IMG/VR virus record: IMGVR_UViG_3300025387_000009
From: a virus
Taxonomy: Duplodnaviria; Caudoviricetes
DNA: 64,000 nucleotides
Reading direction: 5' to 3' (one strand)
Shown: one piece after another, positions 1 to 64,000 of the stretch
How the letters are laid out: each line of letters starts with the position of its first letter
How positions within the stretch are numbered: position 1 is the stretch's first letter
Translations under genes and position numbers: made by a program
The notes under the pieces: generated by a model
Database searches by the model: none
What the model was told of the DNA's origin: nothing
Seen by the model: only the letters and a program-made list of their open reading frames with translations

Positions 1-3000
1 GAATCACCTTATTATTTTAATAGTTTATTATTACCAAATTCAAGTGTACAGGCAACAACTACTATAACAAGTAATTCTGGTATTATTCCTTTAAATACAC
101 CGATAAGTGATGGAACTACTCCGTTTGATACGATGGTTTGGACTATTCCATATCCACCGCATTATTATTCATTCAAAACATCTTTTGTTAATAACACTTT
201 CCAATCACCAAGTGATACATACAGTTTAAGATTTAATCTTTCAACTGGTGTTACTAATAGAGTTATAACGAGTGCGATTAATCCAATTAATCAGACAGAA
301 TATATCTATCTTTCATCTTATTTAACCAGTGATTTTAATTTATTACAAGCGAATTTACCAACCTATGCACCAAATGATTTTATATCATTGCAATTAGCTG
401 ATTTCTCTCCAAATCAACCTATTTATTTAACAGAACTATTTTGTTATTACGGACCCAACCTCGATCAATTATATGATTTAGTGAATTCGCCTTATGTTCC
501 GGTGCAACAAGCATCACAATTTTTATTAGTTTATCCACTATCAGCATACGGTCCGTTTAATGCCACGTTTAGAACATCTTTAAGTAGTTCTCAATTTTAT
601 CATGTAACACAATCTAGTAATGCAACTCTCGTACATTTTGCATCTGGTTATAACAATGTTTATAAAGGAATGCAAGGTTATCCAATAACCTTGCAAATAT
701 TAAACGAACAAGCTGATAATATAGTAATTGATTCTTCTTATCTAACTTCTTATCCACAATATCCATCAAGAAATCTTTTAACAATTAGTGACACTAATTC
801 TGCTTTAGGTGGTCCTTCTCTAATAAGCTGGAATGTTAGCTCTAACAATATAGATCCAAATTCTATTATAACCTTGCAGTCAGTTGATAGTAATGGAAAC
901 TTTTTATCATCATTTCCTTTAAATCAACCGATACCATTTAACCCTAATTCTTGGACAATTTCCGTTTCGGGATATGGTCCTAATACGGTGACTGTTAGTT
1001 TATCTTCGCAGAAGTATAAAGAAGTAGCAATAGTTAATACAAATCCAAGATTATTTAATTATCTTTATGAAGGCATTATTGATATAGGTGTACAAAATAG
1101 TCAAATTATTGGAAAAACTATTTCCTTTATTTTAACAGCAAAAGCACCCATTAACAATCATGACTACAATTTTCCAACCGGAGTTCCAATGTATTGGACA
1201 TGGAGTTATGATAATAAAACAACTAATATACCAATTACTGCATATTATAACAACGGACCTTTAAACGGTTCGGTTTATAATTATGCAAAAAATGATATTT
1301 CTGATTATATAAACAGTATAACTTTAAATGTTTCTTTAAGTTCATCTTTAAATTCTTATAATAAACATAATATAATTGTTAATGCGCATGCATCGAATCC
1401 AATTGCATCGGGTAGCAAAACGGTAGTTTTAGATGATTATCCCGATCAAAGTATATTTAATACATATTTTAGAACTGCTTATAATTGTCCAAATTCTCCA
1501 TTTATTGCAAATGTATCTTCAAATAAAGTTTTAACCAGACCAAACACTGATTATAATAGTTTTTCATTTTATGTCGGAGATATAGTTCCAACTTTAAATG
1601 CATCTGTATATGCATGGAATATAACAAATAATTTAGGTTTAAATTATACATTAAGTTCCTCAAATTATAAGAGTATATCATCAATAAATCATTTATTATA
1701 TTCTCCAAATATATCAGCAACTTATGTATCACTGTGTGCACTCAGTGCAACAATAGTAGGGTGGTATGTTCCTCATAACTTGGTTGCCACTCAAACCATA
1801 TACACCATACCAAGTTCTCAATTCTACACACCAGCAAACTTTATAATATATCCACCATATACTTGGCAGCAAGGTAACAGTGGTTATCTTACTGTTATTG
1901 ATAATAGTAATTTTACTATTTCGCAAGCACCAACTGCATATGCTCATAATAGTTCAGGTTCGCAGAAATTTTATGTATCAGCAAATAATATTGGAATAAA
2001 TCAATATGGGTATGTGGCAAATAGACAAAAAAATACACCATTAGTATCTTTACCACCGCTTACAGCAAACAATCAATTAATCAATTTGCCATATGTAAAT
2101 GACTTATCCTCGACAAAAGGAATGACAGTTTATCTAACATCATTTAATGGCTTTTTTCCTAAATCGTCAATAAATTCTTTAAGTTATATTGGTTTAACTT
2201 CGGTTAATTCTATGACCGGAATTTATGCAGGAACTTATCCAATTGCAAGTAATACGATATTTTCTGATAGCAATTTAACATATTCAAGCAATGGGTTGTC
2301 TGCTTTCAACCAATCACCTAAAATAATACCATACGACACAATACAATTACAGTTTTCAACTGTTAATACAGCTGTTGTATTCGATTATAATTCAGTAACA
2401 CAATTAGGATTGCAGTTTACCCCAGTAACATCAATTGATCTCGATAATAATGTATTTGTTGGTGTTTTACAAACTTTAACACCTTTAAATACAGCAAATA
2501 CGCCTATAAGAGCTTATCAAAATGCTAATTCATACGTAACATATTCATTATCATCATTATCAGGTGGTTGGGTCAGTTATGTTAATGTGCCAATGGTAAA
2601 TGGATTATATGATCTTTTTATTTTAAATGTTGGTGATAAATCTAAACCATTAACAGTTGAAGCAAATGAACAAAGTTTATTATATTTAAATGCCACGGCA
2701 AAAGTTTCAGCTTATATTCCGCCAACAACTTATAATTCAGTTGCGGGTTCCAATCTCATAAATGATTCTTGGGATATTATTGTACAAAACACATCAACTG
2801 CATCTGAGACGATAGTTGCTTATACAACAGCGGTAAAACCAGAAATTTATATTTCATCTTACTATGCATTAACAGGTGAAAATATTTTTATCCAATTTAA
2901 AACTCCTTATTTACAAAATACACCAGAAGCTAATATATCAATTGTATCTTATAATATATATTTTGGTGATGGATTATCAGCTTATCATTTGGTTAATGAT

Positions 3001-4932
3001 ACTACATATCATTCTTATCAATCAAATGGTACATACAACATATCCTATCAAGTAAATTATAATAATGGAACATCATTAAGCTTCCAATTACCAAATACAC
3101 ATGATATTAAAGTTTATGATGTATGGCCCACCTATGATCAATCGCAAATTAGATTATTATCCGAGCAGGTTTTAACACTTCCTTGGACTTTTGAGCAATG
3201 TAGTATACAACCAAATGAATATGCTGATGCAGACATATTCAATACTACAATGAGTCGTTTATACGATAATTTACAGTATTTAATACATAACACACAAACT
3301 ATTAATACTGATTCTCCTACTTTATTTTATGGATGGTTTGGCACGAGTAAAAATTACATAGGTAGAGGTATTCAATGGCACACTCAAGACTTTTTAGCGG
3401 GTGCAGGTGATTATATAAATCCACAGTATGCAACTTCAGCATCGAATGCATTTTCAAAATCCTTTACAAATATCGTAGATTTTATCCATACTGATAACTA
3501 CACTTTTGTTTTAGATGGTATTAATTTAAGAACGTTTACAAATGGTGCATATAGTACTGAAATATTATTTGATAATATAAATCAAGTTTATCAATTGTTT
3601 AAAAATCCTATTTCAATGGATTATGATCAAATAAATCAGAATTTATATATTTTAGATCAGTACTATAATAAAATTTACAAATTAAATTTAAGTTTTGATT
3701 ATATAAATGAAATTAATATTCAATTGGCAGTTGGCAATTATGGTGGATTATCTGATCCTAATAAATTCAATTCACCTACAGAAATAAAATATTTAAATAA
3801 TAATGTATATGTTTTAGATTACAATAATCATTGTGTAAAACAATATACTAAAGATTTAAATTGGGTTTACACGTATCATGTTGATGATTTCGATCAAAGT
3901 ATAGGTACAATAACAACACCTATATACAATAACAATCCAGAATGTTTTTCAATTCATCCTACAACATTATTCCCATATATCTTAACTAAGAGTAATAAGA
4001 TTTATGTATTTGAAGAAACTGGTGGATTAATTACAGAATTTCAGATTCTTGATCCAATAACAAATCAATCGGAAACAAGAATACCAATCAAATTAGTATT
4101 TGATCCTAATGGAAATTTCATGTATATAGTTTATAGTAATGAGATAATTAAATTTACTTTAACAGGATTATTCATTGGGTATGTGGACAAAATTCCAAAC
4201 GTTACGTTATTAAATAATTTTACATCTGCAAAAAATTCATCAAATGAAACATTATTATTCTCAACAAATAATAGTATTTTAAAAGTTCAGGATTTAGTAA
4301 CTTTATATAAAGTTGGTGAAGGGTTACCTTTCCAATATTGGACTGAAGATCAGATTTTAATTTCAAGAGATGAATTTACCGCTGACAATGTTTATAATAG
4401 AGCATTTACAAGATTGGTTCAAAATATTAAAACGTTTAGAAATACAATGGATTCTAAATTTATTACTGCAATTGAATCAACTCCTTATGGACAGGTTACA
4501 TATCTTGCTAAAACTCCTATTTTAGTTTCAAGCAGACCAGTATTTTCAGCTGATATTGAAAATGAAAATGTTCAGGTTGGAGTAAATGAATTTAATATTC
4601 CACAAGTATTCAATAAAGAAATATCTAAAATATATGATGCACTGACATATTTGGCTGGATATCTATCGGTTACTGATAGCAGAAACTTATCAGGTGTTAA
4701 TACAGGTTGCAGTAATCCATTCTGTTGGTCTTGGCAAGCTATGTCTTGCTACAATTTAACGCTACCTGTTATTCGTATATGTAATGTTAATCCAATAACA
4801 TATGCAGAGCTTCAAAGCAACTTTCCAAGTTCATATTCCTTCTCTTCAACTCAACAATTAACTAATACGTGGGGTGATGCAACATCTGATTGTTGTTCTA
4901 ATGTTTTTTACCCTCCTATTACAGCAATTTAA
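1..4932 (+). CDS. Large virion structural protein (baseplate/tail-associated) with a PKD/Ig-like domain and NHL-type beta-propeller repeats; 5'-truncated by the window edge
   Basis: Frame 1 is open from base 1 (ESPYYFNSLLLP...) through the ATG at 133. PKD-like motif YNIYFGDG...HSYQSNGTYNISYQV and NHL-like motif FNSPTEI..NNNVYVLDYNNHCVKQY. Confidence 0.7.
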   Translation, partial: ESPYYFNSLLLPNSSVQATTTITSNSGIIPLNTPISDGTTPFDTMVWTIPYPPHYYSFKTSFVNNTFQSPSDTYSLRFNLSTGVTNRVITSAINPINQTEYIYLSSYLTSDFNLLQANLPTYAPNDFISLQLADFSPNQPIYLTELFCYYGPNLDQLYDLVNSPYVPVQQASQFLLVYPLSAYGPFNATFRTSLSSSQFYHVTQSSNATLVHFASGYNNVYKGMQGYPITLQILNEQADNIVIDSSYLTSYPQYPSRNLLTISDTNSALGGPSLISWNVSSNNIDPNSIITLQSVDSNGNFLSSFPLNQPIPFNPNSWTISVSGYGPNTVTVSLSSQKYKEVAIVNTNPRLFNYLYEGIIDIGVQNSQIIGKTISFILTAKAPINNHDYNFPTGVPMYWTWSYDNKTTNIPITAYYNNGPLNGSVYNYAKNDISDYINSITLNVSLSSSLNSYNKHNIIVNAHASNPIASGSKTVVLDDYPDQSIFNTYFRTAYNCPNSPFIANVSSNKVLTRPNTDYNSFSFYVGDIVPTLNASVYAWNITNNLGLNYTLSSSNYKSISSINHLLYSPNISATYVSLCALSATIVGWYVPHNLVATQTIYTIPSSQFYTPANFIIYPPYTWQQGNSGYLTVIDNSNFTISQAPTAYAHNSSGSQKFYVSANNIGINQYGYVANRQKNTPLVSLPPLTANNQLINLPYVNDLSSTKGMTVYLTSFNGFFPKSSINSLSYIGLTSVNSMTGIYAGTYPIASNTIFSDSNLTYSSNGLSAFNQSPKIIPYDTIQLQFSTVNTAVVFDYNSVTQLGLQFTPVTSIDLDNNVFVGVLQTLTPLNTANTPIRAYQNANSYVTYSLSSLSGGWVSYVNVPMVNGLYDLFILNVGDKSKPLTVEANEQSLLYLNATAKVSAYIPPTTYNSVAGSNLINDSWDIIVQNTSTASETIVAYTTAVKPEIYISSYYALTGENIFIQFKTPYLQNTPEANISIVSYNIYFGDGLSAYHLVNDTTYHSYQSNGTYNISYQVNYNNGTSLSFQLPNTHDIKVYDVWPTYDQSQIRLLSEQVLTLPWTFEQCSIQPNEYADADIFNTTMSRLYDNLQYLIHNTQTINTDSPTLFYGWFGTSKNYIGRGIQWHTQDFLAGAGDYINPQYATSASNAFSKSFTNIVDFIHTDNYTFVLDGINLRTFTNGAYSTEILFDNINQVYQLFKNPISMDYDQINQNLYILDQYYNKIYKLNLSFDYINEINIQLAVGNYGGLSDPNKFNSPTEIKYLNNNVYVLDYNNHCVKQYTKDLNWVYTYHVDDFDQSIGTITTPIYNNNPECFSIHPTTLFPYILTKSNKIYVFEETGGLITEFQILDPITNQSETRIPIKLVFDPNGNFMYIVYSNEIIKFTLTGLFIGYVDKIPNVTLLNNFTSAKNSSNETLLFSTNNSILKVQDLVTLYKVGEGLPFQYWTEDQILISRDEFTADNVYNRAFTRLVQNIKTFRNTMDSKFITAIESTPYGQVTYLAKTPILVSSRPVFSADIENENVQVGVNEFNIPQVFNKEISKIYDALTYLAGYLSVTDSRNLSGVNTGCSNPFCWSWQAMSCYNLTLPVIRICNVNPITYAELQSNFPSSYSFSSTQQLTNTWGDATSDCCSNVFYPPITAI

Positions 4933-4951
4933 GGATAATTATTAATAAGCA

Positions 4952-7900
4952 ATGAGACCCAATTCCAAATATCATAGACAAAATCACCATACATATGCTC
5001 ACGCAACTAATCCTGATTCATCTCATGATCCTATAGCTAGTTTCACAGCACCATTTTATGGTGATTTTGTATTGCAAGGTGGTTTAAGTGCAATTGTTCC
5101 ATCGACAAGTGCTTATGCAGCTGCATTTATTGGAGGAAATGTTGGTATTGGTACTGCTAACCCAAATCAGCAATTAACTGTTATAGGTAATGTTAGCGCA
5201 ACTGGTAATCAATATACAAACGGTAACTTAACTGTTAATAATATAATAGCAAATAATATTACTGCTTCTGGTAATCTCAGTTTAAGTGGAAATTCTACAA
5301 TACAAGGAAGCCAAACCATTAGTGGTCTGGTTTCTGGAGGTGGTGGTTTACAAATTCAAGCACCTTTAAATGGCGCAGCTGCTATTTTTAAAGGCGGTAA
5401 TGTTGGTATCAATAACACCTCTCCTAATTACCCTTTACAAGTTAAAGGTGATGCTTGGATAGACGGAAATTTATGGTTAACAAAAAATTTAAATCTTTCT
5501 GGAACAATTGTTGATCACACCACATTACAATTATCAAGTAACGGTTTAGATTTAATAAACTACGGAACCAGAACTACGCTTTTTACTCGCCAAGATGGAT
5601 TTCAACCAGTAATAGTTTCTCAGGTTACTAATCCAATCACGAATCAACCATTAACTGCTTTCTATGTTGACGGTTTAGCAACAGGAGGATACGTTGGTAT
5701 CGGTGGAACAACCACTCCAAATTGGCATCTTGCTGTTCAGGGGTCGATAAGTGCTAGTGGTAATGTATTCGTTCCGATTTTATCTTGTAATTCTATAGAT
5801 TTAACATCTGAAATGCATCCCGATGGAAGAAATCCATCTATATTCATAGGTGAATATAATCTTTCAAATACTTCTCCTCAATCAGGAGTTAAAATGATTT
5901 ATGATAAACAGAGTGATACTTTTTATATTCAAAATATTCAAGGTAACATTCAGCCATTAACGGCACTTTCTGTTAATCAAAATGGTTGGGTTGGTGTTAA
6001 TACTGCATTCCCCACAACAAACTTCACAGTTAACGGAGCAATAAGTGCAAGTTGTACTTTAATTGTAGGTTATAATAACTCAATCGGTTCTGGAAAATAT
6101 GCTGCTGTTGTAGGCGGATGCAACAATTCATCAACCGCAAATTATTCAAGTGTGTTAGGTGGCGCATGTAATACATCTTCTGGTTGCTATAGTGTTGTTG
6201 TCAACGGTTATTGCAATCAAGCAACCGGAAAATATACAATTGTTGGCGGTGGTTATTGTAACTGTGCAACTGGTGATTGCTCAAACGTTTCTGCTGGATA
6301 TTGCAACAAAGCAACGGTAGGATTTTCATCTGTTGTTGCTGGGTTTTCTTCTTGTGCAATTTGTACACATGCTAATATTTTAGGTGGTTATCTTAATACA
6401 GCTTCTGGTTATCATGCCAATATTTTAGGTGGTAATAATAATACATCAAGCGGAACCTGTTCAAATATATTGGGTGGATTCTGCAACGTTGCAAGTGGAA
6501 ATCATTCAAGTGTTGTTATTGGTCAATGCAACACGGCTAGCGGATGCCAAACAACAGTTGTTGCTGGTAATTGCAATACAGCATCTGGAAATTATTCATT
6601 TATTGCAGGTGGATCAGCAAACAACACTAATAACCAGACAAATACCTATGTTTTAGGTACTGCGATAACAGCAACAAGATCACATTTTACATATGTAAAT
6701 AATTTAAGTTCACAAGGTTATGTGTATGGAAATTATATTGGTAACGGTTCAAACTTAACTGGCGTTTTAGCATCAGGCAGTTTCTTTACAACGGGTACAA
6801 GTCTTTCATCGTTACAATATGTTTACGGCTCAAATTGTGCGTGTGCAAACTTCTCATCTATTTTTGGTGGGAAAAATAATACAATTTCATCAGGCGGCAC
6901 AAATTCATCAATAACGGGTGGTGTTCGCAATACTGCTTCTGCAAATTATACACATATAAGTGGTGGTTGTTGCAATACGGCTAGTAATAGTTTTTCAAAT
7001 GTAAATGGTGGTGGTTCAAATTGTGCGGGTGCATATGGATCTAATATATCTGGCGGATGTTTAAATTCCATAAGTTCAAGTGGTTCATTTTCTAATATTT
7101 CAGGTGGCGAACAAAACTGCATAACAGGTTATGACTCTAATATAACAGGAGGATGTTTAAATTGCGTTTCTGGAAATAGATCGGTTATAACAGGAGGTCA
7201 GCAAAATACTGCATCCGGTAATTATAGTTTTATTGCTGGCGGAGTTTCTAACAATACAAATAATTTACCAAATACGTTTATTTTGGGTTCTAATATTACT
7301 GCACTATCCAGTAACTTTACCTATGTTAATAACTTGAGTTCAACTGGTGATTTATACACACAAAATATTATCATTGGTAAGAGTTTAAATGTATTGGGTG
7401 ATTTAACAAGTTTAAGTAGAGCAGTTATTAATGGTCAAGTTAGAAATATAGTTGTAGGAAGTACAGGTGTAGGATATACAGTTGCGCCAACTGTAACTAT
7501 TGACCCACCAACTGACACTAATACGAATGGTAAAGTTAATATACAAGCAACAGCAGTTGCAAATATAGATGCCTTCGGTCACGTTATTGGTATTACCATA
7601 ACAAATGCAGGTCAAGGTTATCTTCAGCATCCTAATGTAACAATTACTGGTGGAAACGGTGCAGGTGCTACAGCTTATGCATTTTCTGATTATTCTGCTT
7701 TACCAAATTCAAAAGGAAGAGGTGGACAAGCATCTACAGTAATGTTCTGGGATGGAAGATTGTTTTCATCAGGTCGTTCATATTATGGATCAATTCCAAC
7801 AGGATATTATGCCGATTTATCAATTGTAAATCCAGTTACAATTACTCCCACTGATGCCGCAACACCAGTTGCTAGACCAGTAGAATTCTGGCAAGCTGGA

Positions 7901-9145
7901 TTATCATTATACATATTGGATGCAAATGGTGTTCTTTGGGCGAGTGGTATAAACAACTATGGAAACTTAGGCAACGGCGGAACCGAAAATGAGACCATAA
8001 TGAATAAGATTTATTTTGGTGGTTCGGATGGAAGCACCAATCAACAAAGAGCAGTTGTTAAATTCTCAGTAAATAAATCAGTAGATCAAGCTTCTTATAT
8101 AACATGTTTAGCAGTTACAGCAGATGGAAAACTATGGACATGGGGCAATAACAGCTATGGTTCATTAGGCATTGGAACTGCTGATGGTTCGGCACATTCA
8201 ACGCCAACAAACATAACTCTCAGTAATACTAGCGGAATAAAGCAGATTTTAAATACTGCTGATTCAAGTAATACAAATAGTTCTTTCGTATTATTCAATG
8301 ATGGAACTGTTCAATCCTGTGGTTGGAATAACTACGGAGAACTCGGAAGAGGTGCTGGTACTAATTTCTATACATTTGGATCTGTTTTAAGTGGAGTTGG
8401 AACACCAATTGGCAACGTTAAAAAAGTTTATGGTAGCACAGGTGGTGTATCAGGAACGGGTGCAACATATTTCCTTTGCAACGATGGTACATTATGGTCA
8501 ACTGGATATAACGGTATAGGTGCACTGGGATTAGGAACTAGTGGTCATGCTGATACAACAAATAGAAATTATGCAACCAAAATTACGTCTCTCAGTAATA
8601 TAGTTAATTTCTGGACATTTAATAGAATAGGCGATTATGCTTTCTGCCTTGCATATGATTCATATGGTAACTTATGGAGTTGGGGCAGAAACGATTGGGG
8701 TCAATTAGGTATCGGCTCAACTGACGGCAGTGCTCATAGCATACCAACAACGGTTCATTCTCCGGTATATCAAACCTCAAGAACTGGTTTTGCAAGTGTA
8801 CCAAACTGGTCATGGTCGGCAGGTTTAATAAAAGATATTGCAATAGCTGATGGTGCATGGGCTATGGCAACAACTGACGGAAGAGTATTCACTTGCGGGT
8901 ACAGCGGTTGGGGTGGTTTAGGTGGCGATTCTGAAGAAAATTACTTATCAACGCCTACTCAAATTAAATTACCAAAGCAAAATGCTCAATCAGTATCACT
9001 TGTAGGTTATGCAAATCAACTTTTCCTACAAATTATAACTCAAGAAGGAAGAGTCTACATGTGTGGTATGAATAACTATGGTCAACTTGGTACTGGGGAT
9101 TCACAAGACGTTTATTATATACCAACCGAAACATATAGATACTAA
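4952..9145 (+). CDS. Tail fibre/adhesin-like protein with GIGTxxP shaft motifs, Cys-rich YadA-head-like repeats and a C-terminal RCC1/BLIP-II beta-propeller
   Basis: GNVGIGTANPNQQLTVIGN motifs, ~14-aa GGxxNxAxGxxSxIx repeats, and RCC1 repeats (LWTWGNNSYGSLGIG, LWSTGYNGIGALGLG, VYMCGMNNYGQLGTG). Confidence 0.8.
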   Translation: MRPNSKYHRQNHHTYAHATNPDSSHDPIASFTAPFYGDFVLQGGLSAIVPSTSAYAAAFIGGNVGIGTANPNQQLTVIGNVSATGNQYTNGNLTVNNIIANNITASGNLSLSGNSTIQGSQTISGLVSGGGGLQIQAPLNGAAAIFKGGNVGINNTSPNYPLQVKGDAWIDGNLWLTKNLNLSGTIVDHTTLQLSSNGLDLINYGTRTTLFTRQDGFQPVIVSQVTNPITNQPLTAFYVDGLATGGYVGIGGTTTPNWHLAVQGSISASGNVFVPILSCNSIDLTSEMHPDGRNPSIFIGEYNLSNTSPQSGVKMIYDKQSDTFYIQNIQGNIQPLTALSVNQNGWVGVNTAFPTTNFTVNGAISASCTLIVGYNNSIGSGKYAAVVGGCNNSSTANYSSVLGGACNTSSGCYSVVVNGYCNQATGKYTIVGGGYCNCATGDCSNVSAGYCNKATVGFSSVVAGFSSCAICTHANILGGYLNTASGYHANILGGNNNTSSGTCSNILGGFCNVASGNHSSVVIGQCNTASGCQTTVVAGNCNTASGNYSFIAGGSANNTNNQTNTYVLGTAITATRSHFTYVNNLSSQGYVYGNYIGNGSNLTGVLASGSFFTTGTSLSSLQYVYGSNCACANFSSIFGGKNNTISSGGTNSSITGGVRNTASANYTHISGGCCNTASNSFSNVNGGGSNCAGAYGSNISGGCLNSISSSGSFSNISGGEQNCITGYDSNITGGCLNCVSGNRSVITGGQQNTASGNYSFIAGGVSNNTNNLPNTFILGSNITALSSNFTYVNNLSSTGDLYTQNIIIGKSLNVLGDLTSLSRAVINGQVRNIVVGSTGVGYTVAPTVTIDPPTDTNTNGKVNIQATAVANIDAFGHVIGITITNAGQGYLQHPNVTITGGNGAGATAYAFSDYSALPNSKGRGGQASTVMFWDGRLFSSGRSYYGSIPTGYYADLSIVNPVTITPTDAATPVARPVEFWQAGLSLYILDANGVLWASGINNYGNLGNGGTENETIMNKIYFGGSDGSTNQQRAVVKFSVNKSVDQASYITCLAVTADGKLWTWGNNSYGSLGIGTADGSAHSTPTNITLSNTSGIKQILNTADSSNTNSSFVLFNDGTVQSCGWNNYGELGRGAGTNFYTFGSVLSGVGTPIGNVKKVYGSTGGVSGTGATYFLCNDGTLWSTGYNGIGALGLGTSGHADTTNRNYATKITSLSNIVNFWTFNRIGDYAFCLAYDSYGNLWSWGRNDWGQLGIGSTDGSAHSIPTTVHSPVYQTSRTGFASVPNWSWSAGLIKDIAIADGAWAMATTDGRVFTCGYSGWGGLGGDSEENYLSTPTQIKLPKQNAQSVSLVGYANQLFLQIITQEGRVYMCGMNNYGQLGTGDSQDVYYIPTETYRY

Positions 9146-9159
9146 GGTAAATATACTAT

Positions 9160-12100
9160 ATGGCTGATAATGTTACTTCAGATAGAGTAAAACTAATTGT
9201 TGATTTAAATCAAGCAAACTCTCCTTTAGCAGGAAATGAAATTTTTGCCTTGGTTCAAGGTGGCATTACTAAAAAAGCAGCCATTTCAGATATTGGTTAT
9301 TATACTGAAACGCTTGATTATGCCAGTTGGGTGCAGAGCAATTCTTCAAGTTTTCTAACAATAGAGTCATTATCTGCTAATTGGAATTCCGTATTTAATT
9401 CGGTTTTTGCGACTTCTGGGAACTGGAATTCTGTATTCAATTCTGTTACCGCAACATCTGGTAATTGGAATTCTGTTTTTGCTACCGTTTGTGCTTTAAG
9501 TGGCAACTGGAACTCTGTTTATAGTGCATTTAATAACCAATCTGCATATAACACATCAGTTTATAATACTACAAATACTTTAAGTTCAAATTGGAGTTCT
9601 GTTTATAGTACATTTAATAATCAATCTGGATATGATGTTTCAGTTTATAATACTACTAAATCTTTAAGTGGTAATTGGAGTTCTGTTTACAGTACATTTA
9701 ATAATCAATCAGCTAATAATTCTAGTGTTTTTAATTATGTAAATTCAAATAGTGCAAATTGGAACAATATTAATTTCTTTGAAACTCAATCAGCTAATAA
9801 TTTATCTGTTTTTAGTTCAGTAAATTCCAATAGTGCAAACTGGAATAACATAAATTTCTTTGAGTCCCAATCAGCCAACAATGCTAGTGTTTTCAGTTCT
9901 GTAAATTCTAATTCAGCTAATTGGAATAACATAAATTTCTTTGAAACCCAATCAGCTAATAATTTATCTGTTTTTAGTTCAGTAAATTCCAATAGTGCAA
10001 ACTGGAATAATATAAATTTCTTTGAATCTCAGTCAGCTAACAATGCTAGTGTTTTCAGTTCGGTAAACTCAAATAGTGCTAATTGGAATTCAATATCCTT
10101 TTTACAAACTGCTAGTGCAAATAATGCTTCTGTTTACTCTTCGGTAAATTCAAATAGTGCCAACTGGAACAGTATATCTTTCTTGCAGTCTGCTAGTGCA
10201 AATAACGCATCAGTTTATAGCAATGTAAATTCTAATAGTTCTAACTGGAATAACATAAATTTCTTTGAATCTCAGTCAGCTAATAATTTATCTGTTTTTA
10301 GTTATGTAAATTCTAATTCTGCTAATTGGAATAATATTAATTTGTTTGAATCTCAGTCCGCTAACAATGCTAGTGTTTTCAGTTCTGTAAATTCAAATAG
10401 TGCTAATTGGAATAGTATATCTTTCTTACAATCATTATCAGCTAACGATCAATCGGTTTACAGTAGCGTGAGTTCTAATTCTGCTAACTGGAATAGCATA
10501 TCTTTCTTACAGGCTTTATCTGCTAATGATAAATCAGTTTACAGTTATGTAAACTCTAATAGTGCTAATTGGAATAGTATATCTTTCTTACAATCGGCTA
10601 GTGCAAATAATGCATCCGTATACAGTTCAGTAAATTCAAATTCAGCTAACTGGAATAGCATATCTTTCTTGCAGTCAGCTAGTGCTAATAATGCTAGCGT
10701 TTTTAGTTCAGTAAATTCAAATAGTGCTAATTGGTCTTCTATATCTTTCTTGCAAGGGTTATCTGCAAATAATCAATCGGTTTACAGTAATGTAAATTCA
10801 AATTCTGCCAATTGGAACAATATTAATTTCTTTGAACCTCAATCAGCAAACAACTTATCAGTTTATAGCCAAGTATCCTTACTTAGTAGTGGTTGGAGTG
10901 GTGGTGGTTCTGTTGCTACTACAGTTCAAACACAATCTGCTAACAATGCATCAGTTTACTCTTCAGTAAATTCAAACAGTGCTAATTGGAATACTATATC
11001 AGTTTTTCAAAATCAATCAGCAAATAATGCATCAGTTTTCTCTACTGTAAAGGCTCAATCATCAACAATTACTTGGGTAAACAATAATAGTGCATATTTA
11101 GTTGTAAATAATTTTCCTGCTGGTCAAACGCAATATTTATACGGTAATATAACAGTTTATGGTTCTATTTCGGCACAGGGTGGTATATCGAACCAAACAA
11201 ATAACGTTGGAACAACCAGTGCATTTAACGTTGTTAATAATAATGCTAATGTATATGCGGTAAATGTTCAACAAGCATCTGGCAGCAGTTTAGGTATAGC
11301 AACATTCTTTGACGGTTATCCTGCTCTATATGTGGGTAAAACAACAAACGCAGATGGTAGTGTTTATAATGGCGGTGTTGTTGGTATTAAAACATCAACA
11401 CCAAATAAAACATTAACTGTTTTAGGTGACATTTCAGCAAGCAACCAGATATGGGCAACAGCATTTAATGGCAATCTTAATGGCAATGCAGCAACAGTAA
11501 CAAATGGTGTCTATACAAATGGTTCTTATTCTTATCCATCTTGGATCACTAATATAGCAGATTCTATTATCACAGGTAACAATAGAAATAGTTGGGATAG
11601 TGCTTATTCGCAGGTTAATAATTTAAGTTCTAATTGGAATACAGGAAGTGGATTCCAAAGCCAATCAGCTAATAATGCATCCGTTTACACTAACGTAAAC
11701 TCCAATAGTGCTAACTGGAGTTCAATATCTTTCTTACAAGGTTTATCTGCTAATGATCAATCAGTTTATAGTAGTGTTAACTCAAATTCTGCTAATTGGA
11801 ACAGTATATCTTTCTTACAGGGGTTATCTGCTAATGATAAATCAGTTTATAGTAATGTAAATTCAAATTCCGCCATCTGGAACAGTATATCTTTCTTACA
11901 AGCTCTTTCTGCTAATGATCAATCTGTTTATAGTTCAGTAAATTCAAATTCGGCAAACTGGTCTTCCATATCCTTCTTACAATCAGCTAGTGCTAATAAT
12001 GCTTCTGTATTCAGCAATGTAAATTCAAATTCTGCTAACTGGAGTTCGGTTTACACACAAGTTAATAGTTTAAGTTCTGGTTGGAATAGCGCAGCTTCAA

Positions 12101-12717
12101 GTATATTATCAGGAGTTAGTGGAAATTGGCAATCAGCATATGTTACATTGTGTTCTTTAAGCGCAAACTGGTCTTCTATTTCTTTCTTACAATCTGCTAG
12201 TGCTAACAATGCATCAGTTTATAGTAATGTAAATTCTAATTCAGCTAACTGGAATAGCATATCTTTCTTGCAGTCAGCTAGTGCTAATAATGCTAGTGTA
12301 TTCAGTAATGTAAACTCTAATTCAGCTAACTGGAACAGTATATCCTTTTTACAATCAGCTAGTGCTAATAATGCTAGTGTATTCAGTAATGTAAACTCTA
12401 ATTCAGCTAACTGGAATTCTATTTCATTCTTGCAGTCTGCTAGTGCAAATAATGCATCAGTTTACAGCAAGGTTAATTCTGTTAGCGCAACATGGGGAAC
12501 AACAAACAAAGCAGTTTCAACAATAGGCGATGGTATTAATACAACATATGCATTTAAACATAATCTTAATACCCAAGATGTTATAACACAAGTTTATAAT
12601 ACTAGCACATTCACAGTTGGTATACCAACAATTGTTAACACAAGCACTTCAACCGTAACATTAACATTCAATTCACCGCCATCTCTTAATTCTTATAGAG
12701 TTGTGGTTATTGGATAA
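9160..12717 (+). CDS. Fibre-like protein with Asn/Ser-rich 14-aa and 27-aa tandem repeats
   Basis: Repeat SANNASVYSSVNSNSANWNSISFLQSA. A central VGIKTSTPNKTLTV fibre motif, and a C-terminal HNLNT.DV..QVY motif typical of phage tail proteins. Confidence 0.75.
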   Translation: MADNVTSDRVKLIVDLNQANSPLAGNEIFALVQGGITKKAAISDIGYYTETLDYASWVQSNSSSFLTIESLSANWNSVFNSVFATSGNWNSVFNSVTATSGNWNSVFATVCALSGNWNSVYSAFNNQSAYNTSVYNTTNTLSSNWSSVYSTFNNQSGYDVSVYNTTKSLSGNWSSVYSTFNNQSANNSSVFNYVNSNSANWNNINFFETQSANNLSVFSSVNSNSANWNNINFFESQSANNASVFSSVNSNSANWNNINFFETQSANNLSVFSSVNSNSANWNNINFFESQSANNASVFSSVNSNSANWNSISFLQTASANNASVYSSVNSNSANWNSISFLQSASANNASVYSNVNSNSSNWNNINFFESQSANNLSVFSYVNSNSANWNNINLFESQSANNASVFSSVNSNSANWNSISFLQSLSANDQSVYSSVSSNSANWNSISFLQALSANDKSVYSYVNSNSANWNSISFLQSASANNASVYSSVNSNSANWNSISFLQSASANNASVFSSVNSNSANWSSISFLQGLSANNQSVYSNVNSNSANWNNINFFEPQSANNLSVYSQVSLLSSGWSGGGSVATTVQTQSANNASVYSSVNSNSANWNTISVFQNQSANNASVFSTVKAQSSTITWVNNNSAYLVVNNFPAGQTQYLYGNITVYGSISAQGGISNQTNNVGTTSAFNVVNNNANVYAVNVQQASGSSLGIATFFDGYPALYVGKTTNADGSVYNGGVVGIKTSTPNKTLTVLGDISASNQIWATAFNGNLNGNAATVTNGVYTNGSYSYPSWITNIADSIITGNNRNSWDSAYSQVNNLSSNWNTGSGFQSQSANNASVYTNVNSNSANWSSISFLQGLSANDQSVYSSVNSNSANWNSISFLQGLSANDKSVYSNVNSNSAIWNSISFLQALSANDQSVYSSVNSNSANWSSISFLQSASANNASVFSNVNSNSANWSSVYTQVNSLSSGWNSAASSILSGVSGNWQSAYVTLCSLSANWSSISFLQSASANNASVYSNVNSNSANWNSISFLQSASANNASVFSNVNSNSANWNSISFLQSASANNASVFSNVNSNSANWNSISFLQSASANNASVYSKVNSVSATWGTTNKAVSTIGDGINTTYAFKHNLNTQDVITQVYNTSTFTVGIPTIVNTSTSTVTLTFNSPPSLNSYRVVVIG
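9781..10860 (+). repeat. Coding tandem repeat, 81-bp (27-aa) unit, ~14 consecutive copies; a second block lies at about 11660-12490
   Basis: Units begin gaaactcaatcagc at 9781 and gagtcccaatcagc at 9862 (81-bp period). Synonymous sites differ between copies. Confidence 0.9.
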
Positions 12718-12729
12718 ATATTATAGAAT

Positions 12730-15700
12730 ATGTCTGTAAACTACCTTGATAATTTATTAGTAAACGGAGCACTTAGTGCATCTGGCTCGTTAAGTGCTTC
12801 TAATTTTTTTGGAAACGGTTCTAATTTAACAAACCTTACTATTTCAATTCCATCTAGTGCAAATTGGAATACTTCATATAGTTGGCTTACATCAAATTCT
12901 GCTAATGCAACATTCACAAATTCGGTTAGCGCACCATCTATTAGTGCAAATAATTTATTTGTTAATAGTATAAATTCACAAGGGGCAGTAAATATGCCTT
13001 CTACCACTATTATACAAAATACTTCATCAACTGGTAATGCACTTCCGTTCGTTATCGCCGCATCAAGCAATTTATCTGTATATAACCAAATACAAAACTT
13101 ATATGGTGGATTGAGCGCAAGTACGGATTTTGTTCTTACTAATAATACAAGTCCCAATTCTTATAATAACGCAGCGAATTTAGGATCATATCTCGATATT
13201 GGTATTAATAGCAGCGCATATAATGGTAATGCATATAGTCCAGCATTCAATGTTGTCGGTCCTAATGATTCCTACATGTATTCAATTGGAGGAAACCTAG
13301 CAATCGGTACATCTACTAACAACAATCTGGTTTTCTTTACAGGTGGTACATTAAGTGCAAATGCAGCAATGGTTATTACCTCCACTGGTGCAGTTAGTGC
13401 TTCTAATTTTATCGGTAATGGAGCAAACTTAACTGGTATAGTTGCATCTAACGGAGTGTGTTTACAATCAAATAATTGTTTTATAGGAGGTGGATTTAAC
13501 AATTCATTATGCGGGACTGATTCGGTCGTTGTCGGCGGTGCTAATAATAAAGCATGCGCATGGCTTGCATCGGTTTTAGGTGGCAGTAACAATACGGCAT
13601 CTGGATATGCTTCAGTGGCAGTTGGCGGTCAGAATAATTGTTCATCAAATGGATTTACTTTTGTCGGTGGTGGATTTTCTAATAGTGCCACTGGTAACCG
13701 TTCAGCAATTTTAGCAGGTCAATGCAATACAGCATCTGGAAATTATTCTAACATAGGAGGCGGTTGCTGCAATACCGTTATTTTTAATAATTCTAACATA
13801 AACGGCGGCGTAGGTAATACAATGTCATGTTATGTTAATGGTGGTGGTGGCGTTGCATTAGCATCAACTAATACAATTAATGGTGGTTGCACAAACTTTA
13901 TCGGTTTAAGCACCTGTGGAAACGGTGCATCATATTTATATAATAATGTAATTGATGGTGGATCGTCCAACTGTATTACTGCTATTTCTAATGGTTCGCA
14001 ACATATTGCAACAACCTGCAATTCCTTTATTGGTGGTGGTACAGGTAATTGTTTGGCAGGGATTAATTCAAGTGTTCTTGGTGGTTCAACTAACACCTTA
14101 AGTGCAAATTGTGCATTTATTGCAGGGGGAACAAACAATGTTTCATGTGGATTTGATAATACCTTTATATTGGGATCTAATTTAACTGCATCACGTTCAA
14201 ATACAACATATGTTAATAATTTAAGTTCACAAGGTTATATTTACGGTAATGGTTCTAATTTAACTGGTATTTATGGTGTATGTCAAAGTGGAACCAATTT
14301 TATTGGTGGTGGAAGTGGTAATACAGCAACTGGAACTAATGTAACAGTAGCTGGTGGTTGCGGTAATAGTGCCAGCGGAAATTATACAACTGTAATAGGC
14401 GGCAAAGGTAATGTTGCTTGTGGTGGTAATTATGCTATAGCAGGTGGTTGCGGTTCTTGTGCATGCGGTAGTATCAGTATCGCTCTTGGGCTTATAAATA
14501 CCGCAACTGCACAGGGATCTGTTACAATCGGCGGTCAACAAAACTGTAATTGTGGTTGTTATTCTGCCATTTTAGGTGGTATTGGTAATAACACCAATAA
14601 TCAATCATGTGTATTTATTTTTGGACAATCAATTGTTGCTCCACAACCAAACTTTACATACGTAAACAATTTAAGTACAAATGGATCTATTTGCGGTACA
14701 TATTATGGCAACGGTTCAGGATTAAACAACGTTACTTCAATAAATGGCGTATGCCAAAGCGGAACTAACTTTATAGGCGGCGGTTCAGGTAATACAGCAT
14801 CTGGTGCATATTCTATTACCATAGGTGGCAAAACTAATGCAAATCAAGGCGTTCAATCTTTAATCGCTAGTGGTTCGGCTAATAATATTTGTACCTCAAA
14901 CGGTCCAGTCTATCTTTCTGATATTATCGGTGGTCAGTGCAATACCATAAGTGGATATTCTTTAGTTTATCAATCCACTATTTTAAATGGATGTTGCAAT
15001 ATTATATATCCTTGGATTACAGGTGGCGGTGGTGGTAAGATTTATAATTCTACTATTTTAAATGGTTCTCGCAATTCATTTGCAACTTGTAATTACCCGT
15101 CAGTTTTATGTAGTTCGTTTATCGGTGTAGGTGATTGCAACTGTATTATAGGTTATGGTTCTAGTTGCTATAATTTTATCGGTTCAGGTATTCGTAATTC
15201 GATAGGAACAAATTCTGGATATTGCACAACCCAAAGTTCATTCATTATAAGTGGATCTGGAAATTGTATCTATAATTCAGGATTTAATGGTATATTAGGT
15301 GGTTGCGGAAACATTTTAAATGCATGCAATAGCTTCATTATCGGTTCTAATATAAATGGAAGCCAACAAGGTTATACCTATGTAAATAATTTAAGTTCAC
15401 AGGGTGCTGTAGCAGGTGCGTCAGTAAGTGCTGTTAATTTCTTTGGTACTGGTAATCAGGTAATCTTATCTGATGGTTATACACTTAATAATGTAAACGG
15501 AAACGGCGCAAGCACATTATCAATGAATTTTGCTAATGGTGTTTATGTTGGATTAAGTGGTTCAAATCCTATATATGCATTGGGTGTTCCTCAATATGTA
15601 ACATTACAATCAACTGCCTCTTCAATTAACTCAGGTATGCCATATTTCTATAATGGCTTCCCACAGGCTGATTATTTAACATCTGCTGCGCAGTATGAAA

Positions 15701-16047
15701 TCGAATATGTTTTATACTATCAGAAAAATACAGCAGGAACTGTTACTTATCAATTATCTTCTGCTAACACGATTGCGTTTATTTCTTCTAATTATATACA
15801 AACAGCAGTAGGAGGCATAACACCAAATGGTGCGACATCTAATGCTGCTGCTCTTTCTGCTTTCAGTAACGGCGTAAGCTTACCAGCAACCGGATCACTT
15901 ACAGCTGGCGCAAGCGCAAATGCAATAATTAAAGCTTATTTCCAGACATCAGTATCTGCTACCAATCTAGTTCTTAATATAATTGATAGTGCTGGAAATA
16001 TTACTCCGTTACAGGGAAGCTATAGAAAAGTTACTAGAATTTCATAA
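12730..16047 (+). CDS. Tail fibre/adhesin-like protein with Cys-rich YadA-head-like repeats
   Basis: GG-x-x-N repeats with frequent Cys, and three TYVNNLS(S/T) neck-like motifs shared with the 4952 gene. Confidence 0.75.
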   Translation: MSVNYLDNLLVNGALSASGSLSASNFFGNGSNLTNLTISIPSSANWNTSYSWLTSNSANATFTNSVSAPSISANNLFVNSINSQGAVNMPSTTIIQNTSSTGNALPFVIAASSNLSVYNQIQNLYGGLSASTDFVLTNNTSPNSYNNAANLGSYLDIGINSSAYNGNAYSPAFNVVGPNDSYMYSIGGNLAIGTSTNNNLVFFTGGTLSANAAMVITSTGAVSASNFIGNGANLTGIVASNGVCLQSNNCFIGGGFNNSLCGTDSVVVGGANNKACAWLASVLGGSNNTASGYASVAVGGQNNCSSNGFTFVGGGFSNSATGNRSAILAGQCNTASGNYSNIGGGCCNTVIFNNSNINGGVGNTMSCYVNGGGGVALASTNTINGGCTNFIGLSTCGNGASYLYNNVIDGGSSNCITAISNGSQHIATTCNSFIGGGTGNCLAGINSSVLGGSTNTLSANCAFIAGGTNNVSCGFDNTFILGSNLTASRSNTTYVNNLSSQGYIYGNGSNLTGIYGVCQSGTNFIGGGSGNTATGTNVTVAGGCGNSASGNYTTVIGGKGNVACGGNYAIAGGCGSCACGSISIALGLINTATAQGSVTIGGQQNCNCGCYSAILGGIGNNTNNQSCVFIFGQSIVAPQPNFTYVNNLSTNGSICGTYYGNGSGLNNVTSINGVCQSGTNFIGGGSGNTASGAYSITIGGKTNANQGVQSLIASGSANNICTSNGPVYLSDIIGGQCNTISGYSLVYQSTILNGCCNIIYPWITGGGGGKIYNSTILNGSRNSFATCNYPSVLCSSFIGVGDCNCIIGYGSSCYNFIGSGIRNSIGTNSGYCTTQSSFIISGSGNCIYNSGFNGILGGCGNILNACNSFIIGSNINGSQQGYTYVNNLSSQGAVAGASVSAVNFFGTGNQVILSDGYTLNNVNGNGASTLSMNFANGVYVGLSGSNPIYALGVPQYVTLQSTASSINSGMPYFYNGFPQADYLTSAAQYEIEYVLYYQKNTAGTVTYQLSSANTIAFISSNYIQTAVGGITPNGATSNAAALSAFSNGVSLPATGSLTAGASANAIIKAYFQTSVSATNLVLNIIDSAGNITPLQGSYRKVTRIS

Positions 16048-16055
16048 GTAGCTTT

Positions 16056-18887
16056 ATGTCAATTAATACTAATAATGCTTGGCAAGTAATACAAGGCTAT
16101 GGAGCAAAAAACGTAGCAGTTACCGCTAGAGGAAGAACTTTTCTTTATACAAATAATTCAGTTGCATCATATTATTATGATAATATTAATAATATAACAA
16201 GTTTTAATATCCCTGTTTTAGCTTCTGGATATAGTGGATTTAGTTCAGTAGTGTATGCAAATGGAAAATTTGTTGGTCTTTTATATGGAAACTTAAATAG
16301 TACAGCTGGGTATTCTTATGATGGTATAAACTGGACTGCATCAACGTTACCAAGTGGATCAACTTGGACTTCCATAACATACGGAAATGGTAAATTCGTA
16401 GCAGTAGCAGGAAATAACACAACAGCGTATTCAACTGATGGTATAAATTGGAAAGCGGGTGGTAATCTTCCAACTGTAAATTATTGGGGTGTAACATATG
16501 GTAATGGCGTATTTTTAGCTTATGATAATAGTTCTTACAATTCCACAAATACAACAGCATATTCAGTTGACGGTATAACATGGATATCTAGTACCACACC
16601 TTCACCTCAAAGTTTTGGTTTAGCTTCTGGTAATAGTTGGACAAATATAGTTTTTGGAAATGGTAAATTTGCAGCCACAAACGGGGGCGTATTAATTTAT
16701 TCTACTGATGGTATAAGTTGGAAGAATTATAATACGGTTAATGGTCTTGGTGCTATGTCATATAGTAATGGGATCTTTTTCATTTATAACAGCGGAGGAG
16801 GTGTAATTTTTTATTATTCATATGATCTTATAAATTGGAAAGAAAATGACTTACCTTCTCCTCAATTAGGAGCATGGCAAAATGTAACAGCTACAAACGG
16901 AATTATTGCGGTGAATTGCACCTCACAAATTGCATATTTTGTGGATACGACATCTTCGGGAATAATTACAAATAATTTTGTTAGTTCTAATGGGTGGCAA
17001 AGTTCAATATTATCTAATACTGCATACTGGCAATCTTTAACTTATGGTAATGGTAAATTTGTTACTGTTGCATCTTCATTATCAAGTGGAGGAGGAGGTA
17101 ATAATAATTTATTATCATATTCAACAGATGGTATAAATTGGTCAAATTCTAGTTTGCCATCTAATCAAACTTGGGATTATGTTTGTTATGGTAATGGTGT
17201 ATTTGTTGCTGTTGCTCAACCAACGGCTCTCGCATATTCTTACGATGGAATTAATTGGAAATCGTCAACTGCCGCAACAACGAGATGTTATATTACATAT
17301 GGAAATGGTAAATTTGTTGGAGTCGGTTATGGTGGCACAGCACAAGGAATGTATTCATCAGATGGTATAAATTGGATAGCAACGACACCAGTTTATGGTC
17401 AGAATTCGGCTATAGCTTACGGTAATGGAAATTTTGTTTCAGTATGTGGCGGCGGTGGCGGTACTTCCAATGCACAATATTCAAAGGATGGCATAAACTG
17501 GTCAGCGTCTACTTTACCCTTTTCCGGTGCATGGTGTTCTGTTGTATATGGTAATAATATATTTGTAGCAGTTGCTGGTTCCGTATATACATCTAATCCT
17601 ACTACTGGTACAACTAATAATGGAGCCTATTCAAAAAACGGTGGTGCTACATGGACTTCATTTAATTTACCGTCAAGCCAATATTGGTCTTCGGTAACAT
17701 ATGGAAACGGTAAATTTGTTGCAGTTGCTACGGCAAATTCTGGTACTACAGTTGCAGCATATTCATATGATGGTATAAATTGGTATCCTTATACGTTGTC
17801 ATCAGCTTCACCTTGGATTTCTATTGCTTATGGAAATAATAAATTTGTGGCAATAGGCGGTGGCGGAATAACAGGTAGTTCAATAGGAAATTATTCAAAT
17901 GCAGTATCTTATCTTTTAGATACAAACTCATCAGAAATAGTTACGAGTAACTTTGTCCCAGCTGCTTCTGGTATTTGGCAAAATGGCAATGGAACGCCTT
18001 CCAATCCTAATGGAATATATTCAGTTGTGTATGGAAATGGTAAATTTGTTGGTGTTTCATTTGGAAATCTTTACGGTGCATATTCTTATGATGGAATAAA
18101 TTGGACACAAAACACATTACCGTCTACTGTTGCATGGGACTCTATCACATACGGAAACGGTAAATTTGTTGCTATTTCTGGTAGTAGTAGTACAGCAGCT
18201 GCGTATTCTAATGATGGTATTAATTGGACACCTTCAACATTACCATCTAGCCAGTATTGGATAAGCGTAACTTATGGCAATGGTAAATTTGTTGTTATTT
18301 CTGGCAATAATGCTTTTAACTCAAATGTAGCAGCATATTCAACCGATGGTATTAATTGGAAAGCTTCAACATTACCATCTCCACAGTATTGGACAAGTGT
18401 AGCTTATGGAAAAGGAAGGTTTGTTGCCATATCTAACAGTTCTATTGGATCAACCGTAGCAGCATATTCAACCGATGGTATTAATTGGACTCAAACAACA
18501 CTACCATCTCCCCAAACTTGGACAAGTGTAACTTATGGAAATGGTAAATTTGTTGCTATTAATAATAATTCGGTTGCTAATCCAAATACATCAGCATATT
18601 CATATGATGGTATAAATTGGATATCAGCTAATTTTCCATCTGGGTATCAATGGATTTCTGTAGCTTATGGAAATGGGAAATTCGTTGCTGTTTCTTCTGG
18701 ATCTTCAAACTCAAATGCAGCTGCATATTCATATGATGGTATTAATTGGGTTTCAAATACATTACCTTCTTCGCAATTTTGGAATACTGTAGCTTATGGA
18801 AACGGAAAGTTCGTTACTTGCTCATATACTACAACTAATGTAGCATATCTTTCTGATACAAATAGCTCCGAATTAATAACTAGCTAA
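16056..18887 (+). CDS. Virion protein built of three beta-propeller modules (BNR/Asp-box-like repeats)
   Basis: Repeats AYSxDGINWTxxTLPSxQxWxSVxYGNGKFVA. Three blocks each end in a DT(T/N)SS(G/E)-hydrophobic linker. Confidence 0.75.
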   Translation: MSINTNNAWQVIQGYGAKNVAVTARGRTFLYTNNSVASYYYDNINNITSFNIPVLASGYSGFSSVVYANGKFVGLLYGNLNSTAGYSYDGINWTASTLPSGSTWTSITYGNGKFVAVAGNNTTAYSTDGINWKAGGNLPTVNYWGVTYGNGVFLAYDNSSYNSTNTTAYSVDGITWISSTTPSPQSFGLASGNSWTNIVFGNGKFAATNGGVLIYSTDGISWKNYNTVNGLGAMSYSNGIFFIYNSGGGVIFYYSYDLINWKENDLPSPQLGAWQNVTATNGIIAVNCTSQIAYFVDTTSSGIITNNFVSSNGWQSSILSNTAYWQSLTYGNGKFVTVASSLSSGGGGNNNLLSYSTDGINWSNSSLPSNQTWDYVCYGNGVFVAVAQPTALAYSYDGINWKSSTAATTRCYITYGNGKFVGVGYGGTAQGMYSSDGINWIATTPVYGQNSAIAYGNGNFVSVCGGGGGTSNAQYSKDGINWSASTLPFSGAWCSVVYGNNIFVAVAGSVYTSNPTTGTTNNGAYSKNGGATWTSFNLPSSQYWSSVTYGNGKFVAVATANSGTTVAAYSYDGINWYPYTLSSASPWISIAYGNNKFVAIGGGGITGSSIGNYSNAVSYLLDTNSSEIVTSNFVPAASGIWQNGNGTPSNPNGIYSVVYGNGKFVGVSFGNLYGAYSYDGINWTQNTLPSTVAWDSITYGNGKFVAISGSSSTAAAYSNDGINWTPSTLPSSQYWISVTYGNGKFVVISGNNAFNSNVAAYSTDGINWKASTLPSPQYWTSVAYGKGRFVAISNSSIGSTVAAYSTDGINWTQTTLPSPQTWTSVTYGNGKFVAINNNSVANPNTSAYSYDGINWISANFPSGYQWISVAYGNGKFVAVSSGSSNSNAAAYSYDGINWVSNTLPSSQFWNTVAYGNGKFVTCSYTTTNVAYLSDTNSSELITS

Positions 18888-18902
18888 TAAGTATTATAAT
18901 AC

Positions 18903-19721
18903 ATGAACTCGCAGGAAGTATTATTATCTTTAAATGGTAATTTAACCAGTAATTATGCCGTTCCATATTTGGAAGCAGATGAAACTTATGCTGCGATTGA
19001 GTATGGCAATTATAGTACGGTAGGCACAACGAGTGCAGATTGGATAGCTATTGCCAGTACATTTGTAAGTGCTTTTACGATTAATTCTTACGGTCCTGTC
19101 ACCTTAACTTTCAATCCTTCTGCTATACAATTGCAAAACAAAATAAGCCGAATTGTATATAGTTTCAGCGATGGTTCACCAAATATAACTAATAGTTTTT
19201 ATTATGCACCAACTTCAACAGATACGGCAAATTATCCATATCCAAATGAACCAGGTGATCCGAGAAACTTTACTGTTACAAAAACTTTTTATAGTTCTCA
19301 ATACTTTATACAAAATTTTAGCGTAATTGCTCAAATATACCAATTTGGTATCATTGACCCTTCAGAGATTTATTATTCGATAAATATCATTTCTCCTAAA
19401 ATAAACGGTAAAAATCCAGATGGATCTGTGACATTTGAAGATGTTAATTTAATATCCACTAGAATGATTGGTGTTAATAATGATATTCTTTATGTATTTG
19501 AAACAAAAAATCCAAAATATATATTACCAGTTTTAATTAATTGGTCACAAAATAGCACTGGTCAAATACTTAATACTAATGTTATACCAATACCAGAGTT
19601 GGCTTATAAATTATTACAACCATATGAAGTGAACGAATTGGGAAATAATTTAAATATAAATTTGATACCTAATGTAAATTCTCAAAATGCTATAGCAGAT
19701 GGCGGCGGAGGTGGAAACTAA
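18903..19721 (+). CDS. Hypothetical virion structural protein
   Basis: 272-aa ORF in the late operon, preceded by TAAGTA at 18888-18893. Confidence 0.6.
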   Translation: MNSQEVLLSLNGNLTSNYAVPYLEADETYAAIEYGNYSTVGTTSADWIAIASTFVSAFTINSYGPVTLTFNPSAIQLQNKISRIVYSFSDGSPNITNSFYYAPTSTDTANYPYPNEPGDPRNFTVTKTFYSSQYFIQNFSVIAQIYQFGIIDPSEIYYSINIISPKINGKNPDGSVTFEDVNLISTRMIGVNNDILYVFETKNPKYILPVLINWSQNSTGQILNTNVIPIPELAYKLLQPYEVNELGNNLNINLIPNVNSQNAIADGGGGGN

Positions 19722-22700
19722 TGAGTATATACAATAACAAATTTAAAGACGGTCAACTATGGTTAAGAACCTTAAATGGGACTATAGAACCAACCTATAA
19801 TATTCTTTCAGCTGTATTTGTAAAATACAAAGGAGTGAATGAAACCTTTTTCAATGAAATATCAACAAATGATATTTTAAGATTTGATGTTTTTTATGAT
19901 AACATTTTTTTAGAAACAAAAACGGGATATGTTTTTGAGAAAATAGAATTTGATCAGCAGACCAATACGATTATACCTTTCCAATATAATAGTAATTTTA
20001 ATTTAAATACATATATACCAATTGATTATTGGTTTGATGAAACGAACTTAAAAGTTTATATCGCTCAAATTGCAGCAACTGCTCAAACTATTAATGCATT
20101 TAATTTTTATGTTGTTGTAAATCAATATGATTGCATAAAGGGAGAAATAAATCAATTATTTAAAAGTAATTTTAATATAGTTTTAAATGGTGCTAATAAT
20201 TGGACTACGCCATTACTTAATGATAGTTATTTTGCTAATATAAATAACCCAAAAATATGCTATAATACAGATACAAAACGTTATAATATATCTTTTGTTT
20301 TTAGAAATTTTGATAATGAATTTGCTTTAATCAGTATGGATTTTAGCAATAATGAGCAATTTACATTGGAATCATTAAACGGGTTAATTCCATTTACTAA
20401 TGGCATAGGCGAATATACAATTACAAATTTAATAAACAATACTATAACAAATTCGATATCTGCTAATTTATATACAAATTTATCAAGTGCTAATTGTAAT
20501 TCAGTCAGCTTTGAAGTTATTGGTAATCAAACTGTTACTGATAGCGTTCCTGTTGTATTTAGTAACGGAATAGTTGCTAATATAGATGAATCACTTAATA
20601 ATTGTTTACAATTTACAATAAACAATAAAACCGCATTGTTTTTAACAGATTTAACAAATACAAATAACTTTTTAACAAATAGTATTGCTCCTCAAAATTC
20701 AGGCGTTTTAACTGAAATTGATAGTCCAGTATTAGATCAATATGTATTAAAAACGCCTATAGCAGATAACAAATATAATATTTTGTCACTAACAGGAGTT
20801 GACGAATTTGTAAATACACTTTCTTCGGCTTATTTAAAAATGTTTGTTACAAGCGTGACAGCAATTAATGCAGATAACGTTTTTAGATTTGTAATTCAAC
20901 CTGATAATTCAATGATTGTTCAATATACTAATACAAAGTATCTCATGACTAGTTTATTTACAGGAGATAATGGTTTGATCTTTACTCCTCAAATTGTACC
21001 AACCTTAAGTAGCGCAACAACATATGTTGATGCTCAGAGATTCGACTATGCGTTAGGACCGAACACGATATCTCTTTTCCAAATTGATGACGCTAATCTT
21101 TTACCCAGATTCCAAAATGCTGTTACTAAAAATAGTAGTGGCTTTTATGTTTTAAGCTCCTTATCATATTTAACATCTGCTACGTTATTTCCTCATGAGG
21201 CATCATTAAACTTTACTTCTTATCAAGAAGTTCCGCCTCTTAATAGTGATATTAAGAATAGCTTTTTAGTATCTTATGAAGTTTCTCCGACTTATAATCA
21301 AAGTACTTTAACAGTAAATCCATCAACGGCTAATTCACTTTATACTCAAAATTATCTTGGTATATTTCCATATCAATATCCAATTAAAACATCAAAGGGT
21401 GTAGTTTATCCGTTAGCTATTCACGGTTTAAAAAATTATCAAACACCAGAATATAATTATAGTTTTGGGTTTGATTACGTTCAAGGTCAAAATGGAGTAA
21501 GAAGAAAATATGAAAATGTTTATACTGGAACTAATCAAGATAAAGGATTAGATAATGTGTATTTGGGTTATACTGCAAATACATTGGAAATGAATTTTCC
21601 AAGTGATCAGGACACCCAATTTGTTTTCAGTCCAACATCGGAAAGAGTTCCGTTAAGTTCAGCTGGATTAATAGAAGATGGCGCAATCGCAGGAGAAATT
21701 CCGTTTACATCAGATAGAATATTTGTAAAGATTCAAGACTACTCTCAAATAATTCCCGATTCTCCTCAACCACCATCCATTACAAAATACAATAACACTT
21801 GGTTATGCTCATGGTTATCTGGAACTATGACAGGTGATAAAATGTGGATGGATAGATATTATAACGCTGCTTATTACACGACCGATCAAGCACTTTCAGC
21901 AAAGGTAATAGAATATAATGATAGGTTAAATTTAACAGAAAATTATACATTTGATTTACCTTCTGAGATGTATTTAGAACCAGGTGCATTTTATAGATAT
22001 TTCCATACGGGTATTAACAACAGAAAAAACTTTGTTCAACATCTTTCTGCTAATTCTATTTTAACAATTAGTCAATGGTTATCATCTCCGCTTGTTGATG
22101 AATCTCCACTACAGGGTGAAGGTATATTGTATTTTAATAACCCAACCAATTTAGTTGGTGATTATATTAACTTAGATGGATCAAACCATGCACTATTTCC
22201 AGCAACGACACAATTACTATCTCAGGATCAGTTAACTGTTTCATTATGGATAAATCCGCCTGATTGGACAAATATTGCAGGTAATCAAATATTCGGAAAC
22301 TATTACGAAAGCGGATTTGGGTTAATTAACCAATCGTCTTTAACTACGCCGATTATTACATTAGTCGATAGTAACGATCCAATAGCAGGATCTAAAGTTT
22401 ATAACTTAAATTATTTATTTACAAAACTGCCAAGCGTTAGTGCAACCGATTCCTATTTGGTAAAGGGTTCGAATAAAATAGTACAAAGACTTTTAGATTA
22501 TAGTTATTGGGTATTTGATACAGTTGGCATAGGTGGTACAAAATTTGATATTAATAATAAAATTATTATTAGAACAACTAATGATCCAGTTTTAACTCAA
22601 AATTTAAATGGAAAATTAAATAGCATAACTCAAATTGAATTAGACGGAAATAATAATTTTTACATTTACGATAATACTACACAAAATTATGTAGTAATGT

Positions 22701-23941
22701 CACCAGATGGCAAATTCGTATCAAGTGGTATTTTCCCATCAAATAATGTTAATACTATCCAGATAGATTTGAATAATAATTTAATTCAATGTTACGGAAC
22801 ACAATCCGTAATAGATAACAATAATAACGTTTGGGAAGTAGTAGGTGGAAATCTTTATAAAAATCAAGTTGTATTTGCAAACATAGGTGTGGTTCAACAA
22901 ATGTCTGTTGATGCAGACAATTATTTATGGGTATTAAGCTCTCAAGATAGTGTATCAAAAATTGATACAGTTAATAATAAAATTTTATTTACAAATAGAA
23001 TTGGTTCAAAGTCTGGGTTGTCACCAGATCCATGTTTCTTCAATTATGCTAAACCAAGATTTATTAATTTTATAAGAGTTCCAAAAGATCAATATTCCAA
23101 TAAATGTGAAGTTACGACCGCCTCTACAGATGATAGAGTATTATTGGTAGATTTAAATGATGAAGTAATTTATACACTTGATCAAAACGGTGCAATCTTA
23201 ACAAAATTGAATTTCTTAGGGTTAACAAATAATCCGAATATGCAAATGGCAACATTAGGCGATTTTACGGGTTATCAATATCTTAGAAAATTTGCTACGG
23301 TTACCAAAAGTTTTGGTTGGCAATTTAAAGTAGCAACACCTAATGGACAAAATCCAGAAAATTATAATCTTTTAACTTTACCATATAATTTAAACAATAT
23401 TGCAAATGGTTGGCATCATTTTGCATTCGTATTTGATTCTTATAGTGGTACAGCCAAAGCATATCTTGATTCCATACTAGTTGCAGAGCAAGATTTTACA
23501 CCTGAAATCTATCAGTTATATTACACTTACAGAACATCATTACTTTTAGGTGCTGAAACTATTCAAAATACTACGCTTAATGATATTATTCAAATTGATA
23601 ATGGTTATAAGTTTGTAGGCAAGGTTGCAGATTTAAGAATGTATAATAAGTCTTTGACACAAGGAGAAATTGAACAAATATATCTATCATCTCAATATGG
23701 TGCAAAAGATAGAACTTTATTATGGAATATGTCAGTAGGAGACAGAAATTACATAGAACAGATTAAATACTGGTATAAGAATCAGCTTCCTGGTAGTAAG
23801 AGTAAATATTTTAACATTAATATTCATAATTTAAATATTGATAATGGCGAAGTAAAAGCAGCAATTGAAGCTGGTATAGAAGCAAATATTGCTAAAATAG
23901 CTCCTGCTAATACTTCACTATATAAAATAAACTGGAAATAA
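19721..23941 (+). CDS. Large structural protein with a LamG/concanavalin A-like domain
   Basis: LTVSLWINP...WHHFAFVFD...AYLDS...FVGKVADLRMYNKSLTQGEIEQIY. Translationally coupled to the upstream gene (TAATG). Confidence 0.75.
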   Translation: MSIYNNKFKDGQLWLRTLNGTIEPTYNILSAVFVKYKGVNETFFNEISTNDILRFDVFYDNIFLETKTGYVFEKIEFDQQTNTIIPFQYNSNFNLNTYIPIDYWFDETNLKVYIAQIAATAQTINAFNFYVVVNQYDCIKGEINQLFKSNFNIVLNGANNWTTPLLNDSYFANINNPKICYNTDTKRYNISFVFRNFDNEFALISMDFSNNEQFTLESLNGLIPFTNGIGEYTITNLINNTITNSISANLYTNLSSANCNSVSFEVIGNQTVTDSVPVVFSNGIVANIDESLNNCLQFTINNKTALFLTDLTNTNNFLTNSIAPQNSGVLTEIDSPVLDQYVLKTPIADNKYNILSLTGVDEFVNTLSSAYLKMFVTSVTAINADNVFRFVIQPDNSMIVQYTNTKYLMTSLFTGDNGLIFTPQIVPTLSSATTYVDAQRFDYALGPNTISLFQIDDANLLPRFQNAVTKNSSGFYVLSSLSYLTSATLFPHEASLNFTSYQEVPPLNSDIKNSFLVSYEVSPTYNQSTLTVNPSTANSLYTQNYLGIFPYQYPIKTSKGVVYPLAIHGLKNYQTPEYNYSFGFDYVQGQNGVRRKYENVYTGTNQDKGLDNVYLGYTANTLEMNFPSDQDTQFVFSPTSERVPLSSAGLIEDGAIAGEIPFTSDRIFVKIQDYSQIIPDSPQPPSITKYNNTWLCSWLSGTMTGDKMWMDRYYNAAYYTTDQALSAKVIEYNDRLNLTENYTFDLPSEMYLEPGAFYRYFHTGINNRKNFVQHLSANSILTISQWLSSPLVDESPLQGEGILYFNNPTNLVGDYINLDGSNHALFPATTQLLSQDQLTVSLWINPPDWTNIAGNQIFGNYYESGFGLINQSSLTTPIITLVDSNDPIAGSKVYNLNYLFTKLPSVSATDSYLVKGSNKIVQRLLDYSYWVFDTVGIGGTKFDINNKIIIRTTNDPVLTQNLNGKLNSITQIELDGNNNFYIYDNTTQNYVVMSPDGKFVSSGIFPSNNVNTIQIDLNNNLIQCYGTQSVIDNNNNVWEVVGGNLYKNQVVFANIGVVQQMSVDADNYLWVLSSQDSVSKIDTVNNKILFTNRIGSKSGLSPDPCFFNYAKPRFINFIRVPKDQYSNKCEVTTASTDDRVLLVDLNDEVIYTLDQNGAILTKLNFLGLTNNPNMQMATLGDFTGYQYLRKFATVTKSFGWQFKVATPNGQNPENYNLLTLPYNLNNIANGWHHFAFVFDSYSGTAKAYLDSILVAEQDFTPEIYQLYYTYRTSLLLGAETIQNTTLNDIIQIDNGYKFVGKVADLRMYNKSLTQGEIEQIYLSSQYGAKDRTLLWNMSVGDRNYIEQIKYWYKNQLPGSKSKYFNINIHNLNIDNGEVKAAIEAGIEANIAKIAPANTSLYKINWK

Positions 23942-23942
23942 C

Positions 23943-24776
23943 ATGGCAGACGTAAATACAATTTTTAACAAAACAACACCAACTTGTTCAAATGCTTTTT
24001 TGATTGACCAAACCTTTTGTCTTTCAAATTCATTACAATACATAAACAGCAATTTTAATACTCTCAGTTCTGCAATAGAATCTATAGAAGATTCTGGAGA
24101 TTATTTTAACAGTGTTTATACGGTTTTTGCAAATAGTAGTTCAGCATGGTTAGGAGCATTTAATAATGTTAAAACTTATGCATCAAGATGGAATAATGAT
24201 TATAATTTAGTAAATTCTTTAAGTTCTGGTTGGGCTAATGAATTTGCAATTTATTATAATAAAATGTATGAAATCCAAGATTGGATTCAAACGTCTGCTA
24301 CATATATTAGTCATGATGTTATAAACTGGATCAATTTAAATTTTCCTGTTAATAATTTTGCACCACAACAAGTTATTTCGGTTTACGTAAATGTATATGA
24401 AAATTTTGAATTTGATTTAACAGACTTTCAAGCTTATTATTACCATGATTGTCATTTAACAGGGGCTGGTGCTTCTGGTACTGCCACAGGATGCACTACT
24501 GATTGCCCCGTGCCAGGTGGTTCAAACAATTGCAACCATCACGGCGGCGCAGCAGGGTATGGTAATTGTGATAATTATCTTTTACACTGCGGAACATCTA
24601 CTGCACCACAAACAAAAACCTATCAATGCACACCCGATTCGGGCGCAGGAACTATAATAATACCAGCAAATAAAACGCCATATTCACAAATAGAAACCGA
24701 TACGTTTACTGCTAGGGCAATAAAACTAAGATATTATATACCAACCGGAACCCAAACATGGGCATTAACATCATAA
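23943..24776 (+). CDS. Structural protein, paralog 1 of a tandem trio, with a Cys-rich C-terminal part
   Basis: N-terminal CLSNSLQYINSNF motif and WINLNFP motif shared with the next two genes. Confidence 0.6.
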   Translation: MADVNTIFNKTTPTCSNAFLIDQTFCLSNSLQYINSNFNTLSSAIESIEDSGDYFNSVYTVFANSSSAWLGAFNNVKTYASRWNNDYNLVNSLSSGWANEFAIYYNKMYEIQDWIQTSATYISHDVINWINLNFPVNNFAPQQVISVYVNVYENFEFDLTDFQAYYYHDCHLTGAGASGTATGCTTDCPVPGGSNNCNHHGGAAGYGNCDNYLLHCGTSTAPQTKTYQCTPDSGAGTIIIPANKTPYSQIETDTFTARAIKLRYYIPTGTQTWALTS

Positions 24777-24777
24777 T

Positions 24778-25512
24778 ATGAGCTATACATTTATAAAAAT
24801 TTTATCAACTGATAGTATAGGGGATTCTTTATCCGCTGTAAATTCAAATTATTTAAATTTAGATGAATATGTAACAAATACTATTCAATTCAGTGCTAAT
24901 AATTTATGGTTACCTCTTAAAGATTATTATAAAACTATGTCGGGTCAGTTTAGCACTATTGTTAATCAAGCAAGTTCAAATAAAGGTAAATGGGATTCTT
25001 GTGTGTCTCTTGTATCACAAAACAGCGCAAAGTGGATAGAACCCCTAGTTGTTTTTTATGCAAATCCAGTTGCGTCTATACAAAATCCTGCGGATATTAC
25101 AAATTGGTTAAATACTAATTTTCCACCAAATGAAAATTTATATGTAGAAAATCAAAAAGCATATGTTAATGTAATAATACAGGACACAACTGTTAATTCT
25201 ATGCCACCAATTTTATTTGCAAATTCAACAACATGCGTAACGAGTGATTTAAATATAGCATTTAATTGCTCAACAAGTTTTACCGGAACTGCTGCGTGTT
25301 CAAACGGTAATAAAGCATGTGGCGGTTCTTCACCTTGTACAGAAAACGTAGCTGAACCGTGTTATTATGCTCAGACGGGGGGACATTATTACAGCCCAAG
25401 CATAGAAGCAACTTTATATACAAGTTATACTGATATATCAGAAGATACTAATATACATTGTTTACTTTATAATATGGAAGGATGCGTTTGGAACTACGTA
25501 AAACAAATATAA
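24778..25512 (+). CDS. Structural protein, paralog 2 of the tandem trio, Cys-rich
   Basis: SIGDSLSAVNSNY and WLNTNFP motifs. Confidence 0.6.
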   Translation: MSYTFIKILSTDSIGDSLSAVNSNYLNLDEYVTNTIQFSANNLWLPLKDYYKTMSGQFSTIVNQASSNKGKWDSCVSLVSQNSAKWIEPLVVFYANPVASIQNPADITNWLNTNFPPNENLYVENQKAYVNVIIQDTTVNSMPPILFANSTTCVTSDLNIAFNCSTSFTGTAACSNGNKACGGSSPCTENVAEPCYYAQTGGHYYSPSIEATLYTSYTDISEDTNIHCLLYNMEGCVWNYVKQI

Positions 25513-25515
25513 TAT

Positions 25516-26400
25516 ATGAGAAGCTTAACATTTGAAATCGAACCAACTGATTGCGTAGGAGATTCCGTAGGAAAACACAACTATAACATCCTCGCTATTG
25601 ATACATTAATTTGTAATATCTCGTCTGAGAGTTTCTTAGGACAAGATAGTATTCTGACATGGTTTAATGAACTGTCTTCAATGATACCAAACTTAAATTG
25701 GTTAGCTTCTAATTTTTCATCTCAGGCAATAAGCAGTTATCAATTAAATCATAACGTCATTCAAACTTTAAGTTCTTATTGGGATACATCAGAATTTACC
25801 GTAATGTATGAATACAACATTTATACACCCGATTCTTACAATAATGGAGTTATATCGGATGGCATTGTACCAACAAATAACTATATATCCACCGCATTTT
25901 ATACTTTAAGCACACAAATGCTTTCATATCTCAACAATAAATTTCCAGTAAAATCCTACAATTTAGGTACAAGAGCAAATGTAGTAATGCCAATTTTTAC
26001 GACACCAATCAATACAAGTGGAAATATTCATGGAACGGTTTTTGTGCCATTAACTGGTAATGATTATGCTTATCCAAATGGGGTTGTTAATAATGCAACA
26101 AGTACATCTCAAATAAATACATATGCAATTGCCGCACTTGGTAGCAAAGCTATTGGTTCATATACTTCTTATAATGATGATTACCAATTCCATAACGTTT
26201 ATTCCAATGCGGTCGGTCAACTTGGTAATATAATACCTGCTTCTACTAAATCATTAGAAAATTATAATAGAACTATAAAGGTAGAATATGGTCAAAATAA
26301 TGTATATATGCAAAGTTTATATACAGTTAAATTTATAGCAGCGATAGATCCAAATTTAAAAATTCCTGCTTGGATTTCATATGATGCAATCTTAACATAA
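25516..26400 (+). CDS. Structural protein, paralog 3 of the tandem trio
   Basis: CVGDSVGKHNYN and YLNNKFP motifs. Confidence 0.6.
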   Translation: MRSLTFEIEPTDCVGDSVGKHNYNILAIDTLICNISSESFLGQDSILTWFNELSSMIPNLNWLASNFSSQAISSYQLNHNVIQTLSSYWDTSEFTVMYEYNIYTPDSYNNGVISDGIVPTNNYISTAFYTLSTQMLSYLNNKFPVKSYNLGTRANVVMPIFTTPINTSGNIHGTVFVPLTGNDYAYPNGVVNNATSTSQINTYAIAALGSKAIGSYTSYNDDYQFHNVYSNAVGQLGNIIPASTKSLENYNRTIKVEYGQNNVYMQSLYTVKFIAAIDPNLKIPAWISYDAILT

Positions 26401-26401
26401 A

Positions 26402-26758
26402 ATGTTTGCTTTATTTAACGCCAATAAACAATTCATTGGATATAGTCCAGAATTGCCTAATAATGACAAGATTAATATTCTTAAGAAGAAATTACCAGAA
26501 GAATATTCTGATTTAAAATTATGGCATTGGGAAGGTGATTATGATAATGGAGCAATGGTTTCTAATAAAAAAACCATCGAACTCGATGAAGCCCAAAAAG
26601 CATATCAAGAAATTTTAAAATCATATCCTATTGGTATTCAATTAATTAATGTAATAAAACAATTAAATTTGATATCCAAAAATGCTAACTTGTTTAATTC
26701 CGAATTTAAAGAGATGAGCAGCACTATATTGGAAATTCTTGCAAAACATAATAAATAG
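26402..26758 (+). CDS. Hypothetical protein, possibly a fibre-assembly chaperone
   Basis: 118-aa ORF directly after the fibre genes. The function is inferred from position only. Confidence 0.45.
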   Translation: MFALFNANKQFIGYSPELPNNDKINILKKKLPEEYSDLKLWHWEGDYDNGAMVSNKKTIELDEAQKAYQEILKSYPIGIQLINVIKQLNLISKNANLFNSEFKEMSSTILEILAKHNK

Positions 26759-26764
26759 TAAACA

Positions 26765-27166
26765 ATGAAGCATCCAAAGTTAAAATTTAGATATGCAGAG
26801 GGATTAGGAGATGTAGTAGCTTGTGTACTGCATTCTAAATTAATTGGGTGGTTAACAAAAATTATTACCAAAAGCGACACGCCTTGCAAAACTTGCTCAG
26901 CAAGAGCTTTTGCACTTAATATATTAGTGCCAATTCCAGTTTGGAGATTGTTCTTTAAAGATAAAGATGCCTTTTTAGATGCTTTAAAAGGCGAAGGTGT
27001 CGATATACGCAAAATTGCTCATAAACAAGAACAAATTAAAAAAATTTCTAATAAACCAAATTTACCTAAAGTAGAAATCGATCCAACTGATTATAAACTT
27101 TATTCAAAGGTTGATAATCAACTGGGAGATTATTTAATAAGAACCTTAACCTATGTTAAAAAATAA
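26765..27166 (+). CDS. Hypothetical phage protein with GLGD and CxxC motifs
   Basis: EGLGDVVA...PCKTCSAR...LN. TAAATA at 26752-26757. Confidence 0.6.
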   Translation: MKHPKLKFRYAEGLGDVVACVLHSKLIGWLTKIITKSDTPCKTCSARAFALNILVPIPVWRLFFKDKDAFLDALKGEGVDIRKIAHKQEQIKKISNKPNLPKVEIDPTDYKLYSKVDNQLGDYLIRTLTYVKK

Positions 27167-27169
27167 TTT

Positions 27170-27631
27170 ATGGAAATAGAAATAATACAAGTAAAGTCAC
27201 AAGAAGACCCAGTAGATCCAACACGCCATTTTGGTATCTTTCTTAAAAAAATTAATACATTAATTCATATGTGTCATTGGTACTCTAATGATTACCAAGT
27301 TCATAAAATTTTAGGTAAATTATATGAAGATTTAGATGAGTTATTTGACACTTTACAAGAGGAGATTATTGGCACATCAAGAGTTCAAAACATAAAATTT
27401 CCAATGTTTGTCACCAATATTGATATTAATAATATAGATCAATTCAAAGGTAATGCTCAAGATATAGTTAATACGTATAATAAAACTAATGAGATAGTTC
27501 AAAATATTCTCACTTCTCTTGAGTTTAACAATTACATAACATCAGTAAAATCTGGTATTAATAATACCAGAGATGATATCTTAACAAAATTTAACAGAGC
27601 AAATTATTTATTGTCTCTTGTTAATATATAG
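27170..27631 (+). CDS. Ferritin/Dps-like four-helix-bundle protein (DUF5856-like)
   Basis: IHMCHW...HKILGKLYEDLDELFDTLQEE matches the Dps-like H-W...H...Y...D..E pattern. Confidence 0.6.
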   Translation: MEIEIIQVKSQEDPVDPTRHFGIFLKKINTLIHMCHWYSNDYQVHKILGKLYEDLDELFDTLQEEIIGTSRVQNIKFPMFVTNIDINNIDQFKGNAQDIVNTYNKTNEIVQNILTSLEFNNYITSVKSGINNTRDDILTKFNRANYLLSLVNI

Positions 27632-30600
27632 AATATTTATTGTTTAAATATTCTTCGATTTGTTGTCTTTCGGAATCTGTTAATGCACGATTGTAGAATA
27701 TAATTTCCGATATACTACAATTAGTTGTTAAAGCATTCTGAATGTAAGAACCAATATAAAAACCACCCGTTGACGCTAAAGGCGCATCAAAGTAATTTGC
27801 ACTATCTGACGGAACAAGTGTCCCTTTGTTATCAGCAAACAGAGTTCCGTTTATGTATACTTCAGCATAAGGCTGGCTAAACACGGTTTCAAATAGATAT
27901 AAATTACTTGTCGGAGGATAGAAAGTATTATTATAATATCCATAATAATCTGTTAATTCTATATAAGGTATGTTTATTGCAGAAGTTGGACTATATCCAC
28001 CTTGGGTATTACCAAAAACAAAGTTAAAATCGTTATATTTTTGACTGAATACCAATGCACCATCACTCACATATTTAAGATCTGCCGAGCTTAAATATGT
28101 TCCAAAAGCTGCAATAACTTGATAGTTATCAAACGAATATAAATTATTAGCATTAGCATACGCACCAACTACAAACATTGTTACTTCGCTATTATTAAGA
28201 TTATACAAGTTATGCATGTTACTAGATACACCAAAGTTTACTGTTGGCATTCCATTAAAGGAGCTTAAAACTGGTGATCCTATATCTGTTACCAAATAGT
28301 TATTTTTACCGCTGCGATCAATCCATTTTGCAACAGTATCGCCTAAATTTGTTGCAAAGGTGTCAGGAAGGAATGGATTGGTTGTATTAACAGTATTGAC
28401 TACACCATAATCAGCGGAGAACCACATGTATAAACCATCCAAATCAACTGGAGAAAATTGTTTATAGATACCATAATCATTACCGAAAACATCGGTTCTC
28501 CAATTATTAAGATTACCCATGTTAGTTAATAATTTTTCTTTTCTTTGTGTGTATTCTGAAGGAGGTAATTCTTTAATAAAATTTAATGGATAGTTTGTTG
28601 TATCATTCCATATTTCAATTCCATTTTTATTTGGTGTCCAAAATTCAACTACGTCATTTTGTCGTGCTAAACCATAATAATTTTTTTGGTATATTTCGTA
28701 ACTGGTTTGATAAGGAGTTAATTTTTGATTCTCTAAAACATCAGTCATTACACCAGCCTTAGATGCAGAGCTATAAGGTTCATATATCCAACCATTGGAT
28801 ATATCAGTTATCATTGTTGGTGTTATTTGATCCTTTTTAGTGAGACCACGCTGACGAGGTCCGTACTTTCCTAAATCCAAGAACATTCTTTCGGCACTTA
28901 TTGAATCGATATATGTTAAAGAACTATTATCCAACTCAATTGTATAACCTCTTCCACGGAAGAAAGACGTTCCTAATTTTTCAGGTAAAAGATATTCACC
29001 AACTTGTTTATCTGTTACTGCATTTGATGGTAATGAAACTGTTGCAACTGTTGGATAATGAACGTTATCTAAATGTGCATATGGTTCTGCTGGTTGAATC
29101 GTAATAGCTGTGTTATAGGTAACAAAACTAGTTAAACATCTATCTATATAATAAAGATCTTCATTATATTGAAATGAATTTAATGCGTAATAATTGTAAT
29201 ATGCAGGTTTAAATTGAGAATAACTCTCAAGTGTCATTTCACTTGCAATATTGGTATCATAAATAATACCGTCAAATTTATTAGTTCTTAAGAAATCAGC
29301 TAAATTAGAATAACTTTCACTAAAATTTAATTGATTCCATTGATAGGATGAAATCAATACATTAAAGGTTAAAGGTTGATTCCATATAATTTGATCTGGT
29401 GAATTTCTAACGTATTGAATATTGTCACCAGCATTTAATACCATTGATGATATTTCGGGTTGATGGAAAGGAACATAATCATTAAAGAATCTGACCTGCC
29501 CACCTAATGCCATTGTACCTTTATAAAAATTATTAAGAGCATCTGGTGAAGTATAAACATTTGCCCAGAAAGGTCTACCGCCATACGAGTCGCCTTTATT
29601 ATTTGTATCAAATGTATTGGTTGTGTAATCCCATCCATCAAGTTTAACATTCATCATGAATGAAATTGAAGGTTGTGCAAAGTTAGCATATGGATTTGTT
29701 GGACATGTATAACTTGTTGAACCTCTGTGGTTATACATTATAAAATCACCAGCACTGATAACCATATCGGATAGTTCATAAGTAGATTTCCAATTACCAG
29801 TTGAATCTTTAATTGCTTTATACCACATCGGTTTGACAGATATAGAATAGCCTAGTTTTTGAGAAATATATTCAGCGAAATTATCTGTATTGCCGTCACC
29901 GGATTTCAAATAACTTTCCAAATCAAAATAGTAATCATTTGAAGTAGAAATTTGTTTAATTAAATCATTTGAACTTGATAAGTCTCCAATATTAATTCCA
30001 TAAATCTCTATTCCTTGTTGTATTAAATTATTAGCAAAATTACTTGCGCTGGATAAATTATTCGTAAGAACCGAATACTCGTTTGAGTTTGAATCTAAAT
30101 AAACGTTTTCTAACCCATCACTAAAAATTAATATTTTTGATTTAGAATTATTTGGGTTTGTTACATATTGCGGATTATTAAGATATGTAGGTTGACCATA
30201 TGTTTCCTCATATAAATAAAAATTTAAATTATTACATATCGATGCAATTGTATTGGTTGAACTAGTTGAGAACGTATTTGTATTTCCTTGTTGTGTTGTT
30301 AACAATGTTTGTGCAATCGATAATGCACCCGCAATATTTGTTTGATATTGTGAAGGGTCATGAGAAACATAAACACCTTGGCTTACAAATAATTCTAAAT
30401 TTGAATAGTTATTTGTAAGATAACTTAAACGTGATTGATTTGTTCCAAAGGTTACAACACTTACTTGTATTGTTGGTGGTGTAAAATTAGGATTTATAGC
30501 AACATTATTATTATTGTTTAGTATTTTATCAATAACAGAAATCACAATCGATTTCATGTTTTCAATATTATTACTTTCAGATCTACTAACGTCTAATAAT

Positions 30601-33065
30601 ATTACTACATCGTAATTTTCAGGACTTTGATATAATCCTTTAATATTCTGATATTGATAATTTGATACAAAATACGGCGGGGTTGCGTTACTAGTATAGT
30701 CTGCTCTTAAAGATGTTCTGTAATAAGTGTAACGTCTGCCAGTTTTTAATATAAATGGATCTCCACTACCAGTTTTCCATGTACCTTCGCCGAATCCAAC
30801 CTGACTATCTCCATTTTGTAATTGGAAGAATGCAAACTGTGGACTGTTATTTGCATCAAAACCTCTGGTATCAGTCCAGCTATTTAAACTGAAATTTATG
30901 CCTAATCCCTGTGGGTCAGCAAAAAGATAATCAGCTATTCCATTATAATCAAGAACACTATTACCATAGTTACCAATAGGTGAATAGTTTACGGAATGGC
31001 AAATACATTTACTCCAAGTATCATTAATATTAATTGGATTTGGATTCTGGTAATCTTGGTCAGAATATAAATCATTAGGCATTGATTTGCCATAAGGACA
31101 CGTTGGAAGATGCTCAACATATTTAAATACATTGTCAGCTGGTGTATCAGCATCACACCATATAAATGAAATTCTGTCTCCGCCATTTGCTATAAAAGAA
31201 CAAGATGGTTGTACGCTACCTACAACGGGTAAAGAACAGTTTGTAGCTGGCGAATCATAAACATTAATTGAATTTGCTATTATATCTAAACCAGAAACTA
31301 CACCGGAACCGAGCCAAGCCGCTTCCATTGGATCGCCAGTTTTACTATTAAGCTTATAAATTACATCAGCATTGTTAACATTAGTTCCAGCAACAGCACC
31401 AACCATTGCATACATTGGATTTATATCACCTAATGTTATAGGTAAACAATAATTGCTTGTTATTGTTATAGGATTGTTGTCATTTGCGGCATCAAACGTG
31501 TGGATGGGCCAATGTATCGTAGTAGACCCAGCTTGAATTGGGATATCAGTTCTTTCAAATCTATAAAGATATGCCTGTTCTATTCCTCCGTATTTAAACT
31601 CACTGTAATTATTAATATTATTTGAAATTTTGAATTTCTTTACGATATTATCTGCATCAGGTGAAAACTGAGCAGATGAAGCATTAGTAGTATCAATTAT
31701 ATTTGTTTGATTTAAATAAATTGGATTACAACTTGTTAAAGGTGTAGCGGCTGAATAATAAGCATTTAATGCATCGACTTTTATTTGTGGCGCAACATTT
31801 GCTAATTGACTATTGCTGTATGTATCATTTATATAAAAATCATTAAATGTTAGTGATTTTGAATTTAGTAAAAGACCTGGAAACGGAAAGATAAATTCTC
31901 TTGTTGCGCCACCATCAATAGTAGCAACCATATCGGCTTTTACCGTTTGATTATGAGGACCCTGCAACCAAGCACCCTCAAGCACACCGTTTTTATCTGT
32001 AAAAATTAAATCAGAATTTCTATAATTGGTTCCCCCTGTTGCCCCTGAACCAACTAAATTGGAATCATTAATTAAAATAGGCTGAAGAAAATCATTATAA
32101 ATAGAATCGTTTACAACCCTATTTCCGCTGGGCCAATAAAACCAATTATTACCATTGGTAAATGACAAGTTTAAAACTAAATCTGGTTTATTTATATCCT
32201 GTAAACGTATGGCAGTTAAACCATAAACAGGTTCACCAAGATATTTTTCAGATATATTAATTTCATTAAAAATTAAATTAGTCGGAGCAGCTGATAAAGC
32301 ATAAGTTGATAATGTTGGGAGGGATAATGTGTAAGCTTTGAATAAATTAGACAATGGTGTGTCTGCAACTCTTGGGAAAAATCTGGTAGATAATAACTGA
32401 TTCACCATGTTATCATCAAATGATGATAACGGAAACGTGTCGGTTAATTGAGTTATGTTCAAATAATTCTCAATTGGAACGGATGGATCAGAGTCAAAAT
32501 AAGAATTAGTGTCATGTAATTCTTCAAGCTCAATATAAAAATTATCTTTAACAGCAGTTAAATCGGGAAAATAATTTATTAATGGTGATGCAGGAACTTG
32601 AGTAATAGAATTCTCAGTAATGGTAAACCCTCTTAAAATATATTCGTATAAAAGTTTCTGCAATCCATCTTCAGAACCGATTAAATTATACTTTAACTTT
32701 GCACGTTTAACATTTTCTCTTTTGTTTTGTAAAACAATTGCAATCTGTCTTAATTTCTTTGCAAAGAAAGGGATAGCATAAATTAAATTTTCAGGGTCAT
32801 TGTAATCAATATTTTGTAAGAATGGATCACTTGTTTCAGAACTACTAAAAAGAAAACTTAAATCCTTGGCTAATTGTACATATTGTTGCTTTACAGCATC
32901 TTGTGTAACATTTTGAACCGTATTTTGATATGCATACCAAGCATGAACATAATTTAAATATGATTCTTGTTCAGTTTCAGGGGAAACAGCGGTCTGGTAT
33001 CTAATCCAATCGGTAAAAGCCAATGGAGTTTGAGTACTTAAAGATACGTTTGAAGTAGATGCCAT
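27621..33065 (-). CDS. Very large structural protein with an internal vWA domain and a C-terminal LamG-like domain
   Basis: vWA MIDAS motif VVILLDVSRSES...VVTFG...TNIAGAL...ILIFSDG. C-terminal MWFSAD...WIDRSG...CSISEIIFYNRALTDSERQQIEEYL. Confidence 0.8.
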   Translation of the reverse strand: MASTSNVSLSTQTPLAFTDWIRYQTAVSPETEQESYLNYVHAWYAYQNTVQNVTQDAVKQQYVQLAKDLSFLFSSSETSDPFLQNIDYNDPENLIYAIPFFAKKLRQIAIVLQNKRENVKRAKLKYNLIGSEDGLQKLLYEYILRGFTITENSITQVPASPLINYFPDLTAVKDNFYIELEELHDTNSYFDSDPSVPIENYLNITQLTDTFPLSSFDDNMVNQLLSTRFFPRVADTPLSNLFKAYTLSLPTLSTYALSAAPTNLIFNEINISEKYLGEPVYGLTAIRLQDINKPDLVLNLSFTNGNNWFYWPSGNRVVNDSIYNDFLQPILINDSNLVGSGATGGTNYRNSDLIFTDKNGVLEGAWLQGPHNQTVKADMVATIDGGATREFIFPFPGLLLNSKSLTFNDFYINDTYSNSQLANVAPQIKVDALNAYYSAATPLTSCNPIYLNQTNIIDTTNASSAQFSPDADNIVKKFKISNNINNYSEFKYGGIEQAYLYRFERTDIPIQAGSTTIHWPIHTFDAANDNNPITITSNYCLPITLGDINPMYAMVGAVAGTNVNNADVIYKLNSKTGDPMEAAWLGSGVVSGLDIIANSINVYDSPATNCSLPVVGSVQPSCSFIANGGDRISFIWCDADTPADNVFKYVEHLPTCPYGKSMPNDLYSDQDYQNPNPININDTWSKCICHSVNYSPIGNYGNSVLDYNGIADYLFADPQGLGINFSLNSWTDTRGFDANNSPQFAFFQLQNGDSQVGFGEGTWKTGSGDPFILKTGRRYTYYRTSLRADYTSNATPPYFVSNYQYQNIKGLYQSPENYDVVILLDVSRSESNNIENMKSIVISVIDKILNNNNNVAINPNFTPPTIQVSVVTFGTNQSRLSYLTNNYSNLELFVSQGVYVSHDPSQYQTNIAGALSIAQTLLTTQQGNTNTFSTSSTNTIASICNNLNFYLYEETYGQPTYLNNPQYVTNPNNSKSKILIFSDGLENVYLDSNSNEYSVLTNNLSSASNFANNLIQQGIEIYGINIGDLSSSNDLIKQISTSNDYYFDLESYLKSGDGNTDNFAEYISQKLGYSISVKPMWYKAIKDSTGNWKSTYELSDMVISAGDFIMYNHRGSTSYTCPTNPYANFAQPSISFMMNVKLDGWDYTTNTFDTNNKGDSYGGRPFWANVYTSPDALNNFYKGTMALGGQVRFFNDYVPFHQPEISSMVLNAGDNIQYVRNSPDQIIWNQPLTFNVLISSYQWNQLNFSESYSNLADFLRTNKFDGIIYDTNIASEMTLESYSQFKPAYYNYYALNSFQYNEDLYYIDRCLTSFVTYNTAITIQPAEPYAHLDNVHYPTVATVSLPSNAVTDKQVGEYLLPEKLGTSFFRGRGYTIELDNSSLTYIDSISAERMFLDLGKYGPRQRGLTKKDQITPTMITDISNGWIYEPYSSASKAGVMTDVLENQKLTPYQTSYEIYQKNYYGLARQNDVVEFWTPNKNGIEIWNDTTNYPLNFIKELPPSEYTQRKEKLLTNMGNLNNWRTDVFGNDYGIYKQFSPVDLDGLYMWFSADYGVVNTVNTTNPFLPDTFATNLGDTVAKWIDRSGKNNYLVTDIGSPVLSSFNGMPTVNFGVSSNMHNLYNLNNSEVTMFVVGAYANANNLYSFDNYQVIAAFGTYLSSADLKYVSDGALVFSQKYNDFNFVFGNTQGGYSPTSAINIPYIELTDYYGYYNNTFYPPTSNLYLFETVFSQPYAEVYINGTLFADNKGTLVPSDSANYFDAPLASTGGFYIGSYIQNALTTNCSISEIIFYNRALTDSERQQIEEYLNNKYSIY

Positions 33066-33090
33066 ATGTCTTAATACTTACTAAAACAAG

Positions 33091-34122
33091 TTAATTTCCA
33101 AAAACAACCATTGATATGTTTGATAAATCATACGACTCAAGTGGTTTGGTTCTGGCAGCTTCTACGTTACAAGATTTAGTAGTTTGAGAATTAACCATAA
33201 AAGTTCCTATACCACTAGGATCATTTCCATTACCAGCGACAGCGTAATTGGAATCAGCCATAGCATTTGCAAAATAAATTGTATAAAATCCTTCAGGATA
33301 ATTGTAATAGGTTTTATTTGGCGGATTTCTTAAAATAGATTCCACATTATAACACGATCTTATACCATCACTATAATACGAAAAAGTATTACCTTTAGCG
33401 GCTGTGCTTATAGTTGAATTAATATTAGTAAACCCACTTTGATAATTTCCATTTAAAATATTAAATACCGCAGTATTTTTGTTATTAAAACTAACAATTC
33501 TTACTGGACGATTTTTCCACCCCAATGTAGCAGAAGATATAAAATATATACAATTTAATACAGTTTGATCCCATTCAGCAACCGTTGCCCAAGTTCCAAC
33601 ATTTGATCCATTGTTTACGGATATATTATCTTTAATTTCACCAGTTACGGTTGATGCAACCGCTGCGCCATTAAAATTAACCCATGCCTTTGCGGTTACT
33701 ATTTGAATGTTGCTATTTAAGCTATCATACTCAAGAGTATTAGTTGTGATATCAGAACCAGTAATAGTATTATCAACGACTTGCAAATCTGATAAAGAGT
33801 TTGCAACAAACATATTACCATTTAAAAATGGAGCATTTGAAAATGATACATTTATTAAATTTGAATTATTAGTAATTGAAATACCATTTGATGCGCTAAT
33901 GGTATTAAATAATACAGTGTCTTGAAAAACATTACCAATACTTTGAACAATACTAATACCGTTACCAAGACTATTAACTTTGGTTTTTTTTCCTAATCCC
34001 GATTGTACAATAGTTTTTCCGCTTACTTTCCACGCTAGACCGTTTTTAATTTTTAAAAAATAATCAGTAGATGATAAAGGTGTGGTATCCGATTGTAAGC
34101 TTGTTATCGGTAAATTAGCCAT
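33091..34122 (-). CDS. Tail-fibre-type structural protein, paralog of 34126-34905
   Basis: AKAWVNFNG...GFYTIYF...NYAV..NGNDPSG C-terminal domain. Confidence 0.65.
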   Translation of the reverse strand: MANLPITSLQSDTTPLSSTDYFLKIKNGLAWKVSGKTIVQSGLGKKTKVNSLGNGISIVQSIGNVFQDTVLFNTISASNGISITNNSNLINVSFSNAPFLNGNMFVANSLSDLQVVDNTITGSDITTNTLEYDSLNSNIQIVTAKAWVNFNGAAVASTVTGEIKDNISVNNGSNVGTWATVAEWDQTVLNCIYFISSATLGWKNRPVRIVSFNNKNTAVFNILNGNYQSGFTNINSTISTAAKGNTFSYYSDGIRSCYNVESILRNPPNKTYYNYPEGFYTIYFANAMADSNYAVAGNGNDPSGIGTFMVNSQTTKSCNVEAARTKPLESYDLSNISMVVFGN

Positions 34123-34125
34123 AAA

Positions 34126-34905
34126 TTAATTCCCAAAAATTATAACCGATACGTTTGATACGTCATAAGTTTCAAGAGGCGAAGTTCTATCAACTTGTAT
34201 CTGGCAATATGTTGGTTGTTGTGCATTAACTGTTACTGTTGCTATACCCGAAGGATCATTAGCATTACCAATAACTGCATAATAAGCATCATTCATTGTG
34301 AAATTGAAATTAATTTGATACACGCCTGGTTTGTTTAATCTTACTACCCCTAAAACACCATGAGATGAGCGGACACCCGATAGAGAATTACTATTAGTAG
34401 AATCGTAATTAACAGCTTTGGTTCCATCGAAATTTACCCATATCTTTGAAAGTCTTTGCTGTGCACCTTGATAAGATGAACTATTTAATAAATTGGAATA
34501 CTGAATAGTATTTGTGGCAATACTGTTATTTGTAATACTATTATTCGCTATTTGAGAAGACGTAATAGTATTTGGTTGTATCATTGACGAAGTAACGAAA
34601 TTGGTTCCCGAAACCTGTAATGTTAAAACGTGTGAATTTTTATTAATATCAATACCATTAGACCCCTTAAGAGTATTAAAATTAAGACCACTATTATCAG
34701 GAGTTACACCACTATAAAAAGGATATCCACCACCTAGACTATTAACACCTGTAATACCTTGGAATGAATTTTGAAATACACTACCATCAACTTTAAATGA
34801 TGTCGGTATGTTTCCTACATTTTTAACTTTTATAAAAGTATCACCAGTTTGTATTAAACTCGTATCTTCTGGTAAATCTGTTATTCTTATTCCTGAAAGT
34901 GCCAT
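34126..34905 (-). CDS. Tail-fibre-type structural protein, paralog of 33091-34122
   Basis: SKIWVNFDG...GVYQINF...YYAV..NANDPSG. TAAGTA box 9 nt upstream. Confidence 0.65.
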   Translation of the reverse strand: MALSGIRITDLPEDTSLIQTGDTFIKVKNVGNIPTSFKVDGSVFQNSFQGITGVNSLGGGYPFYSGVTPDNSGLNFNTLKGSNGIDINKNSHVLTLQVSGTNFVTSSMIQPNTITSSQIANNSITNNSIATNTIQYSNLLNSSSYQGAQQRLSKIWVNFDGTKAVNYDSTNSNSLSGVRSSHGVLGVVRLNKPGVYQINFNFTMNDAYYAVIGNANDPSGIATVTVNAQQPTYCQIQVDRTSPLETYDVSNVSVIIFGN

Positions 34906-34923
34906 AGTAATATATACTTACTT

Positions 34924-35214
34924 TTATAATAATAAATAGGAAGTTATTAATCCTGATACACCGGAAACACTAATATCAACTATGAGTGGTATTTCGGTAT
35001 ATGGGTCAACATCCTGATCGCCAGGTTCCATGATAATATGGGGAAGTAAGAATGTTTCATCTAGATCATATGTAACAGTTAATGCGTTGGTTATAATATT
35101 TGCAGCAGAAACAGAACATGCTATAGCAGCATAATTATTATAAAAAGGAAAACTTCCTACATAAGTTGTTGTTCCTGCTCTGTAAGAATCATATATATCT
35201 ATAGTTGAACTCAT
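34924..35214 (-). CDS. Hypothetical protein
   Basis: Start moved to the ATG at 35214 (MSSTIDIY). TAAATA box 7 nt upstream. Confidence 0.55.
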   Translation of the reverse strand: MSSTIDIYDSYRAGTTTYVGSFPFYNNYAAIACSVSAANIITNALTVTYDLDETFLLPHIIMEPGDQDVDPYTEIPLIVDISVSGVSGLITSYLLL

Positions 35215-35264
35215 CTTCAAATATTTATAGACATTTCTTGGTTTTCTGCTACAATAATAAAAGT

Positions 35265-36014
35265 ATGAGAAAAATACCCATTAAATTTATAGCAACGGAT
35301 AAAAATTTTCTTGACATTGCCCCAAGACCAGTTCCTTCATCTAAGATTGTTCCAACTTGGTATAAGAATACTCTAACGTATTCAAACGATAAAAAGAGTG
35401 TGGATAGATATAATGATCCTAACAGCACAATCAAAATGTGCATGCCAGTAACAGATTCAATGAATGCAGGTTACACTATTACATTACCTTGTGATGTATG
35501 GGTGTTTAACGAAGGAGAGAATAAGATAAAGTTTCAATGGGCATGGGATGAACTCAAATTGGTTGGGCTACAATCAAAAGAATATCATGAGTTGTATCCA
35601 GTTCCAGATAATCATTATACTCAAGTTTTCAAATGGACAAACTATTGGACTGTAAAGACTCCCAAGAATTGGTCTTGTCTTTTCACTCATCCTTTGCACC
35701 ACGATGACTTTCCATTTAAAACCATGACAGCATTGGTTGATACGGATAAGTTTCCAATTCCAATTAATCTGCCATTCTTTCTCAAAAAGGATTTTAGTGG
35801 TCTTATCCCAAAAGGAACTCCTCTTGTTCAAATCATTCCATTTAAGAGAGAAAAGTTTGTATCAGAGTTTTCATGGGACGAGGGAAATGTATTGAGTAAA
35901 ATTTGGACGAAAGCTCATACCGAATTCTTTGGTAGATATCTTAAGAATTTCAGGTCTCAAAAAACCTTTGAGGAGGGTGAGGTTAAGAAATCAAAATGCC
36001 CGTTTCATTGGTAA
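35265..36014 (+). CDS. Conserved phage protein, possibly with a trimeric dUTPase-like fold
   Basis: TIKMCMPVTD...GY...W.VKTP..WS.LF.HP...VDTD...IPKGTPLVQIIPFKRE. The start at 35265 follows a TAGACA-16-TACAAT promoter, and the protein ends KCPFHW. Confidence 0.5.
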   Translation: MRKIPIKFIATDKNFLDIAPRPVPSSKIVPTWYKNTLTYSNDKKSVDRYNDPNSTIKMCMPVTDSMNAGYTITLPCDVWVFNEGENKIKFQWAWDELKLVGLQSKEYHELYPVPDNHYTQVFKWTNYWTVKTPKNWSCLFTHPLHHDDFPFKTMTALVDTDKFPIPINLPFFLKKDFSGLIPKGTPLVQIIPFKREKFVSEFSWDEGNVLSKIWTKAHTEFFGRYLKNFRSQKTFEEGEVKKSKCPFHW

Positions 36015-36026
36015 GTATAATGAAAG

Positions 36027-37361
36027 ATGGATAAAGATTCTAAAAGTTTAGAAGCTCTGTATGAAAGTATTAAGCTAATTAAAGAAGACGAAGCAGGTAG
36101 ACCATTTCCTTATTATGGTTCTAATGCTGCCGCTACATCAACTGCTATAATGGGAACAGAACCATTAACCCAAGCAGAGATAGAAGTACCAGAAAAGGCA
36201 GGACAAGAATCTGCTCCTGATGCAGAAGACGAAGAAGATAATAGTAGTCTTAGAAAATTATTAGATACAATTAAAATTACTATTAGTGATTACGAAAATA
36301 GTAAACAGATGAGATTTAACAGAGAATTAGAGGAATCTGTTATTAATGAAATTAATTTGCAAGATGTTAGAAATGCGTATCAAGGCGCAAAAAATGTTGC
36401 AAATGTTGTTAAAACCGGAGTAAATGCTTTTAAATCAACCGCAACATCAAAAAATCCTCTTGGCAACTTAGCAGGTGCTACCGGAGATGTTGTCGATGCC
36501 TTTCTTAAAAAAGAAATAAAACAGCCTAAAATAATTGGAGACGAAGATAAGAAGACAAAGGAAATAATCATTCCGATAAATGGTAAACCAGTTGTTGCTG
36601 TTATAAACAAAACAGTCAATCCAAATATTAAGGGAACCATAATAAATGTATTAGATAAAAACGAGAAATACGTTGTTAGATTAAATAATACAGGTACATT
36701 TGGTTTTGCGCAACTTAAAACCGAAGAAGAGAAGCCTAATAAAGTAAGCGCATTGGTAACATCGACAACGGGAGATGTTCATATTTTAAATAAAACGCTT
36801 TTAAATGGAGAAAATGACAAAAATTACACCGACACGCGTGATACGGCGTTGTTTGACATTAACAATCCAACAAGCATTAAATGGGCTTATCCTATAGAGA
36901 AATCCCCAAAATTACAAACTGGTAAACCACAAAAGGGAGATAAGATTAAAACTCAAAAGGGTTCAGTTTATACTTTCAATGGTGCAAAATGGGTTGATCA
37001 AAATAAAAAACCAGCCATTAATCAAGGAACTTTTCTTAATACGTGGAGAAAAATGCACGGATTATCAACCTTACAACAAGTTAAGAAAAAAACGGAACCC
37101 ATTGATAATGATAAAGTTACATTAAAAAATGGTAGAGTCTATACTTTCAAAAATAAACAATGGGTTGATGAAAATAATAAACCAGCAGTAAATCCAATCG
37201 CAATTAATAATGCATGGAAACAAGAAAATAATATTCCCATTGACACTACACCAACGCCAACGGCAACACCGAAATTAAAAACTGGCGCAAGTAAAAGAAT
37301 GGCAACGGCTAAGCCGACAACAGGTAAACCAAAAATACAGAGAAAAAAAATAAAAGCTTGA
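36027..37361 (+). CDS. Lys-rich hypothetical protein, probable internal head protein
   Basis: TAAGTA at 36012-36017, N-terminal DKDSKSLEALYESI leader, and two internal G.VYTF....WVD.N.KPA.N repeats. Confidence 0.55.
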   Translation: MDKDSKSLEALYESIKLIKEDEAGRPFPYYGSNAAATSTAIMGTEPLTQAEIEVPEKAGQESAPDAEDEEDNSSLRKLLDTIKITISDYENSKQMRFNRELEESVINEINLQDVRNAYQGAKNVANVVKTGVNAFKSTATSKNPLGNLAGATGDVVDAFLKKEIKQPKIIGDEDKKTKEIIIPINGKPVVAVINKTVNPNIKGTIINVLDKNEKYVVRLNNTGTFGFAQLKTEEEKPNKVSALVTSTTGDVHILNKTLLNGENDKNYTDTRDTALFDINNPTSIKWAYPIEKSPKLQTGKPQKGDKIKTQKGSVYTFNGAKWVDQNKKPAINQGTFLNTWRKMHGLSTLQQVKKKTEPIDNDKVTLKNGRVYTFKNKQWVDENNKPAVNPIAINNAWKQENNIPIDTTPTPTATPKLKTGASKRMATAKPTTGKPKIQRKKIKA

Positions 37362-37385
37362 CATAATCAAGCAATCTGATAATAT
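37358..37385 (+). promoter_or_regulatory. sigma70-like promoter giving a leaderless transcript
   Basis: TTGACA (37358)-16-TAATAT (37380). The ATG lies 6 nt downstream at 37392. Confidence 0.7.
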
Positions 37386-37391
37386 ATTAAC

Positions 37392-37604
37392 ATGGCAAGA
37401 ATAATAAACGAAATCGTAAAGATCCCATTCACTAAACCAAATCTTTCTTTTGGTCAAAGAAAGAAAATTCTTCATGAAGGGATTCAGAAGCAAATCGACC
37501 TCTATAATCAAAGAGGTTGGATTACGATTGCTCACAAGGTAAACGTCGAAACGGCTGCTCATGCATCTGTTCAGTTTACCGTGCAGCAAATGATTAAAGT
37601 ATAA
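37392..37604 (+). CDS. Hypothetical protein
   Basis: 70-aa ORF with its own promoter. Confidence 0.65.
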   Translation: MARIINEIVKIPFTKPNLSFGQRKKILHEGIQKQIDLYNQRGWITIAHKVNVETAAHASVQFTVQQMIKV

Positions 37605-37644
37605 TTCTAATAAAATACTCTTTTTAAGAGTAAATATAGAATAT

Positions 37645-38820
37645 ATGATAAGCATGAATTTTGATAAAATTGTTTCTTCTCTTTTTACAGAGGCAGATAC
37701 TAGAGTAAGAGAACTCACTCCCGAAGAGAAACTTAAACTTGGTATTAAATATAAAAACGAAACAGTAGACAAAGAAAGATTTGATCATCCGCTTCCTGTA
37801 TCTGATTTACTTCCATCTGGTGCTAAGAAGTATCAGGTTGGTGGATTAGGATCAACGGAAAATAGATCTGCCGCTGTCAGCAAAAAGCATGCAACCCAAT
37901 CAGGCGAGTACGAAAACAAAAGATTAGATCAATTTAGAAGTCAAATTATTGTTTTAAACAATCAACTTGATAAGACAAACGATGAACAGGAAGTCTTTAA
38001 TATCTCAAGATCATTAGTTACCATTCTCTCAAAATTAGCAAATCTTAAAAACGAGAAGACTGATATTCCATTAAACTATGATGACTACAAGCCAGTTAGT
38101 GATGTAATCAATCAAGTCCGTGATAAGATTAAAGCCAAGGTTCCTCTTTTTGCCAAAGATGCTGAAAAGAAAAAGATTGCTTTCGATCCAAGAAGATGGA
38201 ATCAAATCGAAGCGAATCTTGATACCTTGGTTAGACAGGATTTTGAAAACTTTGAAGAGCTTATTAAACAAGGATCTTACACGAGAATGCAATCCGCACC
38301 AGGTCAGCATTACTTTGCATTAGATCTTGCATCATCATTCAATCCAAAAACTGGTGCAACCAACTGGATCATCTACACCAAGAAAGGCAAGGACAAAGAA
38401 GGAAATTATATTAAAGGTAATCTTCCTTTTATCAAGCAAACCGAAGTTGCAAATGTATGGCCCGACCCACTCCCAGACGTAAGAAAGGGATTAAGACAGC
38501 CTCCTACGCTTTGGGAAGGTGGTGTACCTCAGTATGGTAAGCCAGTTTCCAAAGAACAATTAGCCAGAAAGAGATTCAAACTTCAGGATGGGCAAATTGT
38601 AAGTGGTATTAGAATAGACGAATTCTCAAAAAATATCGGAGATCAAATCATTTTTGATGTCATCAAGGCAAAATACTATGATGAGAAAACCGGAGAACAA
38701 ACATTCGGTAACTTTACTATCGATTTAGATAAACTTACTGTTGCTCCATATGGCTTGAAAAAGGAAACTTCTAAAGAGGGCGAAGTTCCAGAAGCACTCC
38801 ATCAAAAAAGATCCGCCTAA
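37645..38820 (+). CDS. Hypothetical protein, possibly virion-internal
   Basis: 391-aa ORF with TAAATA at 37631-37636. Confidence 0.65.
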   Translation: MISMNFDKIVSSLFTEADTRVRELTPEEKLKLGIKYKNETVDKERFDHPLPVSDLLPSGAKKYQVGGLGSTENRSAAVSKKHATQSGEYENKRLDQFRSQIIVLNNQLDKTNDEQEVFNISRSLVTILSKLANLKNEKTDIPLNYDDYKPVSDVINQVRDKIKAKVPLFAKDAEKKKIAFDPRRWNQIEANLDTLVRQDFENFEELIKQGSYTRMQSAPGQHYFALDLASSFNPKTGATNWIIYTKKGKDKEGNYIKGNLPFIKQTEVANVWPDPLPDVRKGLRQPPTLWEGGVPQYGKPVSKEQLARKRFKLQDGQIVSGIRIDEFSKNIGDQIIFDVIKAKYYDEKTGEQTFGNFTIDLDKLTVAPYGLKKETSKEGEVPEALHQKRSA

Positions 38821-38869
38821 AAAATAAGCTTGCATTATTTTTGATTTTGGTATATATTAAAAAAATACC

Positions 38870-39007
38870 ATGAGCCAAGAAAAAGATATTGACACAATGA
38901 GTGTCGATGAGTTAAAAGAATATATTGCAATCCTTTTGGATCGTATTGCCGATCTGGAAAAATCCAGAAATCATTACGAGAGGATCGCAAAAGCCCTATC
39001 AAAATAA
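38870..39007 (+). CDS. Small coiled-coil protein (45 aa), absent from the ORF track
   Basis: MSQEKDIDTMSVDELKEYIAILLDRIADLEKSRNHYERIAKALSK. TAATG coupling to the next gene. Confidence 0.65.
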   Translation: MSQEKDIDTMSVDELKEYIAILLDRIADLEKSRNHYERIAKALSK

Positions 39008-39651
39008 TGCCAAGGAAAAAGAAAGTCAAAAAGGTCAAAGCTCAGAAGCCTCGTAAGCCGAAGAAGGAGACCAAGCTTCAGAAAGCCAAGAAAGAAAAGC
39101 TTGTGAAGTTTCCAGCAAACCAACTTAATAATCTTTCCAAGTGGATGGATTATTATAAAGAGCACAAGAAGTTTCCTCATACGAGAATCTATTGCTCTCA
39201 CTGCACCAATGCATTCGTAAGCCTCAAGGGTATCGCCATGAAGCATGCGATGAAGGCATTCGATAACGATGCTAAAAGAATTCTAACCGAATCCTTGTGC
39301 AAGGATTGTAAAGAAGTCTTGGTTCCCAAGGTTGAAAAGGAGAAAGCACCTAGGGTGATTCATATCGAAACACCGGAAGAGAAAGAGGAGAGGTACAATG
39401 AGATTCGTAAGACTATTCCCAAGATTGATTTCAATCGTGTGAGAGAGCCAGTTATGCTTTCTAAGGATAAAGAAGGATGCAAGTTGCATACCTCATTCGC
39501 TTGCCATCGACCAGATATCTATTTGGATTACGGATGCAAAGAGTGCGTTCTGCAAAAGCACTGTGCGTGTCCCATCAAGGATGTCAATAGAAATCCTGAT
39601 GATCGTCGCCCCAAGTTTAAAAAGTTTGTCACCAAGCCAATTCTTGATTGA
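39007..39651 (+). CDS. Basic protein with Cys clusters, putative zinc-binding nucleic-acid-binding protein
   Basis: Lys-rich N-terminus, then CSHC, CKDC and C..H...C...GCKEC.LQKHCAC. Confidence 0.65.
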   Translation: MPRKKKVKKVKAQKPRKPKKETKLQKAKKEKLVKFPANQLNNLSKWMDYYKEHKKFPHTRIYCSHCTNAFVSLKGIAMKHAMKAFDNDAKRILTESLCKDCKEVLVPKVEKEKAPRVIHIETPEEKEERYNEIRKTIPKIDFNRVREPVMLSKDKEGCKLHTSFACHRPDIYLDYGCKECVLQKHCACPIKDVNRNPDDRRPKFKKFVTKPILD

Positions 39652-39682
39652 CACTTCAACAATAATCTGAGAACATATTCTC

Positions 39683-39892
39683 ATGTACACAGTTAAAAGA
39701 TGGACAGGAGCAGCATGGTATGATTCAATGTGCTCACCATATAAAACCTATAAAGAAGCTATGGATCATGTTAAGGAATATTCTTGGCACTATACTACCG
39801 ACAATCCGTATAAGATTGTCGAGACTAAAGTGAAACAGAAGACCGTCAAGAGATTTGTCAATACTGATTGGGAAGGGGTTGTGATTGTATGA
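39683..39892 (+). CDS. Hypothetical protein
   Basis: 69-aa ORF downstream of a TTGACA box. Confidence 0.6.
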   Translation: MYTVKRWTGAAWYDSMCSPYKTYKEAMDHVKEYSWHYTTDNPYKIVETKVKQKTVKRFVNTDWEGVVIV

Positions 39893-40287
39893 AACTACAA
39901 CAAAGATCAATAGCATATAAGTTTCCCTCTGTTAAAGATATTACTGCTCTCATTTTGTATTGGGAGTTCTATATTGACGAGGATGATTTCCCAAACAATC
40001 CAGATATTAGAAATAGATGGTTGACTATTCACGTTAAGCAACATCAGTTCTTGAGGGAAAAGAACGAAGGCAAATACAATACAATATTTTTTGGGCATAA
40101 AGGTAAACCTTGGGATCATACCACTAATGATAAAATCAAGAAGATGATAATTGAAAAGATCGAAGACTTTATGCAATCTTACGAAGATCCAATTACGGGA
40201 AAGATAAGTGAATCATTGATTGCAAAATACAAGATGGGTAATAACGATCCATCTCTTACCATGTGGGATAATACAAAATATGTTTAG
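39889..40287 (+). CDS. Hypothetical protein
   Basis: Start moved to the ATG at 39889 (ATGA overlap with the upstream stop). Confidence 0.6.
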   Translation: MKLQQRSIAYKFPSVKDITALILYWEFYIDEDDFPNNPDIRNRWLTIHVKQHQFLREKNEGKYNTIFFGHKGKPWDHTTNDKIKKMIIEKIEDFMQSYEDPITGKISESLIAKYKMGNNDPSLTMWDNTKYV

Positions 40288-40289
40288 AA

Positions 40290-40487
40290 ATGAAAGTCAA
40301 CAGACTTCTGTTTAAGACAATTAGAATCTGGAGAGATATCCAGTTTTATTTTTGGCTTACTTTTTACTATGCTATTCATCTTCCTGAGATAGTGTATCTA
40401 TATCTTTATATCGAGTTTCTTTATATGAAGCTAATGTTCATATCCTTCTGCCAATTTATTAAGGATGTATTATTTCCTGATGAATAG
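40290..40487 (+). CDS. Small hydrophobic protein
   Basis: Aromatic-rich hydrophobic 65-aa ORF. Confidence 0.45.
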   Translation: MKVNRLLFKTIRIWRDIQFYFWLTFYYAIHLPEIVYLYLYIEFLYMKLMFISFCQFIKDVLFPDE

Positions 40488-40584
40488 TGAACAAGTATTA
40501 ATTGAAACTATAAGATGGATGGTTCCATTATCGGTAATAATTTATTTAATTTTTGCCTATAAAAGCGATAACAAAGATCCATAA
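40480..40584 (+). CDS. Small single-pass membrane protein (34 aa), absent from the ORF track
   Basis: MNSEQVLIETIRWMVPLSVIIYLIFAYKSDNKDP. Confidence 0.45.
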   Translation: MNSEQVLIETIRWMVPLSVIIYLIFAYKSDNKDP

Positions 40585-40592
40585 ATATTAGT

Positions 40593-40820
40593 ATGACTAT
40601 GATGCTTCCACCAGACCACAACCATGCACCGAAGCCAGACCACAACCATGAAACATGGGCTGCGTTTTATAAAAATGATGAAGAGGCGCAAGCTGCTTTA
40701 AAAAAAGCAACCGATAAAATATCAGAAACTCATCTAATAGTAAGTGCAAAGGTTACATTCACTACAAAATATCATGATGGAAATATCTATAAAATAGATA
40801 TAGTTAAGGCTAAAAAGTAA
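40593..40820 (+). CDS. Hypothetical protein
   Basis: TAAATA at 40582-40587 and a duplicated PDHNH motif. Confidence 0.6.
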   Translation: MTMMLPPDHNHAPKPDHNHETWAAFYKNDEEAQAALKKATDKISETHLIVSAKVTFTTKYHDGNIYKIDIVKAKK

Positions 40821-40854
40821 TTGCTTTATAATAAAGCCATACTAAAGTATTAGT

Positions 40855-41157
40855 ATGGACGAGTACATCGATGATGACTTTGAGGAAAAGAAGTGGAAGA
40901 AGAAACAAGGAAGGAAAAAGAAGCTCGTAACCAATCCGAAAGGTCCTTTCCATTTCGACATGACTTTCAAAGGTATTGAATACGATATAGTTATAGAAAA
41001 TATAACCTACGATAAGTTTAAAGTCTGTGCAATTTGTAAAGAAGAAGAGGAAAAAAATATAGAAGAAATAGAATCGGAGATGTTAATTCTTCAAAGATAT
41101 TTGGAAGACGAAGGGTTTTTTCTTGCCGCTCGTAAACATAACTTGTATTATAATTGA
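40855..41157 (+). CDS. Hypothetical protein
   Basis: 100-aa ORF with a promoter-like AT-rich upstream region. Confidence 0.6.
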   Translation: MDEYIDDDFEEKKWKKKQGRKKKLVTNPKGPFHFDMTFKGIEYDIVIENITYDKFKVCAICKEEEEKNIEEIESEMLILQRYLEDEGFFLAARKHNLYYN

Positions 41158-41158
41158 T

Positions 41159-41386
41159 ATGACCGTAGAAGAAGAAAGAGATTATTGGAAAGATCTTGTT
41201 AAAGAATTAACCGATAGTATGGATAAAACTGCATTAAAATACTTTCGATTACTTAATCGTGCTGAAGAACTTTATAAAAATCTCGACTTGTATCAAACAG
41301 AGAATCCATTTGCGAATGATTCAATTGCTTATAAGGAAGCACAAATCGCACTACTGAAATTCGAAATTTATAAAAAAGAAAACTAA
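41159..41386 (+). CDS. Hypothetical helical protein
   Basis: Start moved to the ATG at 41159 (MTVEEERDYW). Confidence 0.6.
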   Translation: MTVEEERDYWKDLVKELTDSMDKTALKYFRLLNRAEELYKNLDLYQTENPFANDSIAYKEAQIALLKFEIYKKEN

Positions 41387-41394
41387 ATATCTAT

Positions 41395-41670
41395 GTGCCA
41401 CTTAATAGATTAATAATAGAAACATGTGGATTCCTAATGACAAGCATTTGGTTTCTATGTTATCTACCGCAAATTTATAAAACTTATAAAACAAAAAGAG
41501 CACAAGATGTTTCTCTGATAATGGTTTACATGACCTTACTTGGTTATGTATTTGGAATGGTATATTTATTGGGAACTTATTTTAGCATGTGGGTTTTCAT
41601 AAACTATTGTAGTGGAATCATTAACATGATGGTTATGCTTTATTTCTGTTACAAATATAAAAAGGATTGA
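41395..41670 (+). CDS. PQ-loop / SemiSWEET-like three-helix membrane protein
   Basis: LCYLPQIYKTYKTKRAQDVS motif and three hydrophobic segments. Confidence 0.8.
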   Translation: MPLNRLIIETCGFLMTSIWFLCYLPQIYKTYKTKRAQDVSLIMVYMTLLGYVFGMVYLLGTYFSMWVFINYCSGIINMMVMLYFCYKYKKD

Positions 41671-41694
41671 CAAGACTTATAATATCTGTATAAT
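41667..41694 (+). promoter_or_regulatory. sigma70-like promoter with extended -10, leaderless transcript
   Basis: TTGACA (41667)-16-TATAAT (41689) preceded by TG. The ATG lies 6 nt downstream. Confidence 0.75.
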
Positions 41695-41700
41695 GTATTA

Positions 41701-42765
41701 ATGGAGAAAGTCTTATCAGTTTGTGTTGACATAGACGATGCATTGCTTGAAGCATGCAAACCATTTGATTATACTTTTAATGGCACGAGTGAATTTACTC
41801 TACCGAAGTTCGATGCACCAAAGAGAGATGACTCTTGGAATATAGGATTAATTGTAGGAGCTTCTGGTAGTGGTAAGACTCAGCTTTTAAAGCAGCATTT
41901 TGGAATTACCGAAGAGTTGGAATGGAATCCTAATAAGGCAATCGTATCCCAAATGGGAGAACAAGCAATAGAAAGACTATCAAGCACAGGATTAAATTCT
42001 GTACCTTCTTGGTGCAAACCTTACCATGTATTGAGTAATGGGGAGCAATTTAGGGCAAGGATAGCTCGTATGCTTAATAGCAATACAAGCTTTGATGAGT
42101 TTACCAGCGTTGTGGATCGAACTGTTGCCAAGAGTGCATCAGTTGCCATTCAAAGATATATTCGCCAACAAGACATGAAGGGGGTGGTATTCGCTACTTG
42201 TCACAGAGACATTATCGAATGGTTGCAACCTGATTGGGTTTACGATACTCTTGACGAGTCCTGTAAGCCAAGGGGGTTACTTTGTCCAAGACCAAATATT
42301 ACAATCGACATCCAGCCTTGCTCTAAAGAATACTGGCAAATTTTCAAAAAGCATCACTATCTAAGTGGCGACCTAAACAATGCTTCAAGATGTTTTCTTG
42401 GTACATGGAATAATGAACCTATAGTTTTCGGAGCGGCTATCACAATGCCAAGCGGATCAATAAAGAATGCATGGAGAGGACATAGAACCGTTGTCATGCC
42501 TGACTATCAAGGTTTAGGTATCGGTGTGCGTTTTAGCGATGCCATTGCCCAGATGTTTATCGACAATGGTTATCGTTATTTCTCTCGTACTGCTCATCCA
42601 AGAATGGGTTCATATAGGATGCTTTCCTCTAAATGGAAACCAACCAGTAAGAATAGAGTCAGAAGAAAAGATTACGAAAAGAGAAGGGCAAAGGGAATTC
42701 CCACCTACAACAATTATGTGATCGATCCAAGGAGAGAATGTTTCTCTCATGAATACATTGGTTAA
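41701..42765 (+). CDS. ABC-type ATPase fused to a GNAT acetyltransferase
   Basis: Walker A GASGSGKT, signature LSNGEQFR, Walker B FDEFTS, H-loop ATCH, then the GNAT acetyl-CoA motif RTVVMPDYQGLGIG. Confidence 0.85.
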   Translation: MEKVLSVCVDIDDALLEACKPFDYTFNGTSEFTLPKFDAPKRDDSWNIGLIVGASGSGKTQLLKQHFGITEELEWNPNKAIVSQMGEQAIERLSSTGLNSVPSWCKPYHVLSNGEQFRARIARMLNSNTSFDEFTSVVDRTVAKSASVAIQRYIRQQDMKGVVFATCHRDIIEWLQPDWVYDTLDESCKPRGLLCPRPNITIDIQPCSKEYWQIFKKHHYLSGDLNNASRCFLGTWNNEPIVFGAAITMPSGSIKNAWRGHRTVVMPDYQGLGIGVRFSDAIAQMFIDNGYRYFSRTAHPRMGSYRMLSSKWKPTSKNRVRRKDYEKRRAKGIPTYNNYVIDPRRECFSHEYIG

Positions 42766-42926
42766 TAATCCAAGGGGCGCAATTCCAATAAAATTAATTC
42801 ACCATCAGGGTAAGTTTCCCTTAATTTTTCTTTGGCGATAGAGCTATGGTGAGCCACAATTCGTAACATTTTAACGTGATTGTGATGTTTGTATTCAAAG
42901 AAATATTCAAATAATCTATCGGTCAC
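42762..42926 (-). CDS. Small hypothetical protein (54 aa), absent from the ORF track
   Basis: GTG start, MTDRLFEYFFEYKHHNHVKMLRIVAHHSSIAKEKLRETYPDGELILLELRPLDY. TAAATA box 5 nt upstream. Confidence 0.55.
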   Translation of the reverse strand: MTDRLFEYFFEYKHHNHVKMLRIVAHHSSIAKEKLRETYPDGELILLELRPLDY

Positions 42927-43112
42927 GCTTATATTTATCTAAAAAATACCCGAATAAATACCAGAAAATACCCAAAAAAAGTGGGAAAAAGTGGGAAAAA
43001 ATGGGGGGGTTTCCCAAAAAAACGCTAAAAATTTATTATTTTTTAAATTTCTACAGAGAAAAATAAAAAAATATCTTTAATATGGCACTTTAGTTGAGTA
43101 AATATAAATACT

Positions 43113-43436
43113 ATGGCAAATAAAGACCAAAAAAGTTTAGAATCAATCTACAGCAAAATTCTTCTTAGAGAGAATTTTGGAGCGACTCCAAACGAAACCG
43201 ATGAGACTCCTGACGAAGCACCAACCTCATATAGTGTTTCCGGTGATCATGACAAGAAGGAAGCTCTCGCAGATATTTTCAGACAACATAATCTTCCTGC
43301 TTCCGAAGATGCTATTGATGCAATCTTAGCAGAGTTCGGTTTAGGTGGCGAAGCAGAGGAAGAGGCTAATTCCAGTGACTTTTTAAGTCCAATGGCTGAT
43401 GCCGATGCTGCTAAAGATTACGACGAAGAACTCTAA
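43113..43436 (+). CDS. Acidic protein, probable internal head protein
   Basis: TAAATA/TATAAATA at 43099-43110 and an N-terminal NKDQKSLESIYSKI leader. Confidence 0.6.
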   Translation: MANKDQKSLESIYSKILLRENFGATPNETDETPDEAPTSYSVSGDHDKKEALADIFRQHNLPASEDAIDAILAEFGLGGEAEEEANSSDFLSPMADADAAKDYDEEL

Positions 43437-43609
43437 GAAGAGTAGCGCATCACTGCATGGGAAGTGTAAACTTTCCCATTGTATTTAAATTCATAGACAT
43501 CGTAACCGAATAGGTCTTCTGATATGTCTATGAATTCTGTTTTAGAAGCAGGAACCCATTCACCTTTCACAAGGTAATGATGTTCTGTCTTTCCGTATTT
43601 GTCTTCCAT
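43433..43609 (-). CDS. Small hypothetical protein (58 aa), absent from the ORF track
   Basis: MEDKYGKTEHHYLVKGEWVPASKTEFIDISEDLFGYDVYEFKYNGKVYTSHAVMRYSS. It abuts the upstream gene. Confidence 0.6.
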   Translation of the reverse strand: MEDKYGKTEHHYLVKGEWVPASKTEFIDISEDLFGYDVYEFKYNGKVYTSHAVMRYSS

Positions 43610-43610
43610 A

Positions 43611-43913
43611 CTACGGCTTGTATAAAAAGCTAGGGGTTGTTTCTCCTACGTATGCTCCAACCATATTAAATTCGTACCATTCCTGTGCTTCATGGCTGGT
43701 CATACCCTGTTTCATAAGTTTCTTTAGAACCTTATCGACATCGTAGATGAGATGGTTAGGCTGACGGAGTCTTTCGACTACACCAACGATACAGTCATCA
43801 TAACCATCCATCTTCAATGCATCATCAGCGATGCATTCAATTAGCTGCTGGAGTTTCCTGTTCAATGATATTAGGAGTTGCAACAGCTGGCGTGTGCTTA
43901 AAGATATCCTCAT
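43611..43913 (-). CDS. Conserved phage hypothetical protein; start uncertain
   Basis: DGYDDCIVG...YDVDKV...M...EA.EWYEFN.VGAYVGETTP.F pattern common in phages. The start may be later, at TTG 43817 or ATG 43811. Confidence 0.6.
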   Translation of the reverse strand: MRISLSTRQLLQLLISLNRKLQQLIECIADDALKMDGYDDCIVGVVERLRQPNHLIYDVDKVLKKLMKQGMTSHEAQEWYEFNMVGAYVGETTPSFLYKP

Positions 43914-44193
43914 ACTTTTGAATGAACTGAGGATGAAATTCAATATACTCACCATACCACTTTAGGCTCGTCGTGTAGAAGTTAAAATGAACTCCTTCCT
44001 TGATTGCCTTCTGACTCAGGAAACCATCATACATTACAGGGACTACTGCAATACTGACGTTACCATCCTTGTCTCTTGGGTAGGCGATGCCTACTGGGTT
44101 TTTGATCACGAGGTGATCGGTTCTATCTGCGACAAGCTCTCCAACGTACATTGAATTTTCCTTGTCGATTATTGTTACTAGTTTTTTGCTCAT
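43837..44193 (-). CDS. Hypothetical protein, possibly SH3/Sm-like beta fold
   Basis: 118-aa ORF, YVGELVAD..DHLVIKNP. Confidence 0.6.
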   Translation of the reverse strand: MSKKLVTIIDKENSMYVGELVADRTDHLVIKNPVGIAYPRDKDGNVSIAVVPVMYDGFLSQKAIKEGVHFNFYTTSLKWYGEYIEFHPQFIQKYEDIFKHTPAVATPNIIEQETPAAN

Positions 44194-44198
44194 AAATT

Positions 44199-44717
44199 TT
44201 AGTTATTCTGAAGTTTAAAGGGGCTTACAATAATGCGAGGTTCGATATAAACTGGCTTCACGTTATTACTATTAGGATCTTTTAGAAGAACCCAAGTACC
44301 ATCACAGCTTGCAGGGGAATACAAACCATTGGGATCAGCCTGTGGAATAGTTACATTACCCTGTTCATATGTTTCATAAGACTTTGCTGGTCTCATTGGA
44401 CTAGTATATTGGGTGGCATAAGGAATACCATAACCAATCGACTCCCCAAGGAAGATAAGCTTACCAGTATTCTCTGCTACGATATAGGTATAGGTAGTAA
44501 GACCATCCTGATCTCGCATCTCAAGAATATCCTTGAGAAGTTTCTTCTCACGAAAGTTCTTGATTGCTGGCATACCAACTTCAGATGCACATTCTTTTAG
44601 GATTTCTTCTTGTCTACGATTCTGAACCTGATCACTCGTTGTACGTATGGTAGTATCACAACCAGTGATTGCAATTGTTGCTACTGTGGCAATAATTAGG
44701 ATTAGTTTGTTTTTCAT
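44199..44717 (-). CDS. Lipoprotein
   Basis: Signal peptide with lipobox IAITG-C, and the motifs SIGYGIPYATQYTSP and PQADPNGLY. Confidence 0.75.
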   Translation of the reverse strand: MKNKLILIIATVATIAITGCDTTIRTTSDQVQNRRQEEILKECASEVGMPAIKNFREKKLLKDILEMRDQDGLTTYTYIVAENTGKLIFLGESIGYGIPYATQYTSPMRPAKSYETYEQGNVTIPQADPNGLYSPASCDGTWVLLKDPNSNNVKPVYIEPRIIVSPFKLQNN

Positions 44718-44735
44718 GTTTGTTTTATTTTGTTT

Positions 44736-44981
44736 TTATGCTGAAAGGTGCTTTTCTAGTGTTACTTTACCATAATATGGTTTGAATTGACTACTCCACT
44801 TGTCTAGATGCATTCCAATTTCATTTGGAAATTTACTGTATAACAATGTGCCAGTATAACCAAGACCACCATGACCTGTATTTGTTGCTAAAATAACCAT
44901 TCCCTCATCATTGACCATCAAAGTTGGAAATTCCAATGTGTTTATGTTATTGTCTTCTATTTTTGTTGATTTTATATTCAT
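44736..44981 (-). CDS. Hypothetical protein
   Basis: 81-aa ORF coupled to the upstream gene. Confidence 0.6.
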   Translation of the reverse strand: MNIKSTKIEDNNINTLEFPTLMVNDEGMVILATNTGHGGLGYTGTLLYSKFPNEIGMHLDKWSSQFKPYYGKVTLEKHLSA

Positions 44982-45328
44982 TAGTATTTGTGGGTTTGGT
45001 TATTCTTAAGCGTCTGGATAAAACTATACAGATCAGGAGGCAGTTTGTCAATATCATAATCAGCGGCACGATGGAGAATGATACCTGCAAGTGCCGCCTG
45101 ATGATCCTTATCAGTCTGTAGATACTGAAACTGCATGTTCTGGAGTTCTTGAATCATTCCTTGGTTATATGCCTTGGATTGCTCAAAGACTTGACGACGA
45201 ACTGCTTCCTGCTTTGGAGCAAAGTATTTGTACAGGAAGAAATCGTTTCCTGTAAAAACCCAGCTTAAACCAAGCACGATTACAATGATTGTGAGGAACG
45301 ATAGGAATGCGGTGAATATGTCTCTCAT
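44981..45328 (-). CDS. Membrane-anchored hypothetical protein
   Basis: N-terminal transmembrane segment, then FAPKQEAVRRQVFEQSKAYNQGM. TTGACT-17-TATACT promoter at 45369-45341. Confidence 0.7.
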   Translation of the reverse strand: MRDIFTAFLSFLTIIVIVLGLSWVFTGNDFFLYKYFAPKQEAVRRQVFEQSKAYNQGMIQELQNMQFQYLQTDKDHQAALAGIILHRAADYDIDKLPPDLYSFIQTLKNNQTHKY

Positions 45329-45371
45329 AATTGTTTATACAGTATAGGGTATTTTGAATATGAAGTCAACC

Positions 45372-45704
45372 TTAAATTCCAAGTTTCTTCATTAATTCCA
45401 TTACCTTTGGTTTAAAGTCTTCCTTGCATTCAAAGTTGATTGTCTTCTCTTTCATGACAACAACTCTTTCAGGAAGCAAGGGATCAATAGCCTTCATCAT
45501 AGAGACATATTCGCTCACATTGGTTTGCTTTACTTCTAGTCTCTTATTGATTCTTTCCTTACATTCGTCCGATGGAAGCACAACATTACTTTTGACATTG
45601 GTTCCACAATCCCATGTGATAGGATTAGATCCATCAAGAGTACCTTCAGCAGTTCCACTTACCAGAACGCTTCTACAGAATGGACATTTATGATGACTAC
45701 TCAT
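45372..45704 (-). CDS. Hypothetical protein with an N-terminal CPFC zinc-ribbon-like motif
   Basis: CPFC...WDCGT...C. Confidence 0.55.
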   Translation of the reverse strand: MSSHHKCPFCRSVLVSGTAEGTLDGSNPITWDCGTNVKSNVVLPSDECKERINKRLEVKQTNVSEYVSMMKAIDPLLPERVVVMKEKTINFECKEDFKPKVMELMKKLGI

Positions 45705-45870
45705 CGTTCTTCTTATCTTCTTTTACTCCTGAAATAGAGCAATGAGACAGAACGGCAGAGATCAAGAACCATCCCCAACCTGTTATACCATGAATTGCCA
45801 TGTATCCTGCAATCAGAGCACAGGTAATGGAGAACAAATTAAGAGTAGATATAATGAGTGCTGTTTTCAT
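45697..45870 (-). CDS. Small two-helix membrane protein
   Basis: Start moved to the ATG at 45870 (MKTALIIS). Two hydrophobic segments. Confidence 0.6.
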   Translation of the reverse strand: MKTALIISTLNLFSITCALIAGYMAIHGITGWGWFLISAVLSHCSISGVKEDKKNDE

Positions 45871-45886
45871 GAATGAACCAATAGTC

Positions 45887-46384
45887 TTAATAGGGCAGGG
45901 CATTGGGTGCAGGAGTGTAAACAGTTGGAGGAGGAGCAACTGCAACAGGAGGAGCCGAGATGAGACCAAGAGTTAGTACAGAGGCAATACCAAACAATGC
46001 CCATCCCAAACCATTGGGAATTGCCGTACCGCACCATCCTCCGCCACAATAGCCTCCACCGTAGTAACCGCCACCATAGTAACCTCCGCCGCAATATCCA
46101 CCCCTGTAGTAGCCTCCGCCCCCACAGTATCCACTTGCGTATCCTGCATTGTAGGCTCTGACGTAGGCTCTGTTATAGGCGCATGCACTTCCTGCATAGC
46201 CTCGATTGTAAAAGCCACCATTGTAGCTTCCAGAGTAGGTATTACCACGAGGCGTTGTTACACTATAAGAGCCTCCACCGCCTGATGCATAGCCACCATG
46301 ACTACCAGAAGCAGTCCATGCTTGGGAATTGGTTGCAAGAGCAGTCACAGTGAGGAGTGTTACCAATGTTGTTTTAATTTTCAT
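45887..46384 (-). CDS. Secreted or membrane Gly/Tyr-rich low-complexity protein
   Basis: Signal peptide, GGYYGG/GGYCGG repeats, a C-terminal hydrophobic helix and a Pro-rich tail. Confidence 0.7.
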   Translation of the reverse strand: MKIKTTLVTLLTVTALATNSQAWTASGSHGGYASGGGGSYSVTTPRGNTYSGSYNGGFYNRGYAGSACAYNRAYVRAYNAGYASGYCGGGGYYRGGYCGGGYYGGGYYGGGYCGGGWCGTAIPNGLGWALFGIASVLTLGLISAPPVAVAPPPTVYTPAPNALPY

Positions 46385-46574
46385 AGGTTCTTACCTTAAC
46401 AGATTTATTTTTGCGTGTCAACTTCTTTTTAAAGGGTTTTCTTTCCTTTGGGAGTTTGAGAACTTCTCTTCTATAGTTTTGATACCACAGCAAGTCTTGC
46501 TTTGAGCAATTGTCGTTACGGATATCTACTGCACTGGCATGTTCAATCTTCTGTGTTAATTTTGTGGGTGTCAT
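46374..46574 (-). CDS. Small basic hypothetical protein
   Basis: 66-aa ORF overlapping both neighbours. Confidence 0.45.
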   Translation of the reverse strand: MTPTKLTQKIEHASAVDIRNDNCSKQDLLWYQNYRREVLKLPKERKPFKKKLTRKNKSVKVRTYEN

Positions 46575-46839
46575 AAATCATTGTCTCGTCTAGGTTCTTT
46601 TTAAAGTGTTTCAAAAAGCTTTTGACAAATTTTATCTGATCCTTTTCTTCTCTTCTGTCAATGACAACTTGGGCAAGAACGCCAAGAATAGTTGCAAGGG
46701 TATCGGGTTGCATGTGCTCAGCGTAGGCAAGAAACATATCGGAAGGATACATTCTGAACTTGAGCATCCCCTTTTGGGCATCGACTATCTCTGCACTTAT
46801 TTCCATAAGATGCACATAGTTCTGGTTTTCTTCTTCCAT
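46543..46839 (-). CDS. Hypothetical protein
   Basis: 98-aa ORF in the minus-strand operon. Confidence 0.6.
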   Translation of the reverse strand: MEEENQNYVHLMEISAEIVDAQKGMLKFRMYPSDMFLAYAEHMQPDTLATILGVLAQVVIDRREEKDQIKFVKSFLKHFKKNLDETMIYDTHKINTED

Positions 46840-46842
46840 GTT

Positions 46843-47148
46843 TTAGGAATTAATGAGGTTAAGGATGGTTTGCTTACTCTGGATACCAAAGAGGCGACTT
46901 ACTTCCACACCGTTTTTAAAGAGAACAAGCGTGGGAAGCTTTTGAATACTATATTTTGTGGCAGAGGAAGGATTAGAATCAATATCAATTTTAGCAACCT
47001 TAACGTTAATAGATTCGTCCTTGTCGATCTCGTCCAGAAGAGGGGCGAGCATTTTGCACGGACCGCACCACGCAGCCCAGAAATCTACGATGATTGTATC
47101 AAATTTGTTGATGATTTCTTCAATGTCACTGTCATTTAGGTTTGTCAT
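46843..47148 (-). CDS. trxA: Thioredoxin
   Basis: VDFWAAWCGPCK active site, cis-Pro region IQKLPT. TTGACA-17-TACTAT promoter at 47186-47158. Confidence 0.95.
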   Translation of the reverse strand: MTNLNDSDIEEIINKFDTIIVDFWAAWCGPCKMLAPLLDEIDKDESINVKVAKIDIDSNPSSATKYSIQKLPTLVLFKNGVEVSRLFGIQSKQTILNLINS

Positions 47149-47193
47149 ATCTCTCTAATAGTAGAGGCAAACCAAAGAGATGTCAAATTTTAT

Positions 47194-47934
47194 TTAATTT
47201 TTAAATGTCTGCATGAGAGAATCAAGCTGATCGAGACTTAACCCAAGAGGATTAACTCCCTTTGCATTGATCCAATCTGGGGAAGTCATGGCAAATGCTT
47301 GGTCTACAAAAGCATCCCAGAAATTCCATGTCATAGTGTAATATTTCCCCCAAGAGATAACCTTAACACCATTGTCATCATATCCTGCAATAATAACGGC
47401 ATGACCACCCTCATATTGTTTATCCCAAGAAGGATTAATATCCCACACAGGAGGAGCATCTCCATCAGGAGGTAAGATGTAAGAAGGCACAGAGAAACCC
47501 AAATAGACTACACCACAATCATAGACTGCACTTTTAATGTGATCATGATTCTGCTCGTTTAACTGAACAAAGGCAGCAATCTTTTGAACTTTACCATCAC
47601 TTGTAGTTGCCCCCTGACTTAAAAGATAATCCAAGACATGATTTTCATTTCCCCCTTGATCAGTACTACTATCGCCATCAACATAACCATCTGCCTTTTC
47701 ATAGAGAAGCTTTACGTCATTATCAGAATAGGTTACCATATTGCCACAGTTAAATGTCCAAACCTGAATGGCATGAAAGAAAGCAGCACAGGTGCAATCC
47801 CCCAAACGATCATTAAGCATAACGCCTAAATCAGAAGGCATACCAACAGTATAGTCAACCGAAGAAGGAAAAGAATTTAAGGTGACTCCCAAATTATCCA
47901 ACTTGGGCGCAGGAGTAGAAGGTGTAGTGGTCAT
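47194..47934 (-). CDS. Papain-like (C1/CA-clan) cysteine peptidase
   Basis: Catalytic motifs GDCTCAA, GGHAVIIAGYD and ISWG. TAAATA box 9 nt upstream. Confidence 0.75.
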   Translation of the reverse strand: MTTTPSTPAPKLDNLGVTLNSFPSSVDYTVGMPSDLGVMLNDRLGDCTCAAFFHAIQVWTFNCGNMVTYSDNDVKLLYEKADGYVDGDSSTDQGGNENHVLDYLLSQGATTSDGKVQKIAAFVQLNEQNHDHIKSAVYDCGVVYLGFSVPSYILPPDGDAPPVWDINPSWDKQYEGGHAVIIAGYDDNGVKVISWGKYYTMTWNFWDAFVDQAFAMTSPDWINAKGVNPLGLSLDQLDSLMQTFKN

Positions 47935-47977
47935 AGGTAATAATATTTACCCAAAAGACAACTCCGATTTAATAGCG

Positions 47978-48017
47978 CACCGTGAAATAATACAACACTA
48001 TTTTCTATTACCACAAC
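47978..48017. repeat. 18-bp-periodic ATACAACACCGTGT element, degenerate copy A
   Basis: caccgtgaaataatacaacactattttctattaccacaac. Confidence 0.6.
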
Positions 48018-48074
48018 TCCACATTACATAACACTATTTGCAAACTTATGAGCACCTAATAAATAAAACTATCT

Positions 48075-48293
48075 ATGACAAGCGAAGAAATAAGAGACCA
48101 AGAAAAACAAAACAAGCTAGAAGAAATAAGAAAAGAAATCATTAACATGCAAGCAGAAACCATATCACTTAAAAGCCAAGCAGATAAACTCATAGGAGAA
48201 GCACAAGAACTCTCAGCAAGAAGATTAGACAAACTAGAGAAGATGCAAATCTTGGCAAGGCAATACGACAGTATAAAGAAAGGACAAGTGTGA
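48075..48293 (+). CDS. Small coiled-coil protein
   Basis: Charged heptad-like 72-aa ORF with TAAATA at 48060-48065. Confidence 0.65.
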   Translation: MTSEEIRDQEKQNKLEEIRKEIINMQAETISLKSQADKLIGEAQELSARRLDKLEKMQILARQYDSIKKGQV

Positions 48294-48296
48294 TTT

Positions 48297-48344
48297 AATA
48301 CAACACCGTGTAAAAATACAACATGGTGCTGTATTACCGCAAGT
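48297..48344. repeat. 18-bp-periodic ATACAACACCGTGT element, copy B
   Basis: Units start at 48298 and 48316 and are followed by TATTACCGCAAGT. Confidence 0.8.
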
Positions 48345-48836
48345 TTACCATTGCCTCGTAAAGTAAAGAGAAATAAAAAGATACTAATTCATCCTATAGG
48401 TTATCTCTATTAAAACCAAAGATAATTCAAAACACTTAGTGAGTAAACGCTGAAACTCCCTATGACACCAAAGCACACGAAAGGGAGAAGATTTAAAATT
48501 ATCCCCTGAGAACATATCCTTTTGTTGTTTTTCTGGCTTATTTAACATTTCTTCTAAAAAGGTTTAGATTCCTTTTAACTTACTTTAGGATATTTAGAGA
48601 AGAATCTTATATTTTATCATAAAAAAATCCTTATTACAATCAGTTTACAAAAAAATTTTGAAAAAAAATTCCTGTCAAGGAAAATTTCAAAATATTTTTA
48701 AGGTTGACAAGTAATTCGGAATACTTTGTCAAGCCTGTAATTCAGAATTTTTGTCCTTGACAAGTCTTCTGAATTATTTCTGAAGAATTCGCATGATGCG
48801 AAAAAATTCAGAATAAATTCTGAAACAATTCGTTTT

Positions 48837-48885
48837 GCCCAAATGGGTAAAATATTCCGAAACATTTTATTTTACCCATTTGGGC
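48837..48885. repeat. Perfect 18-bp inverted repeat (potential cruciform) containing a 37-bp element
   Basis: GCCCAAATGGGTAAAATA (48837-48854), a 13-nt spacer, then TATTTTACCCATTTGGGC (48868-48885). Confidence 0.9.
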
Positions 48886-48970
48886 AGGAATGGTGAAAAA
48901 ATATTATTTTACCCAATTCCCAAAACCTTCCCCTTTGGGGAAAAATTGGGAAACATATTATTTTACCCAA
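48843..48970 (+). promoter_or_regulatory. Three tandem copies of the 37-bp TTGGG-N27-CCCAA element
   Basis: Copies at 48843-48879, 48880-48916 and 48934-48970; the third has its left arm offset by 1 nt. Confidence 0.8.
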
Positions 48971-48993
48971 CTAAAAAAAGTTGGAAATAGGTG

Positions 48994-49022
48994 TTGACAT
49001 GAAAAAGGTTTTCTGATTTACT
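48994..49022 (+). promoter_or_regulatory. sigma70-like promoter at the start of the early-type region
   Basis: TTGACA at 48994, a TTTACT-like -10 near 49017, and ATG at 49032. Confidence 0.55.
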
Positions 49023-49031
49023 TTCTTGTCT

Positions 49032-49220
49032 ATGGCAAAACACCACTCACCATTATTTGACCTCTTGATTCAGGAGGCAGAGACTAAAGGAATCAGGGTT
49101 GTCCAGAGGGGCAACCGCTTCATGCTCTATCCTAAAGATAAGAGCAAGCCCATGCACACCTTTCACAGGGGAGCATTGGGAGAAAAACCATTGAGAAAAT
49201 GGCTTGACAAGAATAGCTGA
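49032..49220 (+). CDS. Small basic protein, possibly HicA/dsRBD-like fold
   Basis: Helix followed by GIRVVQRGNRFMLYP...MHTFHRG...LRKWL. The alpha-beta-beta-beta-alpha pattern is judged by eye only. Confidence 0.5.
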   Translation: MAKHHSPLFDLLIQEAETKGIRVVQRGNRFMLYPKDKSKPMHTFHRGALGEKPLRKWLDKNS

Positions 49221-49241
49221 AACTGATCCAATCCAATTCCT

Positions 49242-49415
49242 ATGAAAGAAAACCGCACCAGTTACTGCACCAAGACCTCGACTGAAAAGAAGGGGTATGA
49301 GATGGTTCAATATATCACGCTTGTCAAGTCTACCTTTGACGGGTGGACTAGGACATCGGAAAAAGAAATTAAAATTGATCTTGACACTCTTTGGGATCTT
49401 CTGGTAAACAGGTAA
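49242..49415 (+). CDS. Small hypothetical protein (57 aa), absent from the ORF track
   Basis: MKENRTSYCTKTSTEKKGYEMVQYITLVKSTFDGWTRTSEKEIKIDLDTLWDLLVNR. Confidence 0.6.
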   Translation: MKENRTSYCTKTSTEKKGYEMVQYITLVKSTFDGWTRTSEKEIKIDLDTLWDLLVNR

Positions 49416-49420
49416 GCCTT

Positions 49421-49732
49421 ATGACCACACCAACACCGAGAGAAGTAAAAGTAGTAGACCTACCCGATCTAGTCCCTGCTGAATGGGATTGGTTTTGGGA
49501 TATGCTAGGGAGTGCAGAACCAGATTTTTCCTATGGGGATAATAATCTGACTCTGATTTCTGGCGAGAGATTCGCTCGTTTTATTGACGATGCCTATGAG
49601 TGGTTCTCCTCTGGTATCAATGAGGAGGGAGAGGAAGCACCCCTTACTTGTTCAGAGGATGAGTGGAAAGCATTTGGGGATATGCTTTGGGATCTGAACA
49701 AGGAGCAAATCTATATCAATTTGGAGGCATAA
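49421..49732 (+). CDS. Acidic hypothetical protein
   Basis: Start moved to the ATG at 49421. Confidence 0.65.
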   Translation: MTTPTPREVKVVDLPDLVPAEWDWFWDMLGSAEPDFSYGDNNLTLISGERFARFIDDAYEWFSSGINEEGEEAPLTCSEDEWKAFGDMLWDLNKEQIYINLEA

Positions 49733-49736
49733 GAAT

Positions 49737-49967
49737 ATGAAGAAAACATACAAAGTCGAAGTCACTCGCACCACCTATGATTCCATGTCTTTTGATGTGG
49801 AAGCAAACAACGAAGAGGAGGCATACGATAATGCCATTGAAATCGCTATGGAGGCATTGTGGGGAAGTGGCAATGCTGAATACGAGGTTGAAACCTTGGA
49901 AGAAGTAGAGGAAGATACAGGGTGGGAAGAGAGAAACGAAAGACAAGCATACATCAACAACAACTAA
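49737..49967 (+). CDS. Acidic hypothetical protein of a common phage early-gene type
   Basis: KTYKVEV......FDVEANNEEEA...A pattern. Confidence 0.65.
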   Translation: MKKTYKVEVTRTTYDSMSFDVEANNEEEAYDNAIEIAMEALWGSGNAEYEVETLEEVEEDTGWEERNERQAYINNN

Positions 49968-49971
49968 TACT

Positions 49972-50151
49972 ATGAACTATCTAATGGACTATTACATTTC
50001 TTGGGATAAGAAGATCATCCCTATTCGTTCCTTGAACGTCATCATGTTCGATGAGGACTCTGATGGGGATAAGGTTGTCGTTTTCAAAAACGATAAGAAG
50101 CAACTCTGCGAAGCAAAAGTTCGTCATAGTGATGGGAAGAGAGTTTTTTAA
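49972..50151 (+). CDS. Small hypothetical protein (59 aa), absent from the ORF track
   Basis: MNYLMDYYISWDKKIIPIRSLNVIMFDEDSDGDKVVVFKNDKKQLCEAKVRHSDGKRVF. Confidence 0.6.
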   Translation: MNYLMDYYISWDKKIIPIRSLNVIMFDEDSDGDKVVVFKNDKKQLCEAKVRHSDGKRVF

Positions 50152-50190
50152 TTCCTTATTGACAAACAAATCAACCTTTGCTATTCTTAA

Positions 50191-50364
50191 ATGATGATCT
50201 GGAAAGCTAAAAACGTAATGAAGTCTGAAGCCATCTGGAAGAAGATGGATAAGGAATACAAGTATGATATGCTTGACCTTACAGACAAGGACAGAGAGTT
50301 TATCGCCCAATCTCGCCAAAAGAGGCTAGAGAGAAGGGCTAAAAAGAAGGAGGTGAATCAGTAA
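50191..50364 (+). CDS. Small basic protein (57 aa), absent from the ORF track
   Basis: MMIWKAKNVMKSEAIWKKMDKEYKYDMLDLTDKDREFIAQSRQKRLERRAKKKEVNQ. Confidence 0.6.
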   Translation: MMIWKAKNVMKSEAIWKKMDKEYKYDMLDLTDKDREFIAQSRQKRLERRAKKKEVNQ

Positions 50365-50365
50365 A

Positions 50366-50575
50366 GTGACAAACAACAAGATCGTAGTTAAAGACTTCTC
50401 CTATATGGGAGATCAGTTCACGACTCTTCCAACTAGTGTTAAGAAGGAGATCCTTATGGAGGAGATCAATACTTCTCGATACCATATCCTTGGTGCAGTC
50501 AATCAGTTCGACAAGTTCAAGCTGAAGTGTCGTTACCATAACAAGAGGAATAAGAAGGGTCTCTGGATTCGCTAG
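50366..50575 (+). CDS. Hypothetical protein
   Basis: GTG start 1 nt after the upstream stop. Confidence 0.55.
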   Translation: MTNNKIVVKDFSYMGDQFTTLPTSVKKEILMEEINTSRYHILGAVNQFDKFKLKCRYHNKRNKKGLWIR

Positions 50576-50599
50576 GAGGCGATTCTAATTCACAGAATT

Positions 50600-50637
50600 T
50601 CCCAATAGGGTGAAATACCCCTATTGGGATTTTTTTT
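50600..50637 (+). terminator. Rho-independent terminator
   Basis: CCCAATAGGG/CCCTATTGGG stem followed by a T-tract. Confidence 0.85.
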
Positions 50638-50686
50638 ATATAAAACGAAAAATATGAAATTTATGAATTTTTCAAAATCTTCGCCC

Positions 50687-50723
50687 TTGGGCGAAATTGT
50701 TTGAAAGATTTCATTTTACCCAT
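50687..50723 (+). promoter_or_regulatory. 37-bp element copy
   Basis: TTGGG-cgaaattgtttgaaagatttcatttta-CCCAT. Confidence 0.8.
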
Positions 50724-50885
50724 TCTTTATATAAAAAATAAAAAAAAACCTTGACAAAGTATTTTACCCCTATGTGTCAAGATAAAAATAATCCTTGACA
50801 CTTGGCATATGGGTCTGGTGTCAAGCACAAAGATTTTTGAAATTGTTCTTGAATGTTTGGGGAAAGATTGTATGGTAGCTCAACT

Positions 50886-52865
50886 ATGAAACTACTAGAC
50901 ACACCAAATCAAATCGAACAGATCGGAAACATCACGGGCACTTCGTCCTTCAAGATGAAGTCCTCTCGTAAAGCCTTCCAGATCCTCTCTGACCTTTACT
51001 CTGACAAGCCTCTTGCCATCGTCAGAGAGCTTGGTTGCAACGCCAATGATTCTATGGTTGCCTCTGGCAAGGTAGGTCAACCTTTCCACATTCACCTTCC
51101 CAACTCTCTTGAGCCTTGGATCACCATTCAGGATTTCGGAACAGGTATCTCGCACCAGAATATCTACGACATCTACTCCACTTACTTTGAAAGCACCAAG
51201 ACCAATACCAATGAGCAGATCGGTTGCCTTGGTCTAGGTAGCAAGTCTCCCTTCTGTTATACGGACAACTTCTCTGTCACCTCCATCCATGATGGTGTCA
51301 AGAGAATCTACAATGCCTACTTCGCTCAAGATGGCAACCCGACTATTGCCCTGATGAGTCAGGAGAACACCAAGGAAGAAAATGGTGTGGCAGTCCAGAT
51401 CCCTGTCAAGGAGAAAGATTTCTGTGACTTCATCAAGGCAGTCCAGAAGGCATTTCGATTCTTCGATGTCAAGCCAACTACCTCTGGTGGGGTGTGCCAT
51501 TGGTCAGAGGAGAAGCCTACCTTCTCTGGTGAGGATTGGATGTTCATGGATTCCTCTAATCAATGGGAGGCATTTGCCATCATGGGAGGAGTCACCTATC
51601 CTATCGACCACTACAAGGTTGCCGACAAGTATAACAACATCGTTCGCAAAGGTGTGGTTCTGAAGTTCGCTATGGGAGAACTCGACTTTGCTCCCTCTCG
51701 TGAACACCTGTCCTATGATGATGCCACTATCAAGGCAATCAATGACAAGCTGGAAAAAGTCTTGACAGAGATCAAGACCAAGGCAAAAGAGCAGATAGAA
51801 AATAAGGATAACATCCTTGACTCCATCCATGCTTTGCTCTCCTACACCGAGAGGTTCTCCTACTACGGGTCAAGCAATTTTGAACTCAAGAATGTCCAGT
51901 TCAAAGGTAAGGACATCACCGAGCCTTACAAGGTTGTCAAGGATATTCTCAAGACATCTGTGCAGTCCTTCACTCGCTACTCTTACAGGAAGCAGGTCAG
52001 CACCAGTTCATCCTTCTCCTTCGACAAGAAGTTCACATGGTATTACGATGATGGATGCAAGAATCCTATCGCTCGTGTCAAGACTCTTGTTCGTGAGACT
52101 AATGACACTTATGCCATCCTCTTCACTCAAGAGCAGAGGGATGACATGATGGATGCAGGATTCCCTGATAACTTCCTCCCTGCCTCCTCCCTGCCTTCCC
52201 CTACTGCCAAGAGGAAGCTCTCTGGTGGCACTATCGTAGTCAAGGCTAAAGAGGACATCACCTGCTATCAGATTGGTCACCCCTACAATGTCTCTTGGGA
52301 GTCAAGGACAATCGAACCGACTGAAACAAATCTTCCCAAGTATTATATCCTGAAGGGGAAGAATTGGGAGTTGAATGTCAAGCTCAATCATCTTCGCATC
52401 ATCAGCGACAAGGATCGCCTTCGCTCCTATTGTCAAGCCTTTAATATCTCGCTCAATGATATTGTGCTTGCCAATGACAAGGAGGCAAAGAAGCTCAAGG
52501 CAAGGGGTGTCAAGGATTTTGTTGAGGAGTTCAACAAGAATCACGACCTATCTTGGGTTGACATGAGTGAAGTGGACATCCTCCAATCCTACTCGACTCA
52601 CAGGTTGCATGACATCGTGAATCGTCAAGAGTTTTCTGATCTCGCCAACGACAATCCTATCAAGGAGATGCTTGTCAAGCTCCAAAGTTTCAAGCAGAAG
52701 TATAGCAAGATCACCGAAATCCTTGGCTACATGGATAACAGGGACAGCAATAAAGTTTTCAAGATGGAAGATAAAGTTCTTGACTTCCTCCTCTCCTCTC
52801 TGCTAGGAGAGTGGGGTGAGGATCAGAAGATGTATCTGCTCCTTGCAAAGAAACTGGAAAAATAG
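50886..52865 (+). CDS. rIIA: rIIA-like protein with an N-terminal GHKL/HATPase domain
   Basis: LYSDKPLAIVRELGCNANDS, IQDFGTGI and GCLGLGSKSPFCY motifs, immediately upstream of rIIB. Start moved to the ATG at 50886. Confidence 0.9.
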   Translation: MKLLDTPNQIEQIGNITGTSSFKMKSSRKAFQILSDLYSDKPLAIVRELGCNANDSMVASGKVGQPFHIHLPNSLEPWITIQDFGTGISHQNIYDIYSTYFESTKTNTNEQIGCLGLGSKSPFCYTDNFSVTSIHDGVKRIYNAYFAQDGNPTIALMSQENTKEENGVAVQIPVKEKDFCDFIKAVQKAFRFFDVKPTTSGGVCHWSEEKPTFSGEDWMFMDSSNQWEAFAIMGGVTYPIDHYKVADKYNNIVRKGVVLKFAMGELDFAPSREHLSYDDATIKAINDKLEKVLTEIKTKAKEQIENKDNILDSIHALLSYTERFSYYGSSNFELKNVQFKGKDITEPYKVVKDILKTSVQSFTRYSYRKQVSTSSSFSFDKKFTWYYDDGCKNPIARVKTLVRETNDTYAILFTQEQRDDMMDAGFPDNFLPASSLPSPTAKRKLSGGTIVVKAKEDITCYQIGHPYNVSWESRTIEPTETNLPKYYILKGKNWELNVKLNHLRIISDKDRLRSYCQAFNISLNDIVLANDKEAKKLKARGVKDFVEEFNKNHDLSWVDMSEVDILQSYSTHRLHDIVNRQEFSDLANDNPIKEMLVKLQSFKQKYSKITEILGYMDNRDSNKVFKMEDKVLDFLLSSLLGEWGEDQKMYLLLAKKLEK

Positions 52866-52867
52866 TA

Positions 52868-52896
52868 TTGACAACACAACCCAAACAAAGTAGTAT
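52868..52896 (+). promoter_or_regulatory. sigma70-like promoter for rIIB
   Basis: TTGACA (52868)-17-TAGTAT (52891). The ATG lies 7 nt downstream. Confidence 0.75.
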
Positions 52897-52903
52897 CGTA
52901 ATC

Positions 52904-53998
52904 ATGAACAACACCAACAATGCAGTCACCATTACAGGACAGGGAAAGATCACTGCCTGTATCAACGGATCAATCTACACGATTGACAACACGCACCCCA
53001 ACTACTTCAAGGCACTTGAGGCAGTCAAGGCACAGGATTGGAACGCCTTCCTCGACCATGTAGACATTTCTCGTAAGGTCAAGGATTTTGTTCTCAACTC
53101 TGATGTCCAGATTGTAGATGGCATCATCGTCTACAAGGGTGAGCCTATCCACAATACTCTCACCAAGAGGGTGATTAGTTTCATGCAACAGGACTTGCCC
53201 TTCAAGCCTCTGCTGAACTTCCTCTATAACCTGATGGAGAATCCCTCCTATCGTGCAGTCAATGAACTCTACGATTTTCTGGATGTGGGTGAACTCCCAA
53301 TCACAGAGGATGGTCACTTCCTCGCCTTCAAGAATGTTCGTGCAGACTATAAGGACATTCATAGTGGGACATTTGACAACTCCATTGGCAAGGTGTGTGA
53401 GATGCCTCGCTACAAGGTGGACGAGGACAAGGATCGCACTTGCTCAAGTGGATTGCACTTCTGCTCGATTAACTATCTGCCTCACTTTGCAGATCACAAC
53501 GGAGGTCACACCATGATTGTCAAGATCAATCCCAAGGATGTGGTGTCAATCCCTGCTGACTACAACAACACCAAGGGTCGTTGCTGTAAGTATGAAGTGA
53601 TCGGTGAATACACCGAGGATTGGAGGATCAAGCTCAATCGTGGAGAGAATGGATTCGACAACGATCTCTACTCTTCTGATGGAGGAGATTACGAGGACGA
53701 GGATGAGAACGAGTATTGTGCCAACTGCCAAACCATCCTTGATAATTGGGATGAGAACTCCGAGATGCTCTGTAACTCCTGCTACGATGACAAATACTCT
53801 GGATGCTACGGAGGAGGATGTGCTGGCAAGACTACACTCACCAACGAGGATCAGGTAGGCAACGATGGCAACGATGGTTGCTGTGGTGGTCAATGCGGTT
53901 GTGAGAACAACAACCAGTATGGTGTCAAGCCTAATGGTCATCTCTTCCACAATGTCAGAGATGCCCTTGGTAAGTTTGTCAAGAAGAATGTAGGCTAG
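52904..53998 (+). CDS. rIIB: rIIB-like protein with an acidic, Cys-rich C-terminal extension
   Basis: NPSYRAVNELYDFL, LPITEDGHFLAFK, CSSGLH and KINPKDVVSIPADYNNTKGRCCKYEV motifs. Confidence 0.9.
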   Translation: MNNTNNAVTITGQGKITACINGSIYTIDNTHPNYFKALEAVKAQDWNAFLDHVDISRKVKDFVLNSDVQIVDGIIVYKGEPIHNTLTKRVISFMQQDLPFKPLLNFLYNLMENPSYRAVNELYDFLDVGELPITEDGHFLAFKNVRADYKDIHSGTFDNSIGKVCEMPRYKVDEDKDRTCSSGLHFCSINYLPHFADHNGGHTMIVKINPKDVVSIPADYNNTKGRCCKYEVIGEYTEDWRIKLNRGENGFDNDLYSSDGGDYEDEDENEYCANCQTILDNWDENSEMLCNSCYDDKYSGCYGGGCAGKTTLTNEDQVGNDGNDGCCGGQCGCENNNQYGVKPNGHLFHNVRDALGKFVKKNVG

Positions 53999-54006
53999 GA
54001 CGAGGT

Positions 54007-54045
54007 GGGGAGGAGGGTGTGTTGCCTACTAGCACCCTCCTCCCC
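54007..54045. other. 13-bp perfect hairpin lacking a U-tract (processing or stabilising stem)
   Basis: GGGGAGGAGGGTG/CACCCTCCTCCCC followed by AAA. Confidence 0.7.
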
Positions 54046-54089
54046 AAATGGCAACCGAAAAAAGATTTCATTTTACCCAAACTAAAAAT

Positions 54090-54371
54090 ATGATTGACGA
54101 AGATGGCGAGATGCTAATGACAAAGGAAGATGCAATCCTAGAGATGCTCGACCAAGCAGTAGAGGTTAAAGCATATAGAATTGATGACCTTGGAAACAAA
54201 GAGGGAGAGCTTGAGGTTCTTGAATGGGACAGCACAGCAACAAGTGAGCAGGGAATCCCAGATATCGTTATCGAAGGAAACTGCTTCACTATCTTCCACG
54301 ATGAATTGCAAGATGCTAGCATCTCTGGTAATACCTTCACCATTGGTGACAAGCTTTTTGAGGTAATCTAA
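54090..54371 (+). CDS. Acidic hypothetical protein
   Basis: Start moved to the ATG at 54090; the longer ORF runs through the intergenic motif. Confidence 0.6.
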   Translation: MIDEDGEMLMTKEDAILEMLDQAVEVKAYRIDDLGNKEGELEVLEWDSTATSEQGIPDIVIEGNCFTIFHDELQDASISGNTFTIGDKLFEVI

Positions 54372-54562
54372 TGGACTACTACAATCTACATCTTCCCAAG
54401 GGTAATCACTGGAACGACGAGTATGATACTTGGATTGAATCTTCTTATAACAAGGGTCATGCCATTGACAAGTTCCATGACGATGACAGGTATGGCATCA
54501 CTGCCAATAACCTTGATGACATTCCTATCGTAATCGGAGGGGAGGATATTTATATAGATTAA
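54371..54562 (+). CDS. Acidic hypothetical protein
   Basis: TAATG coupling to the upstream gene. Confidence 0.6.
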   Translation: MDYYNLHLPKGNHWNDEYDTWIESSYNKGHAIDKFHDDDRYGITANNLDDIPIVIGGEDIYID

Positions 54563-54574
54563 GATTTTAAATAA

Positions 54575-54649
54575 GGACTCGAAGCTCAATGGTCGAGCGG
54601 CATGCTCATAACGTGAAGGAAGTAGGTTCGATCCCTACCGGGTCCACCA
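54575..54649 (+). tRNA. tRNA with CAT anticodon (elongator Met or Ile2), encoded CCA
   Basis: Acceptor GGACTCG/CGGGTCC, D stem GCTC/GAGC, anticodon loop CTCATAA, T arm GTAGG-TTCGATC-CCTAC. The G1-C72 pair argues against an initiator tRNA. Confidence 0.9.
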
Positions 54650-54658
54650 AATATCTAC

Positions 54659-54733
54659 GCATCGTTCATTCAACGGATAGGATCGGGAACTTCTAATTCC
54701 TCAATGCAGGTTCGATTCCTGCACGATGCACCA
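54659..54733 (+). tRNA. trnR: tRNA-Arg(TCT), encoded CCA
   Basis: Acceptor GCATCGT/ACGATGC, anticodon arm GGGAA-CTTCTAA-TTCCT, T arm GCAGG-TTCGATT-CCTGC. Confidence 0.92.
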
Positions 54734-54738
54734 ATTTT

Positions 54739-54812
54739 GGGAGTGAAGCATTAAAGTGATGCAATAAACTTTTAATTTATTGAAGAGGGAGCGTTACCCT
54801 CCACTCCTACCA
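54739..54812 (+). tRNA. trnK: tRNA-Lys(TTT), atypical, encoded CCA
   Basis: Acceptor GGGAGTG/CACTCCT, D stem GCAT/ATGC, anticodon arm ATAAA-CTTTTAA-TTTAT, T arm GAGGG-AGCGTTA-CCCTC with a non-canonical loop. Confidence 0.75.
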
Positions 54813-55047
54813 GTTTCAAATTACCATGATCGAACTCCCAATGATGATTAGGACAAAGCAAAACAAGATTATCAATATGATTGATTGTATTAAGTCTTAC
54901 ATTATCTTCAAAATCAGCAATCGGGATTTTATGAGCAACTTCTACATGAGCATCATAACCACAAACTGCACAGACTTTAGGAGCATCTTTCATAACCACA
55001 CAACGAGAGTGCCATCTTATGTAAGCGTATGCTGTTTCACTTTTCAA
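54772..55047 (-). pseudogene. HNH endonuclease, probably an N-terminally truncated relic
   Basis: CAVCG...HVEVAH...NLVLLCPNHHWEFD. There is only a TTG start, with an in-frame TAA 9 codons upstream. The 3' end overlaps tRNA-Lys on the opposite strand. Confidence 0.7.
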
Positions 55048-55057
55048 AAACTTCGCC

Positions 55058-55094
55058 TTGGGCGAAATCCTTTAAAAGATATTCTTTTACCCAA
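55058..55094 (+). promoter_or_regulatory. 37-bp element copy
   Basis: TTGGG-cgaaatcctttaaaagatattctttta-CCCAA. Confidence 0.8.
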
Positions 55095-55117
55095 ATAAAA
55101 AAAGTTGAAAATAGTTC

Positions 55118-55145
55118 TTGCATCTTTCTGGGGATAGTGTATAGT
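55118..55145 (+). promoter_or_regulatory. sigma70-like promoter driving the candidate ncRNA
   Basis: TTGCAT (55118)-16-TATAGT (55140) with an extended TG. Confidence 0.65.
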
Positions 55146-55151
55146 CATTCC

Positions 55152-55375
55152 ATAGTTGAAATGCTACTGGTGAACGGACTAGCTATCCGTAGTCGCCACA
55201 GGTCTCAAGTCCTGATCGTGTTGGTAACCCCAGCACAAATGCAGAGAGCAACTACAGAAAAACAAGCAGTGCTGTGCAGACTTATGGGGGCGGTTGCAAC
55301 CCACGCCATAAGATGCCGAGTCGGAGGTATTGAAAAATATCACGGCGAAGTCCTTGACGAAGGATCAGCACCTAG
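55152..55375 (+). ncRNA. Candidate ~220-nt multi-stem structured RNA
   Basis: At least six stems, one with a GAAA tetraloop, downstream of a promoter and with no credible ORF. Confidence 0.6.
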
Positions 55376-55398
55376 TTTTTAATACCAACCACACCACC

Positions 55399-55812
55399 AT
55401 GAACCACCAGAAAGTCACACCAGCAGAGAACATCGGCTTCAAAGACAACAACAACTGCACCATTGTTGCCCTTTCAACTGCGGCGGGTATTCCTTATACC
55501 GAAGCATACAAGATCGGAGAGCAGTCTGGACGCAAGCATGGCAAGGGATTCTATACTGCCAAGTTGATGGAGACTGCTAGGAAAAACGGGATAGAGTATC
55601 GCAAGATCAAGACAGGCGGAATTACTGTACAGAAATTCTTGCAGAAGTATCCTACTGGTCGTTATGTTGTCAATCGTAGAGATCATGCCTTCGCCATCAT
55701 TGATGGTACAATCTACGATCACCTTCAAAACAAACCCATGCAGAGGATCATCGGAATCTGGAATGTTCAATCAAAAAGACTTGACACAATCAAATCCCTC
55801 TGCAACTCTTAA
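55399..55812 (+). CDS. Conserved phage protein with a putative Cys-His-Asp (papain/C39-like) triad
   Basis: NNCTIVAL...DHAFAIIDG..YD. Start moved to the ATG at 55399. Confidence 0.55.
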   Translation: MNHQKVTPAENIGFKDNNNCTIVALSTAAGIPYTEAYKIGEQSGRKHGKGFYTAKLMETARKNGIEYRKIKTGGITVQKFLQKYPTGRYVVNRRDHAFAIIDGTIYDHLQNKPMQRIIGIWNVQSKRLDTIKSLCNS

Positions 55813-55817
55813 TCCCT

Positions 55818-56390
55818 ATGATCACACCTACCACCATCACCAATTACAATCGCACCGAAGAAGAACTGGAAGAGTTCTTGATGTTCGCAATCCTTGTCGC
55901 AGGAAAGGGAGCAGAGCAACAGGCAAAGAAACTGGATGCTTTTCTCACTCTTTGCTTGCACAAGCATCGCAACAAACCATTTGCCCACATCAAGCATCTT
56001 GCGAGTATGGGTTGGCTTGAGATTCACATGAAGCAGTTCAAGCTAGGTCAATACAATCGTGTTGGCAATGCCTTCAAGGAGATCCTCAAGTTCAAGGGTA
56101 AACTCAAGAAGGTGACTATCGAAGAACTGGAGAGTGTCAAGGGAATTGGTAGCAAGACTGCTAGGTTCTTTGTCCTGCACTCTCGACCAGATGCCAAGGT
56201 TGCAGTCCTTGACACTCATATCTTAAAGTGGATGAGTGAGAAGGGATACAAGGTTCCCAAGGCAACTCCCCCCAAAAAGAAATATGCAGATATTGAGAAA
56301 TTGTTCTTGACAGAGGCAATCAATCATCAGATGACCCCAGCAGATTTGGACTTGACTATCTGGAAGTCCTATGCTACAAAGGCAAAATGA
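55818..56390 (+). CDS. HhH-GPD superfamily DNA glycosylase (OGG/AGOG-like)
   Basis: HhH motif LESVKGIGSKTARFF followed by VAVLDTHILKWM with the catalytic Asp. Confidence 0.8.
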   Translation: MITPTTITNYNRTEEELEEFLMFAILVAGKGAEQQAKKLDAFLTLCLHKHRNKPFAHIKHLASMGWLEIHMKQFKLGQYNRVGNAFKEILKFKGKLKKVTIEELESVKGIGSKTARFFVLHSRPDAKVAVLDTHILKWMSEKGYKVPKATPPKKKYADIEKLFLTEAINHQMTPADLDLTIWKSYATKAK

Positions 56391-56515
56391 AAACCACATC
56401 ATTCTCAATCGTCATCAAAGACATCAAGATTCGCAAGCACTTCGCACCTGCTACCAAGAAGATCAATTCAAAAAAGATCTACAAGAGAAACAAAGTTGTT
56501 GACACCAGAGACTAG
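56387..56515 (+). CDS. Small basic protein (42 aa), absent from the ORF track
   Basis: MKTTSFSIVIKDIKIRKHFAPATKKINSKKIYKRNKVVDTRD. ATGA overlap with the upstream gene. Confidence 0.6.
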   Translation: MKTTSFSIVIKDIKIRKHFAPATKKINSKKIYKRNKVVDTRD

Positions 56516-56536
56516 TTCTGCCATACTTCTAATCCT

Positions 56537-56704
56537 ATGAAAGACCCAATTACCCTTTTGCTTCGTTTCTTTGGAAAGGAAGTAAATCCCAAAACCTCCC
56601 TGTTGTATAAACACATCATGGAGACAACACACAGCAATTGGCACACACGCCTATTCAACAACAACCAAATCGGAAAATACGAATACAACCTGTACAACAA
56701 ATGA
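56537..56704 (+). CDS. Small hypothetical protein (55 aa), absent from the ORF track
   Basis: MKDPITLLLRFFGKEVNPK..., preceded by a TTGACA...CATACT promoter-like pair. Confidence 0.55.
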   Translation: MKDPITLLLRFFGKEVNPKTSLLYKHIMETTHSNWHTRLFNNNQIGKYEYNLYNK

Positions 56705-57291
56705 AATCAGTTCTACCAATTCAAATCGAAACACCAACTCTCAACGAGAGAACGTTCCATATTGGAGGGTGTGTCCAAGGAGCAAAACCAGTGGCAGGAA
56801 TCTTCTGCTACAGTTTTGAGCATTGGGATTTTGCAAGATCTTTAAACAAGAAAGCACTTGAAACTTTCAAGAGTCTTGTCAATGAGATTCTTGAGATTAA
56901 ACTGGATCAACTTATGGATGATTCGGAGATCTGGCAGATTGAAGGAAATTGGATGGGAATGCTTCATGACTCATACCACATTCTGGTTGTCAAGAATCTT
57001 CAGAAGGCAATCAATACCGACAAGTGGCATATGGAAAGTGATATGTTCATGGAGGATGCACTCTACCAGATGCTTGAAGAATCCTTTGCTCTTGCTGGTG
57101 ACAATGAAGGATATGGTGACCATCGTAAGAAGTGGGCATCGGTTTTCAAGTCCCTTGGTTGGAAAGATGAGAACGAACTCTTCGCAAACGGAACCCCAGA
57201 AGATCTTTATTGGGATCTTGACTTTGAGATGCTCAAGCCAAGCAAGAAGGCAATAAAGGATTACTGTGACTTTCTTCGCAAAGCATATTAA
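56701..57291 (+). CDS. Hypothetical protein
   Basis: Start moved to the ATG at 56701 (ATGA overlap). Confidence 0.65.
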   Translation: MKSVLPIQIETPTLNERTFHIGGCVQGAKPVAGIFCYSFEHWDFARSLNKKALETFKSLVNEILEIKLDQLMDDSEIWQIEGNWMGMLHDSYHILVVKNLQKAINTDKWHMESDMFMEDALYQMLEESFALAGDNEGYGDHRKKWASVFKSLGWKDENELFANGTPEDLYWDLDFEMLKPSKKAIKDYCDFLRKAY

Positions 57292-57329
57292 TACTTGACA
57301 AAAAGTTAAAACCTGTTAAGATATAAAGA

Positions 57330-57426
57330 TTGGTGGTATCTATTGAGAGTAGTGGCTCAATAGAGTTCATAGGGAAGCCCTTCCTCCTCCTAGTGGTTTG
57401 GGGGGAGGAAGGCAACCCGACACCAG
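57330..57426 (+). ncRNA. Candidate three-way-junction RNA or structured leader
   Basis: Starts at the predicted TSS of TTGACA(57295)-16-TAAGAT(57317). P1 TGGTG/CACCA, P2 CTATTGAG/CTCAATAG and a 12-13-bp P3. Confidence 0.55.
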
Positions 57427-57442
57427 ACAAAAACAAAACTAT

Positions 57443-57628
57443 ATGAAGCACATCCCAACCCTCCAAGTCCTCTTCTTCCAAGAACATAATCTGTATGGTT
57501 ATGAATATGATGACGAAACAGGCTTGACACAGACTGAATACGGACATCTCACCCTTGATGCCTGTCTTGGTTCTGCCTTCAAACATCTCAAGACTTTCCT
57601 TGTCTTGCCAGATGTTGAAACTCGTTAA
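57443..57628 (+). CDS. Hypothetical protein
   Basis: Start moved to the ATG at 57443. Confidence 0.6.
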   Translation: MKHIPTLQVLFFQEHNLYGYEYDDETGLTQTEYGHLTLDACLGSAFKHLKTFLVLPDVETR

Positions 57629-57674
57629 AAATAATCATTGACATTCTAAATCCTTTCTGCAAGGATCGCACCCT

Positions 57675-57887
57675 ATGACAACCACAAGACCCACCATCCA
57701 AATCTCCACGACTATGTTCTGGAGTGTCTACAACACCCTTCTCAATACCGAGAGGGCATTAGCCGAACTAGAGGACGAGAACCTCTATCCCAACCAGATC
57801 GAAGCACACAAAGATGTTTGCACTGCTCTGGGTCGTTTGGAAACAATCGTGTCAACTCTAAAGGACATTGATTATAATGCAAACTGA
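57675..57887 (+). CDS. Hypothetical helical protein
   Basis: 70-aa ORF downstream of a TTGACA box. Confidence 0.6.
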   Translation: MTTTRPTIQISTTMFWSVYNTLLNTERALAELEDENLYPNQIEAHKDVCTALGRLETIVSTLKDIDYNAN

Positions 57888-58140
57888 AACCATACAGAAG
57901 AAACCCAGAAAGCCCAAGAAGGTTTCCAGAGACTCGACGCACTTCCTGATTCATGTATATGGTGACAAGGAAATGCTTCAGCATCTTTATTCCGTAGGGG
58001 ATGTTCCCAAGGATAAGAAGAAAGCACTTGACTTGATGAAGGATCTCTATACAACGGATCTGATGCACAGCAAGTATTATTTCTATGAACTGGTGGAGCA
58101 ATCCTTCAAGACAATCGACACCTTGCCCAACAACAAATGA
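57877..58140 (+). CDS. Hypothetical protein
   Basis: Start moved to the ATG at 57877. Confidence 0.6.
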   Translation: MQTETIQKKPRKPKKVSRDSTHFLIHVYGDKEMLQHLYSVGDVPKDKKKALDLMKDLYTTDLMHSKYYFYELVEQSFKTIDTLPNNK

Positions 58141-58412
58141 CAACATTCACAGGCGAACAGAGAAGCGAAGGATACGAAAATACCAAATGGCAGAATATCT
58201 ATATCTCGCCTTCAGTAAATCCATCCAAGAAAGAAGATTGGTATCAGGTAATTGATACCAGAAAGAGTTGGAGAAACAATGACCAGTGGACTCGCATCAT
58301 TAAGAGAGAAGGAGTTAGAATTAGCTTCGCAAAGAAAAGCCAGATGAGTTCATTTGATCGTGAAGTGGAAATCTATATCAATCATCATTATCCCCTGCCA
58401 CAAAATGATTAA
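58137..58412 (+). CDS. Hypothetical protein
   Basis: ATGA overlap with the upstream gene. Confidence 0.6.
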   Translation: MTTFTGEQRSEGYENTKWQNIYISPSVNPSKKEDWYQVIDTRKSWRNNDQWTRIIKREGVRISFAKKSQMSSFDREVEIYINHHYPLPQND

Positions 58413-58518
58413 CACGATTCTTACGATTCTGCTTGCAATCGTGCTAGCATATCTGTTACCTTTCAACATCATCCTTGCCCTTTTGCTTGTGGTGATCATC
58501 ATTCAGTTAAACAAATAA
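58405..58518 (+). CDS. Very hydrophobic 37-aa membrane peptide, absent from the ORF track
   Basis: MINTILTILLAIVLAYLLPFNIILALLLVVIIIQLNK. Confidence 0.6.
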   Translation: MINTILTILLAIVLAYLLPFNIILALLLVVIIIQLNK

Positions 58519-58539
58519 ACAACCAACCAAACCAAACAC

Positions 58540-59175
58540 ATGCCCAACCATTGCACCAACCTACTGATCTGCACTAGCGGAAAGACCATCGGAGAACTTG
58601 TCAAGCCCTATATCTCCGAGAGAACCGATAGACAAGGAGTGGAGAGATTCCTTGACTTCAATAAGATTGTCCCAATGCCTCCCTGCATTGAAGAGTCTTC
58701 TAAGTTTGGAGACATCGACTACATTACCTCAAAGAGGACTCCAGAAGAGGAAGCCATTGAGAAACAAAAACAGGATGAAAATAAACAAACCTGTGTAGAC
58801 GAGACAGGTTTTAGCGGATGGTATGAGTGGTGTAAAGCCAAGTGGGATACCAAGTGGAATTCCTACAGCAACCTTACTCTGGAGGATTCTTCCAATGAGA
58901 TTGAGGATCTGAGCAGCTACTGCTTCCAGACTGCATGGTGTCCCCCAACCAATGTCATTCGTGAACTCGCTAAGATTACCGGAGAGACCATTGAGATGTA
59001 TTACTACGACGAAGGACACATGTTCTTTGGATGCACCACGTTCTCTAAGGATAGTGAGAACGACGAATGCTACGAAGCAGAAGAAGCGGCGGACATCGAC
59101 CCAGAAAGTGATATCTACAAGTATTGCGATCTTGACTATTACTTTGAGATGCATGAAGATGATGATGAAGAGTAA
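58540..59175 (+). CDS. DUF1281/YubB-like ferredoxin-fold protein
   Basis: MPNHC.N.L...LDFNKIVPMP...WYEW...WDTKWN...FQTAWCPP...YYDEG..F.G. Confidence 0.8.
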   Translation: MPNHCTNLLICTSGKTIGELVKPYISERTDRQGVERFLDFNKIVPMPPCIEESSKFGDIDYITSKRTPEEEAIEKQKQDENKQTCVDETGFSGWYEWCKAKWDTKWNSYSNLTLEDSSNEIEDLSSYCFQTAWCPPTNVIRELAKITGETIEMYYYDEGHMFFGCTTFSKDSENDECYEAEEAADIDPESDIYKYCDLDYYFEMHEDDDEE

Positions 59176-59180
59176 TCATC

Positions 59181-59378
59181 ATGACAGAGAATCAGTACAA
59201 AGATCTCACTAGGAAGGCAATGATAAGGGAGTATCTACTCTTAAGACAGAATACGATCTCCCTTATCGATGCCACCAATGAACTCTACGGCTTTATAGAA
59301 GAGAACTTCCAAGAAGACGATGAGTTTAAAGAAAAACTTGACAACTACGATCAACTAGTAGAGAGTATAAATCTGTAA
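59181..59378 (+). CDS. Hypothetical helical protein
   Basis: 65-aa ORF. Confidence 0.6.
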   Translation: MTENQYKDLTRKAMIREYLLLRQNTISLIDATNELYGFIEENFQEDDEFKEKLDNYDQLVESINL

Positions 59379-59437
59379 CCGTGTTTTTATACAACACCGT
59401 GTTAAAATACAACACCGTGTTTTATTACCACGCAAGT
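59377..59437. repeat. 18-bp-periodic ATACAACACCGTGT element, copy C (three units)
   Basis: CCGTGT at 59379, 59397 and 59415, followed by TATTACCACGCAAGT. Confidence 0.85.
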
Positions 59438-59481
59438 ACGCACACAACACCCGTAACCCACACACGCTCGTATACCCGCAT

Positions 59482-59682
59482 ATGAAGATTAAAACCAGTA
59501 TAGTAATTAACTCAGAAGATGCTGACTACATCATCGAAGTCTCAGAGGATTGTTCAGACTACACGACAATCAAGGAAAGACTTGATGATGAGACAGAGAA
59601 GATCGTTCTGACTATCCCAAATAAGCAGATAGAAGAATTCTCTCAGGCAATCCAAGAACACATCAGAATCCACGGACTATGA
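59482..59682 (+). CDS. Acidic hypothetical protein
   Basis: 66-aa ORF. Confidence 0.6.
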   Translation: MKIKTSIVINSEDADYIIEVSEDCSDYTTIKERLDDETEKIVLTIPNKQIEEFSQAIQEHIRIHGL

Positions 59683-59894
59683 AAATAGCACACGACCCAG
59701 ATCCCAGAAACATAGGTTACTGTAAGGGGGGTTTATCCACGGATATGATGAAGGAGTTTCAAACAACCCCTACGACGGAGGAAGCTTTAATTACGACGAA
59801 CTCTATAGACACCTTCAATACAAGATTGGATATGATGCAGGAGTCGCTGAATACTGTACAGATTTCCATCCAGAAGAACAGTCTTCGTAAGTAA
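59679..59894 (+). CDS. Hypothetical protein
   Basis: ATGA overlap with the upstream gene. Confidence 0.5.
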   Translation: MKIAHDPDPRNIGYCKGGLSTDMMKEFQTTPTTEEALITTNSIDTFNTRLDMMQESLNTVQISIQKNSLRK

Positions 59895-59957
59895 TTGTAA
59901 GATAATAACTTGTAGGATAAATGAATATAATGTGTTCATTTATCTTACAACGCAGTC

Positions 59958-59994
59958 TTGGGTGGATATAGAAGAAACATTTTATTTTACCCAA
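59958..59994 (+). promoter_or_regulatory. 37-bp element copy
   Basis: TTGGG-tggatatagaagaaacattttatttta-CCCAA. Confidence 0.8.
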
Positions 59995-60104
59995 ACTAAT
60001 ATATGGATGTTATATTAGTTAAAAAACATATACGAAAAAAAATTAATATAACTTAATTCTTTTTTCTTGATTAGTTGCTAGGGATTTGATCTACTGGTTG
60101 TCCT

Positions 60105-60359
60105 ATGAGCAAAGTACCACACAACACCGACGAGGGTTTCGCCCTCACCACCCCAGCCCAGATCGACACCTTCCGTCTGGCTACCATCAAGATGGGATTG
60201 AAGGCACTCCAACACGGCATGGTCATCACCAGAGGAGCCAATGCCAAGTACCTCCTCTCCTGCCTCTCCCAGTATACTGGCAAGAAGTATTCCCCTCGCA
60301 AAGATGTCCAGCAGGGAATCGCTGACATCGAAGAGATCATGAGGAAGGTCACCTCCTAA
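60105..60359 (+). CDS. Hypothetical protein
   Basis: 84-aa ORF with early-region codon usage, followed by a terminator. Confidence 0.65.
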   Translation: MSKVPHNTDEGFALTTPAQIDTFRLATIKMGLKALQHGMVITRGANAKYLLSCLSQYTGKKYSPRKDVQQGIADIEEIMRKVTS

Positions 60360-60372
60360 AAATCCCCCAATC

Positions 60373-60406
60373 AAAAATCCCCTTGCAAGTCAAGGGGATT
60401 TTTTTT
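60373..60406 (+). terminator. Rho-independent terminator, possibly bidirectional
   Basis: ATCCCCTTG/CAAGGGGAT stem flanked by A- and T-tracts. Confidence 0.85.
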
Positions 60407-60417
60407 GTATTCATACC

Positions 60418-60513
60418 TTGGGGAGAATTATTTGAAAGAAATTATTTTACCCAAGGTTCCAATGCCTTGGGCGTATGCTCCAAAAAGTTTGGGTAAAATG
60501 AAATCTTTTTTCC
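60418..60513. promoter_or_regulatory. 37-bp element copy (60418-60454) plus an inverted half-element (60486-60512)
   Basis: TTGGG-gagaattatttgaaagaaattatttta-CCCAA. The inverted half is identical over 27 bp to 54057-54083. Confidence 0.8.
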
Positions 60514-60683
60514 TTCAGACTTTTTTGATTTTGTCAATAGGGAAAAATAAAAATCACCTACCCCTAAAAATAGCAGTTGACCAATGAGGAGGAATATGAT
60601 CTACTTGATCCATAGTCAAAAACGGCTATGACCTCTAAACCGAAGGTGCAAATCGGAAAGGGCGGAAATCCCTTATTGATAGT

Positions 60684-61145
60684 ATGAACATCGAAATCAT
60701 CAAGCAAATCGTCAAGAGCCGCAAGGGGTCGAACCTCTCGGCTGTTATCACCAAGACCCTCAAGACCAAAAAGCCCCATGCTGGCAACAAGATCGAGAAG
60801 ATCACCAAGCTGGTCATTCGTGGTGGCGTTGAATACGACAACATGGGAGTTGTCAAGGAAGGTCGTGAGGAAGGAACTCTCCCTTCCGAAAACGCTGGTC
60901 TGCCTTGGGGTGAGTGGTCAGAGTATCCCCTTCACATTACCCACAAGGGAGCAGATTACGCTCGGTTCTACCCTGCTTCTGGTATCAAGTTCACCCCTCA
61001 TGTTGAGTATTTCCTCAACGGAGTGAGCGTTGACAAGAGCGTGATTGAGCCTCTGGTTCTCGCCTCTGAACTCCCCAAGCCCAAGGAGGAAGAGCCTTTG
61101 TGCTTTACAATCAAAGCGGAGAATGTAAAGGATATCATCCTCTAA
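60684..61145 (+). CDS. Hypothetical phage protein
   Basis: 153-aa ORF, GVEYDNM...LPWGEW...ITHKG..Y.RFYP. Confidence 0.7.
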   Translation: MNIEIIKQIVKSRKGSNLSAVITKTLKTKKPHAGNKIEKITKLVIRGGVEYDNMGVVKEGREEGTLPSENAGLPWGEWSEYPLHITHKGADYARFYPASGIKFTPHVEYFLNGVSVDKSVIEPLVLASELPKPKEEEPLCFTIKAENVKDIIL

Positions 61146-61158
61146 TTTCCCCCCAACC

Positions 61159-61193
61159 GAAGAGAGGGAGTCACCCCCCGACTCCCTCTCTTC
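61159..61193. other. 14-bp perfect hairpin lacking a U-tract
   Basis: GAAGAGAGGGAGTC/GACTCCCTCTCTTC. Confidence 0.7.
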
Positions 61194-61247
61194 AACCTTC
61201 AAAAAAAAAACAAAACACCGATAAAACATATCATTCTACCCAACATC

Positions 61248-61511
61248 ATGAAAGACCGCATCCACTCCACGCTCATCGTCGCACTCCTCATCACCCTTCT
61301 TTGTGCCATTGATTGCCTCGCCACTAGCCTCTACTGGCAACATCAAGCAATCGTGCATCATGCCGCTTTCTTTGAAGCATCATCTTGGGGGAATGTCTCC
61401 TTCCATTGGGAGGACGATTCCTATGCCCATGCTCCCTTCCAAGACTTCACCTACTACCAGAACAAGGTGCAGGAAGCCTTCAACAAGACAATCCCTACTG
61501 ATTCAAAGTAA
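61248..61511 (+). CDS. Membrane-anchored or secreted hypothetical protein
   Basis: N-terminal hydrophobic segment. Confidence 0.6.
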   Translation: MKDRIHSTLIVALLITLLCAIDCLATSLYWQHQAIVHHAAFFEASSWGNVSFHWEDDSYAHAPFQDFTYYQNKVQEAFNKTIPTDSK

Positions 61512-61591
61512 TGGAAGATTCTCGCCTCAATGACCTGATTGCCTTGCGTGACCAAATCGCTCGTGACTTACAGGATGTTAAAACCAGATAG
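61511..61591 (+). CDS. 26-aa peptide, absent from the ORF track
   Basis: MEDSRLNDLIALRDQIARDLQDVKTR. TAATG coupling to the upstream gene. Confidence 0.45.
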   Translation: MEDSRLNDLIALRDQIARDLQDVKTR

Positions 61592-61621
61592 AATTTATTC
61601 TCACCGCCGACAACAGAAACA

Positions 61622-61837
61622 ATGACAACTCTGACTCCTAGATCAGTCATCGAAAATCTCCTCAATGGCAATCTCACGAAAGCCACAACCGATGCAACAT
61701 ATTATTCTACCCAAACTCACCTTGATGAGGCAATGGGCATGGGATACAACTACAACGATGCCTTGATCATGGGAGCCTATCTCACGGGTCAAATCTGCTT
61801 CCAAGACTACGCCGACAACTTCAACAACAGAAAATGA
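61622..61837 (+). CDS. Hypothetical protein
   Basis: 71-aa ORF. Confidence 0.6.
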   Translation: MTTLTPRSVIENLLNGNLTKATTDATYYSTQTHLDEAMGMGYNYNDALIMGAYLTGQICFQDYADNFNNRK

Positions 61838-62031
61838 ATATCTTCCTCATGCGTAAATACACGACAAGGATCAATCTCTTCCTTGCCTTTGCATTCTTTT
61901 TGACTCTCGCATCCTGCTACACAACCTATCTCAACAAGCTGAAGAAAGATCCAACGCTTCCTTGGCAAGCAATGTTCCTTCAGATCCAGCCTCAACCATC
62001 TTGGCAGAGAGCCACCCCATTCAATAGTTAA
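61834..62031 (+). CDS. Small membrane protein
   Basis: Hydrophobic segment INLFLAFAFFLTLASC. ATGA overlap with the upstream gene. Confidence 0.55.
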   Translation: MNIFLMRKYTTRINLFLAFAFFLTLASCYTTYLNKLKKDPTLPWQAMFLQIQPQPSWQRATPFNS

Positions 62032-62049
62032 TTGCCATAGAAAAAACCA

Positions 62050-62088
62050 TCCCCCTGATCTTGTGGTGAGGTCAGGGGGATTTTTCTT
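62050..62088 (+). terminator. Rho-independent terminator
   Basis: TCCCCCTGAT/GTCAGGGGGA stem followed by TTTTTCTTT. Confidence 0.8.
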
Positions 62089-62096
62089 TCCCCACC

Positions 62097-62133
62097 TTGG
62101 GTAGAGAATACTGAATCATTTTATTTTACCCAA
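62097..62133 (+). promoter_or_regulatory. 37-bp element copy
   Basis: TTGGG-tagagaatactgaatcattttatttta-CCCAA. Confidence 0.8.
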
Positions 62134-62226
62134 GGTTTTTTCCTATACGAATTTTCTTGATCTATAGATTATTTTCTATAGAGTTTTCTCCAGAAGGCAC
62201 AACCTCCTTCTCGCAGTATCACCACT

Positions 62227-62604
62227 ATGGCAACTCGTCTCTACGTCAACGCTCCCTCCAATGTCATCGAACGCCTCATTGGTGTTCCCATTGGAACTAC
62301 CGAAATCCTCAACCAGTTTGAGGAGCGCACCAAGTCGTATGACTCCTACGACCAGTATCAGCTTCGCCAGCTGGAGCCTAACCTCGCCAAACTCCATGAC
62401 TTCCAAGTCTTTGGATACGGTCGCCTCACTGGTGCGGCTATGAACTCCATCCGTGCCTTTGCTCCCAAGGACGCTGGCGAGGATTTCCTGTGGTGCGGCT
62501 CCACTAGCGATCAGTCCGCTATCGGTAACATTCTGGAAGATCAGCTAGGCAACCTCGTCCACGACGATATCGTTGCCCAGATTGATTCCCTCTCTTGGAG
62601 TTAA
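62227..62604 (+). CDS. Hypothetical protein
   Basis: 125-aa GC-rich ORF in its own promoter-terminator unit. Confidence 0.7.
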   Translation: MATRLYVNAPSNVIERLIGVPIGTTEILNQFEERTKSYDSYDQYQLRQLEPNLAKLHDFQVFGYGRLTGAAMNSIRAFAPKDAGEDFLWCGSTSDQSAIGNILEDQLGNLVHDDIVAQIDSLSWS

Positions 62605-62619
62605 TCCATCTAGAAATTC

Positions 62620-62650
62620 CCCTGTCCTTAATTGGGCAGGGGTTTTTCTT
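62620..62650 (+). terminator. Rho-independent terminator
   Basis: CCCCTGTCC/GGGCAGGGG stem followed by TTTTTCTT. Confidence 0.8.
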
Positions 62651-62661
62651 TGCCTTCGTAC

Positions 62662-62754
62662 TAGGGTAAAAGTTTCTGAATCTTTTTATTTTACCCAAAT
62701 CTCCCACCCTTCCAAAATCCCTTGCGCTTCGCCGCAAATACATTTGGGTAAAAT
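62662..62754. promoter_or_regulatory. 37-bp element copy (62662-62698) plus an inverted half-element (62744-62753)
   Basis: TAGGG-taaaagtttctgaatctttttatttta-CCCAA, then TTGGGTAAAA. Confidence 0.8.
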
Positions 62755-62905
62755 GATTTCTTTTCTCGCTCAGAGTTCTCTCCCTTTGTCAACACCGAAA
62801 AAGAAAAAGTTTTTTCCTGCACGAATTTGTTTGAACTATTCAGTAATTCCTGTACAGTAAATCCAACCTGAAGAGCCAACAGAATAAAACGGGCAACAAC
62901 ACCAC

Positions 62906-63892
62906 ATGGCACATATGATAATGGACAGGGACACGCAGGAAGGCGTGGAGGTAGCATGGCACAAGCTGACGGTCGTGAAGGAGAAGCTCTCCCTCAAGGA
63001 GGATTGCGGCATCCGTTACCCTATGGTCACGGTTCCTCTCTCCTACACACTTGGTGACAAGGTGATCGAAACCGAAGCCAAGCAGATCATCTCTCTTGAT
63101 GATGGTCTCCCCATTGGCAATCCGGTTTCCTCCTCCTATGGTATGATCACCAACGAGCAGATGCTCGACATGATCAGCGATGCTCTGCTAGGAACCCGTT
63201 ACGAGATCGTCTCCTTGGGGACAGTCTGCAATCGTGCAAAGGCATTCGTCAGCATCAAGCTGTCGGATGATATCGTCGCCGCTGGTCGCCTCACAAAGAA
63301 TGTTCTCAACATCATGTGGGGGCATGGAGGTCTCATGAGCGTGATCGGTAACTCTGGGCTGACCGTTGTGGTCTGTCAGAACACGCTCAACGTAGCCTTG
63401 GCGGAGAAGGGAGATTTCCGCTTCACCATCAAGCATACCAAGTTCGCCGCTGATCGTCTGGGCGGAATGGCAGAGGCTATCGACCGCCACTGTGGAGTCG
63501 TGGCAGAGTTCCAAGCGGCGATGGATTCCCTCGACAGCATCGACTGTGAGGAGGAGACAGCGAGGAAAATCACAGCAGGGATTCTCACTCCCGCATCGTT
63601 TGAAAAGGAAGCCAAGGTTTCCACTCGCACGATGAATATGGTCGATAAGGTTGTCAGCCTCTATCGTCATGGAGCAGGGAACAACGGTCGCACGATGGCT
63701 GACCTGTTCAATGGAGCCACTGACTACTTCACGCACGAGTCGAGCGGAGGTGATGATCCTTGGAAGCAGTTCGTCTCTTCCGAGTTCGGCTCCGCCGCTG
63801 ACAGCAAGAGGGAGTGGTTCAACGTCCTGACCGACGATACCTCTCGCCAACTCATGAAGGCAAGGGGAGAGCAGGTTCTCCTAGTCGCCTAG
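62906..63892 (+). CDS. DUF932/DUF945-family phage-plasmid protein
   Basis: MAH...AWHKL...Y....NEQ..D.I...VVVCQNTL...IKHT...TM.DLFNG.TDYFTH family pattern. Confidence 0.8.
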   Translation: MAHMIMDRDTQEGVEVAWHKLTVVKEKLSLKEDCGIRYPMVTVPLSYTLGDKVIETEAKQIISLDDGLPIGNPVSSSYGMITNEQMLDMISDALLGTRYEIVSLGTVCNRAKAFVSIKLSDDIVAAGRLTKNVLNIMWGHGGLMSVIGNSGLTVVVCQNTLNVALAEKGDFRFTIKHTKFAADRLGGMAEAIDRHCGVVAEFQAAMDSLDSIDCEEETARKITAGILTPASFEKEAKVSTRTMNMVDKVVSLYRHGAGNNGRTMADLFNGATDYFTHESSGGDDPWKQFVSSEFGSAADSKREWFNVLTDDTSRQLMKARGEQVLLVA

Positions 63893-63911
63893 TCCTTAAC
63901 TGTCAAGTCAG

Positions 63912-63948
63912 TCCCTCCTAGCCGAAAGGTTGGGAGGGATTTTCTTTT
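63912..63948 (+). terminator. Rho-independent terminator with a GAAA loop
   Basis: TCCCTCCTAGCC-GAAA-GGTTGGGAGGGA followed by TTTTCTTTT. Confidence 0.85.
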
Positions 63949-64000
63949 GCCTGATGCGTAACAATACGCTTGACATTTCCACCAGACCCTACTGGGAAAA

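Follow-up and report, generated by a model that had tools for sequence, protein, structure and literature searches.

Upstream sites of the TF1 type (Bacillus phage SPO1) and of the IHF type span approximately 35-37 bp at early promoters, are bound by a dimeric DNA-bending protein, and combine one well-conserved half with a degenerate one. Promoter specificities of the related phages T7, T3, and SP6 vary at few positions of a conserved core. In T4-type phages, promoter-early stem-loop (PeSL) cassettes have been described as a stem-loop, an AT-rich region, -35/-10 hexamers, an SD sequence, and an ATG, a separate sequence-specific box being undescribed, and PeSL-mediated deletions and mini-circles are reported for RB49/phi1, T4/PST, and KVP40/nt-1 (Arbiol et al. 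2010, PMC2839356; Comeau et al. 2014, PMC4122927). Cluster A mycobacteriophages carry asymmetric, transcription-oriented stoperators/operators that differ between lineages and diverge with the repressor (Mavrich and Hatfull 2019, PMC6550527).

Here we describe a repeated 37-bp inverted-repeat element in the early, GC-rich rIIA/rIIB island of an uncultured T4-like phage, analyzed in a stretch of 64,000 nucleotides (the window) and its 121.6-kb contig. What is new here appears to be a lineage-specific variant on known kinds, i.e. PeSL cassettes and stoperator-like co-evolving sites. As in the PeSL system, the units are short, composite, and intergenic and lie where the early part of a T4-like genome is hyperplastic; a terminator stem-loop is combined with an AT-rich tract and a sigma70-like promoter, the combination recurs ahead of small ORFs, and both systems are associated with indels between close relatives via inter-copy recombination. 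Unlike PeSL cassettes, the units described here contain a distinct box between a canonical terminator and an UP-like tract, and this box is their most conserved part, is found in a single GC-rich island, and differs between closely related lineages. An earlier note on this DNA drew no connection between the element and the published PeSL cassettes. Likeness to stoperators (the L5 gp71 system; PMC6550527) lies in the many short, asymmetric, intergenic, and mostly transcription-oriented sites, in the placement of some copies at promoters and others away from them, and in motifs that drift at a few positions from one phage to a related one, remaining similar without being identical. Stoperators, however, are genome-wide 13-bp single sites with a known cognate immunity repressor in temperate siphoviruses of Actinobacteria, whereas here a lytic-type T4-like myovirus carries its sites in one island, often as inverted or tandem pairs of fixed geometry, and the cognate factor is putative. 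The MotA box of T4 middle promoters is likewise a phage-specific box near sigma70-dependent prereplicative promoters, and the cores are loosely alike (CTT), but it lies at -30 and replaces the -35 hexamer, whereas the present box ends 11-34 nt before an intact -35-like hexamer, and MotA (PF09158) and AsiA (PF09010) are undetected here. TF1/IHF-type sites share the approximate length of 35-37 bp, the early promoter location, and the pairing of a conserved with a degenerate half; however, a search of the window's contig found no HU/IHF-family gene (PF00216), and the box departs from the IHF consensus.

Scanning the contig with a full-element PWM returned nine copies only, while a right-half PWM returned 16 sites (nine full elements of 37 bp plus seven right halves), all within 48822-64017, against 0-2 hits in each of five shuffled genomes. 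These 16 sites fall inside 15.3 kb, and the other ~106 kb of the contig has none. The eight full copies that the earlier note had listed (starting at 48843, 48880, 50687, 55058, 59958, 60418, 62097, and 62662) and its 1-nt-offset copy at 48934 are all present with the 37-bp geometry, its statement that the first 47 kb is free of copies agrees with the PWM sites all lying at or beyond 48822, and the whole-contig scan that it proposed places the sites in the early island, mostly between genes; sites beyond its list are 48822 (weak), 61223, 61694, and 63997. Fourteen of the 16 lie on the plus strand, i.e. in the direction of transcription. Fourteen of the 16 are also intergenic, in a region that is 80% coding (binomial P = 1.6e-8); the 61694 copy lies inside ORF 61622-61837. 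The derived consensus of the full element is TTGGG-N3-Aa-N3-t-N2-gAAa-N-AT-N-TTATTTTACCCAa, and ATTTTACCCA occurs 12 times in the window (0.46 expected), a count reached in 0/100 shuffles. Arm positions GGG and TTTTACCCA are invariant, spacer positions vary, and conservation ends sharply right after CCCAA; conservation is motif-like and position-specific, and does not consist of tracts of uniform identity.

A tandem array opens the series, headed by a weak, degenerate right half (GAAACAATTCGTTTTGCCCAA; 48822..48842, +, PWM 17.8 bits) and followed by a full element with perfect 11-bp arms, ATGGGTAAAAT/ATTTTACCCAT (48843..48879, +, 46.3 bits), an adjoining second one identified by PWM (48880..48916, +), and a third with its left arm offset by 1 nt (48934..48970, +). 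The hub that holds this array is large and non-coding, and the early island begins there. One full element lies upstream of rIIA (50687..50723, +). A right half follows a GC hairpin 3' of rIIB (54060..54080, +), a position kept in all lineages; the likely start of the following ORF is ATG 54090, 9 nt on, as the earlier note suggested, and with that start this half is also intergenic. Further full elements are found downstream of a tRNA cluster and HNH remnant (55058..55094, +) and, by PWM, upstream of ORF 60105-60359 (59958..59994, +), the latter with no clear -35 at short spacing. Two others are each paired with an inverted right half, as previously noted: 60418..60454 (+) with 60489..60509 (-), and 62662..62698 (+) with 62744..62764 (-), the last being found by the right-half PWM. 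Over 54057-54083 and 60486-60512 (-), the two halves match at 27/27 positions. Variant right halves (TTCTACCCAA type) comprise 61223..61243 (+; ATTCTACCCAA), 4 nt ahead of ATG 61248, and 61694..61714 (+), identified with the right-half PWM. The remaining sites are the full element at 62097..62133 (+) and the right half at 63997-64017 (+), which crosses the window edge (in-window part 63997..64000) and is the last copy of the island.

Terminator-like hairpins precede the four copies for which the earlier note had proposed them, i.e. 50687 (hairpin 50600-50629), 60418 (60373-60403, 9 nt before the element), 62097 (62049-62081), and 62662 (62619-62642), and also 63997 (63910-63941). Downstream, the gap between box and -35-like hexamer in the window is 23, 23, 23, 27, or 34 nt. 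The interval of exactly 23 nt reported previously is correct in all three named cases (48970 to TTGACA 48994, 55094 to TTGCAT 55118, and 62133 to TTGATC 62157), but it is not universal: 50723 is followed by TTGACA 50751 at 27 nt, which is out of helical phase, and 64017 by TTGACA 64052 at 34 nt, while the closer relative L140 has gaps of 13, 24, and 34 nt and carries an 11-bp insertion in its orthologous hub promoter relative to the window's. Other lineages prefer other values, i.e. 19-20 nt (seven to eight times) and 29-30 nt (twice) in L001, 22 and 32 nt in L007 (another 22 read by eye), 24 and 34 nt in L003, 26-28 nt with a few at 35-38 nt in G001 and L006, and 11-13 nt in L146. Spacing is lineage-dependent but tight inside each lineage, most exceptions being off by about one helical turn, and part of this uniformity may stem from a shared origin of duplicated cassettes and not from selection. 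Promoter calls are consensus matches only, many with poor -10 hexamers, and the scan gave 34 promoter-like sites with 30 expected from shuffles. Several boxes have no downstream promoter and stand 4-25 nt ahead of a start codon or tRNA gene.

Six lineages of the clade, which carries gp23, share one layout of terminator, box, A/T tract, and -35-like hexamer. The box itself is particular to each lineage and consists of a common core, T[C/T/A]TTAC, and a lineage-specific tail (CCAA, GCAA, AC, TACC, AAA, or TTTCTTGT); the core hexamer is kept in all lineages, change is concentrated in the 3-4-nt tail, and the change of box runs in parallel across orthologous intergenic sites. L001 is syntenic with the window over 39.6-63.9 kb, with proteins 35-100% identical and an alignable promoter region, and all compared boxes at orthologous sites are of the other type. 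L140, whose rIIB is 85% identical, has at orthologous sites perfect 11-bp inverted arms around a 15-bp spacer (TTGGGTAAAAT-N15-ATTTTACCCAA), and these arms show the ancestral form of the element. Of the 33 boxes in the complete relative G001, 27 fall within the homologous island, likewise a GC island. No comparable repeated 10-mer was found in a 48-kb stretch of KVP40 (40-88 kb).

The earlier note saw no cognate protein, and this stands after Pfam and PHROGs scans of ~40 ORFs in the island and flanks, which returned no DNA-binding domain. Four island proteins are common to all lineages, namely rIIA, rIIB, one acidic protein, and one 69-aa basic protein. No DNA-binding protein could be tied to the box: the last of these four is ~88% identical (by eye, alignment A3) among D, E, and F, lineages with differing boxes, and a conserved HTH-metallophosphoesterase has the same HTH in both D and E. 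Because MotA and AsiA are undetected in the clade, the complete relative included, it would need another control of transcription after the immediate-early phase. A T7-like RNAP was not found either, but the positive control of the same search was also blank, and the sole extra sigma-like ORF resembles a gp55-type late sigma.

With a probability of roughly 0.5, we read the element as an operator-like site within PeSL-like terminator/promoter cassettes, recognized by a putative phage-specific DNA-binding factor. Since each related lineage has its own version, the box is probably the docking site of such a regulator, and the conserved core with its changing tail would fit selection on recognition. 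Cassettes punctuating the island would consist, in order, of an intrinsic terminator, the 37-bp element, an A/T-rich UP-like tract, and a sigma70-type -35/-10 promoter. The unit is an 11-21-bp asymmetric box, GAAAnATnTnATTTTACCCAA, which in the full element faces a second, inverted, and often decayed copy 15 bp away. A sequence-specific factor, phage-made or phage-carried, would bind inverted pairs as a dimer and half sites as single units; from a position ~55-70 bp ahead of the start site, always on one face of the helix, it would modulate host RNA polymerase at promoters of the island, either by class-I-like activation or by early shut-off via blocked UP-element contact, and where no promoter is present it could be a roadblock. 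We infer the protein binding, the direction of regulation, and the place where the factor is encoded. Among the roles previously suggested, that of an early-regulon regulatory box is best supported, by the tight spacing to the -35-like hexamer and its steps of about one helical turn, and a two-fold symmetric site of fixed geometry, with perfect inverted arms in L140, would suit a dimeric or multimeric protein. A pure upstream-activator model leaves the promoter-less boxes before start codons and tRNA genes unexplained.

Those boxes would be accommodated if the box were itself a promoter element or near the start site, with host RNA polymerase redirected by a putative phage factor; such a middle-mode promoter, in tandem with the sigma70-type early one, would be the clade's substitute for MotA/AsiA-dependent middle promoters, neither protein being detected. 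No sigma70-like promoter intervenes between 54060 and ATG 54090, between 61223 and ATG 61248, or between the boxes and tRNA-Arg at 6, 15, and 25 nt in lineages F, D, and E, respectively, and both the strand bias and the variation at few positions around a conserved core (as in promoter specificities of related phages) point the same way. We nonetheless consider this unlikely, as no consistent -10-like element lies at a fixed distance past the box, start codons and tRNAs follow it at variable distances (4-25 nt), the polymerase and sigma searches offer no candidate (with the blank control noted above), and the inverted second arm and constrained -35 spacing would go unexplained. A plus-strand RNA (or single-stranded DNA) hairpin, acting between cistrons as a signal for processing, stability, or control of read-through, would account for the strand bias of half copies and for the folding of 9/9 copies, closed by GGG/CCC, with z <= -2.0 in five, -1.0 to -2.0 in three, and -0.2 in one; standard pairs fill 88.8% of pair cells, and nine left-arm A-to-G changes keep G-U pairing while one cell there breaks the pair. 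Compensatory change, however, is not beyond chance (observed values reached in 296/500 shuffles), pair 6 is broken in 5/13 and pair 11 in 7/13 copies, lineage B arms vary without covariation, half copies have no partner arm, no Rfam family matches, and most copies, lying between a strong terminator and a promoter, would be poorly transcribed, which makes this quite improbable. Clustering in one 15-kb island beginning at the large non-coding hub, with many sites directly past terminators, might suggest that the sites serve for anchoring, injection pausing, or insulation and play no direct part at promoters, an option raised in the earlier note. Sites that are island-wide, promoter-proximal, and constrained in spacing speak for promoters and not a single stop signal, and stepwise injection is not known to occur in T4-type phages; this role has no specific support and is very improbable.

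It is also unlikely that no trans-acting factor is involved and that the box is a repeated PeSL-type cassette piece which gene conversion and turnover of cassettes keep uniform within a genome, which mainly provides homology for modular shuffling, and whose lineage specificity merely follows from concerted evolution. The deletions and mini-circles published for PeSL cassettes (PMC2839356, PMC4122927) would favor such turnover, as would the ~200-bp paralogous upstream regions at 60360-60560 and 62605-62800, the tandem copy number at the hub (3 in the window, 4 in L140), and the indels described below. Gene conversion alone, however, does not explain spacing steps of about one helical turn. Against this reading, too, conservation is position-specific with a sharp 3' boundary and a variable spacer, orthologous copies of the window and L140 retain their arms although the spacers drift, and the core hexamer is constant, change falling mostly in the tail. 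Under the operator-like reading, the element also marks the borders of gene cassettes gained and lost. With 20-40 bp of shared sequence repeated in direct orientation, the copies would be substrates for homologous recombination, by which promoter-gene-terminator cassettes are added or removed. The cassette exchange proposed earlier is borne out as a consequence of the repeats but not as a dedicated system: no sign of a dedicated recombinase was seen, one of five breakpoints in the window's own lineage adjoins an element, and L006 and G001, which are 94% identical, differ by four indels, two of which are box-bounded cassettes with the junction inside the box.

Every copy of the 37-bp inverted-repeat element listed in the earlier note is present in the window with the geometry described there, as is the exact 27-bp identity between the half copies at 54057 and at 60486 (minus strand); the finding is real, with more structure than could be seen on first reading. 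Alignment of the nine full copies at their right ends gives the consensus TTGGG-N3-Aa-N3-t-N2-gAAa-N-AT-N-TTATTTTACCCAa, with information content falling to zero directly 3' of CCCAA, and ATTTTACCCA occurs 12 times in the window where 0.46 occurrences are expected. Half copies consist of the right 21 bp only. A PWM of the full element recovered the nine sites and no others in the whole contig, and a PWM of the right 21 bp recovered 16 sites, all within 48822-64017 (shuffled genomes, 0-2), which upholds the claimed restriction to the early region. Fourteen of the 16 sites lie on the plus strand, the direction of the genes of the rIIA/rIIB early region (hereafter the island), and 14 of 16 are intergenic, although coding sequence makes up 80% of the stretch (P = 1.6e-8). 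The two minus-strand halves face a full copy 34-45 bp upstream, both within a pair of ~200-bp paralogous upstream regions. The association of copies with preceding terminators was likewise borne out, GC-rich terminator-like hairpins with T runs being found ahead of five copies (at 50600, 60373, 62049, 62619, and 63910), 9-57 nt 5' of the element. A further strong GC hairpin, without a T run, lies 3' of the rIIB stop (54008-54046) and is kept in L140, a relative of the same lineage; equivalents of this post-rIIB hairpin are seen in lineages D, E, and F (below), and a single box, the repeated unit of the element, follows the hairpin in every lineage.

The window's contig (121.6 kb, IMG/VR viral, estimated completeness 54%) belongs to a T4-type myovirus, the gp23 major capsid family (PF07068, E = 1e-92) being found in it, in the complete relative G001, and in the further relative record G002. 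Long fibre genes occupy 1-26 kb of the window, and rIIA (50853-52865) and rIIB (52868-53998) were identified by homologue matches, with only ~35-40% identity to their nearest cultured relatives. Window G+C rises from ~0.30-0.38 to 0.41-0.50 from ~48 kb on (0.37 in the 48-50 kb bin), and G001 has a GC island too, at 38.5-56 kb (0.41-0.455 vs ~0.30 elsewhere). Since both phages have it, the GC-rich rIIA/rIIB island is a trait conserved in the clade, as opposed to a recently imported segment.

Loci of relatives, collected via rIIB from IMG/VR and metagenomes, represent six lineages, designated by box type as A (window and L140), B (L001), C (L007), D (G001 and L006), E (L003), and F (L146). L140, a metagenomic contig with an 85% identical rIIB, carries the same element at the orthologous sites in the hub (the non-coding region with tandem elements from ~48.8 kb), upstream of rIIA, after rIIB, and after the tRNAs. 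Its arms are intact over 11 bp (TTGGGTAAAAT-N15-ATTTTACCCAA); the window copies have an invariant right arm and a left arm reduced by decay to 5-11 bp. Judged by its sequence, the element consists of one box repeated in inverted orientation. L140 is alone among the relatives in having TTTTACCCA, and an IMG/VR scan for ATNTTATTTTACCCAA returned single chance matches only among the 80 contigs listed of at least 119. Each lineage has its own highly repeated intergenic box, located 3' of hairpins or terminators and 5' of an A/T tract and a TTGnnn hexamer. Written on a common core, the boxes are TTTTAC-CCAA (A), TCTTAC-GCAA (B; TCTTACGCAA), TATTAC-AC (C), TC(A/T)TAT-TTTCTTGT (D), TCTTCT-AAA (E), and TCTTAC-TACC (F), the motif across the six lineages comprising a core T[CTA]TTAC and a lineage-specific tail. 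L001 is syntenic with 39.6-63.9 kb of the window at protein identities of 35-100%, and at its hub the promoter and UP-like region can be aligned with those of the window, whereas the box immediately upstream is of the other type; the box therefore changed in parallel at the orthologous sites compared. Paired layouts recur, as inverted arms of 11-14 bp in lineage B and as adjacent inverted boxes in lineage D, and tandem triplets with 25-54-bp spacing occur in several lineages. In the complete genome of G001 (211,587 bp), 27 of 33 box matches fall at 38.5-56 kb, around rIIA/rIIB.

The gap between the proximal box and the -35-like hexamer covers a narrow range within any one lineage. In lineage A it is 23, 23, 23, 27, and 34 nt in the window, such that the 23-nt spacing noted earlier holds for three copies, others lying at 27 and 34 nt, and 13, 24, and 34 nt in L140. 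Corresponding distances are 19-20 nt (seven or eight cases) and 29-30 nt (two) in lineage B, 22 and 32 nt in C (a second 22 being read by eye), mostly 26-28 nt with a few at 35-38 in D, 24 and 34 nt in E, and 11-13 nt in F. At the hub promoter, the difference between 23 nt (window) and 34 nt (L140) corresponds to 11 bp inserted 3' of the box, ahead of the A tract; taken with the distances within lineages, most departures from the modal spacing are thus of about one helical turn. Such steps would be expected if a factor bound at the box had to face RNA polymerase. Equal spacing is also partly inherited, since cassettes within one genome are paralogous. TTGACA-like hexamers with an A tract 5' follow five window copies, many of the -10 hexamers being weak; the promoters are predicted, on consensus matches only, and a generic scan found 34 promoter-like sites vs 30 expected from shuffles, with no enrichment. 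Repeated TTGACA-N18-TGTCAA palindromes (CTTGACA...TGTCAAG) were also observed at 50748-50830 and 48700-48765 in the window, overlapping the -35 boxes in front of rIIA and within the hub; L140 retains the rIIA pair. They look like another operator-like system, distinct from the box and located at the core promoters.

Comparison of close relatives reveals that cassettes turn over at the boxes. L006 and G001, ~94% identical over the compared region, differ by four larger indels, and at two of these a box-cassette-box arrangement in one genome corresponds to a single box in the other, with the flanking alignments overlapping exactly across the box (i.e. the junction lies inside it). The same indel pattern has been reported for the promoter-early stem-loop (PeSL) cassettes of T4-type phages in RB49/phi1, T4/PST, and KVP40/nt-1 (PMC2839356, PMC4122927). 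In the window/L140 comparison, a single breakpoint of five adjoins an element. The element thus counts as one among several conserved regulatory pieces where exchange takes place. The recombination role put forward in the earlier note consequently stands insofar as exchange occurs at boxes, and fails as regards a dedicated recombination site. The extra box-bounded cassette of G001 relative to L006 (16140-16420 in the coordinates of the G001 locus, L009) contains a GC-rich, structured-looking stretch of ~300 nt with a tRNA-Arg(CCG) inside.

The closest known kinds are PeSL cassettes, in architecture and shuffling, and the stoperators of mycobacteriophages, as oriented sites diverging between lineages. 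With PeSLs the element shares a T4-type host genome (gp23 PF07068; rIIA and rIIB homologues), a stem-loop terminator just upstream of the promoter (the five hairpins with T runs), and the location of copies at indels between close relatives (two of four for L006/G001, one of five for window/L140). PeSLs, however, are without such a box, and a 48-kb segment of KVP40 shows none. Mycobacteriophage stoperators are oriented sites that diverge between lineages, are distributed genome-wide, and have a known repressor (PMC6550527). The sites described here are similarly numerous, asymmetric, mostly intergenic (14 of 16), and oriented with transcription (14 of 16 on the plus strand), and their motif differs at few positions between related phages (six lineages). 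Unlike stoperators, they keep to a single island (all 16 in the window's contig, 27 of 33 in complete G001), and no cognate phage repressor diverging with the sites was found; the candidates tested do not track the box, and the contig is 54% complete. Given that PeSLs lack the box and that stoperators are genome-wide with a known repressor, the element is a full member of neither class. MotA-dependent middle promoters differ in that their box is centred at -30 and replaces the -35, whereas here 11-34 nt separate the end of the box from a -35-like hexamer downstream; moreover, neither the MotA C-terminal domain (PF09158) nor AsiA (PF09010) was matched in five records, including the window's contig and complete G001. 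Integron-like attC sites combine imperfect inverted repeats at cassette ends with a tyrosine-recombinase integrase. Inverted repeats do lie at cassette borders here, but these cassettes have promoters and terminators of their own. Among the ~40 ORFs scanned, no integrase domain appeared, the one hit being a 64-aa ORF that weakly matched a 62-aa PHROG labelled 'integrase'.

The absence of an evident cognate protein, remarked on earlier, agrees with our domain and family scans, which found none. HU/IHF (PF00216) had no match in the window's contig, and neither Pfam nor PHROGs assigned a DNA-binding domain to any of the ~40 ORFs scanned from the island and flanking DNA. Only four proteins of the island are shared by all lineages: rIIA, rIIB, an acidic protein of 60 aa, and a basic one of 69 aa. 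The 60-aa protein was rejected as box reader on account of its acidity. The 69-aa protein (50366-50575, directly upstream of rIIA, and present in all six lineages) has an invariant HN-x-R-x3-G near its C terminus (RFHNxRDxKGRF in four lineages) and few homologues, with no known-family match, no Atlas lead, and no PDB sequence match; its model (pLDDT 70) gave no Foldseek match at E <= 0.001 and weak winged-helix rows only at E > 1. Since lineages D, E, and F share it at ~88% identity (by eye) despite their differing boxes, it is not a convincing specificity determinant. A protein of 368-393 aa with an N-terminal HTH_23-like motif and a calcineurin-like metallophosphoesterase domain, found in the window's contig (368 aa; window-equivalent 75833-76939, 12 kb right of the island), G001, and G002, was rejected because its HTH is identical in lineages D and E. 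A screen of G001 vs G002 for unusually divergent proteins was uninformative, the genomes being too divergent overall to discriminate (72-95% nucleotide identity in ~35 kb of megablast blocks of at least 1 kb). With no reader found, any factor that does exist would be encoded elsewhere, be evolving too fast for such comparisons, or arrive with the virion.

Among the three roles proposed in the earlier note, the regulatory box has become the leading reading: we put at about 0.5 the probability that the box is an operator-like site for a phage-specific DNA-binding factor. That the box is itself an independent phage-specific promoter seems improbable; although some boxes lie 4-25 nt 5' of a start codon or tRNA gene and no other promoter intervenes, a -10-like element at a fixed position 3' of the box is lacking, a T7-like RNA polymerase was not found (in a search whose positive control was silent too), and a sigma70 region 2 search returned a single ORF of ~250 aa, which looks like gp55, and no other extra sigma-like ORF. 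Concerted evolution of the boxes free of any factor appears equally improbable. Less likely still is an RNA hairpin: all copies can be folded, and 88.8% of arm positions pair when G-U is allowed, but these values equal those of shuffles, compensatory change is not above chance, two pairs are often broken, half copies have no partner arm, and no Rfam family was matched.

Other candidates were rejected outright. A MITE or mobile element is contradicted by the lack of flanking direct (target-site) duplications and by copies at orthologous intergenic positions in L140 and L001; the element is not itself a terminator, having no T run 3' of it on either strand; and the IHF, Fis, sigma54, cyanobacterial Pho-box, and NtcA consensus sequences, compared by eye, do not fit.

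Returning to the operator-like site, we tentatively suggest that the early island might be run by a private transcription code, in which a fast-evolving phage-encoded, possibly virion-injected, factor would read the lineage-variable 3-4-nt tail of the box. If so, early control would be lineage-specific in the manner of immunity specificities, co-infecting relatives could tell self from non-self, and the same boxes would also define exchangeable gene cassettes. On the DNA side, the box offers a candidate answer, readable from sequence, to prereplicative timing in T4-like phages without MotA/AsiA; the readable parts are a conserved core with a lineage tail, fixed promoter geometry, and confinement to a clade-conserved GC-rich island. 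It provides a concrete bait for a regulator hunt, and six specificities in otherwise syntenic phages constitute a natural experiment on the co-evolution of site and reader. The idea that regulatory cassettes are units of genome shuffling, developed for PeSLs, is extended to T4-like phages that are environmental and uncultured, and the junctions could be placed at the level of the box.

Several minor features of the region were observed. The first gene after the triple-element hub (49034-49220) resembles, by eye, a HicA-type small nucleic-acid-binding toxin, its sole database support being a weak match to a 62-aa PHROG labelled 'integrase'. A third tRNA at 54739-54809 (Rfam, 44 bits) is absent from the ARAGORN output, and relatives have a tRNA-Lys at the corresponding place. 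A sub-threshold match to the type-P1 twister ribozyme (55155-55252; 30.2 bits vs a gathering score of 67.2, E = 0.005) sits in an ORF-free stretch (55152-55375) 3' of the 55118 promoter, the 3' part of which is near-identical in L140. Finally, an N-terminal leader, M-x-(K/R)-D-x-x-x-L-E-x-x-Y, is common to unrelated proteins encoded at 36027 and 43113 in the window and at window-equivalent 65646, 66195, 67657, 68573, 79405, and 79980 (minus strand), and resembles the T4 capsid-targeting sequences (CTS) of injected internal proteins.

Follow-up and report, generated by a model that had tools for sequence, protein, structure and literature searches.

Introduction

The closest described counterpart of the RNA considered here is the twister ribozyme, reportedly the subject of Roth et al. 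2014. In its canonical P1 type (Rfam RF03160, clan CL00120; PMC5408937, PMC6154101), the helices follow the order P1-P2-(P3)-P4-(P5), with P3 and P5 optional; two adenines follow the cut, loop L4 has the frame G-U-NNNA-A-NN-C, an active-site guanine and two pseudoknots, T1 and T2, are present, and other small ribozymes are associated with them in bacterial and phage DNA. All of these traits are shared by the locus described below. Canonical T1 pairs CCCA with AGGG and canonical T2 pairs GC with GC (PMC5408937; Rfam consensus). The U at position N-1, which precedes the cut, has been graded 'less conserved' or 'nonconserved', and the conserved guanine has an active-site role as candidate general base (PMC5408937). 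At our locus, by contrast, T1 has a U-A pair in place of C-G and T2 an A-U pair in place of G-C, so that four nucleotides listed as '>97% conserved' differ, pairwise; N-1 is an A, the score falls below the Rfam cut-off, and P3 and P5 are both present, whereas P5 is found in 1% of twisters (PMC6154101). Furthermore, the ribozyme lies at the extreme predicted 5' end of a primary transcript, ahead of a fixed partner RNA.

Several other systems invite comparison. Theta ribozymes, minimal HDV-like ribozymes of gut Caudoviricetes, are likewise small, cut at their own 5' edge, lie in phage tRNA and noncoding RNA regions, and are proposed to process neighbouring RNAs (PMC10879173); they adjoin tRNAs, however, whereas the present twister, from T4-like phages of environmental metagenomes, stands not directly behind a tRNA but before a junction RNA. 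Hammerhead and twister ribozymes also punctuate phage and prophage operons between transcription or processing units, a habit whose biological purpose is unproven (PMC6765202); those operons set off coding cistrons, whereas here the unit is a noncoding RNA with its own predicted promoter and U-run. The PeSLs of T4-type phages (PMC2839356, PMC4122927) are small autonomous cassettes, composed of a terminator and an early promoter, which sit in plastic early regions and, as here, are variably placed relative to conserved genes. Similarly, many relatives of our RNA have the next early promoter directly adjoining the stem and U-run at its 3' end, but a PeSL combines a simple stem-loop with a promoter, whereas this cassette includes a ribozyme together with a conserved, multi-branched RNA. 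Finally, T4 rnaC and rnaD (species 1 and 2) are also small non-tRNA RNAs of unknown function from the tRNA cluster of a T4-type phage. They are stable, their genes lie beside tRNA genes and next to a homing endonuclease gene, they end in a tRNA-like T-arm, and no ribozyme is annotated in the T4 record; a kinship was rejected, as there is no visible resemblance in sequence or structure.

Overview of the locus

The window analysed here, a stretch of 64,000 nucleotides, comes from an uncultured T4-like phage whose record comprises 121.6 kb and is 54% complete. We propose, with a probability of roughly 0.6, that positions 55118-55380 of the + strand form a self-contained early RNA gene made up of a promoter, a type P1 twister predicted to be active, a four-way-junction domain and a U-run. 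Judged by its sequence, the 5' half of the noncoding RNA (55153-55254) is a twister ribozyme of type P1, not a group I RNA, with cleavage predicted from its class. The 3' half (55269-55371), hereafter domain B, is a conserved folded RNA new to Rfam.

The fold is directly supported. Measured against shuffled controls, the whole stretch folds with a z-score of -3.34 on the + strand and -1.11 on the - strand, the twister half with -3.09 and -1.36, and the junction half with -3.47 and -1.68; the stretch and both halves thus beat the controls on the + strand only. Without constraints, the minimum free energy (MFE) fold recovers every stem listed in the original prediction, from 55169-55197 to 55351-55364, together with the pairing of GUGCUG at 55269 with CAGCAC at 55366. 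The notion of a structured, conserved phage RNA on this strand is therefore borne out by the fold scores and by the covariation among homologues, which is seen in the twister and the junction domain alike.

The stretch had been described as free of open reading frames, which is not strictly so: a 117-codon frame (55029-55382, + strand) crosses it. No PHROG matches this frame, which the nearest relatives, L157 and L181, do not keep open. A protein-coding reading was rejected for it and for a 54-codon frame on the - strand, both being without a PHROG match and not open in relatives. A collection of phage GenBank records contained nothing matching the RNA or the surrounding 10 kb.

A twister ribozyme in the 5' half

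The predicted parts of the 5' half, all on the + strand, are as follows.

55153-55254: twister ribozyme, type P1, with the optional P3 and P5 (Rfam RF03160, MFE fold, covariation)
55153-55158: 5' strand of P1, UAGUUG, pairing with CAACUA 55249-55254 in six Watson-Crick pairs
55159-55160: predicted scissile bond between A55159 (N-1) and A55160 (conserved A), aligned to the Rfam consensus UAA
55162-55164: 5' strand of P2, UGC, pairing with GCA 55241-55243 (Rfam alignment and MFE fold)
55166-55167: L2 dinucleotide AC, forming pseudoknot T2 with G55209-U55210 of L4
55168-55198: P3, an optional two-part hairpin, GGUGA/UCGCC and ACGGA/UCCGU
55199-55214: P4, CAGG/CCUG, including G55202-C55211, with loop L4 U-CUCA-A-GU
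55204-55207: CUCA of L4, forming pseudoknot T1 with A55245-G55248 (C-G, U-A and C-G pairs plus A-A)
55218-55236: P5, optional hairpin GUGUUGG/CCAGCAC, seen in the fold and present in some relatives only
55244-55248: 3' strand of L1, GAGAG, aligned to the consensus GAGGG
55255-55268: A-rich linker (from the sequence)

The match to RF03160 scores 30.2 bits, with E-values of 4e-4 (1.4 kb against 4227 families) and 8.3e-6 (the whole 121.6-kb record), and its alignment spans model positions 1-68, that is, the entire model; the score nevertheless lies below the gathering score of 67.2 bits and does not reach the Rfam threshold. That cut-off is stringent, and large P3 and P5 insertions lower the score. 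Compact relatives score 32-37 bits against the same model. The same twister core adjoins bona fide pistol ribozymes, themselves above their Rfam cut-off, in contigs of gut Lachnospiraceae, where the pistol-adjoining twisters score 45-46 bits; two in contig L165 reach 55-56 bits. As this case shows, an entire population of phage twisters whose pseudoknots are compensated escapes the Rfam twister-P1 cut-off.

The core features of the class are directly supported. P1, P2 and P4 follow in twister order, with L1 and L2 as the internal loops and L4 as the terminal one, and P1 through P5 all arise in the unconstrained MFE fold of the 5' half. The frame of L4 is complete (G55202-C55211, U55203 and A55208), the second conserved adenine, A55161, follows A55160, and G55244, located 3' of P2, is the counterpart of the conserved active-site guanine. 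Both departures from the canonical pseudoknots are compensated: in T1 the middle pair has changed on both sides from C-G to U-A, and in T2 (A55166-U55210 and C55167-G55209) a G-to-A change is offset by C-to-U. At N-1, 42 of 48 distinct relatives carry U and 6 of 48 carry A, as does A55159.

Covariation among relatives directly supports the assignment. In 53 distinct twister relatives from viral and metagenome contigs, covariation is strong in P1 and P4. All eight model pairs of P1 show changes on both sides, and P1 helices average 6.6 bp with their own partner versus 3.4 bp with swapped partners; P4 occurs in twelve pair combinations, with 100% of cells paired. P2 is invariant, partly since the search patterns fixed it. 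Across 65 twister-like sequences, the middle pair of T1 is U-A in 61 and C-G in 4, with no other combination. In bycatch twisters from these contigs, T1 and T2 may each be canonical or variant, and the combinations are always compatible: L162 joins the T2 of the window to a canonical T1, L130 has G-U and L206 is canonical. P3 is absent, short or long, as expected for an optional stem, P5 is missing from some relatives, including the nearest one, L157, and the linker ranges from 5 to ~99 nt, sometimes with added hairpins.

A covariance model, R1, was built from the compact relatives, its 27 matches reducing to 18 distinct rows. In this alignment, 91% of cells are paired, compared with 69% in shuffles and 35-53% in slid controls; double changes occur at 11 of the 15 pairs, and none of 500 shuffles reached the observed covariation score. 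R1 misplaces the twister of the window (55186-55258, 24.7 bits) due to its long P3, and that twister was instead placed by the Rfam alignment and an anchored alignment.

The original prediction had suggested that GUGCUG at 55269 might switch between CAGCAC at 55231, in P5, and CAGCAC at 55366. This idea fails because L157 keeps the GUGCUG/CAGCAC closing stem of domain B without any P5.

A conserved four-way junction in the 3' half

Domain B and its parts, again on the + strand, are listed below.

55269-55371: domain B, four-way-junction RNA (MFE -39 kcal/mol, z-score -3.47; homologues)
55269-55274 and 55366-55371: closing stem, GUGCUG/CAGCAC
55276-55316: hairpin 1 (hp1), with stem CUUAUGG/CCAUAAG at 55281-55312 and apex GGU-UGCA-ACC
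55320-55346: hairpin 2 (hp2), with stem GGUAUU/AAUAUC at 55326-55341 and GAAA loop
55351-55364: hairpin 3 (hp3), with stem UCCUU/AAGGA and GACG loop
55275, 55317-55319, 55347-55350 and 55365: junction strands J1 (U), J2 (CGA), J3 (GAA(G)) and J4 (U)

We collected 20 distinct homologues of domain B, with compensatory changes. All 20 share the order closing stem, U, hp1, CGA, (hp2), AG, hp3 with its GACG loop, G or U, closing stem. Both sides have changed at 8 of the 10 pairs of the closing stem and hp3, the two elements for which covariation was counted, since MAFFT fails to register hp1 and hp2; the 100% pairing of the homologues is partly by construction, as they were selected on pairing. Although the stems vary, roughly twelve nucleotides of the junction and the loops are kept, and hp2 is dispensable, as in L140.

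At the laxest filters and with E-values up to 10 admitted, a search of the domain (141 nt) against Rfam 15 returned only noise on the - strand, with E-values of 1-6, and the same library applied to L031 detected the downstream tRNA alone and not domain B.

The coupling of the domain to the twister is strict and directly supported. One copy was found per phage record (5 records), always directly 3' of a twister; two pattern scans for domain B alone returned exclusively twister-linked copies, and 784 kb of related DNA contained no domain B lacking a twister.

The loop of hp1 is palindromic, with the forms UUGCAA, AUGCAU (in L143) and GGUUGCAACC (in the window). Dimerization through kissing loops was considered but is not relied on, a 6-nt palindrome being expected in the core by chance in about half of such sequences; a simpler reading is a UGCA tetraloop with U-A or A-U as its closing pair.

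Promoter, U-run and neighbouring genes

The flanking elements, likewise on the + strand, are the following.

55118-55145: predicted early-type promoter, -35 TTGCAT (55118-55123), 16-nt spacer, -10 TATAGT (55140-55145)
55376-55380: U-run, 4 nt past the closing stem; probable, possibly leaky, intrinsic terminator
55399-55812: next gene, 137 aa, phrog_3754 (context, outside the RNA)
55818-56390: Ogg-like glycosylase gene, after the phrog_3754 gene

The promoter proposed originally at 55118-55145 is identical at 22 of 31 positions to a promoter-like sequence before rIIA in the same genome (50846-50876) and is kept in relatives, although a simple sigma-70 consensus scan misses it. Near-identical or equivalent promoters, with unchanged spacing to the twister, occur in L181, L157, L153, L151 and L140, that of L151 having been read by eye and not called by regular expression; in the window, L181, L157, L153 and L140, the end of the -10 box as called by regular expression lies 12-15 nt upstream of the conserved A. 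The predicted transcription start, ~55152-55153, coincides with the first base of P1, and the predicted cut lies ~7 nt past it.

At the other end, the closing stem (6 bp, of which 4 are G-C) is followed by CUAG and then U5, and an A-run (55256-55260) sits on the opposite side of the stem from the U-run. Nearly all relatives have a ACAAUUUU-type tail after domain B. A simple terminator scan, with a loop limit of only 3-8 nt, called nothing at the U-run.

The surroundings of the cassette vary. Upstream of the twister lies a promoter, a leader hairpin, another noncoding RNA or a tRNA; the downstream neighbour may be rIIA, p3754, Ogg, a small ORF or tRNA-Trp, and about half of the relatives have a fresh promoter right behind the RNA. 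In L031 and L142, tRNA-Trp begins 4-6 nt past the U-run. In the window itself, the interval from the U-run to the start codon of the next gene (ATG, 55399) holds no promoter-like site. Farther upstream, at 54575-54809, it has three true, complete tRNAs, identified with ARAGORN and the Rfam tRNA models.

Proposed function and alternative explanations

Under the preferred reading, that of a self-contained early RNA gene, transcription would begin at ~55152 from a sigma-70-type early promoter, and the first 100 nt would fold into the P1 twister and cut between A55159 and A55160. The cut would strip the 5' triphosphate along with a leader of 7-8 nt, leaving an RNA of ~220 nt with a 5'-hydroxyl, which may have a stabilising effect. 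This product would consist of the compact twister fold, the A-rich linker and the four-way-junction domain, and the closing stem with the U-run would terminate most transcripts. Given the varied upstream contexts in which the twister is found, its general job would be to provide the junction RNA with a defined, phosphate-free 5' end, uncoupled from the sequence upstream. RNase P sites, which likewise define the 5' ends of the neighbouring tRNAs, are a proposed parallel.

Several observations weigh against this explanation: the Rfam score of 30 versus 67 bits, the A at N-1, and the promoter and terminator that consensus scans leave uncalled. So does the lack of a promoter between the RNA and the next gene in the window, where some read-through must take place. 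A type P1 twister, moreover, remains joined to the RNA downstream of it; forming the 3' end of an RNA that precedes it would suit it better than setting the junction domain free.

Although the chemistry of twisters is well understood, what they do biologically is still open (PMC6765202), and the simple, repeated setting seen here makes one concrete role testable, namely the creation of a triphosphate-free 5' end and the release of an RNA module from its surroundings. As a ribozyme, the twister is of a class already known. Fixed partnerships of this type, between a ribozyme and an unlisted RNA motif, have pointed to new ribozyme classes in the past. It is conceivable, if rather doubtful, that domain B represents a new functional RNA class acting only with the twister, be it as a second self-cleaving or ligase-recruiting RNA or as a module that binds a protein or ligand and requires a 5' end free of phosphate. 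Were it true that the domain works only with the twister, twisters would gain a defined biological role in T4-like phages; were it a second self-cleaving or ligase-recruiting RNA, the outcome would be an excised RNA with a 5'-hydroxyl and a 2',3'-cyclic phosphate, available for joining or circularisation.

The alternative that survives best, possible though on the unlikely side, is that the RNA is a processed 5' leader, or 'ribozyme insulator', of the p3754-Ogg operon, in which the twister trims a variable 5' end, the folds protect the 5' end of the mRNA and the U-run acts as a weak or regulated attenuator. The promoter-free interval between the U-run (55376-55380) and the ATG at 55399 is in its favour and recurs in L153 and perhaps L181; the downstream genes are all co-directional, and the tRNA-Trp genes only 4-6 nt past the U-run of L031 and L142 mean that transcription must cross it there. 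Nevertheless, the gene behind the RNA changes between phages (rIIA, p3754, Ogg, a small ORF or a tRNA), about half of the relatives have a new promoter immediately after the U-run, the ACAAUUUU tail and upstream A-run resemble a terminator, and no pairing with a translation start is conserved. The suggestion that the RNA regulates the downstream operon is weakened by the same varied genes and following promoters, but it retains the missing promoter between RNA and gene in the window.

Improbable, in our estimation, is that domain B is itself catalytic, as a second self-cleaver excising an RNA for ligation or circularisation, or a ligand-binding aptamer, with its closing stem doubling as a terminator. 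Association with self-cleaving ribozymes led to pistol, hatchet and twister-sister (PMC6765202), and domain B, which is without an Rfam match, is coupled to such a ribozyme in all copies found and keeps its junction and loop nucleotides amid variable stems and a dispensable hp2. It is, however, unlike any known ribozyme or riboswitch model, and the downstream genes are too varied for a metabolite riboswitch. A hammerhead reading was rejected, as the junction strands (1, 7 and 1 nt; CGAAUAG) differ from the CUGANGA, GAA and H of the hammerhead core. Genes for RtcB, Rnl1 and Rnl2 were not found in the record, which counts weakly against excision for ligation, the record being 54% complete and the positive control for Rnl1 having failed as well.

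Still less probable is a stripped-down tRNA-like cloverleaf that would mark a cutting site for the host enzymes that process tRNAs, RNase P or Z, inside an array of tRNAs and noncoding RNAs. Its topology is that of a cloverleaf, its 5-bp 'acceptor' and 5-bp 'T' stems could stack, and it lies in tRNA-rich regions, at times right before a tRNA; yet neither ARAGORN nor the Rfam tRNA models match 55269-55371, the tetraloops are UGCA, GAAA and GACG, with no T-loop, D/T elbow elements or CCA-like tail, and the 'anticodon arm', hp2, is optional and variable.

A reduced group I-type ribozyme or intron, as first proposed, can be set aside for practical purposes, since the P7-like pairing of GACUU with AAGUC, followed by a hairpin and a G, is the only feature pointing to it and, although drawable here, is not matched in those relatives whose hp1 is short, no Intron_gpI (RF00028) match appears at E<=10 over 54500-55900 with a library that finds true introns in related loci (L002, 85.5 bits; L005, 77.7 bits), and no gene or tRNA is interrupted, the RNA being flanked by a promoter on one side and by the beginning of an intact ORF on the other. 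What stood of that proposal is a predicted ribozyme, of the twister class, which the Rfam search recovered below its cut-off, and the stems that had suggested a group I core are fully explained by P3-P5 of the twister together with the junction domain.

A structured plus-strand RNA in the early region of a T4-like phage

The record that holds the window is 121.6 kb long, with a completeness of 54% (CheckV estimate), and belongs to a T4-like phage, in which the RNA lies among the following genes. No counterpart of the RNA locus was found in the GenBank phage collection.

Genes around the RNA (window coordinates)
50853-53998: rIIA and rIIB
54575-54809 (+): three tRNAs, Met, Arg and Lys(UUU), the last by Rfam only
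54772-55047 (-): HNH endonuclease gene, 91 aa
55399-55812, 3' of the RNA: phrog_3754 gene, 137 aa, function unknown
55818-56390, 3' of the phrog_3754 gene: Ogg-like glycosylase

All stems listed in the original prediction are present at their stated positions, and the unconstrained minimum free energy fold of 55152-55375 reproduces them, with -74.1 kcal/mol against -59.4 +/- 4.4 kcal/mol for dinucleotide shuffles (z -3.34, reached by 0 of 200) and a z of only -1.11 on the minus strand. Folded separately, the halves 55153-55254 and 55269-55371 give z-scores of -3.09 and -3.47 on the plus strand and -1.36 and -1.68 on the minus strand. The structured RNA is therefore confirmed as an observation, whereas its interpretation is partly supported. 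The stretch is not strictly free of ORFs, since a 117-codon frame (55029-55382) crosses it, but PHROG gives no match for this frame, which does not stay open in the nearest relatives.

The 5' half is a twister with compensated pseudoknots

An Rfam scan with E-value reporting yielded a single meaningful match, twister-P1 (RF03160) at 55155-55252 (+), which spans the whole model and scores 30.2 bits (E 4e-4 in the local search, 8.3e-6 for the whole record), below the gathering score of 67.2. Rfam alignment and fold give the same twister layout, and the record contains one copy.

Twister elements (all + strand; Rfam alignment and fold)
55153-58 / 55249-54: P1
55159: N-1, the base before the cut, A
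55160-61: conserved A-A
55162-64 / 55241-43: P2
55166-67: L2 dinucleotide AC
55168-98: P3
55199-202 / 55211-14: P4
55203-10: L4 (U-CUCA-A-GU)
55218-36: P5
55244-48: L1 3' strand (GAGAG)

In twister ribozymes, pseudoknot T1 forms between four nucleotides of L4 and loop L1, with three Watson-Crick pairs plus one A-A pair, T2 pairs the conserved GC of L2 with two bulged L4 nucleotides, and the A after the cut and one G are conserved, unlike the U before it (PMC5408937). The window has CUCA with AGAG in T1, where twister has CCCA with AGGG, and AC with GU in T2, where twister has GC with GC; one pair in each pseudoknot is thus altered on both sides. These pairs, together with the large P3 and P5 insertions, account for the low Rfam score. 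The cut-off itself is stringent, as other twisters reach only 55-56 bits (two in contig L165) or 45-46 bits on RF03160, the latter in Lachnospiraceae MAG contigs (L208:1917-4425, L209:1053-2135) that carry the same twister core in arrays with pistol ribozymes, which score 61-67 bits and pass their Rfam cut-off. A sub-threshold score is therefore weak evidence against twister membership. The window RNA has every twister-defining sequence feature except the database score, and its 5' half is assigned, on sequence and pairing, to this known ribozyme class in a compensated-pseudoknot form.

Twister-core pattern scans, which left P1 and P4 free to vary, recovered 25 loci in IMG/VR, 78 in metagenome contigs and 2 in bacterial MAGs, with 53 distinct cores among them. 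Twelve P4 pair combinations occur in these relatives, and the P1 helix averages 6.6 bp with its own partner compared with 3.4 bp with swapped partners. In a model-based alignment, 91% of cells are paired (69% in shuffles, 35-53% in slid controls), 11 of 15 pairs change on both sides, and the covariation score was reached by 0 of 500 shuffles. P3 and P5 are variably present, as expected of optional stems, and the middle T1 pair is only ever U-A (61) or C-G (4). Incidental twisters in the same contigs have differing but always compatible T1/T2 combinations: a variant T2 with canonical T1 in L162 (778-853 (+) and 1166-1229 (-)), a G-U in T2 at L130:6620-6698 (-), and a fully canonical pair of pseudoknots at L206:1228-1296 (-).

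A conserved junction domain follows the twister

The 3' half (55269-55371), here called the junction domain, consists of a closing stem GUGCUG/CAGCAC around three hairpins, hp1-hp3, with UGCA at the hp1 apex and the loops GAAA and GACG in hp2 and hp3, and is followed by CUAG and U5. Downstream of the 53 twister cores we found 20 distinct homologous sequences with a common plan: a 5-bp closing stem, U, hp1, CGA, an optional hp2 (absent in L140), (N)AG, a 5-bp hp3 with GACG, G/U and the closing stem, ending in a tail like ACAAUUUU. Their collection demanded pairing, which in part builds in the 100% pairing, although the sequences were reached via the twister and not via the domain itself; in slid controls 42-55% of cells are paired. 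In a MAFFT alignment, 8 of the 10 closing-stem and hp3 pairs change on both sides, including a closing-stem U-A to A-U exchange. The plus-strand fold is hence conserved and covaries in both halves, in P1 and P4 of the twister and in the closing stem and hp3 of the junction domain.

When 784 kb of related DNA was searched with a covariance model of the domain, each locus gave exactly one copy, also the divergent L142, which was not among the sequences that built the model; each of five phage records (82-138 kb) likewise gave one. In two IMG/VR scans with junction-only patterns, every copy apart from chance hits had a twister in front. The order, twister then junction domain, is fixed and single-copy. 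Rfam gave no match even at E<=10 for 141 nt containing the domain, and only the neighbouring tRNA for the junction region of L031, so that the domain appears to be a conserved RNA for which we found no description. No likeness to T4 rnaC/rnaD was seen. A dimerising palindromic loop is unneeded, since roughly half of such cores are expected to contain a 6-nt palindrome by chance, and the U..A to A..U change in L143 is consistent with a pair that closes a UGCA tetraloop.

The proposed group I-type ribozyme is not supported: the RNA has no Intron_gpI match, although true introns in the related contigs L002 and L005 were detected, and the P7-like pairing is not conserved among relatives. The suggested switch fared no better, as GUGCUG has no P5 strand to pair with where P5 is missing (L157).

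In five loci (L002, L016, L018, L163 and L164) a different conserved module stands 3' of the twister, with AGACUCGU, a hairpin, GUGAG..ACGU and a terminator with UAGUCA in its loop, so that twisters are linked to a second type of RNA as well.

Promoter and upstream boundary

The proposed promoter is not called by a simple consensus scan because its -35 box matches at 3/6 positions only, yet it resembles (22/31 identical) a promoter-like sequence ahead of rIIA (50846-50888) and keeps its spacing in relatives. The longest rIIA frame contains this promoter-like sequence in its opening codons; as residue 12 of that frame is the first in the PHROG match, rIIA probably starts at ATG 50886, 9 nt past the -10 box. 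In L181, L157, L153, L151 and L140 the promoter-twister distance, the P1 sequence (A)UAGUUG and N-1 = A are the same as in the window, while P3/P5 and the downstream parts differ (-10 box read by eye in L151, called by regular expression in the others). With 55145 as the last base of the -10 box TATAGT, transcription from the putative promoter would start around 55152-53, where P1 begins, and the piece cut off would be 7-8 nt long and carry the triphosphate.

Other relatives differ upstream. A leader hairpin of ~55 nt precedes the twister in L020, L025 and L026; most relatives ("Set A") have a conserved RNA of ~205-230 nt between tRNA-Met and the twister (e.g., L003:240-500 (-), L009:9343-9570 (+)), for which Rfam gives no match at E<=1 and whose 3' end, ..ACCA, lies 10-15 nt from the predicted cleavage site; the remainder have other modules. 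In all these arrangements the twister thus stands at a boundary.

An autonomous cassette or a leader of the next operon

Cleavage is predicted at A55159/A55160 and termination at 55376-80, which would leave an RNA of ~220 nt with a 5'-OH. The cut may serve to release it from upstream RNA with a defined, phosphate-free, structured 5' end, in parallel with proposals for ribozymes between phage cistrons (PMC6765202) and for theta ribozymes that neighbour tRNAs in phages (PMC10879173).

The main alternative is that the RNA acts as leader or insulator of the next operon. In the window, in L153 and in two tRNA-Trp cases (L031, L142) the next gene follows the U-run with nothing in between, and the stop must be leaky there; tRNA-Trp(CCA) starts 4-6 nt past the U-run in L031 (2608-2685 (-)) and L142, and there the U-run can be no full stop. 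However, the relatives share rIIA, rIIB, the phrog_3754 gene, the Ogg-like glycosylase and the HNH gene, yet the RNA stands ahead of rIIA in L025 and L026, ahead of the phrog_3754 gene in the window and L181, ahead of the glycosylase in L157 but directly after it in L024, and ahead of tRNA-Trp in L031 and L142. In about half of the relatives, moreover, a new early promoter comes next, its -35 region immediately adjoining the U-run. These varied positions and new promoters favour a cassette that is autonomous and whose behaviour resembles that of the PeSLs, the terminator/promoter cassettes of T4-type phages (PMC4122927). We therefore favour the reading that twister and junction domain together constitute one autonomous early RNA cassette, carried by T4-like phages from environmental metagenomes.

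Other elements near the locus

The tRNA-Lys(UUU) of the window (54739-54809) has an odd T-loop and D-loop, scores 44 bits with Rfam and is missed by ARAGORN; the end of the HNH gene overlaps its 3' half in antisense. The small HNH endonuclease shares 67% identity with one that L031 (220-471) and L039 (6657-6908) carry near their twister cassettes, in a different orientation and position, and its gene is probably mobile and of the homing type. Just 5' of the RNA's promoter, at 55058-55094, there is a 37-bp element whose 5-bp ends are inverted (TTGGG...CCCAA), and a similar ...TTTACCCAAA end is found at the same place in L157. Group I introns lie beside tRNA-Met in related phage contigs (78-86 bits; L002:5756-5988 (-), L005:3301-3525 (-)), and a phage-encoded tmRNA (111 bits) is found in the tRNA-rich region of the related contig L006 (9154-9600 (+)).
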